From Candidatus Uhrbacteria bacterium (GTDB lineage Bacteria > Patescibacteriota > Patescibacteriia > JACQSD01), in assembly GCA_016206165.1 (NCBI GenBank), contig JACQSD010000040.1:1-43339 (forward strand): a stretch of DNA of 43,339 nt, read 5' to 3'. How positions within the stretch are numbered: the stretch's first letter is position 1; every line of letters begins with the position of its first letter. Below the pieces are notes generated by a model. That model worked only from the letters and a program-made list of their open reading frames with translations. It searched no databases and was not told the origin of the DNA. This document shows positions 1 to 43,339 of this stretch, one piece after another. The translations under genes and the position numbers were made by a program.

Positions 1-38
1 ATTTAGAGTTTCGGATTTAGAGTTTAGAATTTCCGATC
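1..38. repeat. TTTAGAG/TTTAGAA word repeat upstream of the first CDS
   Basis: ATTTAGAGTTTCGGATTTAGAGTTTAGAATTTCCGATC. The window edge truncates it. Confidence 0.8.
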
Positions 39-39
39 T

Positions 40-726
40 GTGGTTTCCTTCCACCAACGATACGTGAGCGAAGCAATGGTTTTTCATGAGCAGTTTCGCA
101 CTGCTCGTGTTCGTCGTCGTTGGACAATCGAGCGCGCAGCACAAGAACTCTCTATTGCACCTATGTACTTGCAGGCGATTGAAGAAGGGCGATGGTCTTC
201 GCTCCCGGGCGGGCTCTATGCGCGGCAATTCGTGCGGCGCTATGCGGAACTCTTAAATCTCGATCGGAGCGAAATCACTGCGCTCTTTGATGAGACGGCA
301 AGTGCAGCATGGGAGTCGCTTGAACGCCGGCAACTTGATGTCCCACAGATTCCACGAATTGCGTTTTCGCTCTGGCGCATGCTCCGCGTGGTTGGGGGCG
401 TTGCCGTCATTGGAGTCGTTGGATTTTATTTTTGGTCGGTTGGCTCGGCCATGCTTGAGCCGACACTGCTCGAGATCGATCTCCCACAATCCGAAATCGT
501 GATTACGGAACCCACATTTGTCGTGAAAGGGAAGAGCGATGCAGAGGCACAACTTACGGTGAATGGCATGGCATTACCCCTTCGCCCGGATGGGAGCTTC
601 GAAACATCACTCATGCTTCTTGAGGGACAAAATACCATTCGTCTTGTCGCTGAACGAAAGCAACGAAAACAACATGTGATTGAGCGAGTCGTGACGGTAG
701 TGAATCAAATGCAGAATGCAAAATGA
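40..726 (+). CDS. Helix-turn-helix membrane protein (RodZ-like)
   Basis: 228-aa ORF with GTG at 40 (alternative ATG at 76). It has an N-terminal Xre-type HTH (WTIERAAQELSIAPMYLQAIEEGRW), one hydrophobic helix (VVGGVAVIGVVGFYFWSVG) and a beta-rich C-terminal domain. The last codons (NQMQNAK) read into the left inverted repeat of the next cassette. Confidence 0.6.
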   Translation: MVSFHQRYVSEAMVFHEQFRTARVRRRWTIERAAQELSIAPMYLQAIEEGRWSSLPGGLYARQFVRRYAELLNLDRSEITALFDETASAAWESLERRQLDVPQIPRIAFSLWRMLRVVGGVAVIGVVGFYFWSVGSAMLEPTLLEIDLPQSEIVITEPTFVVKGKSDAEAQLTVNGMALPLRPDGSFETSLMLLEGQNTIRLVAERKQRKQHVIERVVTVVNQMQNAK

Positions 727-1134
727 AGAATGCAGAATTATGACGCACAAAGTAAATGATCTGAAAGAACGAACAAAGAAATATGCATTACGAATCATGA
801 AACTTGTCGCATCTCTTCCAAATACAGTATCCGGGAGGATCATTGGGACACAGTTATTTCGGAGCGGGACGTCGACTGCAGCGAACTATCGCGCAGCATG
901 CCGCGCGCGGTCAAGAGCGGATTTTATCTCAAAGATTGGTATCGTCATTGAAGAAACAGATGAGTCTGCGTTTTGGTTGGAGCTTATTATCGATAGCGGA
1001 TTATTGAAAAAGGAATTAGTCGAAGGCCTGTTGCAGGAAACGAATGAGATTCTTGCGATTATGATTTCATCGAGTAATTCCGCGAGAAAAAACAGATAAT
1101 GTATTCTGCATTTTGCATTTTTAATTCTGCATTT
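707..1134. mobile_element. IVS-like cassette: four-helix-bundle gene bounded by 34-bp imperfect terminal inverted repeats
   Basis: The left repeat at 707-740 is AAATGCAGAATGCAAAATGAAGAATGCAGAATTA. The reverse complement of the right repeat at 1101-1134 is AAATGCAGAATTAAAAATGCAAAATGCAGAATAC. By my count 28 of 34 positions are identical. Confidence 0.6.
740..1099 (+). CDS. Four-helix-bundle protein (23S rRNA intervening-sequence / S23p family)
   Basis: Family pattern recalled: LRIMKLV...QLFRSGTSTAANYRAACRARSRADFISKIGIVIEETDESAFWLELI. The ORF-track start at 716 lies inside the flanking repeat, so ATG 740 (MTHKV) is preferred. Confidence 0.8.
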   Translation: MTHKVNDLKERTKKYALRIMKLVASLPNTVSGRIIGTQLFRSGTSTAANYRAACRARSRADFISKIGIVIEETDESAFWLELIIDSGLLKKELVEGLLQETNEILAIMISSSNSARKNR

Positions 1135-1138
1135 ATCT

Positions 1139-2206
1139 ATGCCTAAAGAGTTACCAGCAAAATTGAAAGCAGTTGGGGAAGCGATTGACCAGATCAAAGA
1201 GCGATTTGGTGACGGGTCAATCATGCGATTTGGCGAGGCAAAGCGATCAATCGTCGAAGCAATCCCCACAGGCTGCCTCTCGCTTGATCTCGCGCTTGGC
1301 GTTGGCGGCGTGCCGCGTGGGCGCATTATTGAAATTTTCGGTATGGAGGCATCGGGGAAAACAACACTCGCACAGCATATTGTGTCCGAGGTGCAGAAGT
1401 TGGGCGGCGTTGCTGCGTTCGTTGATGCGGAGCATGCGCTTGATCCCGAGTATGCAAAAAAGATTGGAGTCAAGGTTGATGAGCTCTTGATTTCGCAGCC
1501 AGACACCGGTGAGCAGGCGCTCGAGATTGTCGAAACACTCGTCCGATCAAATGCAGTGGACGTGATCGTTATTGACTCGGTTGCCGCGCTTGTGCCAAAA
1601 GCAGAAATTGAGGGAGAGATGGGGGATTCACACATGGGGTTACAAGCACGACTGATGAGCCAGGCACTCCGGAAGCTTACGGGCATTGTTTCAAAAACAA
1701 AAACCACTGTTATTTTTATCAACCAGATCCGCATGAAGATCGGTATTGTATTTGGAAATCCGGAAACGACGACGGGCGGCACCGCGCTCAAGTTTTATTC
1801 CTCGGTTCGTATTGAGGTGCGTCGTTCTGCGCAGATTAAGCAGGGGGATAAGATTATCGGCAATCGTGTGAAGGCAAAGATTGTGAAAAACAAAGTCGCG
1901 TCGCCATTTCGGACGACGGAATTCGACATCATGTACAACGAAGGCATATCGGTCGCAGGAGATTTGCTCGATACGGGAGTGATTCTTGAGGTGGTAAAGA
2001 AGAATGGCAACTCCTATAGTTACGGCGAAACAAAGCTTGGTGTGGGGCGTGAAACGGCAAAGCAGTATCTTCGTGAGAATCCAAAACTCTTGGCAGAGAT
2101 TCGAGCGAAATGTATCGCGGCAGCAGAAACCAAAGAGCACGGTGAGATCACGAAAGGGGTGAACGGCGGCGAAGATGATGATGTCACTCCACCACCAGAG
2201 GAGTAG
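1139..2206 (+). CDS. recA: Recombinase RecA
   Basis: 355 aa. Walker [22 protein letters not shown], and the L2 region [22 protein letters not shown]. The C-terminus is an acidic tail. Confidence 0.97.
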
Positions 2207-2212
2207 ATAAAT

Positions 2213-2282
2213 TTCCCTCTCCTCGAGGAGAGGGGTTCCTGGCGGGCCGAGCGAGCGTAGGCCCAGGGAAGGGTGAGGTTCT
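2213..2282. repeat. Family-A palindromic element (inner hairpin, nested foreign hairpin, right outer arm)
   Basis: CCCTCTCCTCGAGGAGAGGGG, then CCTGGCGGGCC...GGCCCAGG, then AGGGTGAGGTT. It follows the recA stop directly. Confidence 0.85.
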
Positions 2283-2293
2283 CTAAAAGAAAC

Positions 2294-2327
2294 AACCCCG
2301 ACGCGCGTGAGCGGTCGGGTTATTTTT
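2294..2327 (+). terminator. recA intrinsic terminator
   Basis: AACCCCGAC...GTCGGGTT followed by ATTTTTAC. Confidence 0.6.
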
Positions 2328-2595
2328 ACCCGAGGGGTTTCTATGATTCTCTATGAAATGTTGCGATAGCAACAAAATATAGAGCAATTGATTTTCTTGT
2401 AAATTTTATTTTTGTCCCGGTCGGGACATTATTGATATTTTCAAAACATGTCCGGTCGGACATAAAGTGGAATAACATCCGCCTCTCGCCCTCGGTATAC
2501 CTCCGTCCGGCATGCGCCGGACTGCGGGGCTAAGCCATTCGGCAAACGCGGCGGATTTGTAACTGCCAGCCACACAGGGCGCGGGGCCAGTTACA

Positions 2596-2630
2596 AAAAG
2601 AACCGCTGGGTGGCGGTTTCGGTTCTTCAC
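2596..2630 (-). terminator. hepT intrinsic terminator
   Basis: On the minus strand: AACCGC-CACCCA-GCGGTT followed by CTTTTTG. Confidence 0.65.
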
Positions 2631-2657
2631 ACTAAAGAACTCCTCGACAATGCAAGG

Positions 2658-2981
2658 TTACTGTAGACCTTTTAAGAGTGTAGGGATTTCTCTCACAGCG
2701 ACATCATAGACGATTGCAATATCAACGTCCATATAGTCATGAACCAGTTTATCACGCATTGCCATAACTTTTCTCCATTCGACATGAGGATATTTCGCTC
2801 GAGATTCTTTTGAAAGTCGTTTTGATGCCTCGCCTATGTTTTCGATAAGTTTAATGATCGCGAATTGAAGCTGTTCATTGTGTGTGAATTGTTCGGATGA
2901 GATGCCTGATGTGAATTGGATAACCTTATCACAAAATTCTCTGATCTCCTGAAGGTAGATATTATCTCTGTCCATACACAA
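2658..2981 (-). CDS. hepT: HepT-like (DUF86) toxin of a type VII toxin-antitoxin pair
   Basis: 107 aa. The Rx4HxY catalytic motif is present as RDKLVHDY. The gene overlaps the upstream nucleotidyltransferase gene by 20 nt. Confidence 0.8.
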   Translation of the reverse strand: MCMDRDNIYLQEIREFCDKVIQFTSGISSEQFTHNEQLQFAIIKLIENIGEASKRLSKESRAKYPHVEWRKVMAMRDKLVHDYMDVDIAIVYDVAVREIPTLLKGLQ

Positions 2982-3252
2982 GTTTAAGATCGCGCTCGAT
3001 CTCCGGGCGAAGGAATTTATTCACACCGCCTTCAGTGATAAGATCGATGTCGATATTGAGCACTTCGCGAAGTTCTTGGTCAAGCTGGAGATAACGAGAG
3101 AAGGTTGGATACCCATTAAATTTAACAAGTATGTCAATATCGCTTTTTGGGGTTGCTTGGCCACGTGCAATACTACCAAAAACACCCGCGTATTGGATAT
3201 CAGCGCGCTGGAGAACCGGTTTTATTTTTTCTTGCAATGTGGTGAGCTCCAT
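2962..3252 (-). CDS. mntA: MntA-like minimal nucleotidyltransferase antitoxin
   Basis: The motif GVFGSIARGQATPKSDIDILV matches GS-x(9-11)-DxD of minimal NTases. ATG at 3252 (MELTTLQEK) is preferred, because the ORF-track start at 3294 lies inside the efp terminator hairpin. Confidence 0.8.
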   Translation of the reverse strand: MELTTLQEKIKPVLQRADIQYAGVFGSIARGQATPKSDIDILVKFNGYPTFSRYLQLDQELREVLNIDIDLITEGGVNKFLRPEIERDLKLVYGQR

Positions 3253-3260
3253 ATGCGATG

Positions 3261-3290
3261 AGTGTATCATGATTTTTAGCGTGATGTCCA
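3261..3290 (-). promoter_or_regulatory. Putative promoter of mntA-hepT (near-leaderless)
   Basis: On the minus strand: TGGACA, 18-nt spacer, TACACT, then 8 nt before the ATG. Confidence 0.4.
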
Positions 3291-3291
3291 G

Positions 3292-3320
3292 CACAAAGAA
3301 AACCGCCGGGAGGCGGTTAT
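3292..3320 (-). terminator. efp intrinsic terminator
   Basis: On the minus strand: AACCGCC-TCCC-GGCGGTT followed by TTCTTTGTG. Confidence 0.65.
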
Positions 3321-3322
3321 GT

Positions 3323-3379
3323 TGTCATCCCGGGCTACGACCCGGGATCCATGGATGCCGGATCAAGTCCGGCATGACA
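3323..3379. repeat. Compound palindromic element (TGTCAT...ATGACA ends with two internal hairpins)
   Basis: TGTCATCCCGGGCTACGACCCGGGATCCATGGATGCCGGATCAAGTCCGGCATGACA. The internal hairpins are ATCCCGGG/CCCGGGAT and TGCCGGA/TCCGGCA. Confidence 0.8.
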
Positions 3380-3383
3380 TTTG

Positions 3384-3971
3384 CTACTTCCTCTTCTCAT
3401 CATCCCCTGCGCGTTCGACGTATTCGCCGGTGTCCGTGTTGATGATGACATCTTCACCTTCTTTAATGAAGAGCGGAGCCTTCACGACAAGACCATTCTC
3501 GAGCGTAATGTCTTTCGTCACACCACCCGCGGAATCTCCGCGCACACTCGGAGGTGCGCTTGTTACCTTGAGGCGCACTTTTGGTGTGATTTCGACGTTG
3601 ATTGGGTTTCCATTGAATTTTAAAATTTGTACTTCTGTCCCTTCCTTCAGATAGTCCTTTTTACTCCCCATGGTTGCGTCATCAAATGAGAACTGTTCAA
3701 AGCTCACATTGTCCATGAAGTGCGACCCTTGATGATCGTTGTACAGAAAATTTGCTTTCACACGCTCAAGATCTGCTTCCTGCACCGATTCTCCTGGATG
3801 AAAACTCACTTCGAGTGTTTTTCCGGTGATCAAATGTCGCAACTTTGTCTGCATCACCGGCTTCCGTTGCTGCATGCGCAAAAAATTCGATGTCTGCACA
3901 ATGTATGGTTCTCCATCACGAAGAATCACGACACCGGGCTTAATGGAATTGAGTGAGGGGAGAACGGACAT
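3384..3971 (-). CDS. efp: Translation elongation factor P
   Basis: The N-terminus IKPGVVILRDGEPYIVQTSNF and the three-domain length fit EF-P. The start is taken at MSVLPS (3971); the ORF track extends to 3986. The loop reads RMQQRKP instead of KPGKGQA. Confidence 0.93.
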   Translation of the reverse strand: MSVLPSLNSIKPGVVILRDGEPYIVQTSNFLRMQQRKPVMQTKLRHLITGKTLEVSFHPGESVQEADLERVKANFLYNDHQGSHFMDNVSFEQFSFDDATMGSKKDYLKEGTEVQILKFNGNPINVEITPKVRLKVTSAPPSVRGDSAGGVTKDITLENGLVVKAPLFIKEGEDVIINTDTGEYVERAGDDEKRK

Positions 3972-3991
3972 TTTGCAACTAGCCACTCGCT

Positions 3992-4019
3992 CCTAGCCAG
4001 AAGCTAGAAGCCAGAAGCA
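3992..4019. repeat. AGCCAGAAG/CTAG word repeat in the rpsR-efp spacer
   Basis: CTAGCCAGAAGCTAGAAGCCAGAAGC. Confidence 0.7.
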
Positions 4020-4023
4020 GATG

Positions 4024-4284
4024 TTAGCTCACGTACGGCACAATCGCCATGAAGCGGGCGCGTTTGATTGCCTCGGCGAGCCGACGCTGATGCTTTGCGC
4101 AGATACCCGTTTTGCGCGTTGGAAGAATTTTTGAGTACGATGACATGAAGCGTCGCAGCGGTACATCATTTTTGTAATCAATGTCATCAATCCCGTGCAT
4201 ACAAAAGTAGCAGGAGAGGTCTTTTCGATAGACGCGGTGTCGCTGGCGCGATCCACCTTGTTTTGGTTTTGTGAGTCGAGGCAT
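4024..4284 (-). CDS. rpsR: 30S ribosomal protein S18
   Basis: 86 aa with CYFC...IDYKNDVPLRRFMSSYSKILPTRKTGICAKHQRRLAEAIKRARFMAIVPY. Confidence 0.95.
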   Translation of the reverse strand: MPRLTKPKQGGSRQRHRVYRKDLSCYFCMHGIDDIDYKNDVPLRRFMSSYSKILPTRKTGICAKHQRRLAEAIKRARFMAIVPYVS

Positions 4285-4286
4285 AA

Positions 4287-4757
4287 TTAAAACGGAATAT
4301 CTTCCACTTTAATATTGTCGTCAGGGGCGGGTTCTGCTGGCACTTCGATTGTCGGTATGGTGTTTCCTGGATTTGTTGACGGCGCTTCGGCTGGTGCGCC
4401 TCCCTCTGGTTTTCCATCAAGCATGATCATGTTGTCGAGAATAATCTCCGTGCGATATTTCTTCACTCCTTGTGGGTCGGCCCAGGATCTCGTCTGGAGG
4501 CGGCCCTCGATATAGACCTTTTTCGCCTTTCGTAAATATTGGCCACAGATCTCTGCAAGCTTGCGCCAGGCAACTACATTGTGAAATTCAGATTTTGATT
4601 GAAGCTGCCCGTTTGTATCTTTCCAGCGAAAACCGGTGGCAACAGAAAATGTGCAGACTTGCGTACCCTGTGGCGTCGTCCGAGACTCCGGGTCAGCGGT
4701 GAGACGGCCAATAAGCATGACTTTGTTTAAATCCACAGTACATGGAGCATGTAGCAT
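4287..4757 (-). CDS. ssb: Single-stranded DNA-binding protein
   Basis: OB-fold N-terminus (V)DLNKVMLIGRLTADPE and the acidic C-terminal tip DIPF. GTG at 4736 would give the canonical MDLNKV start; ATG 4757 lies inside the spacer palindrome. Confidence 0.92.
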   Translation of the reverse strand: MLHAPCTVDLNKVMLIGRLTADPESRTTPQGTQVCTFSVATGFRWKDTNGQLQSKSEFHNVVAWRKLAEICGQYLRKAKKVYIEGRLQTRSWADPQGVKKYRTEIILDNMIMLDGKPEGGAPAEAPSTNPGNTIPTIEVPAEPAPDDNIKVEDIPF

Positions 4758-4806
4758 ATAACATGTAACCTTTCATTTGTTACATGCTTCATGTTACATG
4801 ATGCGT
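4746..4806. repeat. CATGTAAC/GTTACATG word palindrome in the rpsF-ssb spacer
   Basis: AGCATGTAGCATATAACATGTAACCTTTCATTTGTTACATGCTTCATGTTACATGATGC. Confidence 0.8.
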
Positions 4807-4808
4807 GA

Positions 4809-5288
4809 TTAGATTTCTGGTTTTTCGAGCAACTCATCCAACTTTTTTGAAAGTTCTTCTGTCGAGAGTTGCGGTGCCGGAGGAACGACTGCTGCTGCAG
4901 CGATCGGTTCTGGTGTCGCAACCTCAACACGTGCGGCATGTGCCATCTGTCGTGCGAGTTTTTCTTGTAATGCGCGCTCGCGGGCAAGTTGCTCCTCGGA
5001 TTTTGTTGGGATCTTCACGATCTGAAATCGCAATATTTCTGGCATGAGTTGTAATGATTGCTCGAGCGGTTTCACGTGCTCCGATTCCATGTCGAATTGC
5101 ACGAGTTCATATGTCCCGTGTGTTGACGCTTTAATTTTGTACGCAAGTTTCCTCCGTCCAAGGTGATCTTCTCGGACAATGGTTGCTTGAGAACCGCGGA
5201 TTTTTTCCGTGATTTGACTTGCGATTGCCGCAACCTCTGTATCCGCAACGTGTTGCGGGAGGATCGCAAGGAGTTCGTATCGTTGCAT
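4809..5288 (-). CDS. rpsF: 30S ribosomal protein S6 with a C-terminal extension
   Basis: MQRYELLAILP...HLGRRKLAYKI. It is the first gene of an rpsF-ssb-rpsR operon. Confidence 0.93.
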   Translation of the reverse strand: MQRYELLAILPQHVADTEVAAIASQITEKIRGSQATIVREDHLGRRKLAYKIKASTHGTYELVQFDMESEHVKPLEQSLQLMPEILRFQIVKIPTKSEEQLARERALQEKLARQMAHAARVEVATPEPIAAAAVVPPAPQLSTEELSKKLDELLEKPEI

Positions 5289-5467
5289 GAATGGGTCACG
5301 ATCATCTCCTCATTCCGATCCAGACGAGTCGTCCGGATATGGCCCCTCCGGCGAGCCGGAGGGCAGAATCAACAGAGTATCGTGCCTTTTTGAACGTTCG
5401 CCCATGGTATCATAAGGGCAGGAACTGTGCAAGGGGGTTATTTTATGGCATAGTAAGAGGAGTTATG

Positions 5468-5606
5468 CCCTGTAGTGAAACTTCGCCCATCAGCTTGCGG
5501 TTGATTGATGAACGACAAGAAAGTGGAAATATTGAAGGACTCAAAAATAATGACATGCTTTATTCTTGGGATCCGTGAGGATCTCAGGCGAAGTTCTACT
5601 ACAGGG
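5468..5606. repeat. 139-nt element with 20-nt terminal inverted repeats (MITE-like, or a long-range 5' UTR helix)
   Basis: CCCTGTAGTGAAACTTCGCC at 5468-5487 pairs with GGCGAAGTTCTACTACAGGG at 5587-5606, giving 19 of 20 pairs including one G.U. The element ends 1 nt before the methyltransferase ATG. Confidence 0.7.
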
Positions 5607-5607
5607 T

Positions 5608-6816
5608 ATGCAGATTTTTTTCATTCTTGGTTCGCATCCTGCACTCTCGATCGCGGAAATTACCGCGGTGCTCACGATGCGACAGATTGCATGGAAGAAT
5701 GTCACATCCTCAAATGAGGCGCTTATTCTTGATGTGCCAAAAGCAGTGGCGATTGACATTGCTTGGTTCGGCGGCGTTATCAAAATAGGTACAATCATCA
5801 CGACCACAACCGTCCGACTTTTGATCCGATCGGATCAAAAGTCGTTCATCACTCTTTTGCATCGCTCGGATGATGCGCGGAGGGTACAGTTTGGCGTGAG
5901 TGTCTACAAAGGGGAACAAGGAGTGCAGGTGGATACGTATAGGGCATTGGGTCAGCGTGTGGGGATGATGACGAAGCAGGCATTGCAGCAGCAAGGAGTC
6001 TCGGTACGGTTTGTGACGTCAAAGGAACGCGTGCTCTCATCGGTCATCGTTACGAAGGAGCATCTCCTCGAGCACGGCGCAGAGTTTGTTTTCATAGTCA
6101 CACGCGATCGTGTGTTCGTTGGGGCGACAACTGCGGTGCAAGCATTTGAAGAGTATGGTGCACGGGATTTTGGGCGCCCTGTTTCTGATGCGCGATCGGG
6201 CATGCTCCCGCCGAAGGTGGCAAAGATGATGGTGAATCTCACGGCAACCTCACCCCGACCCTCTCCTACAAGGAGAGGGGGAGATGTGGTTATTCTCGAT
6301 CCCTTCTGCGGGAGTGGGACCATTCTTCAAGAAGCACTGCTTCTGGGGTATACTGTGATCGGGTCAGATAAATCCCCGTCGGCAATTAAAGATGCAAAAA
6401 AAAACCTTACGTGGTTAAGAAATAATTTCCCAGTATCCCAGTATCCCAGTTTTCAAGTTTTTCAATCAGATATTAGGAAACTGGGAGATTACGTATCGCC
6501 ATCTTCCATTGATGCCATTGTCACTGAACCTTATCTTGGCCCTGCATTGCGTGCAATTCCCACAGAAGATAAATTGAAGCCTGTACTCCAAGAGCTCACG
6601 CAATTGTATGTTGATGCATTTGAAATTTTTTCACGGATCGTGAAACCAGGAGGGCGCGTCGTTTTTATCTTCCCTGTATTTCAAACTACCCCGCCAACCG
6701 CACTCTCGACGTTTGTACTACCGAAGATTACATGGAAACTCGAACAGACATTCCTCTACGGTCGCCCTGGGCAGAAGGTGTGGAGGGAAATTGGAATTTT
6801 TGAACGTAAGAACTAA
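5608..6816 (+). CDS. SAM-dependent RNA methyltransferase (Trm11/UPF0020-like)
   Basis: SAM motif I DPFCGSGTILQEA and motif IV VTEPYLG. The start is taken at MQIFFILGSHPALSIAEI (5608); the ORF track begins at 5566, inside an upstream helix. The gene carries an in-frame family-A repeat (TSPRPSPTRRGGDV). Confidence 0.72.
   Translation: MQIFFILGSHPALSIAEITAVLTMRQIAWKNVTSSNEALILDVPKAVAIDIAWFGGVIKIGTIITTTTVRLLIRSDQKSFITLLHRSDDARRVQFGVSVYKGEQGVQVDTYRALGQRVGMMTKQALQQQGVSVRFVTSKERVLSSVIVTKEHLLEHGAEFVFIVTRDRVFVGATTAVQAFEEYGARDFGRPVSDARSGMLPPKVAKMMVNLTATSPRPSPTRRGGDVVILDPFCGSGTILQEALLLGYTVIGSDKSPSAIKDAKKNLTWLRNNFPVSQYPSFQVFQSDIRKLGDYVSPSSIDAIVTEPYLGPALRAIPTEDKLKPVLQELTQLYVDAFEIFSRIVKPGGRVVFIFPVFQTTPPTALSTFVLPKITWKLEQTFLYGRPGQKVWREIGIFERKN
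6246..6291. repeat. Family-A element, in frame in the methyltransferase CDS
   Basis: AACCTCACCCCGACCCTCTCCTACAAGGAGAGGGGGAGATGTGGTT, translated TSPRPSPTRRGGDVV. Confidence 0.9.
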
Positions 6817-6866
6817 AGAACTCATGAACGTAGGAACAGATTTTGTTCATTCGTTCATCGGTTCTT
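6816..6866. repeat. GAAC-word hairpin between the methyltransferase and NUDIX genes
   Basis: AAGAACTCATGAACGTAGGAACA compared with the reverse complement of TGTTCATTCGTTCATCGGTTCTT gives 19 of 23 matches. Confidence 0.8.
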
Positions 6867-6878
6867 TCGTGACGCCGT

Positions 6879-7364
6879 ATGGTCCGAAAGACTATTTCTC
6901 TCTTTCTCTATCTTCCAAAAACACACGAGGTTGTGTTGTCGCGGCGGCGGGAGAATCAATCATATCCGGGGCTGTTGCAGCCGACGGCGCATGGGGATAT
7001 TGAGGAAGGTGAGGATGAAGTTGCTGCAGTTGCACGCGAGTTGAAAGAAGAAACTGGGCTCGGCGTTGAGCGCGTGCTTGAGCTTCGGCGTATTTCAAGC
7101 CGATCGTCGCTCACCGTGACATCAAAGTCTCCGTTTTATACATTTTACTGGATTGGTGGTATTGATGGCCGCAGCGCGAATCTATTGAAGCCAACTCCCG
7201 AGGTGTCGGAATTTCATCGGGTGTTGCAGGAGCATTTTGAGACCATTCGAAAATTTTCGCAATACAAAGACGCGAGTCGATCATATCTCTTTCGTGAGCC
7301 CACCATGTTCGACGACGACCGCGAAGTGCTCGCGGCTGTGTTTGAGACGATTATGAGGGGGTAG
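6879..7364 (+). CDS. NUDIX hydrolase
   Basis: Complete Nudix box GDIEEGEDEVAAVARELKEETGL (Gx5Ex7REx2EExGU). Confidence 0.85.
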   Translation: MVRKTISLFLYLPKTHEVVLSRRRENQSYPGLLQPTAHGDIEEGEDEVAAVARELKEETGLGVERVLELRRISSRSSLTVTSKSPFYTFYWIGGIDGRSANLLKPTPEVSEFHRVLQEHFETIRKFSQYKDASRSYLFREPTMFDDDREVLAAVFETIMRG

Positions 7365-7413
7365 CCGCAACCTTTAGGTTGCGTCGATGTGCGCCGGCTG
7401 AAGCCGTCGGCTA
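7361..7413 (+). terminator. Compound hairpin after the NUDIX gene
   Basis: The outer stem GTAGCCG/CGGCTAC encloses CGCAACC-TTTA-GGTTGCG and a GCCGGC-type hairpin. The tail is weakly T-rich. Confidence 0.4.
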
Positions 7414-7430
7414 CAATTTGATTTGGTTGG

Positions 7431-7459
7431 TTGACACGTAGCCTTTAACGGGGTACAGT
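7431..7459 (+). promoter_or_regulatory. Sigma-70-type promoter
   Basis: TTGACA-N17-TACAGT, upstream of the 7511 gene. Confidence 0.55.
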
Positions 7460-7510
7460 GTTTTTTGTATACAGGATATTCCTTGGTCTTTCACAATGAT
7501 TGGAGTCGGT

Positions 7511-7747
7511 ATGGCCGACGAACCGTTTAATCGATCCGTGACGATTCGGAAAGAGGGACATACGTACATCTTTCGATTTAAGAAGGGAGACGAGATCGCG
7601 GTATTTTACAGGATGATGGAGATGGCGATAGACGATGAGTTTAACCTCACCGTACGGGATCTCGTGCATCTTACATCGAAAGCTCTGAAACAGGCGAAGC
7701 CAAATTTCGAGGTCGATCTGGACAAGCAGAAACACACACCATGGTGA
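7511..7747 (+). CDS. Hypothetical small protein (78 aa)
   Basis: GGAG lies 7 nt upstream of ATG 7511 (alternative ATG at 7496), and a promoter sits at 7431-7459. The stop overlaps the RBS of the next gene. I recognised no family. Confidence 0.5.
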   Translation: MADEPFNRSVTIRKEGHTYIFRFKKGDEIAVFYRMMEMAIDDEFNLTVRDLVHLTSKALKQAKPNFEVDLDKQKHTPW

Positions 7748-7760
7748 AGGGAGTCGGGTA

Positions 7761-8624
7761 ATGGAACAGGGACGTCGTGGGTGGGTGATCGGTACAGTGT
7801 GGGTTGTGGGTTTCCTTGCTGCGTTCTCCGTCATCTCCATCGTGGTGCTCGTCTCGGGAATTCGCTGGCGGACGAGTGTCGATCAACAGCTTGCGCAGAC
7901 GGGATCGACCGCGATGGGGGCGAACACGGAGAACGTGCAACTGCCGGTTGAGGAGCCGGTGATCAAGGAGTCCGGAGTGGCGGAGCAGCGAGAAGAGCAG
8001 CGTGCGGAGGAACCTGCTGCGCCGCCCGCGTGGCAGCCGAATGCGACGCTGCGGATTCGAGAGAACAAGCGGATCGTCGAGCAATGTATCCGACGACACG
8101 AAGAGCTTCGGACGCGTATTGAACAGGCGTACGCAGCGCTCGGCGGGTATCGCGATGGGGTCCGGTTCACGAATGAAACCGCCGAATCGCGTGCGGTGCT
8201 TCAATGGGGCGGGCGACTTGCATCGCAGACTGCGCTCATGCGCGTTGCGATCGACGATTCGATCGAGGATCTCCGCGCGCTTGCGGCGCACGAGGAGTAC
8301 CAGCAAAGCCGCCTCTCGTATCACGGAACGCTTGTTCTCGATCCTGTGCGGACAATCGATCCAGAACGCCTGCCACGAAATGTGCAGATTGTCTACGAGT
8401 GGTTTTCTCGGTACGCCAAAGCGCTTGGCGACGTCGAGCGCGAATGGCGAGAGGGATTGAATCCCACGTATACCGCACTTTCGAATATGCTCGAGGCGGA
8501 GGCCGAGCGAGCGCGCAATCGGCGTGATGATGTTCTCCGTTCGCCACCGGACGGCGGGAGCAGTGCGTCTGTCGGAGCGGAGGCTCCGCCCGGCGAAGCC
8601 GGGTCCGGCTCCGCCGGAAAATGA
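7761..8624 (+). CDS. Hypothetical membrane-anchored protein (287 aa)
   Basis: RBS GAAGGGAG. N-terminal TM helix (WVIGTVWVVGFLAAFSVISIVVLV), then a charged helical region and a Gly/Ser/Ala tail. A strong terminator follows. GC-rich island. Confidence 0.6.
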   Translation: MEQGRRGWVIGTVWVVGFLAAFSVISIVVLVSGIRWRTSVDQQLAQTGSTAMGANTENVQLPVEEPVIKESGVAEQREEQRAEEPAAPPAWQPNATLRIRENKRIVEQCIRRHEELRTRIEQAYAALGGYRDGVRFTNETAESRAVLQWGGRLASQTALMRVAIDDSIEDLRALAAHEEYQQSRLSYHGTLVLDPVRTIDPERLPRNVQIVYEWFSRYAKALGDVEREWREGLNPTYTALSNMLEAEAERARNRRDDVLRSPPDGGSSASVGAEAPPGEAGSGSAGK

Positions 8625-8648
8625 CGCCGCACCAACGGGGGATCAAAA

Positions 8649-8687
8649 GAGCCTGCTTCACGGGGGAGCAGGCTCTATTATTTTTTT
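8649..8687. terminator. Bidirectional intrinsic terminator
   Basis: GAGCCTGCT-TCACGGGGG-AGCAGGCTC is followed by a T run on the plus strand and TTTTGATC on the minus strand. Confidence 0.8.
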
Positions 8688-8688
8688 A

Positions 8689-8726
8689 CATCACCTGGAG
8701 ATGTAGATATACATCTCCAGGTGATG
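8689..8726. repeat. Family-B palindrome (perfect 16-bp arms)
   Basis: CATCACCTGGAGATGT, then AGATAT, then ACATCTCCAGGTGATG. It lies between a terminator and the ychF stop. Confidence 0.92.
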
Positions 8727-8728
8727 AT

Positions 8729-9790
8729 TTATACGGAGAATCTGAAATGCATCACGTCACCGTCTTTCACCACATACTCTTTTCCTTCAAGGCGCAATAA
8801 TCCTTTTTCGCGTGCGGCTGATTCACTCCCGCAATCGATGAGATCCTTCCAAAACATTGTTTCTGCACGAATAAATCCTTTTTCAAAATCAGTGTGAATG
8901 ACGCCGGCCGCCTGCGGCGCTTTTGTTCCCTCGACGATCGTCCACGCGCGCGTTTCCTCTGGGCCACTCGTGAAGTAGGTGATGAGATGGAGGAGCTCGT
9001 AGCTTTTTTTGATGAGGCGATCAAGCCCGCTTTCGTTCCAGCCCAGTTCTTTGAGATAGGTCGCCGCCTCCTCGGGCGCGAGTTCTGAAAGTTCTGCCTC
9101 AATTTTTGCAGAGATGACGACAGTATTCGTCTCCGAGCCCTGTTGAGGAGCTACCTTGCCCTCATCCACATTGAGCACCGTGAGCACCGGTTTCATTGTG
9201 AGGAGTTGGAATCCGCGGATGAGTGTTGTTTCTTCTTCATCGAGCGCGACTGTTGCTGCACGTTTTCCTTCACGGAGTGCTGCGAGCACTTTTTCAATCG
9301 CAGCGAATTCATTTTGTGCATCTTCTAAACCCGCTTTTGCTTTTCCACTGATCGCCTCGCGCCGTTTTTCCATTGTTGCGAGGTCAGCCATGATGAGCTC
9401 GAGCATGATGATCTCTGCATCGGATTCTGGATTGACGGCACCAGAGACATGGATAATGTCTTTGTCGGTGAAGGCGCGGACGACGTGTGCGATTGCATCG
9501 CACTCGCGGATGTTTGCGAGGAATTTATTGCCAAGCCCCTCGCCTTTGTGTGCGCCTTGAACAAGTCCGGCGATATCAACAAATTCAATCGTCGCCGGAA
9601 TTATTTTTGCCGACTGCGAAACTTTTGCGAGCGCATCAAGGCGGTTATCCGGCACGGTGACGACGCCGACATTTGGGTCAATCGTGCAAAAGGGATAGTT
9701 CGCGATGTCCACCTGCTTTTTTGTCAGCGCCTTAAACAGCGTTGATTTTCCGACGTTGGGGAGTCCAACGATCGCGACGTGGAGAGACAT
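8729..9790 (-). CDS. ychF: Ribosome-binding ATPase YchF
   Basis: G1 motif VGLPNVGKSTLF, NYPFCTIDPNVG, and the C-terminal end EGKEYVVKDGDVMHFRF. Confidence 0.95.
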   Translation of the reverse strand: MSLHVAIVGLPNVGKSTLFKALTKKQVDIANYPFCTIDPNVGVVTVPDNRLDALAKVSQSAKIIPATIEFVDIAGLVQGAHKGEGLGNKFLANIRECDAIAHVVRAFTDKDIIHVSGAVNPESDAEIIMLELIMADLATMEKRREAISGKAKAGLEDAQNEFAAIEKVLAALREGKRAATVALDEEETTLIRGFQLLTMKPVLTVLNVDEGKVAPQQGSETNTVVISAKIEAELSELAPEEAATYLKELGWNESGLDRLIKKSYELLHLITYFTSGPEETRAWTIVEGTKAPQAAGVIHTDFEKGFIRAETMFWKDLIDCGSESAAREKGLLRLEGKEYVVKDGDVMHFRFSV

Positions 9791-9838
9791 ACATATAACA
9801 CCTGACAGCTGGCATCAAACATGTGACCAATCGGTCAA

Positions 9839-9859
9839 GTGTCATGTGTCACGTGTCAA
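9839..9859. repeat. Tandem heptamer GTGTCAN x3 upstream of ychF
   Basis: GTGTCAT GTGTCAC GTGTCAA. In the ychF sense orientation this reads TTGACAC GTGACAC ATGACAC. Confidence 0.85.
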
Positions 9860-9883
9860 ATGTCGTCTATCCTACCACGCCCC

Positions 9884-9912
9884 TTGTCTTTTTTCAATGC
9901 GCGTGATATTGT
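9884..9912 (+). promoter_or_regulatory. Putative promoter
   Basis: TTGTCT-N17-TATTGT, upstream of the 9961 gene. Confidence 0.35.
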
Positions 9913-9960
9913 TTTGCGAGACAAACACCAGATCGAACACAAACCACACGGAGGAGAGTC

Positions 9961-10506
9961 ATGAGCAGGAAGATCGCGGAGCGGTATGTAAAGGTGACGA
10001 TGCGGCATGCAGTGCTTGCGCGTGCGATCGGCATGCACGGGGAGCAACTGATCGCAGAGGCAACGTATTGCCGGTTTGAGCAAGGGGATGTGCAGGCGGA
10101 TGGCAAGGTGTTCGCACGGCTCATTCCGAAAGGGGAACATGTGCCGTCCGAGGAGGATATTCGGACGCTCTTTCCTGGTTTAATTCTGGTGGAGTATGTA
10201 GGGTGCACGCGCCCCGCGTTCTACGAATCGCGCGTGGCTCCACGTGTGGAAATCGGGTTCCGTGGGCTCAAGGACACTACACCAGTCATTCCACAGGAAC
10301 TCGTCAAGGAGTGTGCCCGGATAGGGTGGGAAGCCAGGGTGGACCACAGCCCTCAGGTAGGAAACATCGTCCTGCTCGTCCCGCAGCGCTACGGCTTCGT
10401 TGACGAGGCTCCTCGTCGCGCGGTCATCGTGGATGCGTATTTAGGCATCGGACTGGAAGTGACCACGTTCTACAAGGAATGCGGTCTCGAGTCGGCCTTT
10501 TCTTAG
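9961..10506 (+). CDS. Hypothetical protein (181 aa)
   Basis: RBS GGAGGAG is followed by the spacer AGTC and then the ATG. A terminator lies at 10532-10566. I recognised no family. GC-rich island. Confidence 0.6.
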   Translation: MSRKIAERYVKVTMRHAVLARAIGMHGEQLIAEATYCRFEQGDVQADGKVFARLIPKGEHVPSEEDIRTLFPGLILVEYVGCTRPAFYESRVAPRVEIGFRGLKDTTPVIPQELVKECARIGWEARVDHSPQVGNIVLLVPQRYGFVDEAPRRAVIVDAYLGIGLEVTTFYKECGLESAFS

Positions 10507-10531
10507 GTAGTCCTGCCGAAACGGCAGGAAC

Positions 10532-10566
10532 AGGCGTGCATTGGGGGATGCACGCCTTGTCTTTTT
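10532..10566 (+). terminator. Intrinsic terminator of the 9961 gene
   Basis: AGGCGTGCAT-TGGGGG-ATGCACGCCT followed by TGTCTTTTT. Confidence 0.8.
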
Positions 10567-10577
10567 AATAAATTGAA

Positions 10578-10624
10578 AAGCCAGTGGAAGGTCCCGCGCG
10601 TTGGCGGACCACTCCACTGGCTTT
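10578..10624 (-). terminator. Hairpin terminator of the 82-aa membrane-protein gene
   Basis: AGCCAGTGGA...TCCACTGGCT, with an inner GGTCC...GGACC. Confidence 0.6.
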
Positions 10625-10639
10625 CGAGAGAAGGCAGTG

Positions 10640-10888
10640 TTACACCTTCTGTGTTCCATTGTCCTGTGGCCGCGGCTGGTTGATCACCCAGAGCATCCAC
10701 ATGAACCCCACGACCGTGACCACGATCGTAAAGTAAATGATGGGTTGAACCAGGGGGTGCGGTTCCACGATGTGGAAATACGCAAGGGTATCCCACACCA
10801 TGGCAGGAATCCCCAGGATCCCGACCAGCATCATGGTTAGGAACATTCCCATGATGCACGCTCTACTCAACAAAATTTTCCGCATCAT
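10640..10888 (-). CDS. Hypothetical small membrane protein (82 aa)
   Basis: RBS GGAGGA. Two to three hydrophobic helices. It has its own TTGACG-N17-TATAGT promoter and a hairpin terminator. Confidence 0.55.
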   Translation of the reverse strand: MMRKILLSRACIMGMFLTMMLVGILGIPAMVWDTLAYFHIVEPHPLVQPIIYFTIVVTVVGFMWMLWVINQPRPQDNGTQKV

Positions 10889-10932
10889 TCCTCCGGTTTT
10901 GAAAGCATCGAGACGGTTCTCGATGACCAGTG

Positions 10933-10961
10933 ACTATACTGTTTTTCTGGCCCCACGTCAA
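10933..10961 (-). promoter_or_regulatory. Sigma-70-type promoter
   Basis: On the minus strand: TTGACG-N17-TATAGT, upstream of the 10888 start. Confidence 0.55.
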
Positions 10962-10988
10962 GTGTCGATGTCAAGTATTTCCGTGTTA

Positions 10989-11017
10989 TTGCTTAAAATA
11001 AGGTACTCTGCTATGGT
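10989..11017 (+). promoter_or_regulatory. Sigma-70-type promoter
   Basis: TTGCTT-N17-TATGGT, upstream of the 55-aa ORF. Confidence 0.45.
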
Positions 11018-11050
11018 TATACGAACTTAATCTCAACAGCATTGATTTTT

Positions 11051-11218
11051 ATGCCACATAAGCCACGACTCGCAAAAAGTGTCCGCGTGTATCTGCGCCG
11101 GGAAAAGGCGCGGATTCGTGTTGCCGTATCTGACGAGAAGGAGCAGGAACAGAAGATTGAGGAGTTGATGAGGAAGTTTTTAGTAGATCCTTCGACTCGC
11201 TCTGCTCGCTCAGGATGA
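11051..11218 (+). CDS. Hypothetical small basic protein (55 aa, below the ORF-track cutoff)
   Basis: My own translation: MPHKPRLAKSVRVYLRREKARIRVAVSDEKEQEQKIEELMRKFLVDPSTRSARSG. It is preceded by a TTGCTT-N17-TATGGT promoter and followed by a hairpin terminator. Confidence 0.4.
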   Translation: MPHKPRLAKSVRVYLRREKARIRVAVSDEKEQEQKIEELMRKFLVDPSTRSARSG

Positions 11219-11256
11219 CATGGGATACTTCTCGACAATGCTCGAAGAATAAATTC

Positions 11257-11303
11257 GAGGCTCGCCCAGCATGTGCCAGGCGAGCCTCTTCGTATCTTTG
11301 TTT
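11257..11303. terminator. Bidirectional hairpin terminator
   Basis: GAGGCTCGCC-loop-GGCGAGCCTC followed by TTCGTATCTTTGTTT. Confidence 0.65.
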
Positions 11304-11830
11304 CACGCGTCGCGTGGGACGCGTGGGAGCCCCGTATTCGGAAAAACGAGGATGATGCGCCGCCGGTATTCCTCCCCCGTTTTCTCGTCGATCTGCTTGC
11401 TCGAGTGGAAGCAGCGGTACCCCTGCTTGGAAAGTGGGGTGCCACTGCCGTCGGCAGGGAGCTCGAAGAGCGTGTGTGCGTAGGCGCCTGGTTCGCACGA
11501 GCCCATCCCTTCCACTGGCACACTGAAGAGCCGCTTGCCGTTACGGAAGACGATGACCTTCCCATGGTCATCGAATTCGCAGTGATCCGGATTGACCGTC
11601 CATACCCCGACGATATTCTTGTCAGGGTAGTTGAGTCTGATGCGCACGTCGCCTCCAGCGAGCACGGCCTGGATCACCTCGTGTGCCGATGGATGTGCGA
11701 TCGTCGTGCCCCCCATTCCTGGCCGCAGGAAGTACGGGAGCGCGACAGGTGCAGGGGTCTCCGCCGCCTCCCTCGGGGTCATGCGGAGCAATCCCCGAAT
11801 GAAACTTAACGAGAATTTTCCGTCGGACAT
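11303..11830 (-). CDS. Hypothetical protein (175 aa)
   Basis: GGAGGAAATAGAC precedes ATG 11830 (MSDGKFSLSF); the ORF track extends to 11956. I recognised no family. GC-rich island. Confidence 0.55.
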   Translation of the reverse strand: MSDGKFSLSFIRGLLRMTPREAAETPAPVALPYFLRPGMGGTTIAHPSAHEVIQAVLAGGDVRIRLNYPDKNIVGVWTVNPDHCEFDDHGKVIVFRNGKRLFSVPVEGMGSCEPGAYAHTLFELPADGSGTPLSKQGYRCFHSSKQIDEKTGEEYRRRIILVFPNTGLPRVPRDA

Positions 11831-11937
11831 GTCTATTTCCTCCATGGGGTTCGTGTTGGTTGAAGACCTATCCGTTTGTCTCCATCTCTCGCCTACGCTA
11901 TCATGAAAGACTATCGGAGTCAAGGCATCGTCTTTGT

Positions 11938-11995
11938 AGCATGTAACACGCAACATGTAACAGGTGTTACAGGTTACAGGTTATATGTTGCATGA
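11938..11995. repeat. GTAACA/TGTTAC/GTTACAGG word palindrome upstream of xseA
   Basis: TAGCATGTAACACGCAACATGTAACAGGTGTTACAGGTTACAGGTTATATGTTGCATG. Confidence 0.8.
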
Positions 11996-13146
11996 CTATG
12001 GATCAAAAGATTCTTACGGTTTCCGAATTCACACATGCGGTGAGTGACTACCTCGAGCAAGGGCTTGGGGTGGTGGCGATCCAAGGCGAGGTTGTGGATT
12101 TTCGTGTCGCTAAAGAAAAGCTCGTCTACTTTACATTGAAAGATGCGACTGCACAGGTGCTTTGCTTTATGATGGTGTGGGATTTGCACCAGCCGCTCGA
12201 GGACGGCATGGAGGTGAAGGTAACAGGCACGCCAAAACTTTTCACATCGCGGGGGCAATTTCATGTACGCGTCATGGAAGTGGAGCTCGTCGGTGCCGGC
12301 GCACTGCAACGTGCGTTTCAAATATTAAAAACAAAATTGGAGAAGGAAGGCCTCTTCGCGCCAGAACGAAAGCGCGCATTGCCGCGATTCCCGCGAGTCA
12401 TTGGACTCGTCACGTCGGAAGACGCAGCGGCGTATACCGATGTCCTTCGGATTTTGAATAATCGCTGGCAGGGACTCGAGATTATTCTCGCGCATGTGCC
12501 CGTGCAGGGCGTCGGTGCGATTTCGGAAATCGTTGCAGCGATCAAATGGTTTAGTCAGCTCCCAACTTACGGAGACCCGTTCTCTGTAATCCGGAGAACG
12601 GGTCTCGTATATCGGCCAGATGTGGTGATCGTGACGCGTGGGGGCGGATCACTCGAAGATCTCCAGGCATTTAACGCGGAAGAAGTCGCGCGAGCTATTT
12701 TTGCTTCCACGGTTCCAGTGGTTGTCGGTGTTGGACATGAGCGCGACGTCACACTTGCGGATCTTGTGGCCGACGTCCGTGCGGCGACGCCCTCGAACGC
12801 AGCAGAGTTGGTGGTTCCGGATAGACGTGATATTCTGTATCAAATCGACACGATGGTTGATACCATCGAAGATGCAATCACCGGATCGATTCGCGAACGG
12901 AGTAATACGCTTGTCACTGCACTCACGCGTGGTGCTCATCAATGGATCGAGCGATTTCGGAGCCGTCTCGAGCATGCCACGCAACTTTTGAACGTGCTCT
13001 CACCAAAAGCAGTCCTCGCCCGCGGGTATTCGATCACGATGTTTCAAGGAAAAACACTTCGCGCGGTCAAAAACATACATGCAGGCGATCACGTGAAAAC
13101 AACATTGGCAGACGGGGAGTTTAAGGCGGTGGTCGATACTATCTAA
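11992..13146 (+). CDS. xseA: Exodeoxyribonuclease VII large subunit
   Basis: N-terminal OB fold (ILTVSEFTHAVSDYLE...VAIQGEVVDFRV) and the core VTRGGGSLEDL. Confidence 0.93.
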   Translation: MTMDQKILTVSEFTHAVSDYLEQGLGVVAIQGEVVDFRVAKEKLVYFTLKDATAQVLCFMMVWDLHQPLEDGMEVKVTGTPKLFTSRGQFHVRVMEVELVGAGALQRAFQILKTKLEKEGLFAPERKRALPRFPRVIGLVTSEDAAAYTDVLRILNNRWQGLEIILAHVPVQGVGAISEIVAAIKWFSQLPTYGDPFSVIRRTGLVYRPDVVIVTRGGGSLEDLQAFNAEEVARAIFASTVPVVVGVGHERDVTLADLVADVRAATPSNAAELVVPDRRDILYQIDTMVDTIEDAITGSIRERSNTLVTALTRGAHQWIERFRSRLEHATQLLNVLSPKAVLARGYSITMFQGKTLRAVKNIHAGDHVKTTLADGEFKAVVDTI

Positions 13147-13150
13147 AAAT

Positions 13151-13185
13151 TCCCTCTCCTCGTAGGAGAGGGTTAGGGTGAGGTT
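13151..13185. repeat. Family-A element (inner hairpin plus right arm)
   Basis: TCCCTCTCCTCGTAGGAGAGGGTTAGGGTGAGGTT, directly after the xseA stop. Confidence 0.9.
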
Positions 13186-13200
13186 GTTCGTTGGATTGGA

Positions 13201-13240
13201 AACCTCACCTCAATCCTCTCCTAAAAGGAGAGGAGGGTGA
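13201..13240. repeat. Family-A element (left arm plus inner hairpin) supplying the xseB RBS
   Basis: AACCTCACCTCAATCCTCTCCTAAAAGGAGAGGAGGGTGA. Its left arm also pairs with the right arm of the copy at 13151-13185. Confidence 0.9.
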
Positions 13241-13242
13241 TT

Positions 13243-13455
13243 ATGAAAAAACAAAAACAATCATTTCAATCCGCATTTGAGGAGCTCGAAAAAATAACGG
13301 CTTCTTTTGAAGCTGGTGATATTGATCTTGATAAGGGGTTGAAAGAGTTCGAGCGCGGTCTCGAACTCGCGGTATTTTTGAAGAAACAACTCGCTGAGGT
13401 AGGGAATAAGGTAAACATCATCAAGCAGAAGTTTTCGGATACAAAGGGGGAATAG
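13243..13455 (+). CDS. xseB: Exodeoxyribonuclease VII small subunit
   Basis: SFQSAFEELEKITASFEAGDIDLDKGLKEFERGLEL. ATG 13243 lies 8 nt after the AAGGAGAGGA supplied by a family-A repeat. The ORF track uses GTG 13237. Confidence 0.85.
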   Translation: MKKQKQSFQSAFEELEKITASFEAGDIDLDKGLKEFERGLELAVFLKKQLAEVGNKVNIIKQKFSDTKGE

Positions 13456-13510
13456 GATATTGAGAGATTGGGATACTAAAATAAAAAAATATCCCAGTAT
13501 CACAGTATCC
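13455..13510. repeat. GGGATACT/ATCCCAGTAT word hairpin between xseB and murI
   Basis: GGATATTGAGAGATTGGGAT pairs with ATCCCAGTATCACAGTATCC (16 of 20). The same CCCAGTAT word is tandemly repeated inside the methyltransferase CDS at 6428-6450. Confidence 0.8.
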
Positions 13511-13550
13511 TGCTGCCGTCGTTGAGGAATTTTTTAATTTCTAGCGATCT

Positions 13551-14393
13551 ATGATCGGCATTTTTGATTCCGGATTTGGTGGCCTTACGGTTTTTAAACA
13601 TATTGCGGCGAAACTTCCGCAGTATGATTATATTTATCTTGGCGATAATGCACGGGCGCCGTACGGCAATCGATCACCGGAGACGATCTATCAATTTACG
13701 GTGGAAGCTGTTGATTGGCTTTTTAAACAAGGTTGCGAGCTCGTCGTCCTCGCATGTAATACCGCATCAGCAGAAGCTCTTCGAAAGATTCAACAGGAAT
13801 GGCTTCCTCAATACAAAGATCCCTCTCCTCATAGGAGAGGGGAGGGTGAGGTTTTGCGTCATCGTCGTGTCCTCGGCGTCATTCGTCCAATCGCGGAAGC
13901 GGCGGTTGCAGTGACAACGGGGCGCGTGGGAGTTGTCGGAACTCGTGCGACGATTGCATCACACGCGTATGAACGTGAATTGAAAAAGCTGAACCCCGAC
14001 GTGACCGTGTTTGAAACCGCATGTCCGTTGCTTGTGCCATTGATAGAAGAAGGCTGGGCAAAAAAATCGGAAACAAAACGGATTCTTCGGACGTATCTCC
14101 ATCCGCTCCGATTGAAGCAGCTCGATACGCTCATTCTCGGCTGTACGCACTACCCGATTTTGCTGAACGAGTTTGTGGCGAAGATGGGGAAGCAATGCAA
14201 AGTTTTAGATCCCGGGCCAATCGTTGCGGCGAGTTTGGCGGATTATCTTTCGCGACACCCTGAGATTGAAAATAAACTCACAAAGAAGGGGAATACCCGA
14301 TTCTGTACCACTGATACTTCGCAGCGTTTCAATGAACTTGGGAGTCAGTTTTTTGGAAAGTCGATTCAGGCGAAACGAGTACAGATATCCTGA
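13551..14393 (+). CDS. murI: Glutamate racemase
   Basis: IGIFDSGFGGLTV, plus the catalytic Cys motifs LACNTAS and GCTHYP. An in-frame family-A repeat gives DPSPHRRGEGEVLRH. Confidence 0.95.
   Translation: MIGIFDSGFGGLTVFKHIAAKLPQYDYIYLGDNARAPYGNRSPETIYQFTVEAVDWLFKQGCELVVLACNTASAEALRKIQQEWLPQYKDPSPHRRGEGEVLRHRRVLGVIRPIAEAAVAVTTGRVGVVGTRATIASHAYERELKKLNPDVTVFETACPLLVPLIEEGWAKKSETKRILRTYLHPLRLKQLDTLILGCTHYPILLNEFVAKMGKQCKVLDPGPIVAASLADYLSRHPEIENKLTKKGNTRFCTTDTSQRFNELGSQFFGKSIQAKRVQIS
13821..13853. repeat. Family-A element, in frame in murI
   Basis: CCCTCTCCTCATAGGAGAGGGGAGGGTGAGGTT, translated PSPHRRGEGEV. Confidence 0.9.
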
Positions 14394-14430
14394 ACCTCAC
14401 CCCGCCTCTTCTATGAGGAGAGGAGCGAGC
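14393..14430. repeat. Family-A element (degenerate) abutting the murI stop
   Basis: AACCTCACCCCGCCTCTTCTATGAGGAGAGGAGCGAGCG. Confidence 0.8.
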
Positions 14431-14455
14431 GATGAGATTGTTGCAGAAATTAAAG

Positions 14456-14498
14456 AGACCCGTCCAGCAGTTGCCAGACGGGCCCCATTTTTTTTAAT
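14456..14498. terminator. Terminator between the convergent murI and zinc-ribbon genes
   Basis: GACCCGTC...GACGGGCC followed by CCATTTTTTTT. Confidence 0.7.
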
Positions 14499-14512
14499 TC
14501 TTCCTCCTTCGA

Positions 14513-16111
14513 TCATGTGTGACCATTTGCGGCCACGATTCGTCGTACCCAATACGCGATCTCCCTATTAAATTGGCTACCAACATCACGTGGGTTGCGC
14601 CGGGGATCTTCCCGCGCAATGACCTTCTTTCGCTCAACACGTACTGCGAGTAGCCACTTCCTCTGGTCGGTAGTGAGCCCGGGGTATTGACGGCTGATCT
14701 GGTTTGCGAGCCAGACTCCCCCCTCTCCCGACGTGCTTTCACGTCGTGCTGGCAGCGGGATTGTATCGAGTGGATGTGCTTGTTGTTCCGGTTCCGCCAC
14801 TGGCTCTGGTTCGGGGATTGGTTCCGGTGCCGGAGTCGGTGTTGGCTCGGGGATTGATTCCGGCTCTGGTTCAGGTATCTGGGACTCTGCGAGACGCGCG
14901 GCTTCTTCTCTCGCTGCGGCTTCTTGCGCTTCAGCTTCGGCGCGTGCGGCCTCTTCTGCTCTTTGTGTTGCTGCGCGCGCCTCTGCTTCTGCCTGCTCTG
15001 TTGCAATTCGTTCGGCCTCTTCACGTGCGGCTTGTCGGGCCGCTTCTGCTGCGCGCGCTTCTTCGCGTGCAGTTGCATCAGCCTTCATCACCTTGAGCAG
15101 ATCGATGAAGAGCACTCTCCATGCATCACCATCCGTGAAATTAACTTCGGCGCCAAGCCCCTTCCAAATGTCCCAGCCATGACGCGCGTACTTCGTTGCA
15201 TCCGTTCCCTCGGGGAGTATCTGTGTCCGTGCTTGGACAAGATACTCCTTTCGCCAATGCGGGAAGACGCGCTCCATGAGCACGTTCACTGGTGAGCACT
15301 GTTGGTGTTCTGCTTCCTGGCAGATGCGAAGGATGTTCGCCTCCCACTTGTCGAGCGTTACCTTGAGCATAAGGAATACGGCATGGATCTGTCGTATCGT
15401 CGGCCCGACGTCGCTCTGCGGAACGAACCCCCGTACAATCACACAGTACGGGCAGGTTGTGTCGCTCCTATTCTTCGGTCGGAACTGGATGAATGAGCAG
15501 GCCTCACAGGTCTGCAGCACTCCCATAGTACCCATTGGTTCCTCCCCAGCCGTCGGCCGCTCGTCGCCATCTGGTTCAGCCGGTGCGCCAGGGGAGTCCG
15601 ACTCCTCGGGCGCGGAGTCAGATTCTTGACATGTCGATTCCTCCTTGAATGAGATGAAGGTGAGTCTTGTCCTTCGCCGACCACCGGCGGCAAGACGTTC
15701 GCGTTCGGCGGCAAGCATCGTTGGGAGCTCTCGCGCGAAACGCTCTTTCGCATTTGCGAACGCTTCTTCCTCGGTCGCGAACATGTCGCCCTCAAGCATC
15801 TCCTCGTCTCCGGGCTCCTCCTCTTCGCGTGGATCGAGGGTGACGCCACTTTCATCAATCTCCGGCCACTCGGTTTCGTTGTTCGCACTCTTTTGCACTC
15901 GCGCGAGCGCATCGGAGCAGAGTGTCATGTACCGTTGGAAGATGTCGACGAGCATCGTGAAGATGAGCGCGAGGTCCTCCGGTGGGAGGTGACGGTTTTT
16001 GAAAAGAAACCATCGCATCTTCATGGTACAGCGGCGACAAAAACGGTCATCGCCGAAATGCATACCGCGCGGAGACTCGCGGCAGTACGCACAGCATTGC
16101 TGTTTCGCCAT
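14513..16111 (-). CDS. Hypothetical double zinc-ribbon protein with an E/A-rich single helix and a PEP-rich linker (532 aa)
   Basis: RBS GAGGAGG lies 6 nt before ATG 16111 (MAKQQCCAYC...CRRC). A second CxxC-x14-CxxC is present (CEACSFIQFRPKNRSDTTCPYC). It also has an AREEARAAEAARQAAREEAE helix and a PEPEPESIPEPTPTPAPEPIPEPEP linker. The ORF continues upstream to 17164, but only as antisense of the neighbouring gene. Confidence 0.55.
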   Translation of the reverse strand: MAKQQCCAYCRESPRGMHFGDDRFCRRCTMKMRWFLFKNRHLPPEDLALIFTMLVDIFQRYMTLCSDALARVQKSANNETEWPEIDESGVTLDPREEEEPGDEEMLEGDMFATEEEAFANAKERFARELPTMLAAERERLAAGGRRRTRLTFISFKEESTCQESDSAPEESDSPGAPAEPDGDERPTAGEEPMGTMGVLQTCEACSFIQFRPKNRSDTTCPYCVIVRGFVPQSDVGPTIRQIHAVFLMLKVTLDKWEANILRICQEAEHQQCSPVNVLMERVFPHWRKEYLVQARTQILPEGTDATKYARHGWDIWKGLGAEVNFTDGDAWRVLFIDLLKVMKADATAREEARAAEAARQAAREEAERIATEQAEAEARAATQRAEEAARAEAEAQEAAAREEAARLAESQIPEPEPESIPEPTPTPAPEPIPEPEPVAEPEQQAHPLDTIPLPARRESTSGEGGVWLANQISRQYPGLTTDQRKWLLAVRVERKKVIAREDPRRNPRDVGSQFNREIAYWVRRIVAANGHT

Positions 16112-16178
16112 GGCGAGCCTCCTCTCGGGTTTTGTGGATGACATTGTCAACGTCCAATACGTCCAATACAATTGCTGT

Positions 16179-16207
16179 AGTGTACGGTGTTCTTGTCGAC
16201 GTCGCAA
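16179..16207 (-). promoter_or_regulatory. Sigma-70-type promoter (divergent pair, leftward)
   Basis: On the minus strand: TTGCGA-N17-TACACT. The 5' UTR contains the tandem repeat GTCCAATAC x2 (16152-16169). Confidence 0.45.
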
Positions 16208-16217
16208 TGGTGAGTTA

Positions 16218-16246
16218 TTGACACCCCATTGCTTTCTCGCTATTCT
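16218..16246 (+). promoter_or_regulatory. Sigma-70-type promoter (divergent pair, rightward)
   Basis: TTGACA-N17-TATTCT, upstream of the 16301 gene. Confidence 0.55.
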
Positions 16247-16300
16247 CACTCCTGTTCCCTCTGGATTGGCTGGGGGGATTTTAATGGAGGAGCAGGGACA

Positions 16301-17152
16301 ATGGGAAAACGTGGTGTAAGGACTGAGTTTCACTGTTTGAGGAGCGGCCTCGATTCGTACGTTCGAGGGTCGCACTTCAAACCGAGCGCGGTGGAGTTCC
16401 ACGTGAGTCAGTGCACGCAGTGCCAGCGGGAACTCCTCGTCGCCGCGGATGAGGCAGCGAAGCTGTCTCAGAACGATCGACGAACTCGGAAGTGGTTCCG
16501 CGCGTACCAGCTCCTCGCGGCTGCAGGTCGCGTGCCGACTGTGTCGCAGCTTCGAACCGCTGGTCGCAGGAACAAGAAGACCCGGGCACGCTGGCGCAAG
16601 AGCGCGCTCGTGCGTCTCATGATGGACATTGTCGATCTCGTCGATGCGCTTGATGAGGAGCGACAGCTCCCGGGGGAGCAGGGCGGGATCTTCGCGCCCG
16701 CGCGCAGTTCGGGCGCTGCGGTGGAAGACGTTCAGGGCACACACGGGTTGACGAACGAGCCGTTGACGCCCGACGGGGCCGTCAGCTCCGATGGTACGCC
16801 AGCGGAAGGGCAGACCGGTTACGCCGAAGCGATCGAGGATCCTGCCGTAAGTACTGCTGAAGACCAGGTGCTTGCGGCGCATCGCGCAGTCGCGGCGCAG
16901 CACGGCGCGGGTGGGGAGGACCCGGCGCGCGTGCAGGCGGAGGAAGAGCGCGGCGAAGCAGCACAGTGCTGCGGGAATGGTTGCGTCTCGTGTGTCTCCG
17001 AGGAAGCGCTCCAGGGGAATCTCCAGGGCAGCGGAGGAGAAGCCGGTGTTCCTGTTCAAGGGGTCAATACCGCTGTCGAGGGTAGTGCTCACGACAGCGA
17101 CGAGGGAGGTGATCCCTGCAGCTGGAGCACCAGTGGCTCTGGTCGCCTCTGA
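16301..17152 (+). CDS. Putative zf-HC2 (HxxxCxxC) anti-sigma-factor-like protein with an acidic disordered tail (283 aa)
   Basis: GGAGGAGCAGGGACA precedes the ATG. The N-terminus HCLRSGLDSYVRGSHFKPSAVEFHVSQCTQCQREL matches the C-x22-H-x3-C-x2-C ZAS-type pattern. It has its own promoter and terminator. There is no TM segment and no adjacent sigma factor. Confidence 0.45.
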   Translation: MGKRGVRTEFHCLRSGLDSYVRGSHFKPSAVEFHVSQCTQCQRELLVAADEAAKLSQNDRRTRKWFRAYQLLAAAGRVPTVSQLRTAGRRNKKTRARWRKSALVRLMMDIVDLVDALDEERQLPGEQGGIFAPARSSGAAVEDVQGTHGLTNEPLTPDGAVSSDGTPAEGQTGYAEAIEDPAVSTAEDQVLAAHRAVAAQHGAGGEDPARVQAEEERGEAAQCCGNGCVSCVSEEALQGNLQGSGGEAGVPVQGVNTAVEGSAHDSDEGGDPCSWSTSGSGRL

Positions 17153-17172
17153 CGCAACGTCCAATTTCGAAA

Positions 17173-17216
17173 AGGCCTGGTTTCGCGGGGGCGGAACCAG
17201 GCCTGAATTATTTCAT
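17173..17216 (+). terminator. Intrinsic terminator of the 16301 gene
   Basis: AGGCCTGGTT-loop-AACCAGGCCT followed by GAATTATTTCATT. Confidence 0.7.
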
Positions 17217-17220
17217 TGTC

Positions 17221-17294
17221 AACCTCATCCCAACCTTCTCCTAGAATGAGAAGGGGATTTCCCTCTCCTTCTAGGAGAGGGGGAGGGTGAGGTT
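17221..17294. repeat. Family-A composite: one outer arm pair enclosing two inner hairpins
   Basis: AACCTCATCCCAACCTTCTCCTAGAATGAGAAGGGG, then ATTT, then CCCTCTCCTTCTAGGAGAGGGGGAGGGTGAGGTT. It overlaps the 3' end of the DUF559 ORF. Confidence 0.9.
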
Positions 17295-17639
17295 CACGGT
17301 GTTCACGATCTCTTGAAGCACTCCATCGATATTATTCAATACGTCATTATTCCAGAAACGAAGTACTCGTATGTTCGATTGTTGAAGCACGTGTAATCTT
17401 TTTTCGTCGTGTGCATGTTGCTCTTCAATATGCTGACTCCCATCAAGTTCGATTGCAATACGATGTTCGGGACAATAGAAATCGAGTATGTAGGAATCGA
17501 TGGGGAATTGCCGTCGGAATTTGTAACCGGCAAGTTGTCGTGAGCGAAGTCTTTTCCAAAGAACGCGCTCCGCATCGGTTAGATTCTTTCGAAGTATTTG
17601 TGCGTTCTCGCGTGCTTTCTTCGCGTAGTGATAACGCAT
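17271..17639 (-). CDS. DUF559 (Vsr-like) endonuclease domain protein
   Basis: AERVLWKRLRSRQLAGYKFRRQFPIDSYILDFYCPEHRIAIELDGSQH...VLRFWNNDV. The start is taken at MRYHYAKK (17639). The last 7 codons and the stop (NLTLPLS*) are read from a family-A repeat. Confidence 0.8.
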   Translation of the reverse strand: MRYHYAKKARENAQILRKNLTDAERVLWKRLRSRQLAGYKFRRQFPIDSYILDFYCPEHRIAIELDGSQHIEEQHAHDEKRLHVLQQSNIRVLRFWNNDVLNNIDGVLQEIVNTVNLTLPLS

Positions 17640-17646
17640 AGCAGAG

Positions 17647-17682
17647 AACCTCATCCCAACCTTCTCCTAGAAGGAGAAGGGG
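17647..17682. repeat. Family-A element (left arm plus inner hairpin) between DUF559 and trpS
   Basis: AACCTCATCCCAACCTTCTCCTAGAAGGAGAAGGGG. Confidence 0.9.
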
Positions 17683-17692
17683 CTGTTGTGTA

Positions 17693-18676
17693 TTATATCG
17701 CCAACAACCCAACTCGTTCCCGGACTTTTTCCATTGTTGCTGCAGCGATCTTCACAGCATCCTTTGCACCCTTTTTCAAAATCTTTTCTATCGTTTTTGG
17801 ATTTGCTTCGATTTTCTTGAGCCGTTCTTGCAGTGGCATCAAAAAATCTACAACAGTATCTGCAAGCTCACTCTTGAACGCGGCATATCCCTTTCCTTCA
17901 AAATGACTTTCCGCCGCTTTCACCGTCGTATTCCGGAGGAGCGCGTAAATGGTGAGGAGGTTGGTGAGTGCTGGTTTCGTAGCACCAGAAACAATTTCGG
18001 TTCCGGAATCCGTGACCGCGCGTTTTAATTTCGAGCGCACTGTCTCCGCATCATCAGTGAGTGCGATGTAGTTGTTCGGCGTAGGTGCACTCTTCGACAT
18101 TTTTTTTGTGGGATCATCAAGCCCCATGATGCGCGCGCCTTCTTCTTGAATGAGCGGTTTTGGGATCACAAGTGTTTCTCCAAACCATTTGTTAAAGCGC
18201 TCGGCAATGTTGCGCGCGAGCTCAACATGTTGTTTTTGGTCGTCACCCACCGGAACTCCCTCGGTTCCGTAGAGGAGAATATCCGCGGCCATGAGCACAG
18301 GGTAGGTGAAGAGCCCGGCGTTGATATTCTCGCTGTGCTGTGTCGCCTTATCTTTGAACTGTGTCATACGTTCGAGTTCACCCATTTTTGTGACCGTGTT
18401 CAGAATCCACGCAAGCTCGGTGTGCTCGCGGACGTGTGATTGCACGAAGATCGTCACTCGCTCCGGATCAAGCCCGCATGCGAGATAGAGTTCGGCAACA
18501 CGTCGCGTGTTTTGTGCGAGCTCCTCTGGCTTTTGACGCACGGTGATTGCATGCAGATCAACAATACAATAGAGCGCCTCGTGTGTTTCTTGCAGTCGAA
18601 CCCAATTTTGAATCGCCCCGAGATAGTTCCCGAGGTGGAGGATGTTTGTCGGCTGAATGCCGGAGAAGATGCGCAT
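17693..18676 (-). CDS. trpS: Tryptophan--tRNA ligase
   Basis: Class I signatures HLGNY and KMSKS. The start is taken at MRIFSGIQPT (18676). The nine extra ORF-track codons are read from the CACATAA tandem repeat. Confidence 0.95.
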   Translation of the reverse strand: MRIFSGIQPTNILHLGNYLGAIQNWVRLQETHEALYCIVDLHAITVRQKPEELAQNTRRVAELYLACGLDPERVTIFVQSHVREHTELAWILNTVTKMGELERMTQFKDKATQHSENINAGLFTYPVLMAADILLYGTEGVPVGDDQKQHVELARNIAERFNKWFGETLVIPKPLIQEEGARIMGLDDPTKKMSKSAPTPNNYIALTDDAETVRSKLKRAVTDSGTEIVSGATKPALTNLLTIYALLRNTTVKAAESHFEGKGYAAFKSELADTVVDFLMPLQERLKKIEANPKTIEKILKKGAKDAVKIAAATMEKVRERVGLLAI

Positions 18677-18679
18677 GTA

Positions 18680-18707
18680 CACATAACACATAACACATAA
18701 CACATAA
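18680..18707. repeat. Tandem heptamer CACATAA x4 directly upstream of the trpS start
   Basis: Four exact copies. In the trpS sense orientation this reads TTATGTG x4, then TAC, then ATG. Confidence 0.9.
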
Positions 18708-18772
18708 CGATTTGTTACATGCTCTATGTCTTGTGTTTCACGATTCTTTCATGGTATATGATTCTTGTACGG

Positions 18773-18801
18773 TTGACAATGTGCCGCGCCTGTGCTACAT
18801 T
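18773..18801 (+). promoter_or_regulatory. Sigma-70-type promoter
   Basis: TTGACA-N17-TACATT, upstream of the 18857 gene. Confidence 0.55.
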
Positions 18802-18856
18802 CGGGCGTCGGAATAACTGTGCGTGCATTCGCGGTAACACAGAGAGGAGGTTGTCT

Positions 18857-19222
18857 ATGTGGCAATGGTGGAAGAAGCGGAAGGAGAACCAGGAGTTGCG
18901 GCAGCGGTTTCGTGATGCGTTCGGGTTTCGCCTTGCGCTGCCCGGAGAAGACGGGCGCGACGCATGCACGCGACGCGTGAACGAGATACTCGCGAACTAT
19001 CGCTGGTATCTCGAAGAGGCACGCGCGCACGCTCGTCAGCTGAACGTCCGGTACGGGCAGACACGCGACGGGCTCGTTTGGGCAGAAGTCGAGGCCGCGC
19101 GCATGCAAGCGGATCGTCTCGCCGAGAGTGCGATGGCGATCGAACGCCTCGCGCGCGAGGCAGGGATCCAAGTCTTCGAGCCAATTTCGACAGTCGGTGA
19201 GGAGGCACCGACCGTATCGTGA
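18857..19222 (+). CDS. Hypothetical protein (121 aa)
   Basis: AGAGAGGAGG lies 6 nt before ATG 18857 (MWQWWKKRKE). A TTGACA-N17-TACATT promoter and a strong terminator flank it. GC-rich island. Confidence 0.5.
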   Translation: MWQWWKKRKENQELRQRFRDAFGFRLALPGEDGRDACTRRVNEILANYRWYLEEARAHARQLNVRYGQTRDGLVWAEVEAARMQADRLAESAMAIERLAREAGIQVFEPISTVGEEAPTVS

Positions 19223-19240
19223 CGATGGGATGGGTTTTGG

Positions 19241-19280
19241 GGCGGTCTGTTGCTGAGGACAGACCGCCTCCTTATTTTTT
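19241..19280 (+). terminator. Intrinsic terminator of the 18857 gene
   Basis: GGCGGTCTGT-TGCTGAGG-ACAGACCGCC followed by TCCTTATTTTTT. Confidence 0.85.
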
Positions 19281-19336
19281 CACCTCACCTTCATCCAATT
19301 TTCAAAATTTATAACAAACTGATATACTATTCCACC

Positions 19337-20380
19337 ATGCAGCATCAGTTTGAACAACTCAAAAAAGAGGCACTTGTTGCACTTACTTCCGCACGCGATG
19401 CGGATGCTTTGCGTGCGTGGGAGATTTTGTATTTAGGGAGAAAAGGGAAACTTGCCCAGCTCATGGAAAAGCTTGGAACTCTTTCGGTTGAGGAGAAGAA
19501 AAAGGTGGGGCCCATCGCGAACGCCGTGAAGCAGGAACTTACTCAAGCGATAGAAGTGAAACGCACATCACCTGGAGATGGACGTTCATCTCCAGGAGAT
19601 GGATTTGATACAACGCTCCCCGGCGTTCGTCCACCGCAAGGCCACCTCCATCCGGTGACGCAGGCGATTCAGGAAATTGAAGATATTTTTAGCCGCATAG
19701 GATTTCATCGCGCAAGACATCCAGAGGTTGATACGGATTGGTATGCTTTTGAATCGCTGAATATGCCTGCGGATCATCCGGCACGAGATGAGTGGGAAAC
19801 CTATTTCATAGAATCACCGAATCACAGAAACACAGAATCACAAAAATTAGTACTCACGCCGCACACATCGAATGGGCAGGTGCGGGAGTTAGAAAAGGGA
19901 AAGCTGCCGATTCGCATGGTCAATATCTCAAAATGTTATCGCCGACAATCGGACGTCTCACACGTGCCGATGTTTCACCAATTTGAAGGCGTCTATGTGG
20001 ACGAGCATGTGACGTTTCAACATTTGAAAGGCGTCTTCGAGTATTTTATCCATGAATTTTTTGGCCCGAAACGGACATATCGACTACGCCCGTTCCATTT
20101 CCGGTTTACTGAGCCAAGTGTGGAGGTTGATGTGCAGTGCGATGTCTGCAACGGAACAGGAAAAAATTGTCGCCTCTGTAAAAATGGCTGGCTTGAGCTT
20201 GCGGGCGGCGGCATGATGCATCCAAATGTGTTGAAGGCCGGTGGTGTCGATCCAAAGAAGTACACCGCGTTTGCGTTTGGTTTCGGCGTCGAGCGCTCGT
20301 ATATGATGAAGTCCGGTCTCAAAGTCGACGATATTCGTATTCTTTACAAAAATGATCTTCGCTTCCTCGAGCAATTTTAG
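19337..20380 (+). CDS. pheS: Phenylalanine--tRNA ligase alpha subunit
   Basis: The class II core (RPFHFRFTEPSVEVDV, GFGVERSYM) is present. The start is taken at MQHQFEQLKKE. It carries two in-frame repeat insertions (TSPGDGRSSPGDG and ESPNHRNTESQK). Confidence 0.95.
   Translation: MQHQFEQLKKEALVALTSARDADALRAWEILYLGRKGKLAQLMEKLGTLSVEEKKKVGPIANAVKQELTQAIEVKRTSPGDGRSSPGDGFDTTLPGVRPPQGHLHPVTQAIQEIEDIFSRIGFHRARHPEVDTDWYAFESLNMPADHPARDEWETYFIESPNHRNTESQKLVLTPHTSNGQVRELEKGKLPIRMVNISKCYRRQSDVSHVPMFHQFEGVYVDEHVTFQHLKGVFEYFIHEFFGPKRTYRLRPFHFRFTEPSVEVDVQCDVCNGTGKNCRLCKNGWLELAGGGMMHPNVLKAGGVDPKKYTAFAFGFGVERSYMMKSGLKVDDIRILYKNDLRFLEQF
19566..19601. repeat. Family-B palindrome, in frame in pheS
   Basis: CATCACCTGGAGATG, then GACGTT, then CATCTCCAGGAGATG, translated TSPGDGRSSPGDG. 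Confidence 0.9.
19811..19845. repeat. AATCAC/ACAGAA word block, in frame in pheS
   Basis: GAATCACCGAATCACAGAAACACAGAATCACAAAA, translated ESPNHRNTESQK. It contains the 21-mer CACAGAAACACAGAATCACAA (19823-19843), which is also present in pheT. Confidence 0.9.
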
Positions 20381-21233
20381 CAAGCTGTTGATTGTTCGCA
20401 CTGCGCATGTTTTCTATGTTGCACTCGTTCTTTTTGTCGCACTTCTCTTTGTCGCGCCGCATTCTTTTATTTCTCCGGACATCGGAGGTACAATTTTAAC
20501 AATCACCACATTCCTCTTTGGGTTCATCGCGGGGTTTTATATTCTCCTGACAGCGACAGATTATAATACACTCAAGGGCTTGCTCGCGAATGAAACAGCA
20601 TCATGGATTGTTTTACACCAATACGTCACATTGTATATGCCAAGAACAGTATCCGCATTTACTGCACTTCTTGATACATACCTTCGTCGTGCATTTGATT
20701 TTGAAATTATTGATTATGCGCGCGGAACACAAGCGGAATTCGAACCAATGCGAGCGTGGGTGAATGCGTTACAACCAAAAAAGGGCATCGAGTACATTCA
20801 TGAAAATATTCAGGAGACAATGCAGGGAATTATTATCGGAAGACAGCAGCTCACCGTTCTCGGAACAAAAACACTCTCACTCTTTCAGTGGATGGTTCTT
20901 TGTACGCTCGCTGCGCTCGTTATTTTTTCATTGTATGGGGTACGCTCCGGAGAACTTTTTTTCGACATTGTTACGGTCTTAATCTCCAGTTCAGTCGTTT
21001 TGATATTACTCGTGATCCGCGATCTGGACCTTTATTTATGGAATGAAAAGACATTTGGCTATGACATTTTTGAAAATTTATTTAAAGCGATTGGGCAGCA
21101 GGCGTACTATCCGGAGGAGTCAATTCAAAAGGGGAGAATTCATCCGACAGAAGAGACGTATCGTGTTGGCGTCGTTACGAATCGACACACACTCGAGCGG
21201 CGGATTGATGTAGTGACGCAAAAGAAAATATGA
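20352..21233 (+). CDS. Hypothetical integral membrane protein (possibly DUF4239-like)
   Basis: There are two N-terminal and two C-terminal hydrophobic helices around a soluble helical core. The start is uncertain: ATG 20352 overlaps the pheS end by 29 nt. Confidence 0.55.
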   Translation: MIFASSSNFSKLLIVRTAHVFYVALVLFVALLFVAPHSFISPDIGGTILTITTFLFGFIAGFYILLTATDYNTLKGLLANETASWIVLHQYVTLYMPRTVSAFTALLDTYLRRAFDFEIIDYARGTQAEFEPMRAWVNALQPKKGIEYIHENIQETMQGIIIGRQQLTVLGTKTLSLFQWMVLCTLAALVIFSLYGVRSGELFFDIVTVLISSSVVLILLVIRDLDLYLWNEKTFGYDIFENLFKAIGQQAYYPEESIQKGRIHPTEETYRVGVVTNRHTLERRIDVVTQKKI

Positions 21234-23734
21234 ATCTTCTCGTTTCGTATAATTGGTTGAAGGAGTTTGTTGCTATCAAACAGTCGCCGGAAAAAGTGGC
21301 GGAGTTGTTGAGTTTGCATGCGTTGTCCGCAGAACGCCTGTATCACATTGCGAAGCAAATGGACAAGATGGTCATTGGGAAGGTCGTGAAGACGGAAAAA
21401 CATCCAAATGCGGATAAGCTTTCTCTGAATCAGGTTGATGTTGGTGGTAAAACAGTGCAGATTGTTTGTGGTGCGCCAAATGTGCATGCAGGAATGCTTG
21501 TTGCAGTTGCGTTGCCGGGTGCAAGAGTTCGTTGGCATGGCGAAGGGGATTTGGTCACACTTTCCGCGACAAAAATCCGTGGCATCGAAAGTTTTGGTAT
21601 GATGTGTGCCGCGAATGAGATTGGACTTGAAAAATATCCGGATGCCGCGAAAGGGATTATTGATCTCTCGTGGTTGCAATATACAGAGAACGGGTCTCTG
21701 GATTCCAGAGACCCGTTCTCTGGAGTTCGACCGGGGATGTCGCTCGTCAAAGCACTCGACATGGATGATGTGCTTATGGATGTGGAGGTGACATCGAATC
21801 GGCCCGATGCCATGTCGATTGTTGGGGTTGCACGCGAGGTCGCCGCTGTTCTGAATGCGAAGTTGAGCTTACCTACCTCTCCCCAACCCTCTCCTACTAG
21901 GAGAGGGAGTAAGGGTGAGGTTCCGATCTCGCTTTCCGTGGATATCCGTGCTAAAAAGTTATGCACGCGGTTTGCCGCGATTGCGATTGATGGCGTGAAG
22001 GTGGGCCCATCGCCATGGTGGATACAGAAGCGATTGTTCATGGCTGGGCTTCGTCCTATCAATAATATTGTCGACATTACGAATTACGTCATGCTCGAGC
22101 AGGGGAAGCCGTTGCACGCGTTTGATGCTGATAAGATCACTGAATCATTGAATCACGGAATCACGGAATCACACATTATTGTCCGAACTGCGCAGAAAGG
22201 GGAGTCGTTGAAGGCACTCGATGGAAGAATATATCCGCTTACGGAATCCATGCTTGTTGTCGCGGACGCGCAACGTTCACTCGCGATCGCAGGTGTCATG
22301 GGTGGTGAAGCAACCGGTGTAACAGAAAAAACAAAAACAATTATTTTTGAATCCGCAGTTTTTGATCCAGTTTCTATCCGTCACACGGCGCGTGCATTGA
22401 ATCTCCATTCCGAGGCATCGAATCTTTTTGAAAAAGGCTTGTCGGACGAATCCGTGCTCCCTGCGCTTGCCCGTGCGGTGGAGTTGACACTTGAGATTGC
22501 GGGAGGACAGGTGGCGTCGAAACTTGTTGACACACGAACACAGAAACACAGAATCACAAGAATCATTTTGAAATCGAAAACAATCGAACGGATGCTTGGC
22601 ATTACCCTTTCGGTGAAAGATGTTGTTCGCTACCTCACCGCACTCGGTTTTAACATCGAAGCAACGAGCAAGAAGCAACGAGCAAGAAGCTGGCGCGTGA
22701 CCGCGCCATGGTGGCGCCATCACGATGTGACCATTGAAGCAGATCTCGTCGAAGAAATTGCGCGGTTCTATGGTTATCACCATCTCCCATCGAAACTCCC
22801 CGATGGTCCACTTGCGACGCAAGATGCAACCGACAAAAAAATATTTTTCTGGGAGCGTCGCGTCAAAGAGCTGCTTCGTGGTGCAGGGTATACCGAAACC
22901 ATGAGCTATTCGTTTACATCCGAAGCAGCGATTCAAAAACTTGGACTTGATCCGGCGCAGTCGATCCGCATTGTGAATCCGCTCACCGATGATCATGCAT
23001 ATCTCCGCCCACGCCCGATTGCTGCACTCCTTGAGATTGTGAGCGCAAATCAAAATGATCGCGATCATATTCACATTTTTGAACTTGCGCGGATGTTCCG
23101 TCCGCGTGTGGGGAAACTTCCTGATGAGCCTCTCCGTCTCGCTGGTGCAGTCGTATCCGCGGACGTATTTCGCGAGGCAAAAGGTACTGTGGAATTATTT
23201 TTGCATGGCATGGGGATTGCTTCGCAGCGGATCAGTTTTCCAGAGTATATGGAAGACGAGTTTGCGCCATGGGTAGATACGCGCCGGAGCGTGCGCATTA
23301 TGATTGACAACGAGAAGTTTGGTTCGGTGATCATGCTGACGGAAAAAGCGCGCAAAAATTTTGATCTTAAGCAAGATGTTGCGCTGTTTCGGATACGGTT
23401 CGAGGAATTGACTGCGCTTGCGACGACCACGCATGGATATACGCCGTTGCCAAAGTATCCGCCCGTACTCCGCGACCTTGCGTTTATTGTGCCGAAGACC
23501 GTGACGTACGCCGCGATTGACGCCGTGCTTCGGAAGCAAGCGCTCGTCACGTCGGTTGAACTCTTTGATCTCTATGAAGGCGAAAAGATTGGTGCGGATA
23601 AAAAGAGTCTCGCGTTTCACGTCACCTATCAATCACCTGAACGAACGCTCACGATCGCGGAGGTGGATGTCGTACAGGAGGCGATGATTAAGGAACTCGA
23701 AAAAAAGTTTGGGGCACAATTGAGGGATTTTTGA
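21230..23734 (+). CDS. pheT: Phenylalanine--tRNA ligase beta subunit
   Basis: N-terminal tRNA-binding OB (KHPNADKLSLNQVDVGG), the B3/B4 and B5 regions, and a C-terminal FDX-ACB-like end. The ATGA overlap with the previous gene is present. It carries at least four in-frame repeat insertions. Confidence 0.95.
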   Translation: MNLLVSYNWLKEFVAIKQSPEKVAELLSLHALSAERLYHIAKQMDKMVIGKVVKTEKHPNADKLSLNQVDVGGKTVQIVCGAPNVHAGMLVAVALPGARVRWHGEGDLVTLSATKIRGIESFGMMCAANEIGLEKYPDAAKGIIDLSWLQYTENGSLDSRDPFSGVRPGMSLVKALDMDDVLMDVEVTSNRPDAMSIVGVAREVAAVLNAKLSLPTSPQPSPTRRGSKGEVPISLSVDIRAKKLCTRFAAIAIDGVKVGPSPWWIQKRLFMAGLRPINNIVDITNYVMLEQGKPLHAFDADKITESLNHGITESHIIVRTAQKGESLKALDGRIYPLTESMLVVADAQRSLAIAGVMGGEATGVTEKTKTIIFESAVFDPVSIRHTARALNLHSEASNLFEKGLSDESVLPALARAVELTLEIAGGQVASKLVDTRTQKHRITRIILKSKTIERMLGITLSVKDVVRYLTALGFNIEATSKKQRARSWRVTAPWWRHHDVTIEADLVEEIARFYGYHHLPSKLPDGPLATQDATDKKIFFWERRVKELLRGAGYTETMSYSFTSEAAIQKLGLDPAQSIRIVNPLTDDHAYLRPRPIAALLEIVSANQNDRDHIHIFELARMFRPRVGKLPDEPLRLAGAVVSADVFREAKGTVELFLHGMGIASQRISFPEYMEDEFAPWVDTRRSVRIMIDNEKFGSVIMLTEKARKNFDLKQDVALFRIRFEELTALATTTHGYTPLPKYPPVLRDLAFIVPKTVTYAAIDAVLRKQALVTSVELFDLYEGEKIGADKKSLAFHVTYQSPERTLTIAEVDVVQEAMIKELEKKFGAQLRDF
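21870..21922. repeat. Family-A element, in frame in pheT
   Basis: TACCTACCTCTCCCCAACCCTCTCCTACTAGGAGAGGGAGTAAGGGTGAGGTT, translated LPTSPQPSPTRRGSKGEV. Confidence 0.9.
22150..22173. repeat. 8-nt tandem GAATCACG x3, in frame in pheT
   Basis: GAATCACG GAATCACG GAATCACA, translated within TESLNHGITESH. Confidence 0.9.
22531..22567. repeat. ACACAGAA/AATCAC word block, in frame in pheT
   Basis: It contains the 21-mer CACAGAAACACAGAATCACAA at 22539-22559. The 21-mer is identical to the pheS copy but is read in a different frame (TQKHRIT instead of HRNTESQ). Confidence 0.9.
22661..22690. repeat. Exact 14-nt tandem GCAACGAGCAAGAA x2 (+GC), in frame in pheT
   Basis: The 30-nt block is translated ATSKKQRARS. 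The 14-nt period is not a multiple of 3. Confidence 0.9.
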
Positions 23735-23766
23735 TTGTCATTACGCATTTTTGTAACTGGTTTTCA

Positions 23767-23840
23767 TAACTCCTCCCAACCTCCTCTTGTCTCAAGAGGA
23801 GGAGACCCCCTCTTAAGGTAAGAGGGGTGTGGGGAGTTAT
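23767..23840. repeat. Divergent family-A-like composite (outer arms plus two inner hairpins)
   Basis: The outer arms ATAACTCCTCCCAAC and GTGTGGGGAGTTAT enclose CCTCCTCTTGTCTCAAGAGGAGG and CCCCTCTTAAGGTAAGAGGGG. Confidence 0.75.
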
Positions 23841-23866
23841 GCACGATCGATCATAACCCCACTTTG

Positions 23867-23930
23867 CCTCCCCTTACCACAGTACCAGAGCAGTGCTCGG
23901 TACGTGGCAAGTCTTCAGGGGAGGGTTTTT
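23867..23930 (+). terminator. Long hairpin terminator after pheT
   Basis: The outer stem CCTCCCCT...AGGGGAGG has an inner CCACAGTACC...GGTACGTGG and is followed by TTTTT. Confidence 0.65.
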
Positions 23931-23944
23931 GGTCTTGCGCGGGA

Positions 23945-23973
23945 ATGACAAGTTGGTATGATGGGAGTATTCA
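23945..23973 (+). promoter_or_regulatory. Putative dnaE promoter
   Basis: ATGACA-N17-TATTCA, located after the pheT terminator. Confidence 0.35.
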
Positions 23974-23975
23974 AG

Positions 23976-24011
23976 AACCTCATCCCAGCCTTCTCCTAGA
24001 AGGAGAAGGAG
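23976..24011. repeat. Family-A element directly upstream of the dnaE start
   Basis: AACCTCATCCCAGCCTTCTCCTAGAAGGAGAAGGAG. Its right inner arm is the only SD-like sequence before ATG 24020. Confidence 0.9.
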
Positions 24012-24019
24012 ATCCAGAT

Positions 24020-27000
24020 ATGTCCTTCGTGCATTTGCATACTCACTCCCATTACTCACTCCTCGACGGGCTTGCGAAGATCCCGGATCTTGTCGCGCGT
24101 GCGAAAGAACTTGGCATGACTGCACTCGCACTCACCGATCATGGCGCGATGTATGGCGCGATTGAATTTTATCAGGCATGTCTGAAGGCAGGAATCAAAC
24201 CAATCATTGGTGAAGAAATGTACGTCGCTCCACACGGGCATCAACAAAAACGCGCGCAGATCGATGAGAAGCGGTTTCATCTCATTCTCCTTGCAAAGAA
24301 TAACACTGGCTACAAAAATCTTATCAAACTCACAACTGCTGCACATCTTGAAGGATTTTATTATAAACCTCGCATTGATCTTGAACTCCTCCAGCGATAC
24401 CACGAGGGGCTCATTGCGCTTTCTGCATGTCAGTCAGGCGAGGTCGGCGAGGCAGCAGAGACGGGTGACGTTGAGGCGACCATGAAAGTCGCGGAGAAGT
24501 ATCGCGCGGTCTTTGGTGACGATTATTATCTTGAAGTACAGCCGCACCCCAGACTCCCCGGGCGTATCACTGCGAACAATACGATTTTTGAAGTAGGGAA
24601 GCGCTTGCAGGTTCCGATCATCGCGACGTACGACAGCCATTATTTGCATCCCGAAGATGCGGACGCGCAGGATATTCTTTTATGTTTGCAAACAAAGAAA
24701 ACAAAAGATGATCCAAATCGAATGTCGATGGCGAACGAAGACTTCTCGCTTGCGTCGCCCGAAGCGATGATCGCGGCATTTCCGGATCATCCGGAGGTGA
24801 TTGCAAATACGCTTGCGGTTGCTGAAAAATGCAATGTAACCATTGAACTTGGGAAGACCACATTACCGCGCTATGCGTTACCAGAAGGAAAGACGGTCGA
24901 TGGATATTTACGAGAGTTGTGTGAACAAGGGATTCCAAAGCGGTATCCGCAGCTAGCAGCTAGCAGCCAGCAGCTAGCAGCAGTGGAGGCGCGACTCGAC
25001 TATGAACTCGGAGTGATCACGAAAACGGGGTTTGCTTCCTATTTTTTAATTGTCCAAGATTTTGTGAACTGGGCGAAAGATCATGGGATTGTGGTTGGGC
25101 CTGGGCGTGGGAGTGCGGCGGGGTCGATCGTGTCGTATCTTTTAAATATCACGAATCTTGATCCGCTTGCGTACGAGCTTGTTTTTGAGCGGTTCTTGAA
25201 TCCTGAACGTATCTCGATGCCAGATATTGATCTTGATTTTGCGGACACGCGGCGGGATGAAGTGCTCCGTTATGTCGAAGAAAAATATGGCCGTGATCAC
25301 GTGGCGCAGATTATTACGTTTGGGACCATGGCAGCACGTGCGGCAATTCGCGATGTTGGTCGCGTTTTAGGCATATCCTATGCGACATGCGATAAAATTG
25401 CGAAGCTGATCCCCATGTTTATGGAGCTCGACGAGGCATTGAACACAGTGCCGGAATTGAAGAGTATGGTTGCGACAGATCCCGAAGTAAAGCAGTTCCT
25501 CGATGCGTCACGAAAACTTGAAGGCGTTGCGCGGCATGCGTCCACGCATGCATGTGGCGTTGTCATTACCCCAGAACCACTCCAAGAATACGTCCCACTC
25601 CAATACGCGAGTGCGTCGGACGAATCCATTATCTCACAGTACTCGCTCCACCCTGTTGAAGATCTTGGACTATTGAAAATGGATTTTCTTGGATTGACCA
25701 ATCTTACGCTCATTGAAACATGCATTGATATCTTAAAAAAGATGCACGGCATTGACATCAACATTGATACGATTCCGCTCGATGACGCAAACGCATTCAA
25801 ACTCCTCCAAGACGGATTAACCACGGGGGTATTTCAACTTGAATCATCGGGCATGACTCGGTATTTGAAATTATTAAAACCATCGTCACTTGAAGATATC
25901 ATTGCCATGGTCGCGCTCTACCGCCCGGGCCCCATGGAACTCATCCCCGATTTTATTAATGGGAAACACGGAAAAAAGAAGGTGACCTATATTCATCCAA
26001 AATTAAAACCGATTCTTGAAAAAACATACGGTGTCGCGGTGTATCAGGAGCAAGTGCTCCAAATTGCCCGCGATCTCGCCGGGTTTACCTTAGGTGAAGC
26101 TGACGTCCTCCGCAAGGCGGTTGGGAAAAAAATTGCGAAGTTGTTGAATGAACAGAAAGAAAAATTTGTGAAGGGATGTATTGCAAATGGACTCGCTGAG
26201 TCAACAGCGATTAAAATTTTTGAATTTATCGAACCATTCGCTGGGTATGGTTTTAACCGCGCGCACGCCGCATGTTATGCCCTCCTTGCCTATCAAACGG
26301 CATATTTGAAGGCGAACTATCCGACCGAATTTATGACTGCCCTTCTTACTGCGGAGCAGGGCGATGTTGATCGTGCGTCAAAGCTCGTGAACGAATGCCG
26401 CGCAATGGGTATCACCGTACTCCCGCCTGATATCAATGAAAGCTACTCCACATACACGGCGGTGAAGGATGCGGCAACACCGACGATTCGGTTTGGGCTC
26501 CTCGCGATTAAAAACATGGGAGAGAACGTGGTAAAAGCACTCATTCATGAGCGGAAAGCGAAGGGGCAATACGTGTCGCTCCAAGATATGTTGACGCGTG
26601 TGCATCATAAAGATTTGAATAAAAAATCACTCGAAAGTCTCATTCGCTCTGGATCACTCGATCGGTTTGGAGAACGAAATCAATTACTTGTCAACATCGA
26701 GACGCTCCTTTCTTTCAATCGTCGTGCGGTTGGAGAGGCGTCGAATGGGCAAACAAGCTTGTTTGCTGGCGCAGCATCAAGTGTGACCGCGCTCACGTTG
26801 CATCCTGTGGAGCCGGTATCGCGCATGCAATCGCTCGCGTGGGAGCGCGAACTCCTTGGCCTCTATATTACCGAGCATCCACTCGACACGTATCGTGATC
26901 GCATCCCGAGTGGTACAACCACCATTGCAGCGCTCAAAGAATCAAAAGCGACCACAACGGTGACCATTGCCGCGATTGTGATGACAATGCGCCGTATTAT

Positions 27001-27433
27001 CACAAAAAAAGGGGACCCCATGCTTTTTGTGACGCTCGAAGATCAGAGTGGATCGGTGGAAGGTATTGTGTTTCCACGAACGTACGAGGCAGCGTCCGCG
27101 CTCTGGCGGCCGGATGTTGTCCTTGTGTGCCATGGAACGTATTCGGAAAAGGAGGGGGAGCCGAAATTTATTGTCGATGAGGCGAAGGAGTTGACGAATG
27201 GAGCACGTGTGTCGACGAATGAGATATTCCTTATTTCCGTTGCAGCTAGAGAGCGCGATCGTTTGCCGGAGTTGAAGATATTGCTCGAACGGCATCCGGG
27301 GCGGGCGCGTGTCGTGCTTGATATGGAAGAGGGGGGGAACACACGCCGCATTGCGACGAGTTTGTATGTCGAACAATCCGATGAGCTTAAGAAAAAATTA
27401 CGAGTTCTCCTTGGGAACGTGTGCGGTGAATGA
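24020..27433 (+). CDS. dnaE: DNA polymerase III alpha subunit
   Basis: The PHP domain starts at MSFVHLHTHSHYSLLDG. GPGRGSAAGS and a C-terminal OB fold are also present. The ORF-track start at 23864 runs through a terminator and a repeat. Confidence 0.95.
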   Translation: MSFVHLHTHSHYSLLDGLAKIPDLVARAKELGMTALALTDHGAMYGAIEFYQACLKAGIKPIIGEEMYVAPHGHQQKRAQIDEKRFHLILLAKNNTGYKNLIKLTTAAHLEGFYYKPRIDLELLQRYHEGLIALSACQSGEVGEAAETGDVEATMKVAEKYRAVFGDDYYLEVQPHPRLPGRITANNTIFEVGKRLQVPIIATYDSHYLHPEDADAQDILLCLQTKKTKDDPNRMSMANEDFSLASPEAMIAAFPDHPEVIANTLAVAEKCNVTIELGKTTLPRYALPEGKTVDGYLRELCEQGIPKRYPQLAASSQQLAAVEARLDYELGVITKTGFASYFLIVQDFVNWAKDHGIVVGPGRGSAAGSIVSYLLNITNLDPLAYELVFERFLNPERISMPDIDLDFADTRRDEVLRYVEEKYGRDHVAQIITFGTMAARAAIRDVGRVLGISYATCDKIAKLIPMFMELDEALNTVPELKSMVATDPEVKQFLDASRKLEGVARHASTHACGVVITPEPLQEYVPLQYASASDESIISQYSLHPVEDLGLLKMDFLGLTNLTLIETCIDILKKMHGIDINIDTIPLDDANAFKLLQDGLTTGVFQLESSGMTRYLKLLKPSSLEDIIAMVALYRPGPMELIPDFINGKHGKKKVTYIHPKLKPILEKTYGVAVYQEQVLQIARDLAGFTLGEADVLRKAVGKKIAKLLNEQKEKFVKGCIANGLAESTAIKIFEFIEPFAGYGFNRAHAACYALLAYQTAYLKANYPTEFMTALLTAEQGDVDRASKLVNECRAMGITVLPPDINESYSTYTAVKDAATPTIRFGLLAIKNMGENVVKALIHERKAKGQYVSLQDMLTRVHHKDLNKKSLESLIRSGSLDRFGERNQLLVNIETLLSFNRRAVGEASNGQTSLFAGAASSVTALTLHPVEPVSRMQSLAWERELLGLYITEHPLDTYRDRIPSGTTTIAALKESKATTTVTIAAIVMTMRRIITKKGDPMLFVTLEDQSGSVEGIVFPRTYEAASALWRPDVVLVCHGTYSEKEGEPKFIVDEAKELTNGARVSTNEIFLISVAARERDRLPELKILLERHPGRARVVLDMEEGGNTRRIATSLYVEQSDELKKKLRVLLGNVCGE
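24950..24983. repeat. GCTAGCAG word block, in frame in dnaE
   Basis: CAGCTAGCAGCTAGCAGCCAGCAGCTAGCAGCAG, translated QLAASSQQLAAV. Confidence 0.85.
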
Positions 27434-27473
27434 CCTTTCTTTTTTTAACCAATTATTGTATGCTCAATGGACT

Positions 27474-28607
27474 ATGACAACCGCGACAATAGAGAAAAAA
27501 GCTGGGGATACGTTATCTGAGTCGGAGCGTGCTGAAGCAGCACTTGCGACGCTCGCTGAGCGTGGGCAACGCGAAGGTGTAGAACGGAGCGTGCTCCGAT
27601 CATTGAGTGACCCGATGCGAGACGCGCTCGCTGATTTTGAACGTGGCACCATTGATGATTTGCCACCGGAGGTTTCCGGTAAAGCGAGAACAGATTTGCA
27701 GCTCAAGACGGCGCTCCTCATTCGCGAGGGTTTCGAAGGGAATATTAAAGGACTCATGAATGATAAATACTCGCGTGCGAACCTCAAGTTACGGATTCAC
27801 GAAATGATTGGCATAGTACGTGCGGGCGGTGATCATGGAGAAGGGAAAAATGAAGCGATTGAGTACGCAAAACGGAGCGCATTTTTTCAATTTGATCTTG
27901 ATGGATTGAAAGCAGTGAATGATCTTGGGTCCATGGCGCTCGGGAATGTATATCTGGCAGAATTTGGAAAAGCAATGAACGATGTAAAGGAAAAAATTGA
28001 ACACGATGGTGCACATGTGGCGCTGACGCGTGATGGCGGCGATGAATTTGGCTTTTTTGTATCGTTCAATGATCGTTTTTGCACTGAAAAAGAGATTCAT
28101 TCTATAGTTACAGCGGTGCAAGAGGCGTTTGCAAAAAGGACAGCAGGAATTCTCAATGTACAAGATTCTGCAATCCGTGCAAAGATTGAGGGAAAGGGAT
28201 TGCAGTTTTCAGAAGATATTGCATTTCATGGTACGGTCAGTGGCGGAGGCATTTCGATATATGAGGCACTCGTCGACGGCCATGACTACGTGGAATCAGC
28301 GGATGGCTATCAGCGATCGCTTGACGTGCTTGCCGGTGATGTGATGCGTGAACGGGCGATCGAACGCGCAAAAAAACAAAAAACACTTGAGCGTCTCCGA
28401 TGGGCAAAGGGCACGGAACAAGAGCAATTTCATGCCGCCATCCTGAATACTTTCCGTGGAGTTCCTGTTGAGGAAGTTGAGCGCCTCGAACAAAAATACG
28501 CTGATATTCAGGATGAACTCGCGCGCGTCCAAGCGGAAAACGCAGAGTTACGATTAGCATTACAAGCGAAAGACGAGGATTATGCCAAAGAAAGAGCAGT
28601 CGCCTGA
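27474..28607 (+). CDS. GGDEF-domain nucleotide cyclase-like protein with a C-terminal coiled coil
   Basis: FQFDLDGLKAVNDLGSMALGNVYL...TRDGGDEFGFFV...TVSGGGISIY follows the GGDEF-domain order (DxD-FK-ND, GGDEF, TxSxG). GHxxGD is replaced by GSMALGN. The start is taken at MTTATIEKK, after the dnaE stop. Confidence 0.7.
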   Translation: MTTATIEKKAGDTLSESERAEAALATLAERGQREGVERSVLRSLSDPMRDALADFERGTIDDLPPEVSGKARTDLQLKTALLIREGFEGNIKGLMNDKYSRANLKLRIHEMIGIVRAGGDHGEGKNEAIEYAKRSAFFQFDLDGLKAVNDLGSMALGNVYLAEFGKAMNDVKEKIEHDGAHVALTRDGGDEFGFFVSFNDRFCTEKEIHSIVTAVQEAFAKRTAGILNVQDSAIRAKIEGKGLQFSEDIAFHGTVSGGGISIYEALVDGHDYVESADGYQRSLDVLAGDVMRERAIERAKKQKTLERLRWAKGTEQEQFHAAILNTFRGVPVEEVERLEQKYADIQDELARVQAENAELRLALQAKDEDYAKERAVA

Positions 28608-29718
28608 AGTGGCGAGCCCAAAATTTCTTCTCTACAAGCGGCTTGCGGTGGGATTTTTGTGTCTCACATTCCTTTTTATTCTCATCATTGGCATCGTGAC
28701 GTATTGGACCGCAACGATTACGATTGTCCCCGCGCGCATCCCTGCAGAAACAACGTTCCGTGCGATTGTCGTGCAGGGGAGAGAGGAGGTTGCCGGTGCA
28801 CTGGTTCCCGGTGCCATCGATACCGCACTCTTGACAGGCACGGGAGAAATTTCAGTTCCGACGACCGAGCGCGTTGAAGGAAAGGCGCGTGGAAAAGTGA
28901 CGATTAAAAATACATCGAGCCGTGCGCAGCCATTGGTCGTGAAGACGCGGCTGCTCACGAACAACGGCGTGCTCTTCCGTTTAACAAAGAGTGTTGACGT
29001 TCCTCCGAAGGGATCGGTCGAGGCTCCAGTTGAGGCAGATGTCGCGGGTGCAGAAGGAGATCTTACACCAACGCGGTTCACGATCCCGGGGCTCAACCCG
29101 CAACTCCAAGAGCTCATTTATGCCGAGTCGTCAAAACCCATGGAAGGAGGGTTGCGTATGATTGGAGTTGTCGGGCAAGATCATCTTGATCAGGCGGTTG
29201 CCGCAGCGAAAGAGAACGCAGTGAAGACATTTACCGATGCGCATCCTGCGCAAGCACGCGTTTCTTTCTTTGATCGCGTTGACGTGCTTCGCGTAAAAAC
29301 AGAAGAGAAAGTTGGTGATAAAACATCGGTCGTGCATGGGGAAGCGCAGGTGCGGATTACCCGCGTGCGCGTACCCCTCGAACATCTTGAGGAGGTGGGT
29401 GCAGTGAAGTTGAGTGAGGCCATTGGCAATCGTATTACGTTGCTTCCATTACCACTGACGATTGATGCGACACTCGATGCGGTCGACACAAAAACGGGCC
29501 GCGCATCATTGACCGTGCATACGATTGGGTATAGCGCAGTCGACAAAGCAAGCCCTGCGCTTGCCCTTGATCAGTTTGTGGGGAAGTCGCGCGGGCTCAT
29601 CGAAAAATCACTCCGCGATCTTCCGGGGGTTGCGAGCGTCCGCGTGCAGATTCGCCCATTCTTTATGCCCCGCACGCCGTATTTGCAGGATCACATCAGT
29701 ATTGTCGTGAGTAAGTAA
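28582..29718 (+). CDS. Membrane-anchored hypothetical protein (possibly of the family often annotated baseplate J-like in CPR genomes)
   Basis: RBS GAGGA. It overlaps the GGDEF gene by 26 nt. An N-terminal TM helix (LAVGFLCLTFLFILIIGIVTYW) is followed by a beta-rich ectodomain (GKVTIKNTSSRAQPLVVKTRLLTNNGVLFRL). The family assignment is from memory only. Confidence 0.55.
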   Translation: MPKKEQSPEVASPKFLLYKRLAVGFLCLTFLFILIIGIVTYWTATITIVPARIPAETTFRAIVVQGREEVAGALVPGAIDTALLTGTGEISVPTTERVEGKARGKVTIKNTSSRAQPLVVKTRLLTNNGVLFRLTKSVDVPPKGSVEAPVEADVAGAEGDLTPTRFTIPGLNPQLQELIYAESSKPMEGGLRMIGVVGQDHLDQAVAAAKENAVKTFTDAHPAQARVSFFDRVDVLRVKTEEKVGDKTSVVHGEAQVRITRVRVPLEHLEEVGAVKLSEAIGNRITLLPLPLTIDATLDAVDTKTGRASLTVHTIGYSAVDKASPALALDQFVGKSRGLIEKSLRDLPGVASVRVQIRPFFMPRTPYLQDHISIVVSK

Positions 29719-29730
29719 TTAATGTAAATT

Positions 29731-29777
29731 GACCTCACCCCAACCCTCTCATTGTAGGAGAGGGCGCGGGTGAGGTT
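29731..29777. repeat. Family-A element, full length, intergenic
   Basis: GACCTCACCCCAACCCTCTCATTGTAGGAGAGGGCGCGGGTGAGGTT. Confidence 0.9.
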
Positions 29778-29801
29778 ATTCGCAGCTCTCGGATTTTATT
29801 T

Positions 29802-31553
29802 ATGACGCAGGATCAGCAACAAAAACTGCAACAGATTCGTCATTCACTCGCGCACTTAACGGTTGCGGCAGCGAAATCACTGTGGCCAGGAACATGTAAT
29901 GCGATTGGCCCTGCGATTGATGATGGGTTTTATCAGGATTTTGATTTTGGTACGCACACAATTTCAGAAAAAGATTTCCCAAAACTTGAGAAGCGCATGC
30001 GTGAAATTCTAAAACACTGGAAACCATTTAAGGAATGGGAGGTTTCTGTCGAGGAAGCACGGAAGATGTTTGCGAATAATCCTTATAAACTCGAGCTTAT
30101 TGAAGATTTTGCAACGAAGGGGCAAAAGATTACAGTGAACGACCCGGGGAATTTTCTCGATCTTTGTCGTGGTGGGCATTCAGACAATCCAAAAGAGGAC
30201 ATGAAGCATTTTAAACTTCTCTCTACCGCAGGCGCATATTGGCGTGGGGACGAAAAGAAAAAGATGTTGACCCGCATTTATGGAACAGCTTTCTTTACCG
30301 ATGAAGACTTGCAAAAGCATTTAACGATGCTCGAGGAGGCGAAGAAACGTGATCATCGGAAACTTGGGGTTGAACTTGATCTTTTCACGTTTTCTGATCT
30401 TGTTGGGCCTGGACTTCCACTCTGGACACCACGGGGGACACTCATCCGTAATCTTCTTAATGATTTTGTGTGGGAATTACGGCGGGCACGTGGCTATGAG
30501 CGCGTGACAATCCCGCATATCACAAAAAAGGATCTGTATGAGAAAAGTGGGCATTGGGATAAGTTTAAGAATGAACTTTTCCGCATCACAACGCGCGAAG
30601 AACATGTATTTGCAATGAAGCCGATGAATTGTCCGCACCACATCCAGATTTTTAAGCGCCAGCCGCACAGCTATCGTGAAATGCCGCAGCGCTATACGGA
30701 AACAACAATGGTCTATCGCGATGAACAGACGGGCGAACTCTCTGGTCTTTCGCGCGTGCGCTGCATTACGCAAGACGATGCGCATGTATTTTGCCGGCAA
30801 AGTCAGATTAAGGATGAGTTCTTGAAAGTGTGGGATATCATTGATGCGTTTTATAAGGCAGTTGGATTTTCTGTTTTGGATGTTCGGCTTTCACTCCACG
30901 ACCCCAAACATTTTGAAAAATATCTTGGGACGCCAGAGCTTTGGAAAGAGGCAGAGGGGAGTCTTCGTGCGATTGCAACGGAGCGCGCAAAGCAATTTAC
31001 TGAAGCACCAGGTGAGGCAGCGTTTTATGGTCCAAAGGTTGATTTTATGGCGCACGATTCAATCGGTCGGCAGTGGCAGGTCGCGACAATCCAACTCGAC
31101 ATCAACATGCCGGAACGCTTTGATCTCACGTGCGTGAATGAGAAAGGTGAGAATGAACGTATTGTCATGATCCATGCGGCCATCATGGGTTCGATCGAGC
31201 GTTTTGTTTCTGTACTCATCGAACATCACGCCGGTGCATTCCCCACGTGGTTAGCGCCGGTGCAGGTTCAAGTACTCCCAGTGAGTACAAAGCATGATCG
31301 GTCGGCGAAGAAGTTGACGAAGTTATTGCTCGAGGCCGGTATTCGCGTCCATTGTGATGACGCGAACGAAACCGTCGGCTACAAAATCCGCAAGGCAGAG
31401 AAGCAGAAGGTGCCCTACATGCTTGTGATTGGCGACAAGGAAGCGAAGCTCACGAAACTCGCTGTCCGCCTCCGTGGTCAACAGAAGACAAAGGATATGA
31501 TGGTGAAGAAGTTTGTGGAGCGTGTGACGAAGGAGATAGAGAAGAGAAAATAA
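29802..31553 (+). CDS. thrS: Threonine--tRNA ligase lacking the N-terminal TGS domain
   Basis: The editing-domain motif RHSLAHL sits at residues 13-19, whereas I recall it near residue 70 in the E. coli enzyme. Class II core and anticodon-binding C-terminus follow. 583 aa. Confidence 0.94.
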   Translation: MTQDQQQKLQQIRHSLAHLTVAAAKSLWPGTCNAIGPAIDDGFYQDFDFGTHTISEKDFPKLEKRMREILKHWKPFKEWEVSVEEARKMFANNPYKLELIEDFATKGQKITVNDPGNFLDLCRGGHSDNPKEDMKHFKLLSTAGAYWRGDEKKKMLTRIYGTAFFTDEDLQKHLTMLEEAKKRDHRKLGVELDLFTFSDLVGPGLPLWTPRGTLIRNLLNDFVWELRRARGYERVTIPHITKKDLYEKSGHWDKFKNELFRITTREEHVFAMKPMNCPHHIQIFKRQPHSYREMPQRYTETTMVYRDEQTGELSGLSRVRCITQDDAHVFCRQSQIKDEFLKVWDIIDAFYKAVGFSVLDVRLSLHDPKHFEKYLGTPELWKEAEGSLRAIATERAKQFTEAPGEAAFYGPKVDFMAHDSIGRQWQVATIQLDINMPERFDLTCVNEKGENERIVMIHAAIMGSIERFVSVLIEHHAGAFPTWLAPVQVQVLPVSTKHDRSAKKLTKLLLEAGIRVHCDDANETVGYKIRKAEKQKVPYMLVIGDKEAKLTKLAVRLRGQQKTKDMMVKKFVERVTKEIEKRK

Positions 31554-31630
31554 ATCACTCACGAATTACGAATCACATACGAATTCACGAATTCGTAAAT
31601 TCGTATCGTATTCGTATTTTCGTTAGTGAT
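31554..31630. repeat. ~77-nt imperfect palindrome of ACGAAT/ATTCGT and AATCAC words between thrS and the MFS gene
   Basis: It is centred on ACGAA|TTCGT at 31590/31591. The arms are ATCACTCACGAATTACGAATCACATACGAATTCACGAA and TTCGTAAATTCGTATCGTATTCGTATTTTCGTTAGTGAT. Confidence 0.85.
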
Positions 31631-31634
31631 ACGC

Positions 31635-32807
31635 ATGCCCCATATTGCTGAACACTTGAATCAACACAAACTGCGCCTGCTTTCCGCAGTTTCTTTTGTG
31701 TTGAGTATTACAACAGCGCTTCTCACGTATCTTGAGTCGAAATATCTTGTGCAACTTATTGGTGAGCGTTGGTCTGGGCTAGGTTTTTTTATTGCATATG
31801 GAATAACTCTCGTTGTTCTTGATAACCTTGCACGCATTGTGAATCGATTCGGCAAGATGCACACTGCGCTTCTGTTTACGTCGTTGACAGTGGCGAGTCT
31901 TGGGCTGCTTGCGACACTCCCGCCAGTGCCGTGGCTTGCGCTTCCCGCGTTTATTCTCTATATCGTATCGCTGTCACTCCTCTGGATTGTCATTGATTTT
32001 TTTATCGAAGTGTATTCTTCCGATGCGGTGACGGGTGAAGTGCGTGGGCGATATCTCACGATCATGAATGCAGGGTGGGTGATTACGCCATTCTTTGCAC
32101 TCGCACTTTTTCAAACGTATGGATTCTCATTCCTCTTTGCGCTCGCGGCACTCCTCACCGTCCCGGTCTTTTTTGTGTTTCGCTATGCATTTCAACATGT
32201 TCCGGATCATCTCCGGCACCCCGTACGTTTTTTTACAACACTCCGGATGATTCTCCAGCGCCGATCGCTTTCATATATCTTCATTGTTGCTTTTGTACTT
32301 CAGTTTTTCTATGCATGGATGGTTTTTTACATGCCGCTTCACTTAAGTTCGCTTGGATTTGAGCCATGGGAGATCGGAAAGATTTTTACGATCATGTTAC
32401 TGCCCTTTGTTCTCTTGCAATATCCTGCAGGGATTCTTGCTGACCGGAGATGGGGCGAGAAGGAATTGTTGATCACTGGACTCGCGATCATGGGCATTGC
32501 AACGAGTGCAGTCTTCTTTGTAGAATCAAAAGACTTTTTGGTGTGGGCAGGGATCCTCTTTGCAACGCGTGTGGGCGCAAGTCTTATCGAAATTATGCGT
32601 GATACATATTTTTTTAAGCAGATTGATTATCGTGATTTGCAACTCATGAGTTTTTTTCGGAATACTGGTCCGCTTGCGTACATGATGGGTCCACTCATCG
32701 CAACACTACTCCTTTTCTTCGTTGAGCGCCAAACACTCTTCTTGATTCTCGGGATCTTCGTGCTCTCGAGCATTTTCTTCGCTGCACGGTTGAAGGATAC
32801 ACGATAA
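31635..32807 (+). CDS. MFS-type transporter
   Basis: About 390 aa, made almost entirely of hydrophobic helices with short loops (DRRWGEKE between the halves). The start is taken at MPHIAEHL; the ORF track uses GTG 31626, inside the spacer palindrome. Confidence 0.75.
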   Translation: MPHIAEHLNQHKLRLLSAVSFVLSITTALLTYLESKYLVQLIGERWSGLGFFIAYGITLVVLDNLARIVNRFGKMHTALLFTSLTVASLGLLATLPPVPWLALPAFILYIVSLSLLWIVIDFFIEVYSSDAVTGEVRGRYLTIMNAGWVITPFFALALFQTYGFSFLFALAALLTVPVFFVFRYAFQHVPDHLRHPVRFFTTLRMILQRRSLSYIFIVAFVLQFFYAWMVFYMPLHLSSLGFEPWEIGKIFTIMLLPFVLLQYPAGILADRRWGEKELLITGLAIMGIATSAVFFVESKDFLVWAGILFATRVGASLIEIMRDTYFFKQIDYRDLQLMSFFRNTGPLAYMMGPLIATLLLFFVERQTLFLILGIFVLSSIFFAARLKDTR

Positions 32808-32811
32808 TGAT

Positions 32812-32855
32812 ACATCACCCGGAGATTTCGGAATCCACATCTCCAGGTGATGTAC
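32812..32855. repeat. Family-B palindrome after the MFS gene
   Basis: TACATCACCCGGAGAT, then TTCGGAATCCAC, then ATCTCCAGGTGATGTA. Confidence 0.9.
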
Positions 32856-32861
32856 GTTTAT

Positions 32862-32891
32862 TGCCTCATGCCCATTATTCATGCTATACTT
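32862..32891 (+). promoter_or_regulatory. Putative promoter of the giant surface-protein gene
   Basis: TTGCCT-N18-TATACT. Confidence 0.45.
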
Positions 32892-32958
32892 ATAGACACT
32901 TAAGCATGATTCGATACTCTTTCGTTTATTTCTATCAATTAAACAATTCTTTTAACGC

Positions 32959-32995
32959 AAAAGAGACGCTTTTTTGAGCGCCTCTTTTCTTTTTT
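32959..32995 (+). terminator. Terminator-like hairpin abutting the giant-gene start codon (possible attenuator)
   Basis: AAAAGAGACGC-TTTTTTGA-GCGCCTCTTTT, then CTTTTTT, then ATG 32996. Confidence 0.4.
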
Positions 32996-35900
32996 ATGAC
33001 GTATACCAATACGCTCGAGCGTTGGATGATCTGGGGGCTTGTCGGGCTCCTCGTCATCTCTGCGCTGCCACTCAATATCGCGTTTGCACAAACCACACCA
33101 CTCGAATTCACGAGTGGTACATCCGTCTCGATCGTTGGTTCGGTGGTGCGGGTACAGTGGGGATATGCGAGCGGCGCCCCAGCATCAAATGGTACTGTGC
33201 AGGTGTATTACAATTCACAAGACCCGACCGTGCCGTTATCAACAAGTGCCGCGCACGCCGCTACGACATCGTCTGTGGGACTGGCAGACATCCCACTCTC
33301 TTCTTTTACTGCTGGAGCAACGTATTATTTTAAGGTTTTGGCATGGGATCCAACACGAGGTGAAGCGACAACCGCGATCAAGAGTCTTCTTATTCCAGAG
33401 CAATCAACACAACCACTACCACCGAGCATGCCGACAAGCGTTGTTGTCGCAAAGGATACTGCAACATCACTCAAGGTATCATGGGGAGCCCCGACCGGAA
33501 CCGAGACCGTTTCGGAGTACCAGTTAAAATATCGATCAGGCACTGCATTTTCGATTACCAATTGGAATGATCCCTGTAGTTACCCGTTGTGTTATTCGTA
33601 CAGTATTGCGGCAACGGATCGATCATATACCCTTACTTCATTAACAACAGGGATACAGTATTTCATCGGGTTGCGCGCATGCGCGAGTCCGACCATCTGC
33701 TCTGCGGTTGTTTCTGGAGCGGAAACGCCAACGGCAATAGTGCCGAGTGCACCAACAACTTTTTCTTCGAGTAGTGTCACCGCTGATTCCGTGAGCTTTA
33801 CGGTCACACCAGCATCTGATTCTGGGAATCAATTTCGCATTATGTATAAGGCACGTGCTGCAGGCGGGTCTGCATATGATTTTAGCACGACGACTGATTG
33901 GCCAAGTCTTGCGTATCAGTTGTTTCCCACGACCGCTGCCGCACAGCCGCTGAAAGTAACCGGGCTTACTGCAGGAACGACGTATGATTTTGCGGTCAAG
34001 ATCGTGACCAGCACCGGAGTGTTTTCACCGTACATCACAACTTTCGCAACGACCGCGGCGAGCACAATAACACAAGGAACACCATTGCCAGTGGTCACGT
34101 TGACCGGCCCAGTGACGGAGACAACGATCCCGCTTTCTGTGGCAATGCCTGTGAATATGGGGACTGGGTATTTGGTGAGTATTCGATATAAGATCGGTGA
34201 GACATTTGCCGAAGTAACGGATTGGGCAGCGGCAACACCAGTTCCTGGGGGAACCGCGCTTACAACAAGCCAAGCACTCACCGCGATTGGACTCAGCAAA
34301 GGAACAAAATACACCTTTGGCATCAAGGCAACGAATACAAATGGGAGTGCGTTTACCATGCAGACGTTCTTGACTGCAGGCACCAGCACTCCGCCGGGTG
34401 GTACATTGCCGGCGGGCACTGCAGGGTTACAAGGAACAGTGAAGAATGCGAGTGGGCAGCCAGTGCAAGGGGCAACGATTGGTTTAGCGCTTGGATTAGT
34501 CTATGAAAATAGGACTACTGATGCGAATGGATATTTTTCATTTTTGAATATTGCTGCAGGCGCGTATACGTTTGGAGTTGGTGCACCGAACTATCAGCCA
34601 CTCACGAATAATGCTGCCACGCTCATCAGTGGACAAGTCACGACGGTTTCTGGATTGGTCCTTGTCTCCAACACACCGATCGGTGGAGGTACTGCAGGCC
34701 TTCGCGTGATCGTGAAAGATTACGCTGGTGCATTTGTTGCGGGGGCCACCGTTGGGCTTGAGAAGAGTGGATCACCGGGAACGTCCGGCCCCACGAGTAG
34801 TACTGGTCTCGTCGAATTTACCAATCTTGCCGCAGGGGTATATACGTTTGGCGTTGCTCCAGGAGTACGCACTGATCTTTCACCGTATACGAATGCGGCC
34901 GTGACGCTTATCGAGAATACAACCATCACACGCGATGTCGTCTTGCAGAAGAGTGGGACGACGCCACCACCGGGCGTGATACCAGGAAAGCCGACTGGAG
35001 TGTCTACATCGAACTTTACATCATCATCCATGTCTGTATCATGGATTCTGGATTCGAATGTTGCATCCTATGAGATCAAGAAAAAAGAAGGAAAAGCATT
35101 TGCTGTATGGAGTGATGTATCCGACTATGCACGCGCGACTACCACTCCACATGTGTTGAGCGGATTAAAGTCTCTCACGACATATTATGTTGCAATTCGT
35201 GCATGCAATAGCAACAATGAGTGTTCACCATATGATGAAGTCTCCGGGGTTACGACCGTGAGCACACCTCCTCCAGGGCAGACACAGTGCTCGGATGGAC
35301 TTGATAACGATGGTGATGGAAGCATTGATCTTCAAGATTTTTCATGTTTTGGTCCAGATGATAATGATGAATACTACCCACAGGAGCAAACGCAGTTACC
35401 GCCGATCATTCAACGCCTTGAACCAGGGTACGGCCCGATCGGGACACAAGTGCGGATCTACGGTTCCGGTTTTGGTGCAACGGGGAATACCGTGCGTCTG
35501 GGAAGCTGGACCATTGGTCGGTTCGTCGCTGACAACGGGGTTATTACATTCCTTGTGCCCATGTACTTTGATCCGTGTCCGGCAGCAACGCCAGGAGGTA
35601 TCGTTTGTATGGCAATGCCAATGCCAACGCAACCCGGAACATATCCGCTGACGGTGAGCGTTGGTTCTGGGCCTGCATCGAGTGCGTTTCAATTTTCGAT
35701 AACATCAACGACGATTCCACCTGGGGATCAGTGTCTTCCATCAGACAATGAAGCAGATTGGTTCTGCGTAAAAAAATCCGACGGTCATACATTGACAGCC
35801 ATGAATAAATGTTTCCTTGAGAAAATGCGTCTCTTTGATCAAAATCTTGTCATTCTTGAAACAGGAAAGCGTTGCGCGAATGAGCCAATACCGGAGCCAA

Positions 35901-38752
35901 TACAGAAACCGGGGATCGTGAAGGGGAAGGTCATTGGGCGTGATGCAAAGACGGGACAAGAAACAGGGGTGCGGACAACGGTGTACCTCCGGCCACAGGC
36001 AGCGACATATACCTATGGCGCTGCAGCAATTGCTGGATCAATCTATTCTGCATCGACGGGAGACGACGGATCATTCGCATTCACATCAGTTCGCCCTGGG
36101 GGGTATGTGCTTTCGGCAGAGTTGCCGCTCGCCGGGTTTACTCGTGAACAAGAAGCATATCCACTCGTCGTGGCTGCGTCAGAATCGACGATACAGAATA
36201 TTGTCTTCACGCGTATGAGCATCATCCCACCTATTCCTGGGAAGGGAGGCATCGTCACCGGCCGCGTTAGTGATTATACCGGGAAGGCGATTGGCGGATT
36301 GGATGTCTGGCTCGGCCCAATGGATTTTTCTGCAACGTTTGTGCCATCGCAAAGAACGAATGATCAAGGTATCTACCTCTTCCCCGCAGTTGCCCCAGGG
36401 AAATATCGTCTTGGGTTTGCAATACCGCCACTTCGCTCGGATCTCGCTGATCCTCTGCCCATGGACCTGAGTATTGCGGCAGGCGTGACGCTCAAGAAAG
36501 ATTTTACATTCGCGGAACGGCGTGAACAAGGCATTGGTCTTCCCTCAGGGGACGCAAGTGTCAAAGGAACAGTGAAAGCAAATGATGCGCCACTTGCCGG
36601 AGCGACCGTTCAATTGAAGAGGCGCGATGGCACAGGAGTTGGGTATATGCATACTGATGTATTCGGAATGTATGTATTCTCAAATATTGCTGTTGCGGAA
36701 TATCACATGAGCGTGTTCCCGCCGCCACTGCAAGCGCACTTTGCGCCAATTGAGGAAGATATCGTATTACCGGCGGGTGGTAACTATAGGGATTTCACGT
36801 TGACACCACGCGATGGGATTCCGCCAACGCCAATAGAAAAAGGAACCGCAACGATCCGTGGGCGTGTCCTCTATCGTGATGCACTCGCGGATTATCCAAT
36901 GAAGACCACCGTCTTCCTCACGCAATATAGCCGTGGGCCAAGTGCGATGCAGAGCCAGACAACAACGGAAGATGGTGCATTTGTCTTCACCAATCTTCCT
37001 GCGGGGACATATGATTTGAGCGCGGGGCTTCCTTCACACGCCGCTGCTCAGGCTGCGATGGCGCGTGATTTGGAGTTCTACAAAATTACGGTTGGCGCAA
37101 CTGATGACAAAACGCAAGACATTATCTTTAAGCGTGGACGCGTGATTCCGCCGCCGTTACCAACCGAGGATATCGAGCAGCGATACCAGGAATTTAAAAA
37201 GGTCTTGACCGATCGGCAACAGATGCTCGCCAATCAAATAAAGGATCTCCAGAAAAAAGGGAGCGCAACACACGAGCTCGCCGCACTCCAGGAACAGCTC
37301 AAACAGTTGCTCCAAGAGGCGCAACGCGCGTTGCGATCAAAAAATGCTGAAGAGCTCAATGTGCTCTTCCCACAACTGCATGCGTTTGATGAAATTATGC
37401 GGCAGACGGTGGAGCGCCTCTTTCGCGCAGCAGGAACGGGAGAATTCATTGGTCGCGTGAAGGCGTATCTCGCAGAAGCGCCAAAGTACATTGCAGAAAT
37501 GCAAAAAGCAATCGATACGCGCGCCGCCCGTGGTGAGGACGTCACGTCATTCGAGAGCAAAATTGCAGAGGTAGAGCGATTGCGTGAAGAAGGCCAGGCG
37601 CTCTTTGACGCAGGACGTATCGAGCGTACTGGTGACGAGCGTGGCGCAGGAGATTATGCATTCGCGATGCTTGATCGTGGCCAACAGCTCTATTGTGACC
37701 TCGGTCTCGGCGGCGGCAATTGCGCGGTTACATTGACAGGACCTGTGAAAACGCCAGCGTACATTCGTACAACGCTTGGAAAAACGGCAGACGCGCAATA
37801 CAAGAATTTTGTGAAGGGCGTCGCAGTGGATTCTTCTGGACAATTTGCCCTTGAGCAAGTATTGCCCAATTTATCGCCAGAGCAGATGCGCGCAATGTTT
37901 GCGGCATATAAAGCATCGCCGGACGCACTGCGGTCAGTCGTCGGGAACCTCGAAAACTATTCTGCCGATGTCCGGTCACAAATGCTCGAGACGAATGTGA
38001 ATGTCCATACTGAAGTACAAGGGCTCCGTGAAACGCGTGATGCATTGGATGAGGTAGCGGGCATTTCACTTGCGGCGCGACAGACGATTGATGTGATGCG
38101 GAAGCAGCTCGAAAAATTTGTCTTCCCGGAAGGTGTCGGGGAGCTCGTCCATGCACAACTCGATGTCTTCAACTCGACGATTACTGATGGTGCAATCAAG
38201 AGTCCAAAGACACTCGAGGCGTATGTTCGTACGTTCAATACAACCATCAATACCTATCTTCAGCAAGCACGACAGGAAAAGTTTGAGGATGGATTGATTC
38301 CCGCAAAAAATATTGATGAGCAGCACCCTATATTTAGTGCAGCGCTCGCACTCCGCGAACAAGGCGCACTCAACGTCTTCTTGAATAAGAAGGGCGAGGT
38401 GCCACTTGGTCAGAAAGTGACGGGCAAGATCTTTGTCCGATTCTTCGAAACAGCAGTTGATGATACGGATGCAGTTGCTGGAGCGACCGAGAAGCGGCTC
38501 CTCAAGGCAAAGACGGTGACTGGGCAGGATGTCGCACTCCTCATTGTGGGCGCGCATGATCTTGAGCTTACCAGCCGTATTCGACAGAATCGCGCGCAGT
38601 TTGCAGCATTTATGACGCGTGAGCTTGGCGTGCGGGTAACACCAGCGCAATTGCAGCAGCCTGTAACGACGAGTCAGGCGATTGCATGGGTGGGTGCGGC
38701 AGAGGAGAAGTTTGGGGCCGAGGAAGAAGCACTCGAGGAAGTTACACAGTAG
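32996..38752 (+). CDS. Giant secreted or surface protein (1918 aa): Fn3 repeats, CarboxypepD_reg-like repeats, a DNDGDG Ca-binding motif, an IPT/TIG domain and a long helical C-terminus
   Basis: Signal/anchor WMIWGLVGLLVISALPLNIAFAQ. At least 5 Fn3-like units (e.g. SLKVSWGAPTGTETVSEYQLKYR, SMSVSWILDSNVASYEIKKK). At least 6 CarboxypepD_reg-like units (GTVKNASGQPVQGATIGL...DANGYFSFLNIAAGAYTF and others). CSDGLDNDGDGSIDLQDFSCF, and an IPT-like IQRLEPGYGPIGTQVRIYGSGFG. The last ~600 aa are alpha-helical or coiled coil. The start codon has no SD. Confidence 0.8.
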   Translation: MTYTNTLERWMIWGLVGLLVISALPLNIAFAQTTPLEFTSGTSVSIVGSVVRVQWGYASGAPASNGTVQVYYNSQDPTVPLSTSAAHAATTSSVGLADIPLSSFTAGATYYFKVLAWDPTRGEATTAIKSLLIPEQSTQPLPPSMPTSVVVAKDTATSLKVSWGAPTGTETVSEYQLKYRSGTAFSITNWNDPCSYPLCYSYSIAATDRSYTLTSLTTGIQYFIGLRACASPTICSAVVSGAETPTAIVPSAPTTFSSSSVTADSVSFTVTPASDSGNQFRIMYKARAAGGSAYDFSTTTDWPSLAYQLFPTTAAAQPLKVTGLTAGTTYDFAVKIVTSTGVFSPYITTFATTAASTITQGTPLPVVTLTGPVTETTIPLSVAMPVNMGTGYLVSIRYKIGETFAEVTDWAAATPVPGGTALTTSQALTAIGLSKGTKYTFGIKATNTNGSAFTMQTFLTAGTSTPPGGTLPAGTAGLQGTVKNASGQPVQGATIGLALGLVYENRTTDANGYFSFLNIAAGAYTFGVGAPNYQPLTNNAATLISGQVTTVSGLVLVSNTPIGGGTAGLRVIVKDYAGAFVAGATVGLEKSGSPGTSGPTSSTGLVEFTNLAAGVYTFGVAPGVRTDLSPYTNAAVTLIENTTITRDVVLQKSGTTPPPGVIPGKPTGVSTSNFTSSSMSVSWILDSNVASYEIKKKEGKAFAVWSDVSDYARATTTPHVLSGLKSLTTYYVAIRACNSNNECSPYDEVSGVTTVSTPPPGQTQCSDGLDNDGDGSIDLQDFSCFGPDDNDEYYPQEQTQLPPIIQRLEPGYGPIGTQVRIYGSGFGATGNTVRLGSWTIGRFVADNGVITFLVPMYFDPCPAATPGGIVCMAMPMPTQPGTYPLTVSVGSGPASSAFQFSITSTTIPPGDQCLPSDNEADWFCVKKSDGHTLTAMNKCFLEKMRLFDQNLVILETGKRCANEPIPEPIQKPGIVKGKVIGRDAKTGQETGVRTTVYLRPQAATYTYGAAAIAGSIYSASTGDDGSFAFTSVRPGGYVLSAELPLAGFTREQEAYPLVVAASESTIQNIVFTRMSIIPPIPGKGGIVTGRVSDYTGKAIGGLDVWLGPMDFSATFVPSQRTNDQGIYLFPAVAPGKYRLGFAIPPLRSDLADPLPMDLSIAAGVTLKKDFTFAERREQGIGLPSGDASVKGTVKANDAPLAGATVQLKRRDGTGVGYMHTDVFGMYVFSNIAVAEYHMSVFPPPLQAHFAPIEEDIVLPAGGNYRDFTLTPRDGIPPTPIEKGTATIRGRVLYRDALADYPMKTTVFLTQYSRGPSAMQSQTTTEDGAFVFTNLPAGTYDLSAGLPSHAAAQAAMARDLEFYKITVGATDDKTQDIIFKRGRVIPPPLPTEDIEQRYQEFKKVLTDRQQMLANQIKDLQKKGSATHELAALQEQLKQLLQEAQRALRSKNAEELNVLFPQLHAFDEIMRQTVERLFRAAGTGEFIGRVKAYLAEAPKYIAEMQKAIDTRAARGEDVTSFESKIAEVERLREEGQALFDAGRIERTGDERGAGDYAFAMLDRGQQLYCDLGLGGGNCAVTLTGPVKTPAYIRTTLGKTADAQYKNFVKGVAVDSSGQFALEQVLPNLSPEQMRAMFAAYKASPDALRSVVGNLENYSADVRSQMLETNVNVHTEVQGLRETRDALDEVAGISLAARQTIDVMRKQLEKFVFPEGVGELVHAQLDVFNSTITDGAIKSPKTLEAYVRTFNTTINTYLQQARQEKFEDGLIPAKNIDEQHPIFSAALALREQGALNVFLNKKGEVPLGQKVTGKIFVRFFETAVDDTDAVAGATEKRLLKAKTVTGQDVALLIVGAHDLELTSRIRQNRAQFAAFMTRELGVRVTPAQLQQPVTTSQAIAWVGAAEEKFGAEEEALEEVTQ

Positions 38753-38782
38753 TTCGAATCGTGGAATGTGTGATACAATAAT

Positions 38783-38815
38783 CCCGCCCTGTCATTCGAT
38801 GGGGCGGGGTTGTCT
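38783..38815 (+). terminator. Hairpin after the giant gene
   Basis: CCCGCCC-loop-GGGGCGGGG followed by TTGTCT. The T tract is weak. Confidence 0.45.
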
Positions 38816-39463
38816 ATGAAGAAATATTTTTTTATCTTATTTTTACTCGGATTCATTGTCGTCGTACCTGCAGTTGCTCATGGCGCACGGGAAACCTCAC
38901 CCCAACCCTCTCCTTTGAGGAGAGGGGAGGGTGAGGTGAAAACAGCACGCGATCTTGATCGTGACGGACTCACCGATGCAGAGGAAAAGGTGCTTGGTAC
39001 GGATCCACGGCGGACAGATACGGATGGTGATGGGTATGCGGATCGACTTGAGATTGAGAATGGATTTAGTCCATTGGATCCGGCGCCAAAGCAAACATTA
39101 AAAAAGATTGTCATTGAGATTAAGAAGCAACGACTCTCGTACTATCTTGGCAAAAAAAAGTTAGGAACATTCAAGATTTCCACGGGGAAGCAAGCAACGC
39201 CGACACCCTATGGCGTGCATAAGATTTTGAATAAGGATAAACGAGCGTGGTCGAGCATGGCGAAACTTTGGATGCCGTGGTGGATGGGGTTTAAGGCTGG
39301 CGGCTATGGAATTCATGAGCTACCGGAGTGGCCGGGAGGAAAAAAAGAAGGAGCGAACCACCTTGGTACGCCCGTGTCCCATGGTTGTGTCCGTCTCGGC
39401 GTCGGCCCCGCAAAAAAACTCTACGACTGGGCAGCGGTGGGGACGATCGTCATAGTTCAATAA
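38816..39463 (+). CDS. L,D-transpeptidase (YkuD) with TSP3-type Ca-binding repeats
   Basis: Signal peptide MKKYFFILFLLGFIVVVPAVAHG. DLDRDGLTDAEE and DTDGDGYAD repeats. Catalytic GIHELP...TPVSHGCVRLG. An in-frame family-A repeat lies just after the signal peptide (ETSPQPSPLRRGEGEV). Confidence 0.85.
   Translation: MKKYFFILFLLGFIVVVPAVAHGARETSPQPSPLRRGEGEVKTARDLDRDGLTDAEEKVLGTDPRRTDTDGDGYADRLEIENGFSPLDPAPKQTLKKIVIEIKKQRLSYYLGKKKLGTFKISTGKQATPTPYGVHKILNKDKRAWSSMAKLWMPWWMGFKAGGYGIHELPEWPGGKKEGANHLGTPVSHGCVRLGVGPAKKLYDWAAVGTIVIVQ
38893..38937. repeat. Family-A element, full length, in frame in the L,D-transpeptidase
   Basis: AACCTCACCCCAACCCTCTCCTTTGAGGAGAGGGGAGGGTGAGGT, translated TSPQPSPLRRGEGEV. 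Confidence 0.92.
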
Positions 39464-39600
39464 ACCCTAAACTCTAAATCCGAAACAAACACAAATGATC
39501 AAAATCCCCGCCTCCGCGCGCTTCGGCGGGCAGGCAAAACATTTGAACATTTGAATTTTGAACATTGTTTAGAATTTCGACATTCGAATTTAGAGTTTTT
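39462..39600. repeat. Spacer-wide imperfect palindrome built from CTCTAAA/TTTAGAG and CAAATG/CATTTG words around a GC hairpin
   Basis: AACTCTAAATCCGAA (39469-39484) pairs with TTCGAATTTAGAGTT (39583-39598). The central hairpin CCCGCC...GGCGGG lies at 39507-39530. Confidence 0.75.
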
Positions 39601-40557
39601 ATGCAGCCGTCGTTGATCGTCATCCTTGGTCCCACCGCTTCTGGAAAAACTGCGCTCGGCATCGAGGTTGCTCAAAAAATCGGTGGCGAAGTGATTTCCG
39701 CGGACTCGCGGCAGATTTATCGTGAGCTGAATATCGGCGCGGCGAAACCGTATCTCTCCTCGCCTTTTAGGAGAGGAGACGGAGGTGAGGTTATCATCGA
39801 CGGCATCCCACACCACCTCGTTGATATTGTTAATCCAGACCAGTCATACTCGGTTGCAGATTATCAACGCGATGCGATGCGGGTGATCGCCGATATTCAT
39901 GCACGCAGAAAGGTTCCAGTGATCGTCGGAGGTACTGGGCTGTATATCCAAGCGGTCGTTGATCAACTTTACATTCCGAAAATTCCGGAAGACAAGACAT
40001 TGCGTGCATCGCTCGCGCAGAGCATCGCCGCACGCGGGATTGATGCGCTGTATCTCGATCTCTTGAAACGTGACCCCGCGGCGAAGGATGTCGTGCAGTC
40101 AAAGAATCCTCGGCGCGTCATTCGTGCGCTCGAGGTTTGTATGAAGACAGGGGAACCATTTACGTCGTTTCTAAAGAAGGGGAATCTACCATTCCCAGTA
40201 TTCCAGATAGGGATCGAGTGGCCGCGTCTGGAATTGAATGAACGGATCAATCGTCGCGTGGACGAAATGATGGCGGCAGGACTTTTGGATGAAGTACGCA
40301 GCCTTGGCGCGAAGTATGGGTGGGAGCTGCCGTCCATGTCTGGGCATGGGTATCGGCAGCTCGGGATGCATCTCCGGGGTGAGCTCTCTCTTGACGTGGC
40401 AGTCACGCTCACAAAACAGGAGACGCGACAGTACGCAAAACGGCAAATGACGTGGTTCAAACGCGACCCGAGAATTCAGTGGTTTCCGCGTGGTGAGGGG
40501 GCACTTGATATGGTACAAGAAGTTTTAAAACAAAAAGCACCCTTGTTGTCAGGATGA
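39601..40557 (+). CDS. miaA: tRNA dimethylallyltransferase
   Basis: P-loop ILGPTASGKT, DSRQIYRELNIGAAKP and GIPHHLVDI. The start is taken at MQPSLIV. A family-A repeat sits between the AAKP and PHHL motifs. Confidence 0.93.
   Translation: MQPSLIVILGPTASGKTALGIEVAQKIGGEVISADSRQIYRELNIGAAKPYLSSPFRRGDGGEVIIDGIPHHLVDIVNPDQSYSVADYQRDAMRVIADIHARRKVPVIVGGTGLYIQAVVDQLYIPKIPEDKTLRASLAQSIAARGIDALYLDLLKRDPAAKDVVQSKNPRRVIRALEVCMKTGEPFTSFLKKGNLPFPVFQIGIEWPRLELNERINRRVDEMMAAGLLDEVRSLGAKYGWELPSMSGHGYRQLGMHLRGELSLDVAVTLTKQETRQYAKRQMTWFKRDPRIQWFPRGEGALDMVQEVLKQKAPLLSG
39753..39792. repeat. Family-A element, in frame in miaA
   Basis: TCTCTCCTCGCCTTTTAGGAGAGGAGACGGAGGTGAGGTT, translated SSPFRRGDGGEV. Confidence 0.88.
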
Positions 40558-40561
40558 TTTC

Positions 40562-40639
40562 TGGCGGGCCCGGCCGGATTCGAACCGGTGATCTTCTCCG
40601 TGACAAGGAGACGTGTTAACCAGGCTACACCACGGGCCC
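40562..40639 (-). tRNA. tRNA-Asp (anticodon GTC) with encoded CCA
   Basis: The reverse complement folds as GGGCCCG-TG-GTGT-AGCCTGGTTA-ACAC-G-TCTCC-TTGTCAC-GGAGA-AGATC-ACCGG-TTCGAAT-CCGGC-CGGGCCC-G-CCA. That is 78 nt, with a 7-bp acceptor stem, a GTC anticodon and one A.C mismatch in the T stem. Confidence 0.9.
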
Positions 40640-40658
40640 ACATCTTTTTTGTGGATTG

Positions 40659-40686
40659 AGTATAGCAGAATCTATGAGAAAGGCAA
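40659..40686 (-). promoter_or_regulatory. Putative tRNA-Asp promoter
   Basis: On the minus strand: TTGCCT-N16-TATACT, about 20 nt before the tRNA 5' end. Confidence 0.5.
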
Positions 40687-40696
40687 GTGTTCTTTT

Positions 40697-40725
40697 TTGA
40701 CATCCCGCTCTCTCTGTGGTAGTAT
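40697..40725 (+). promoter_or_regulatory. Sigma-70-type promoter
   Basis: TTGACA-N17-TAGTAT, with TGG just upstream of the -10. Confidence 0.6.
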
Positions 40726-40745
40726 GATGAACTACAATTATCCTC

Positions 40746-40925
40746 ATGAAAATGCCTACTCCTACTCTGTCAAAAGAGGAACAAGCGCTTAAGGATCTCG
40801 AGCAGATTGAGCGCGACTGGACACACATGTTTCAAGATTTTCAGAAACGGTATCGTGTATTGATAGAACGATTGCAATCCGAATCCGATAACCAAACATT
40901 AACTCAATTGCGTCGTCGTATATAA
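40746..40925 (+). CDS. Hypothetical small helical protein (59 aa, below the ORF-track cutoff)
   Basis: My own translation: MKMPTPTLSKEEQALKDLEQIERDWTHMFQDFQKRYRVLIERLQSESDNQTLTQLRRRI. It begins 21 nt after a TTGACA-N17-TAGTAT promoter. Confidence 0.4.
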   Translation: MKMPTPTLSKEEQALKDLEQIERDWTHMFQDFQKRYRVLIERLQSESDNQTLTQLRRRI

Positions 40926-40943
40926 GTACGCGACGTTATTTTT

Positions 40944-42911
40944 ATGGCAAAACGAATAGAACAAGGAGGTGTCGCTATTCGAGAACGTGGCAACAAGCGT
41001 GAACACAAGGAAGTGCGGAATGGTACAGAGAAAAGAGATAAGCGCCGCAAGAGTGAGGTTGCAAGCGATGGAGGGCGTGCACGCGAGCGCGTAAAGAGAG
41101 AACGGAAGACTCTGCAGAACAAAATCGAATCTAGTCCTGTGAAAAGGACAAGGAAGGGGCGACAACTCGCGGAGGATGTTGACGCTGGCGCAAAGGCTAT
41201 TGAGCGGCGCATCGACGCGGTTGTGGATCGTACGCTGGAAATACCAGAAGCAATTGTAAAACAGAAAGCAGAGCTTGATCGCCTACAAGAAGCATTCCAA
41301 GCGCAACAACGGCGTCGTGAGGCTGGTGATAGCATACGACGGAATGCAGTGAGGATTACCGCGATAAAAGAAGGGTTACGAGGTGCGGTTACAGCGGAAA
41401 TCACGCGCCTTGAGGGAGTACGGTCAGAACGATTGAACGATGCACGAATCACAAGGTTTAATGAAGAGAGTGATGAGGCATCGTGGACATATGATCTCAA
41501 GGGTGCGAGTGATCTCCGTGAGAAGCGCGAACAACTGGAGCGTGAACTCGCGAAGCCCGTCGATGCAACACTCGCACGATTACGCGAGATACAAAAAGAA
41601 CTCCAACCAGTTGTAGCATCCACTCCCACCGAAACGAAGCAAAATGAAGCAGCACCACAACCACAAGAGAATGAAGAACCGTCGAAAGCAGACCAAGCGC
41701 AAACGGAAACGGAGCGTGGAGAGCCCATGCCAGTAGCAGTTGGGGATACGCTTGTCAATACAACAACTGGGGGCATGAAGCGCGTCTCTGAAATTCGTAA
41801 AGAAGGGTCAGTAACAAAAATTAAATTTGATGAGTTAGCATGGGATGGAACTGATTCTGGAACTTCTTCGTACACACTTGAGGAGGTAAACGACATGCTT
41901 CGTGACGGGGATTTTCGTATTGCGGTGAAGGGGGAGGAGCATCAGGCAACACGCGCTGCAGCAAGAATACGAGAAAAATTCGAAACTGCGCGATCTGCGC
42001 GAGAACAAAGCGATGCGCGCATGGCAAAGTTAAAAGCGGCAGCAACGAGGATAAAAGGAGCCGCGGTACAAAGGGAAGATCGAGGTGCACTTTCGGGATC
42101 GATAAGCGAGGAAGATAAAGCGGCATTACTCCAAAATGAGCGCGAGAGACCATCGAACAAAGCGATTGCGCGGTCATTTCGAAAAGCACAGGAGCGAGGG
42201 AAGATTCGTGAGGAATCGATTCCTGAACGATATCGATCGACAAAACCAACGAAAGCTGAACGGAAAGCGGACGCTCCACTTGCTGGTGAGGCGCCTCACG
42301 CAGCTTCAGGCATCAGCGGGGTACCCATTGAAGAGAATTACGGTATTGCACCTGATGCATTTGACGTTCCAGATCAACAAATTGCAGGGTTAGAATCTCG
42401 TCATGACCAACGATTACGCAAGGAGGCGCGAACATCTGCGTATGCCGAATCACAAGAAGTCGATGTTCTTTTGGAGAGTCAACTTTTAGATATCGCGAAA
42501 GCAATCGAAGAGAATGAAAAGTATAACCAAGAACGACTCGAGGACGTTGATGAGTTCACAAAGGGAAATAATGAATTCAAGAAATATTTTGGAGAGTTTC
42601 TTCACTATGATCCAAACGAGGGTGCGCTTGTGAGAGTGAGCGGCGTAGAAACCTCAAGAAACTTTTGGTCATGGTTTGGGCAAGGAAAAAGAGAATATCA
42701 AGTACGACGCAAAGAGCTCGAAGATATTATGAAGCAATGGAGGAATTATGATGCAAAGAAAAGAGAACTTCAGGGGCAGGCTCTCGATTTAGTGAAGGGG
42801 ATTGACGCCGGGCCATATCGAGAGGTGCTTGAGCGCATTGGTTTGAAAATCCGTCGCGTTACAAATGAAGCAGCCCCTCGGCGAGCGGCCCCGAAGAGAA
42901 TAGCTGCATAA
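40944..42911 (+). CDS. Hypothetical highly charged coiled-coil protein (655 aa)
   Basis: It has a very basic N-terminus (KREHKEVRNGTEKRDKRRK) and long K/R/E-rich helices. A bidirectional terminator follows. The Ser/Arg-rich antisense ORF 40904..41896 is judged spurious. Confidence 0.6.
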   Translation: MAKRIEQGGVAIRERGNKREHKEVRNGTEKRDKRRKSEVASDGGRARERVKRERKTLQNKIESSPVKRTRKGRQLAEDVDAGAKAIERRIDAVVDRTLEIPEAIVKQKAELDRLQEAFQAQQRRREAGDSIRRNAVRITAIKEGLRGAVTAEITRLEGVRSERLNDARITRFNEESDEASWTYDLKGASDLREKREQLERELAKPVDATLARLREIQKELQPVVASTPTETKQNEAAPQPQENEEPSKADQAQTETERGEPMPVAVGDTLVNTTTGGMKRVSEIRKEGSVTKIKFDELAWDGTDSGTSSYTLEEVNDMLRDGDFRIAVKGEEHQATRAAARIREKFETARSAREQSDARMAKLKAAATRIKGAAVQREDRGALSGSISEEDKAALLQNERERPSNKAIARSFRKAQERGKIREESIPERYRSTKPTKAERKADAPLAGEAPHAASGISGVPIEENYGIAPDAFDVPDQQIAGLESRHDQRLRKEARTSAYAESQEVDVLLESQLLDIAKAIEENEKYNQERLEDVDEFTKGNNEFKKYFGEFLHYDPNEGALVRVSGVETSRNFWSWFGQGKREYQVRRKELEDIMKQWRNYDAKKRELQGQALDLVKGIDAGPYREVLERIGLKIRRVTNEAAPRRAAPKRIAA

Positions 42912-42921
42912 TAGACGCAAT

Positions 42922-42956
42922 AAAAATAGCCCCGACGAACGTCGGAGCTATTTTTG
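42922..42956. terminator. Bidirectional intrinsic terminator (655-aa gene and rplT)
   Basis: AAAAA-TAGCCCCGAC-GAAC-GTCGGAGCTA-TTTTT. Confidence 0.8.
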
Positions 42957-42965
42957 GTTTCAATA

Positions 42966-43310
42966 CTACTTTGTTGCCTCTACGATTTTTTTAAACACTG
43001 CTGGATATTCTGCGGCGAGGGTGGAGAGGATTTTGCGGTCGAGATCGATGTTTTTCAGCTTCAACGCGTGGATAAGCTTTGAGTAATTTGTTCCTTCTTC
43101 ATGTGCGGCTGCGTTCAAGCGGATATTCCAGAGTTTTCGGAAGTCACGCTTCTTTCGTTTCCGATGAAAGTACGCAAACTTACCCGCCTTCACTGCTGCA
43201 GTTTTTGCAAGCGTGATTTTTGATTTTCGCCCCCAACGAAACCCCCTTGTTTGTTTGAGGATATTTCGCCGGCGCTTCGCGTGCATGATCCCTCGTTTGA
43301 CTCTGGACAT
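42966..43310 (-). CDS. rplT: 50S ribosomal protein L20
   Basis: MSRVKRGIMHAKRRRNILKQTRGFRWGRK...NRKILSTLA-type sequence, 114 aa. Confidence 0.95.
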   Translation of the reverse strand: MSRVKRGIMHAKRRRNILKQTRGFRWGRKSKITLAKTAAVKAGKFAYFHRKRKKRDFRKLWNIRLNAAAHEEGTNYSKLIHALKLKNIDLDRKILSTLAAEYPAVFKKIVEATK

Positions 43311-43318
43311 ACGTTATT

Positions 43319-43339
43319 AAAAATTCTAAATTCTAAATC
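43319..43339. repeat. TTCTAAAT word repeat upstream of rplT
   Basis: AAAATTCTAAATTCTAAATC. In the rplT sense orientation this reads GATTTAGAATTTAGAATTTT. The window edge truncates it. Confidence 0.75.

Follow-up and report, generated by a model that had tools for sequence, protein, structure and literature searches.

How can one and the same repeat lie in frame within several conserved enzymes of a bacterium, and what kind of element is it? The question is raised by a stretch of 43,339 nt (the window). A preliminary description of this DNA had reported palindromic elements within five conserved genes and had placed two of them by the motifs flanking them. The translations of the open reading frames yielded the peptides that had been reported, and the five in-frame copies as well as the two placements were confirmed. 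Pfam searches identified the host proteins as a UPF0020/Trm11-like methyltransferase, MurI (Asp_Glu_race), PheT, a YkuD L,D-transpeptidase and MiaA (IPPT). The positions of all copies discussed are collected in Table 1.

Table 1. Repeat copies in the window and their genomic context
Feature	Position	Strand	Context and form
recA-downstream copy	2213..2280	+	7 nt past recA stop codon
Methyltransferase copy	6246..6291	+	Trm11-like methyltransferase ORF 5608-6816
xseA-xseB spacer, inverted pair	13152..13234	both orientations	R-form 13152-13185, L-form 13201-13234
MurI copy	13821..13853	+	murI ORF 13551-14393; R-form, 2-nt loop 2
murI-adjacent decayed unit	14393..14424	-	between convergent murI and 883-residue ORF
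Two neighbouring units	17222..17294	both orientations	intergenic; variant L-form 17222-17254, R-form 17261-17294
trpS-downstream variant unit	17647..17680	-	13 nt past trpS stop codon; T-A*A triple substitution
PheT copy	21874..21922	+	pheT ORF 21230-23734; both tails, 5-nt loop 2 on sense side
Two units with different stems	23768..23838	- and +	same triplex architecture
dnaE-upstream variant unit	23976..24009	-	directly upstream of dnaE
thrS-upstream unit	29732..29777		intergenic; both tails
YkuD copy	38893..38938	+	L,D-transpeptidase ORF 38816-39463; near-perfect 46-nt palindrome
MiaA copy	39753..39792	+	miaA ORF 39601-40557; decayed, fold z-score -0.88

Architecture and identity of the repeat

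The window copies had a unit length of 33-49 nt. A unit consists of five parts in the order pyrimidine stem CCCTCTCCT, 3-nt loop, purine stem AGGAGAGGG, 3-nt loop and third strand GGGTGAGGT, and this exact arrangement was present in 11 units. The third strand is a mirror repeat of the purine stem, so that a purine-motif triad could form at each position. Most units had 9/9 Watson-Crick pairs and 9/9 valid triads, and by their sequence they conform to the purine-motif (class II) rule, according to which the third block mirrors the purine stem and each position allows a G*G-C, A*A-T or T*A-T triad. The hairpin with GGGTGAGGT is called the R-form, and the reverse complement of the unit is the "left-tail" form (L-form). 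Copies with a tail on both sides resemble 46-nt palindromes; the preliminary description had called the element palindromic. A plain palindrome was rejected; the element is a hairpin with a mirror-repeat third strand instead.

The three strands were found to covary. Variants switch from C-G*G to T-A*A in all strands at 13215 and at 17235/17661/23990; the variant L-form at 17222-17254, for example, reads CCTTCTC.. / ..GAGAAGG / GGATGAGGT. The same triplex design also occurs in the window in two further sequence families with different stems. The two units between 23768 and 23838 read CCTCCTCTT/AAGAGGAGG/GGAGGAGTT on the minus strand and CCCCTCTTA/TAAGAGGGG/GGGGAGTTA on the plus strand.

By its sequence, the repeat is the BoxC / PIT (potential intrastrand triplex) / TMECO motif, an intrastrand-triplex motif that occurs in E. 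coli and in cyanobacteria (Bachellier 1990s; Hoyne & Maher 2000; Holder et al. 2015, PMC4666352). As published, this motif reads CCCTCNCCC-N3-6-GGGNGAGGG-N3-GGGNGAGGG with one mismatch allowed (PMC4666352), and the window units matched it, the ninth triad aside. At this triad only, and jointly in all three strands, 11 units depart from the E. coli pattern, having T-A*T where E. coli has C-G*G. Alignment of window units with two E. coli K-12 copies revealed nearly the same sequence; the K-12 copy CCCTCTCCCTTGAGGGAGAGGGTTAGGGTGAGGGT was aligned with CCCTCTCCTCGTAGGAGAGGGTTAGGGTGAGGTT at 13152-13185. Further common features are the three-block design, a second loop of 3 nt, with the TTA "type A" loop among its forms, a high copy number that differs between relatives, the dispersed and mostly intergenic location in both orientations, the inverted pairs and the lack of an associated transposase; Holder et al. 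found no link of the E. coli motif to mobile elements (PMC4666352). The differences are the CPR host, the frequent two-tailed (palindromic) forms, and the 5/14 copies that are in genes and in frame, whereas the motif was described as "always intergenic" in E. coli K-12. A stable single-strand triplex in vitro (CD or NMR) has been shown for the E. coli sequence only (PMC4666352). The repeat family is thus not new, and the in-gene copies are a fresh case of an already known kind of event.

A second known family, the Rfam entry whalefall-1 (RF01762), has been interpreted as a small RNA gene and was found in whale-fall metagenomes only (Weinberg et al. 2010, PMC2864571). It shares the first hairpin CUCUCC/GGAGAG and the tail GGGUGAGG with the repeat, and in its published seed sequences, too, hairpin 1 and the tail are related by the mirror rule. 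The recA-downstream copy, which has an extra hairpin (36 nt) between the first hairpin and the third strand, aligned over the whole model. However, the second hairpin is missing in 13/14 window copies. This best match reached 25.3 bits, below the gathering threshold of 37 bits, and the other copies gave no match; membership was therefore rejected.

Distribution in the window and spread of the family

The 43-kb window contained 14 core hairpins on both strands. The sequence GGGTGAGG was observed 11 times versus 0.73 expected, and 15 strand-specific triplex-type units were counted versus 0 in 100 dinucleotide shuffles. The repeat behaved as a dispersed multi-copy element, with copies in both orientations, inverted pairs at 13152-13234 and 17222-17294, and a different copy number in a relative. 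Coding DNA makes up about 90% of the window and holds only 5/14 copies (P ~1e-6); intergenic DNA is enriched in copies. In two cases, the purine arm of an intergenic unit is located close to a start codon. In the second unit of the xseA-xseB spacer it provides a GGAGG that precedes the xseB ATG (13243) by 6 nt, and a distance of 6 nt also separates the purine arm AGGAGAAGGAGA of the dnaE-upstream unit (24001-24012) from the dnaE ATG (24019).

In the nearest relative, the syntenic loci (L001 and L123, about 36 kb) contained 1 copy, whereas the corresponding section of the window has 10. The dnaE-upstream unit was missing (L123), and at the thrS site the relative had a 2-nt spacer only. This difference in copy number shows that the family expanded recently in this CPR lineage (Patescibacteria, Uhr-/Magasanikbacteria-like). 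Exact matches to the repeat were found in more than 15 phyla and also in viral contigs. The copies decay with age, as is seen from the RNA fold energies of -35.2 kcal/mol for the YkuD copy, which is absent in relatives, and -14.5 kcal/mol for the MiaA copy, which is common to a relative.

Short structured repeats that cluster at gene ends, partly as inverted pairs, and that now and then occur in genes as in-frame fusions are also known as REP/REPIN elements (RAYT transposases) and MITEs (ERIC, Anabaena MITEs, QMITE1; PMC10969869). In contrast to these, the sequence of the window element is common to many phyla and not species-specific, and no terminal inverted repeats were seen. Pfam scans of 25 window ORFs (43 kb of genome) retrieved no RAYT, transposase or other mobilising enzyme, and none of the window copies had a GTAG head beside the hairpin. 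At the dnaE and thrS sites no target-site duplication was visible, the relative having about 80% amino-acid identity, at which exact insertion boundaries are not readable.

These negative results would fit an origin without transposition, in which replication or repair at structure-prone sites makes or duplicates the units on the spot, through template switching, slippage or gene conversion, and hypervariable loops gain copies because such loops tolerate any indel. Additional non-element bases that came with the element at the thrS and dnaE sites, unrelated insertions of relatives in the same MurI, MiaA and PheT loops, and a Dolichospermum methylase with a tandem in-frame unit duplication versus one copy in Anabaena also point in this direction, and the motif was tied to local instability by Holder et al. 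(PMC4666352). However, near-identical 33-nt units at 14 unlinked sites and in more than 15 phyla require copying from a template, and a mirror repeat is beyond simple polymerase template switching. We thus regard a purely local origin as improbable. The copies may rather have spread as non-autonomous elements, the single-strand structure of which would be recognized by an enzyme encoded outside the window. One line of evidence, the presence or absence of copies between relatives, suggests that the repeat is a mobile element.

Copies within conserved genes

In the methyltransferase, MurI and MiaA the Pfam match runs across the insert, whereas in PheT and YkuD the insert is outside the matched domains. 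In the methyltransferase, the left tail and the hairpin are intact and the right third strand has decayed (AGATGTGGT). The peptide TSPRPSPTRRGGDV (6247-6288) directly precedes SAM motif I (ILDPFCGSG); it was missing in 11/11 aligned orthologs and was the sole segment with a pLDDT below 50 in the AlphaFold model. The MurI peptide PSPHRRGEGEV is located between LACNTAS and GVIRP, at a position that is a gap in the PDB structure 1zuw. PDB homologs and a relative with 59% identity (L124) do not contain it, and in MurI of the nearest relative (L123) this loop carries an insert of 10 residues that is unrelated. The YkuD peptide TSPQPSPLRRGEGEV (38894-38938) follows immediately C-terminal to the signal peptide and was missing in both close orthologs (L001, L003; about 80% identity). 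The MiaA peptide SSPFRRGDGGEV (39757-39792) lies between AAKP and IPHHL, corresponds to an 11-residue gap in both 2qgn and 3d3q, and forms a beta-hairpin excursion in the AlphaFold model. Orthologs of MiaA at about 70% identity did not have the insert. In a relative (L001/L002), the copy at this site is better preserved and is read in the other open frame, as HPLLLGEGGVR.

PheT was a different case. The peptide TSPQPSPTRRGSKGEV (21875-21922) is in the linker joining the tRNA-binding and B3_4 domains, and relatives have a variable linker of similar length there. The PheT copy is no clean addition; it is a replacement within a hypervariable segment or an insertion into it. For the other four proteins, the comparison with close orthologs or solved structures showed an insertion, and the close orthologs without insert exclude an ancestral segment. 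The results support the view that a dispersed repeat was inserted in frame, and specifically in this lineage, in variable loops or linkers of conserved proteins.

Repeats can yield chimeric joins in metagenome-type assemblies, to which the window apparently belongs, and it might be argued that the repeats were mis-joined or that the ORFs across the element are false. This is very hard to reconcile with the synteny to an independent relative contig, which is continuous through every site, with the same-frame alignment on both sides of the insert in the Pfam domains of the methyltransferase, MurI and MiaA, with the MiaA copy in two independent assemblies (L001, L002), and with comparable in-frame copies in isolate genomes (Dolichospermum, Anabaena).

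Reading frame and fate of the in-gene copies

All five in-gene copies are read in the frame CCC TCT CCT nnn AGG AGA GGG, and the consensus peptide is (T)SPxPSPxRRGEGEV. One alternative frame runs into the TGA of GGGTGAGG, as had been stated before. Given the open frames per copy, the probability of a shared frame in 5/5 copies is about 1/24 (~0.04), a post-hoc value with n=5. The earlier claim that the frame is always the same was true for the window, but not beyond it: the relative's MiaA uses the other frame, and of 7 in-gene copies that were examined in other phyla, 6 have PLLxGEG as the reading of the core. For 4 of these 7, namely in UvrD, PyrD, a NadB-like flavoprotein and an Eco57I-type methylase, the Pfam match spans the insert. 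In canonical units, which have 3-nt loops, the shared window frame is closed and the PLLxGEG frame is open, and therefore stop avoidance alone fails to explain the 5/5.

Stop avoidance was nevertheless evident from loop 2. The three intact sense-strand right tails in genes have loops of 2, 2 and 5 nt, whereas each of the 12 other intact tails has a loop whose length is divisible by 3 (3 nt in eleven tails and 36 nt in one; Fisher p=0.0022). The lengths in genes shift the TGA out of frame, which argues for translation, and the in-gene inserts are thus probably translated.

The shared frame could also reflect selection for the peptide TSPxPSPxRRGEGEV, the in-gene copies being a useful peptide module, or, with a stable hairpin and a Shine-Dalgarno-like purine run at domain boundaries, signals for translational pausing or co-translational folding. 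The use of a single frame that is closed in canonical units, the location of inserts where domains or motifs meet (behind the signal peptide, ahead of SAM motif I and within the interdomain linker of PheT), the ribosome-binding-site-like purine arm, which is so placed for xseB and dnaE, and the high stability of the hairpins are in favor of such a function. However, orthologs at 60-80% identity do without the inserts, the MiaA copy, which is the oldest, is no longer structured and is read as another peptide in the relative, the same DNA mostly encodes PLLxGEG in other phyla, and the E. coli motif showed neither promoter nor terminator activity (PMC4666352). A positively selected function is thus unlikely.

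The closest parallel is offered by the Rickettsia palindromic elements (RPE; Ogata et al. 2000; reviewed in PMC10969869), which are also short dispersed palindromic repeats inserted in frame in unrelated housekeeping genes of a reduced-genome bacterium, with a recurrent peptide at fold-compatible positions (PMC10969869). The window copies showed this RPE-type behavior: in-frame insertion in unrelated conserved genes, a recurrent peptide and tolerated positions. They are not members of the RPE family, which is confined to Rickettsia and has about 100-150 bp (PMC10969869) versus 33-49 nt in a CPR host here. Size and host set the two apart, the window element is triplex-built, apparently unrelated to RPEs in sequence and present in many phyla, and its reading frame is not fixed across lineages. 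The analogy drawn in the preliminary description was thus appropriate, but the sequence, being the BoxC/PIT/TMECO motif, is not a new one.

With a probability of roughly 75%, the in-gene copies are tolerated, RPE-like insertions of a selfish repeat of the BoxC / PIT / TMECO family that were filtered by selection. The family has expanded in this lineage, most copies coming down at gene boundaries. Four conditions would let the five in-gene copies persist: they are positioned in linkers or surface loops that vary, their net effect on length preserves the frame, no frame of the pyrimidine arm contains a stop, and the single TGA is put out of frame by a loop 2 of 2 or 5 nt (not 3) or by decay of the third strand. 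They would then be translated to a flexible Pro/Ser/Arg/Gly-rich peptide and decay neutrally, as neutral passengers. The element is real and instructive, as a known triplex repeat that is carried in frame within housekeeping enzymes of a small-genome bacterium.

Identity and architecture of the repeat

The count of GGGTGAGG in the window is 11, versus an expected 0.73, and a hairpin search for the core CCTCTCCT-N-AGGAGAGG retrieved 14 copies, plus one false match inside a tRNA gene. The architecture was analyzed with a unit finder that looks for a pyrimidine stem with a complementary purine stem and for a third strand running antiparallel to the latter, every triad being restricted to G*G, A*A or T*A. 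Fifteen strand-specific units were found in the window versus none in 100 dinucleotide-preserving shuffles. In a unit-by-unit decomposition, most of them had complete pairing (9/9) and complete triads (9/9). In variant copies, all three strands co-vary: the copy at 13215 reads TCCTCTCCT / AGGAGAGGA / AGGTGAGGT, and those at 17235, 17661 and 23990 are altered together in the three strands (CCTTCTCCT / AGGAGAAGG / GGATGAGGT). Two adjoining units with unrelated stems have the same design (see the table). The triplex geometry, beyond the hairpin alone, appears to be maintained, an idea backed by the three-way covariation.

One genome per bacterial species was scanned with the pattern CCCTCTCCT-N3-AGGAGAGGG-N1-5-GGGTGAGGT, and at least 118 stretches matched. 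The matches listed came from Patescibacteria (CPR; Gottesman-, Parcu-, Gracili-, Peri-, Magasanik- and Nomurabacteria), Melainabacteria, Cyanobacteria (Nostoc, Dolichospermum, Calothrix, Chroococcus), Chloroflexota, Ignavibacteriota, Bacteroidota, Armatimonadota, Acidobacteriota, Cloacimonadota, Verrucomicrobiota and Spirochaetia, and also from Bosea, Methylobacterium, Rickettsiales and Gammaproteobacteria. The majority of the matches listed consist of the hairpin with a 3' GGGGTGAGGT tail alone, and therefore, the unit is asymmetric and not a palindrome. The preliminary description had taken the elements to be palindromic; this is not their basic form, but only the appearance of an asymmetric unit that bears tails on both sides.

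The TMECO motif, earlier named BoxC or PIT, has been defined as CCCTCNCCC-N3-6-GGGNGAGGG-N3-GGGNGAGGG, and 23 copies have been listed for E. coli K-12 (Holder et al. 2015, PMC4666352). Two copies from the K-12 hrpB-mrcB spacer were aligned with window copies and with copies from four other phyla, whereby ...GGAGAGGGTTAGGGTGAGGGT of E. coli was placed against ...GGAGAGGGTTAGGGTGAGGTT of the window. The ninth triad is T-A*T throughout the window family versus C-G*G in E. coli. Judged from this alignment, the window repeat and BoxC/PIT/TMECO are plainly the same element, a sequence family already known. Mimicry of Shine-Dalgarno or anti-Shine-Dalgarno sequences was considered as the cause of the cross-phylum conservation, and was set aside because the mirror (triad) rule accounts better for the variants.

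Several further observations concern related sequences. The sole match in Rfam was whalefall-1, to which the copy after recA aligned end to end with 25.3 bits, under the 37-bit threshold; no further family was found. The seed sequences published for whalefall-1 show hairpin 1 and the purine tail to be related by the mirror rule as well (GGAGAGG...GGUGAGG; GGGGAGA...AGAGGGA). Together with the end-to-end alignment, this indicates that whalefall-1 may represent the DNA triplex repeat in a form with two hairpins and not a small RNA gene. At Bosea and Methylobacterium loci (L015, L033, L075, L077 and others) the motif lies within a longer conserved repeat, gcgcggggaa-CCCTCTCC...GGGTGAGGT-gtaggcc; these copies often form inverted pairs 70-150 bp apart, in which they resemble REPINs. 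In viral contigs (IMG/VR, loci L134-L162) the exact motif was present in 29 stretches, with two or three in some contigs, and such contigs are a possible route of the motif between phyla.

Features of the window
Feature	Position	Strand	Remark
Gene for 23S rRNA intervening-sequence protein	716-1099		PF05635; preceded by an HTH_25 gene
Copy after recA	2213-2280	+	36-nt second hairpin between first hairpin and GGGTGAGGT
Copy in Trm11-like methyltransferase gene	6246-6291
Purine arm upstream of xseB	13226-13245		GGAGG 6 nt upstream of the ATG (13243)
Copy in murI	13821-13853
Additional PheT insertion	21671-21715		WLQYTENGSLDSRDP
Copy in pheT	21874-21922
Additional PheT insertion	22136-22159		ITESLNHG (internal ITES repeat)
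Unit with unrelated stem, upstream of dnaE	23768-23801	-	CCTCCTCTT/AAGAGGAGG/GGAGGAGTT; 9/9 pairs, 9/9 triads
Unit with unrelated stem, adjoining	23807-23838	+	CCCCTCTTA/TAAGAGGGG/GGGGAGTTA; 9/9 pairs, 8/9 triads
Purine arm upstream of dnaE	24001-24021		AGGAGAAGGAGA ends 6 nt upstream of the ATG (24019)
Reshaped thrS 5' end	29718-29802		versus L123 19396-19399
Copy in YkuD gene	38893-38938
MiaA loop	39745-39800		alignment A1
Copy in miaA	39753-39792
tRNA gene directly after miaA	40565-40639	-	anticodon stem is the false match of the loose hairpin search

Insertions in conserved proteins

Coding DNA is strongly poor in copies, as only 5 of the 14 are genic although about 90% of the sequence is coding (P ~1e-6). 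Pfam identified the host proteins as a UPF0020/Trm11-like methyltransferase, MurI, PheT, a YkuD L,D-transpeptidase with a TSP3 repeat, and MiaA. Translation of all five open reading frames exactly reproduced the insert peptides named in the preliminary description, with junctions such as ...NLTATSPRPSPTR and ...DPSPHR.

Comparison with orthologs and structures showed that the five segments are not ancestral, but are insertions or lineage-specific segments. For MiaA, the position of SSPFRRGDGGEV corresponds exactly to an 11-residue gap in structures 2qgn and 3d3q, and two orthologs of about 70% identity (P0003, P0004) are devoid of the insert. The MurI insert falls on a gap of structure 1zuw. 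At this site, the loop is short in MurI of a more distant relative (L124, 59% PheT identity), and MurI of the nearest relative (L123) carries an unrelated 10-residue insert. In YkuD, 15 residues after the signal peptide are absent from two orthologs, one of them encoded on the syntenic contig of the relative. The 9 residues that the methyltransferase has in addition ahead of motif I (ILDPFCGSG) are missing in 11/11 aligned orthologs. The PheT segment lies in the linker that joins the tRNA-binding domain to the B3_4 domain. This linker has a variable length and sequence across all CPR orthologs examined, and thus, the element occupies a hypervariable linker and does not lengthen a fixed one. 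AlphaFold models are consistent with inserts located in loops: in the methyltransferase the only segment with a pLDDT below 50 lies within the insert (residues 216-224 of 402), and the MiaA insert is predicted to form a beta-hairpin excursion (pLDDT 86-89).

Other insertions were observed in the same proteins. Further CPR orthologs carry inserts of their own in the MiaA loop (IKCQMSNVKCQVSG, KKSNIKNQNGF, PLLYPPLFQKGRIKGG), some of which look repeat-derived, and this suggests that the loop is an insertion hot spot. PheT contains two more lineage-specific insertions that are unrelated to the triplex element, and other CPR PheT proteins have their own, e.g., NNPLTPFAKGEQKKRGTT in the ortholog P0131.

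Reading frame and stop codon avoidance

It had been claimed that the element is always read in one frame. This applies to the window, where CCC TCT CCT nnn AGG AGA GGG is used in 5/5 cases (SPxRRG frame), but not to the relative's MiaA and to most of the copies examined in other phyla. Also as described before, one other frame is stopped by the TGA of GGGTGAGG. The frame used is the self-symmetric frame of the hairpin, because the first loop has 3 nt, so that an identical peptide core results from both orientations. The in-gene copies have 3, 2, 2, 1 and 2 open frames, respectively, and the probability of a shared frame in 5/5 cases by chance is 1/24, which is only suggestive of a real bias.

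With canonical 3-nt loops, the window frame would read ...AGG AGA GGG nnn GGG TGA and would thus end at a stop codon. In the three intact sense-strand right tails within genes, loop 2, which precedes the third strand, has 2, 2 and 5 nt, versus 3 nt in the 12 other intact tails (with one exception of 36 nt; Fisher's exact p=0.0022). The right tails of the other two in-gene copies are decayed. This pattern is the signature that would be expected if the segments were translated and stop codons were selected against. An intron- or intein-like excision before translation was rejected, because preservation of the frame and avoidance of TGA would be unnecessary if the segments were removed.

Two findings speak against a frame rule. 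In MiaA of the relative, the element occupies the identical site and has the same TTT loop, but is read as HPLLLGEGGVR, with compensating indels on both sides. In seven in-gene copies from other phyla the core was mostly PLLxGEG, a frame comparison that is biased because the search pattern required an intact third strand. A Pfam match extends across the insert in UvrD (MAG labelled Gammaproteobacteria), a NadB-like flavoprotein (Gottesmanbacteria) and an Eco57I-type methylase (Dolichospermum / Anabaena), all read as PLLxGEG, and in PyrD (Anaerolineales), read as SPxRRG. It does not in LigA (Gracilibacteria), a PMT-like protein (Gottesmanbacteria) and a DUF1156 methylase (Chloroflexi), which all use PLLxGEG. 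Long open reading frames across copies in the high-GC genomes of Bosea and Methylobacterium were excluded as genes, as they are probably spurious. The 2-nt-loop sub-family had only 8 matches in the metagenome collection, 8/8 of them intergenic.

In the Eco57I-type methylase, two units follow each other in tandem and in frame in Dolichospermum (L095 ~4120-4225; TSPLTPLLGGE TSPLTPLLGGEG) versus a single one in Anabaena (L117 ~5215-5250), showing that element copy number changed within a gene. A 687-residue membrane protein ORF of a MAG labelled Gammaproteobacteria (L029) has three motif copies in two core frames (PSPLRRGG, PSPQRRGIKGEV and LPLLTGEGRGVR) and no Pfam match.

Expansion, decay and spread

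The nearest relative (contig JBFOMO010000898.1; 79% identity in MiaA, 76% in PheT) is syntenic from murI to miaA. Its approximately 36 kb (loci L001 and L123) have just one copy, located in MiaA, versus ten in the matching part of the window, and the sites upstream of dnaE and thrS are empty; by this comparison, the expansion is recent. The structural integrity of the copies tracks their age: the YkuD copy, not present in relatives, folds with -35.2 kcal/mol (z -5.6), and the MiaA copy, common to both genomes, with -14.5 kcal/mol (z -0.9).

At xseB and dnaE, the purine arm of an intergenic unit occupies the ribosome-binding position, and the pyrimidine arm could mask it; the dnaE copy is absent from the relative. 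Insertion has reshaped the 5' end of thrS: at the relative's start codon the window has ATG TAA, and a new ATG follows about 80 nt further downstream.

A copy would insert, would then be filtered by frame, stop codons and structural tolerance, and would finally decay neutrally; these stages, from insertion on, are reasonably supported. Pfam scans of the 25 ORFs of the window revealed no transposase, and comparison of two filled sites with their empty counterparts showed no target-site duplication. To our knowledge, neither a function nor a means of spread has been established for BoxC/triplex motifs in the roughly 30 years that they have been known. The E. coli motif has been reported between genes only, with no link to mobile elements and no promoter or terminator activity, and local instability is its sole association (Holder et al., PMC4666352). 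We consider it unlikely (probability about 0.15) that all of the following hold jointly: that the motif is a structure-defined, pan-bacterial mobile element of 33 nt; that conserved machinery of the host or carried by phages recognises it in its folded single-stranded form; that it is actively colonising coding sequence in many phyla and seeding new protein loops; and that the CPR sub-family with a 2-nt loop 2 is specialised for one frame, the 5/5 agreement being a real bias.

The likeness to the in-frame Rickettsia palindromic elements (RPEs) proposed earlier stands for in-frame repeat insertion into housekeeping genes, for which RPEs are the closest analogue; the window element differs from RPEs in size, sequence and host. 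Literature searches on palindromic elements inserted in frame in CPR, and on subsequent studies of coding-region intrastrand triplex repeats, returned nothing specific. Within the searched literature, triplex motifs in frame in conserved genes of CPR and elsewhere, the loop-length signature, and the three-way covariation appear to be new.

Taken together, the motif is found within essential genes in a CPR bacterium and, elsewhere, within UvrD, PyrD and a NadB-like flavoprotein, and the stop-avoidance signature would be evidence that ribosomes read through it. Natural filled and empty sites for the study of its movement make the origin of BoxC testable. Recognition of the motif accounts for many recurrent "PSPxRRGEGEV / PLLxGEGxGV" segments in metagenomic proteins as well as for spurious small ORFs in metagenomic annotation. 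Beside the RPEs, this is a second and much more widespread system of selfish repeats that make protein loop insertions.

What the first reader, a model, noticed from the sequence alone, without database searches (positions are those of the whole stretch)
19823..22559. Identical 21-mer inside pheS and pheT, read in different frames
CACAGAAACACAGAATCACAA occurs at 19823-19843 in pheS, where it reads HRNTESQ. It also occurs at 22539-22559 in pheT, where it reads (T)QKHRIT(R). Identical nucleotides with different translations show that the shared unit is DNA, not a protein motif. Related AATCAC-type words recur at 22150-22173 (GAATCACG x3, in frame) and in the thrS-MFS spacer palindrome (31554-31630). 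pheT also holds an exact 14-nt tandem repeat (22661-22690) whose period is not a multiple of 3, yet the 30-nt block preserves the frame. dnaE (24950-24983) and the methyltransferase (6428-6450) hold similar word blocks.
Basis: seen in the sequence. Interest (0 to 1): 0.65.

Follow-up and report, generated by a model that had tools for sequence, protein, structure and literature searches.

The report
Translated 8-base repeat arrays in essential genes
The 21 bases shared by pheS and pheT are two copies of a short repeat of an 8-base unit that is scattered through this tiny Patescibacteria genome, flanks small four-helix-bundle gene cassettes, and is translated inside loops of many essential enzymes.

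Summary
CACAGAAACACAGAATCACAA lies at 19823-19843 (pheS) and 22539-22559 (pheT), read in different frames. The pair is not special. Both copies belong to the genome's commonest short tandem repeat, (N-GAA-W-CAC) octamers in arrays of about 3-5 units, found at 27 loci. Of 351 array pairs, 21 share at least 21 exact bases.

The family is translated as permutations of RITESQNH in PheS, PheT (twice), ValS (twice), LeuS, PolA, a GyrB-like protein, RecR, TsaD and TrmD. Genome-wide, period-7, -8 and -9 arrays are 5-8 times more frequent than in shuffles, and 83 arrays lie deep inside 54 large ORFs.

The same octamers form the inverted arms around a PF05635 (23S-rRNA-IVS/Avd-like) gene on another contig. 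They also form hairpins that enclose no ORF. A second such cassette, with AATGCAG arms, lies in the window at 708-1134.

Units that contain stop codons occur only between genes, while stop-free units lie mostly inside genes. Relatives carry arrays in the same loops, but with different units.

I read this as dispersed, DNA-level repeats that selection tolerates in permissive loops. How they are copied is unknown. It is a new variant of the known heptamer-repeat and IVS elements.

The parts
19806..19842 (+). Octamer array in pheS (AGAATCAC CGAATCAC AGAAACAC AGAATCAC AA), translated as IESPNHRNTESQ. It holds 21-mer copy 1 (19823-19843).
   Evidence: It lies in a variable loop that is a 9-residue gap against P. 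aeruginosa PheS 4p71. The same array, unit by unit, is in L054, a more distant family member.
22136..22172 (+). Octamer array in pheT loop A (TGAATCAT TGAATCAC GGAATCAC GGAATCAC), translated as ITESLNHGITESH. Net gain of 24 nt (8 aa).
   Evidence: Absent from L053 (76% identical PheT), L054, L002 and most other orthologues.
22537..22570 (+). Octamer array in pheT loop B, holding 21-mer copy 2 (22539-22559) and ending ...AAGAATCATTTT. Translated as RTQKHRITRII. No length change against any orthologue.
   Evidence: L053 has a decayed octamer array (AAGAACAA x3.4) at the same place.
22658..22690 (+). 7/14-nt array in pheT loop C (GAAGCAA CGAGCAA x2.4), translated as EATSKKQRARS.
   Evidence: L053 (CACGCTT), L054 (CTATCAA/CTAACAA) and L002 (AGTTACC x4.9) each have a different heptamer array here, all of the same loop length and 5 aa longer than most genomes outside the family.
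24949..24981 (+). Heptamer array GCAGCTA x4.7 in dnaE, translated as PQLAASSQQLAA. The single variant unit GCAGCCA removes what would be an in-frame TAG.
   Evidence: L053 has AATGCAG x3.6 at the same place.
6428..6450 (+). Octamer array TCCCAGTA x2.9 inside a methyltransferase ORF (5566-6816), translated as FPVSQYPS.
   Evidence: Not compared with orthologues.
708..738 (+). Left arm (AATGCAG x4.4) of a PF05635 cassette. It abuts the start of the four-helix-bundle gene.
716..1099 (+). PF05635 (23S_rRNA_IVP, four-helix-bundle, Avd-like) gene between an HTH (helix-turn-helix, RodZ-like) gene and recA.
   Evidence: 52.1 bits; 52.4 bits, cut-off 33.8.
1103..1134 (+). Right arm (ATTTTGC x4.6, the inverted complement of the left arm). 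It ends 5 nt before the recA start codon.
   Evidence: The two arms pair in the RNA fold.
31554..31630 (+). ORF-less hairpin in the thrS-MFS spacer, with arms built from ACGAAT-type words.
   Evidence: z = -6.8. L053 has a hairpin with TAGTTACC arms in the same spacer.

Best explanation
The 21-mer is a fragment of a dispersed, genome-specific family of short tandem DNA repeats: (N-GAA-W-CAC) octamers in arrays of about 3-5 units, roughly 25-37 nt. The organism is a Patescibacteria (CPR, Candidate Phyla Radiation) bacterium with a genome of about 0.84 Mb.

The family is one of at least five such families with 7-9-nt units in this genome. Each family occurs in three forms: (i) as the two inverted arms around a small PF05635 four-helix-bundle gene inserted between genes, the architecture of ORF-bearing 23S-rRNA intervening sequences; (ii) as hairpins that enclose no ORF and fill spacers; (iii) as solo arrays.

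Shown: solo arrays lie at many sites, including inside essential genes, where they are read through as part of the protein. Only versions that are stop-free and keep the frame are found there. They sit in loops whose length varies between lineages.

Inferred: arrays reach new sites, or overwrite older arrays at the same sites, by DNA-level copying from other members of the family. This could be gene conversion or template switching, possibly promoted by the cassette. Local slippage then adjusts the unit number. Selection removes every copy that breaks a gene.

On this reading the pheS-pheT identity reflects common family membership. It is not a functional link between the two subunits.
For: Excess over chance: 152, 100, 108 and 51 arrays of period 7, 8, 9 and 14, against about 18, 21, 20 and 5 in third-order Markov shuffles.

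One family at many loci: GAAWCA[C/A/T] octamer arrays at 27 loci. The three-unit pattern gives 29 hits against 0 for the reversed control, and 0 in the two other genomes of the family. 21 of 351 pairs share at least 21 nt exactly.

Translation in essential genes: RITESQNH permutations in PheS, PheT x2, a GyrB-like protein, RecR, TsaD, TrmD, PolA, ValS x2 and LeuS. 83 arrays lie deep inside 54 ORFs of at least 200 aa.

Link to cassettes: all four PF05635 hits in the genome have 7-9-nt (one 14-nt) arrays on both sides, inverted in the three full-length genes. The one at C5:10614-10973 is flanked by this octamer family, and its right arm holds 18 contiguous bases of the 21-mer. The cassette in the window forms a stem of about 30 bp. 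ORF-less hairpins use the same arms, for example C79:9333-9394.

Selection filter: units with stops on both strands are only intergenic or at ORF edges (AAATCCT 7/7 intergenic; AAACTCT 4 intergenic, 2 edge). Stop-free families lie mostly in ORFs (10/15, 8/10, 6/8, 5/6). Antisense GTGATTCT has TGA in every frame, and in-gene copies are almost all in the sense orientation. In dnaE the only variant unit removes an in-frame TAG.

History: one clean 24-nt gain (pheT loop A). The pheS array is shared with L054, including its variant third unit. Four relatives have different heptamers of equal length in pheT loop C. The AATGCAG family is present in L053 and in 8 of 121 genomes of the class (this genome included), but in L053 at different sites.

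Published precedent: the Coxiella IVS has 3-4 tandem heptamers just before the S23p start codon, inside a 28-bp stem cut by RNase III (PMC4990558).
Against: No copying enzyme or mechanism is identified. The genome has no reverse transcriptase (but it is only 83% complete). The three Y1-transposase homologues have no arrays of these families next to them. No target-site duplication or conserved flank marks an insertion event. The pheS array has not been homogenised since two genera split, so at least some arrays are inert fossils. Local slippage alone explains the 3 x 8 gain in pheT loop A. My gene calls are crude (longest ORFs, chosen greedily), so the ORF versus spacer counts are approximate. 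No read or strain data were available to show ongoing activity.
Confidence: 0.75

Rival explanations
1. Independent local replication slippage. Each array arose in place as an ordinary simple-sequence repeat, and the pheS-pheT identity is convergence.
For: pheT loop A is exactly three extra 8-nt units. Variants are often locally uniform within one array, for example TGAATCAC x3 at C19 and AGAAACAC x4 at C26. An excess of heptamer repeats in bacteria has been tied to polymerase slippage in the literature (cited in PMC4679880).
Against: The same unit family occurs at 27 loci, against 0 hits for the reversed control and 0 in the two sister genomes. About two thirds of random octamers would be stop-free (my estimate), so selection does not force this particular unit. 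The families match the cassette arms. Unit number is capped below 5 in spacers as well as in ORFs. The AGAAACAC-AGAATCAC order recurs at 6 loci, against 2 for the reverse order.
Confidence: 0.15
2. A specific local gene conversion. The pheT tract at 22537-22570 was copied from the pheS array 2.7 kb upstream, which would explain the exact 21-nt identity.
For: The pheS array is old, with its variant third unit shared with L054, whereas the pheT loop B tract is close to the family consensus only in this genome. The site shows no length change, as conversion would give.
Against: pheS shares 22 nt with an array on another contig (C35), and 20 other pairs share at least 21 nt, so pheS is not singled out as the donor. 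The C5 cassette arm also carries 18 bases of the 21-mer.
Confidence: 0.1
3. The arrays are selected for function, either as peptide modules (RITESQNH and the like) or as mRNA or translation signals inside the genes.
For: The arrays persist at the same loop positions in several related genomes. IESPNH is conserved between this genome and L054.
Against: Units at a given site differ completely between relatives. The same DNA is read in all three frames, and the same units fill spacers and cassette arms. The loops are absent or shorter in most lineages and in solved PheS structures. Unit families that contain stops exist only outside genes, which points to tolerance rather than selection for a peptide.
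Confidence: 0.05
4. An assembly or binning artefact of a metagenome-assembled genome.
For: The genome is a draft of 92 contigs, 83% complete, and no reads could be examined.
Against: All arrays keep long essential ORFs open. Independent assemblies of relatives have arrays at the same loops, and one has the same pheS array. Repeats of about 30 nt are shorter than a sequencing read.
Confidence: 0.02

Closest known systems
ORF-bearing 23S rRNA intervening sequences (IVS) encoding S23p/PF05635, e.g. Coxiella burnetii (PMC4990558)
   Same: A PF05635 four-helix-bundle ORF enclosed by inverted repeats that form a stem of about 28-30 bp. Three to four tandem heptamers lie directly before the ORF's start codon. 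Heptamer number varies between strains. ORF-less versions exist.
   Different: Here the cassettes sit between protein-coding genes, not in helix 45 of 23S rRNA. The arm units form dispersed families with tens of extra copies. Solo arms are translated inside essential genes. RNase III cutting has not been shown here; only the RNase III gene is present.
Intergenic heptamer direct repeats: TAACTGA of marine Beggiatoaceae, Cyanobacteria and Bacteroidetes (PMC4679880); cyanobacterial STRR; Xanthomonas/Nostoc GGGAATC-type repeats (PMC4692102)
   Same: Tandem repeats of a 7-nt unit, two to six units per set, in hundreds of sets. Many end next to a start codon. Orientation inside ORFs is limited by stop codons. 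Patchy phylogenetic spread suggests transfer.
   Different: Those genomes have one dominant unit, almost all of it intergenic or at the ends of ORFs. This genome has at least five families with 7-9-nt units. About half of the arrays lie deep inside ORFs, including aminoacyl-tRNA synthetases and DNA polymerases. No link to PF05635 cassettes is made in that paper (no mention of 'four helix' or 'intervening sequence').
Rickettsia palindromic elements (RPE) inserted in frame in protein-coding genes (Ogata et al., Science 2000; from my own knowledge, not checked here)
   Same: Selfish repeated DNA that is tolerated and translated within essential proteins of a reduced genome, at positions compatible with the fold.
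   Different: RPEs are palindromes of about 100-150 bp read as one peptide family. Here the elements are tandem arrays of about 30 nt with 7-9-nt units, read in any frame. This genome also has separate palindromic in-frame inserts (21684-21722, 19566-19601).
Diversity-generating retroelements with Avd (a PF05635-like accessory protein; PMC10053308)
   Same: A homologous four-helix-bundle protein. A short tract in a target gene is overwritten without a change of length.
   Different: No reverse transcriptase was found in the genome, and there are no template/variable repeat pairs. The targets are housekeeping genes and spacers.

Membership tests
Prokaryotic heptamer-class simple sequence repeats (STRR / TAACTGA type) | Head-to-tail direct repeats of a 6-9-nt unit, a few units per set, far more frequent than chance | tested here: met
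   periods 7, 8 and 9 are 5-8 times more frequent than in Markov shuffles. The modal array is about 4.4 units.
Prokaryotic heptamer-class simple sequence repeats (STRR / TAACTGA type) | Overwhelmingly intergenic, one dominant unit per genome | tested here: not met
   83 arrays lie deep inside 54 large ORFs. There are at least five unit families, led by AATCACAG (15 arrays), AATGCAG (10) and AAATCCT (10).
S23p/PF05635 IVS-type stem-loop cassette | ORF of family PF05635 above the curated cut-off | tested here: met
   (130, 87.4 and 52.1 bits; cut-off 33.8); for window 716-1099.
S23p/PF05635 IVS-type stem-loop cassette | ORF enclosed by inverted repeats that form a long stem, with tandem heptamers just before the start codon | tested here: met
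   Compare the Coxiella description in PMC4990558.
S23p/PF05635 IVS-type stem-loop cassette | Located inside the 23S rRNA gene and excised from the precursor by RNase III | tested here: not met
   All three full-length cassettes lie between protein-coding genes (window: HTH gene - cassette - recA). Excision is not testable here. An RNase III gene is present.
The finding's own arrays (pheS, pheT) as parts of such a cassette | A paired inverted arm and/or a PF05635 ORF next to the array | tested here: not met
   The pheS and pheT arrays are solo, all in the sense orientation, with no inverted partner nearby. They share only the unit family with the C5 cassette arms.
REP/REPIN elements mobilised by RAYT (Y1 transposase) | Palindromic REP units flanking or associated with a Y1-transposase gene | tested here: not met
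   Three PF01797 homologues exist, but no arrays of these families lie beside them. The arrays are direct repeats, not palindromes.
Phase-variable contingency loci | Changes in unit number that switch a gene on or off, typically in surface or virulence genes | tested here: inconclusive
   The hosts are essential housekeeping genes and every array is in frame, which argues against switching. Length polymorphism could not be measured.
Diversity-generating retroelement | Reverse transcriptase gene together with an Avd-like gene | tested here: not met
   No PF00078 match in the genome. Caveat: the assembly is 83% complete.

The most novel reading that the evidence does not exclude
Each PF05635 (Avd-like) four-helix-bundle cassette and its own family of 7-9-nt units form a self-propagating system. 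The protein would recognise its cognate tandem unit, in DNA or RNA, and promote copying of arrays of about 30 nt into new sites. It would also overwrite older arrays without changing their length. This would explain why related genomes keep arrays at the same loops of PheT and DnaE and in the same thrS-MFS spacer, but with entirely different units of equal length. It would also explain why essential genes across Patescibacteria are peppered with translated repeats. If so, it would give PF05635 proteins outside retroelements their first function and identify a new kind of mobile DNA.
Probability: 0.15. Interest if true: 0.85.

Novelty: new variant of a known kind. Interest (0 to 1): 0.6.

Why it matters
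About one in sixteen of the roughly 880 ORFs I called in this reduced genome (54) carries a translated array of about 30 nt whose unit length is not a multiple of three. The carriers include four aminoacyl-tRNA synthetase genes, both DNA polymerases (PolA, DnaE), a gyrase-like protein and RecR. This shows how much selfish or mutational repeat DNA essential proteins can absorb. It also warns annotators and phylogeneticists that such loops are not homologous protein sequence. And it links two poorly understood things in one genome: the bacterial excess of heptamer repeats and the PF05635 'intervening sequence' proteins. The three states found here (cassette with ORF, empty hairpin, solo array in a gene) make the origin and spread of both testable. 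My paper searches found no description of this in Patescibacteria. Earlier AI notes of this scan report the same pattern in other Patescibacteria genomes, so it seems to be a trait of the group, not of this genome alone.

Tried and rejected

2. Strain variants: a gapped pattern across pheT loop A found nothing in metagenome contigs.

Only 22 kb and 14 kb of them could be analysed.

4. Reverse transcriptase / DGR idea: no PF00078 match.

5. RAYT/REP idea: Y1-transposase homologues exist but are not associated with arrays.

6. Looked for a conserved flank or target-site duplication around the 27 octamer arrays. None was found. Several arrays end in GAATCAT-TT, as does the left arm of the C5 cassette, but this is not universal.

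7. Tested whether AATGCAG arrays in other genomes sit next to relatives of this genome's PF05635 genes. Only one weak hit in six loci, so this is inconclusive.

8. A peptide-motif explanation was rejected (different frames, spacer copies, no conservation in orthologues).

9. No structure prediction was run. The alignment to a solved PheS sufficed to place the array in a loop.


Full report
OBSERVATION. The 21-mer CACAGAAACACAGAATCACAA occurs exactly twice in the window, at 19823-19843 and 22539-22559 on the + strand. None is expected by chance, and no further copy appears even with three mismatches. These are also its only two copies in the whole 836-kb, 92-contig genome. The first copy lies in the pheS ORF (19250-20380) in codon phase 1 and reads HRNTESQ. 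The second lies in pheT (21230-23734) in phase 2 and reads (T)QKHRIT(R).

WHAT THE 21-MER BELONGS TO. Both copies sit in tandem arrays of an 8-nt unit, N-GAA-W-CAC. The pheS array at 19806-19842 has 4.6 units. The pheT array at 22537-22558 has 2.8 units and continues to about 22570. The block at 22136-22172 in pheT is a third array of the same unit.

Genome-wide this is the commonest unit of period 7-9. Arrays of it lie at 27 loci. A three-unit pattern gives 29 overlapping hits, against none for the reversed control and none in the two other genomes held for the same family.

Among the 351 pairs of these arrays, 21 share at least 21 exact bases. The ValS, LeuS and PolA arrays share 28-29, and the pheS array shares 22 with an array on another contig. 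The pheS-pheT identity is therefore what membership of one repeat family gives. It is not a link between the two subunit genes.

Because the unit is 8 nt long, three successive units pass through all three reading frames. 'Different frames' therefore gives circular permutations of one octapeptide, RITESQNH.

THE GENOME-WIDE HABIT. Names attached to PheT homologues place the organism in Patescibacteria, with several hits labelled Uhrbacteria. The genome holds 152, 100, 108 and 51 non-overlapping arrays of period 7, 8, 9 and 14. Third-order Markov shuffles give about 18, 21, 20 and 5.

Heptamer arrays peak sharply at 30-32 nt, about 4.4 units. Almost none reaches 5 units, in spacers as well as in ORFs. 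Arrays inside ORFs are more concentrated at 4 units, which is one unit plus three and so keeps the frame.

By a crude ORF call (coding fraction 0.90), 83 arrays of period 7, 8, 14 or 16 lie deep inside 54 ORFs of at least 200 aa. The octamer family alone is translated in PheS, PheT (twice), a GyrB-like topoisomerase subunit, RecR, TsaD, TrmD, DNA polymerase I, ValS (twice) and LeuS.

Other families give their own recurring peptides:
- AATGCAG gives MQNAECR.
- AGCCAGA gives ARSQKPE.
- AATTTCC gives QFPIPNS.

LINK TO FOUR-HELIX-BUNDLE CASSETTES. Earlier AI notes from other genomes suggested a link to PF05635 genes, so I tested it here. The genome has three full PF05635 (23S_rRNA_IVP) genes and one fragment. 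All four have 7-9-nt tandem arrays (one of period 14) on both sides, and in the three full-length genes the two arms are inverted.

The gene at C5:10614-10973 is bracketed by the very octamer family of this finding. Read on the other strand, its right arm is CACAGAAACACAGAATCAAAAAAACACAGAATCAC, which holds 18 contiguous bases of the 21-mer.

The gene in the window (716-1099; PF05635 at 52.4 bits) lies between an HTH (helix-turn-helix, RodZ-like) gene and recA. It is bracketed by AATGCAG x4.4 (708-738) and the inverted ATTTTGC x4.6 (1103-1134). In an RNA fold these two arms pair into a stem of about 30 bp that closes the ORF.

Twelve inverted pairs of arrays exist. Two enclose a PF05635 ORF, and most of the rest are tight hairpins with no ORF. 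One of these, C79:9333-9394, has the same arms as the window's cassette.

This is the architecture published for the Coxiella burnetii 23S rRNA intervening sequence. That element has an S23p ORF with three to four tandem heptamers directly before its start codon, inside a 28-bp terminal stem cut by RNase III, and the heptamer number varies between strains (PMC4990558). An RNase III gene is present here. PF05635 is also the family that resembles the Avd protein of diversity-generating retroelements (PMC10053308), but no reverse transcriptase is found in this 83%-complete genome.

EVIDENCE THAT SELECTION FILTERS A DNA-LEVEL PROCESS.
- Units with stop codons on both strands are found only between genes or at ORF edges: AAATCCT in 7 of 7 arrays intergenic; AAACTCT in 4 intergenic and 2 at ORF edges.
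- Stop-free families lie mostly deep in ORFs (10/15, 8/10, 6/8, 5/6). That is close to the 90% coding fraction.
- The antisense octamer GTGATTCT has TGA in every frame. In-gene copies are almost all in the sense orientation.
- In dnaE a perfect GCAGCTA array would read ...AGC TAG. The single imperfect unit (GCAGCCA) is exactly the one that removes this stop.

HISTORY FROM ORTHOLOGUES. I compared PheS, PheT and DnaE with 13-19 genomes of the class. I also compared them with two closer relatives fetched through their PheT proteins: L053 (76% identical PheT, syntenic) and L054 (59%).

(a) pheT 22136-22172 is a clean net gain of 24 nt, three units. It is absent from L053, L054, L002 and most others, so it is recent.

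(b) The pheS array is old. L054 has AGAATCAC CAAATCAC AAAAACAA AAAATCAC at the same codons, including the variant third unit. L053 has an unrelated loop 36 aa longer at that place, and G002 has CTACAAA x4.3. Against P. aeruginosa PheS (4p71) the array is a 9-residue insertion in the loop before the conserved THTS motif.

(c) The pheT site that carries the 21-mer has the same length in every orthologue. L053 has a decayed octamer array (AAGAACAA x3.4) there.

(d) At pheT loop C all four members of the family have a different heptamer array of the same total length: GAAGCAA/CGAGCAA here, CACGCTT, CTATCAA/CTAACAA and AGTTACC.

(e) At the dnaE site L053 has AATGCAG x3.6 where this genome has GCAGCTA x4.7.

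(f) The thrS-MFS spacer holds a hairpin in both genomes, with different units.

So array sites persist while unit sequences are replaced wholesale. Unit families outlive genera but move between sites. AATGCAG arrays occur in L053 and in 8 of 121 genomes of the class (this genome included), patchily across six families, with no hits for the control.

MECHANISM: SHOWN AND INFERRED. Shown: the arrays are DNA repeats of a few genome-specific families. They form cassette arms, empty hairpins and solo arrays. Inside genes only versions that are stop-free and keep the frame exist, in variable loops.

Inferred: arrays are copied between loci. Sharing of one family at 27 loci cannot be explained by stop avoidance, since about two thirds of random octamers would be stop-free (my estimate). 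The recurrent AGAAACAC-AGAATCAC order (6 loci, against 2 for the reverse order) suggests copying from a common template. Local slippage adjusts the unit number, and in ORFs only steps of three units survive.

The enzyme is unknown. Three Y1-transposase homologues exist but have no arrays of these families beside them. No conserved flank or target duplication was seen.

The boldest reading that the data allow is that each PF05635 protein promotes the spread of its own unit family. I give this about 15%.

COMPARISON WITH WHAT IS KNOWN. Heptamer repeats are known from cyanobacteria (STRR), from marine Beggiatoaceae and others (TAACTGA: 169 sets of 2-6 units, mostly ending just before a start codon, rarely and peripherally in ORFs; PMC4679880), and from Xanthomonas and Nostoc (PMC4692102). 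ORF-bearing IVS elements with heptamer-built stems are known from 23S rRNA genes.

What differs here is the combination:
- several unit families in one genome;
- cassettes placed between protein-coding genes;
- dense, translated colonisation of internal loops of essential enzymes.

My searches of the held literature found no description of this in Patescibacteria. The nearest parallel for the coding aspect is the in-frame Rickettsia palindromic elements (my own knowledge, not checked). I class the finding as a new variant of a known kind.

LIMITS. No reads or near-identical strains could be examined, so present-day activity is untested. ORF calls are approximate. The genome is incomplete. Only parts of the two nearest relatives were available.

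Noticed in passing
window 21684-21722: A perfect palindrome (19-nt arms, 1 nt between: CAGAGAACGGGTCTCTGGA / TCCAGAGACCCGTTCTCTG) is the core of a 45-nt, 15-aa in-frame insertion in PheT (…LQYTENGSLDSRDPFSG…). The insertion is absent from L053, L054 and nearly all of the other orthologues compared (one has a shorter, unrelated insertion at that place).
   Followed up: partly
window 19566-19601: An 18-nt-arm palindrome (89% complementary) inside pheS is translated as TSPGDGRSSPGDG. The peptide TSPGD also occurs twice in a Y1-transposase-like protein on contig C13, which suggests a second, palindromic repeat family that is read in frame.
   Followed up: partly
window 21860-21925 (pheT loop D): A palindromic CCCTCTCC...GGAGAGGG element is translated as PTSPQPSPTRRGSKGEV. 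Near-identical peptides occur in ValS (SPQPSPKGRGRKSP...GEGEGEV) and in a C-terminal processing protease (TTSPQPSPMRRGRP) on other contigs. In G002 the same loop holds AACTTAC x4.7 instead.
   Followed up: partly
window 706-1137: A complete PF05635 (23S-rRNA-IVS/Avd-like) gene cassette with inverted AATGCAG-type arms is wedged between a RodZ-like HTH gene and recA. The arms touch the neighbouring stop and start codons.
   Followed up: yes
L053:7552-8694 (pheS of the nearest relative): PheS of the nearest relative carries a loop 36 aa longer (…RSSKSERNSVGSNESAASAGAIEPQRSGGMLGGARGGSMNSTQ…) exactly where this genome has the octamer array. Its origin was not examined.
   Followed up: no
genome contig C35:2020-2088: A whole hairpin (AATGCAG x4.4 plus the inverted ATTCTTC x3.7, 12 nt apart) lies in frame deep inside a 623-aa ORF, read as QMQNAECRMQN...ILHSSFFIL. 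Both arms of an element can therefore be translated.
   Followed up: no
window 23864-24020: The longest dnaE ORF starts 52 codons before the start used by L053 (MSFVHLHTH...). The extra N-terminal stretch contains ...PHPSLLLEGEGDP..., which resembles the translated palindromic element, so the true start is probably the ATG near 24020.
   Followed up: no
genome contigs C58:6752-7222, C13:13570-14307, C78:17356-18078: Three Y1-transposase (PF01797, RAYT/IS200-like) homologues are present in a 0.84-Mb genome. They may mobilise the palindromic repeat families rather than the tandem arrays.
   Followed up: partly
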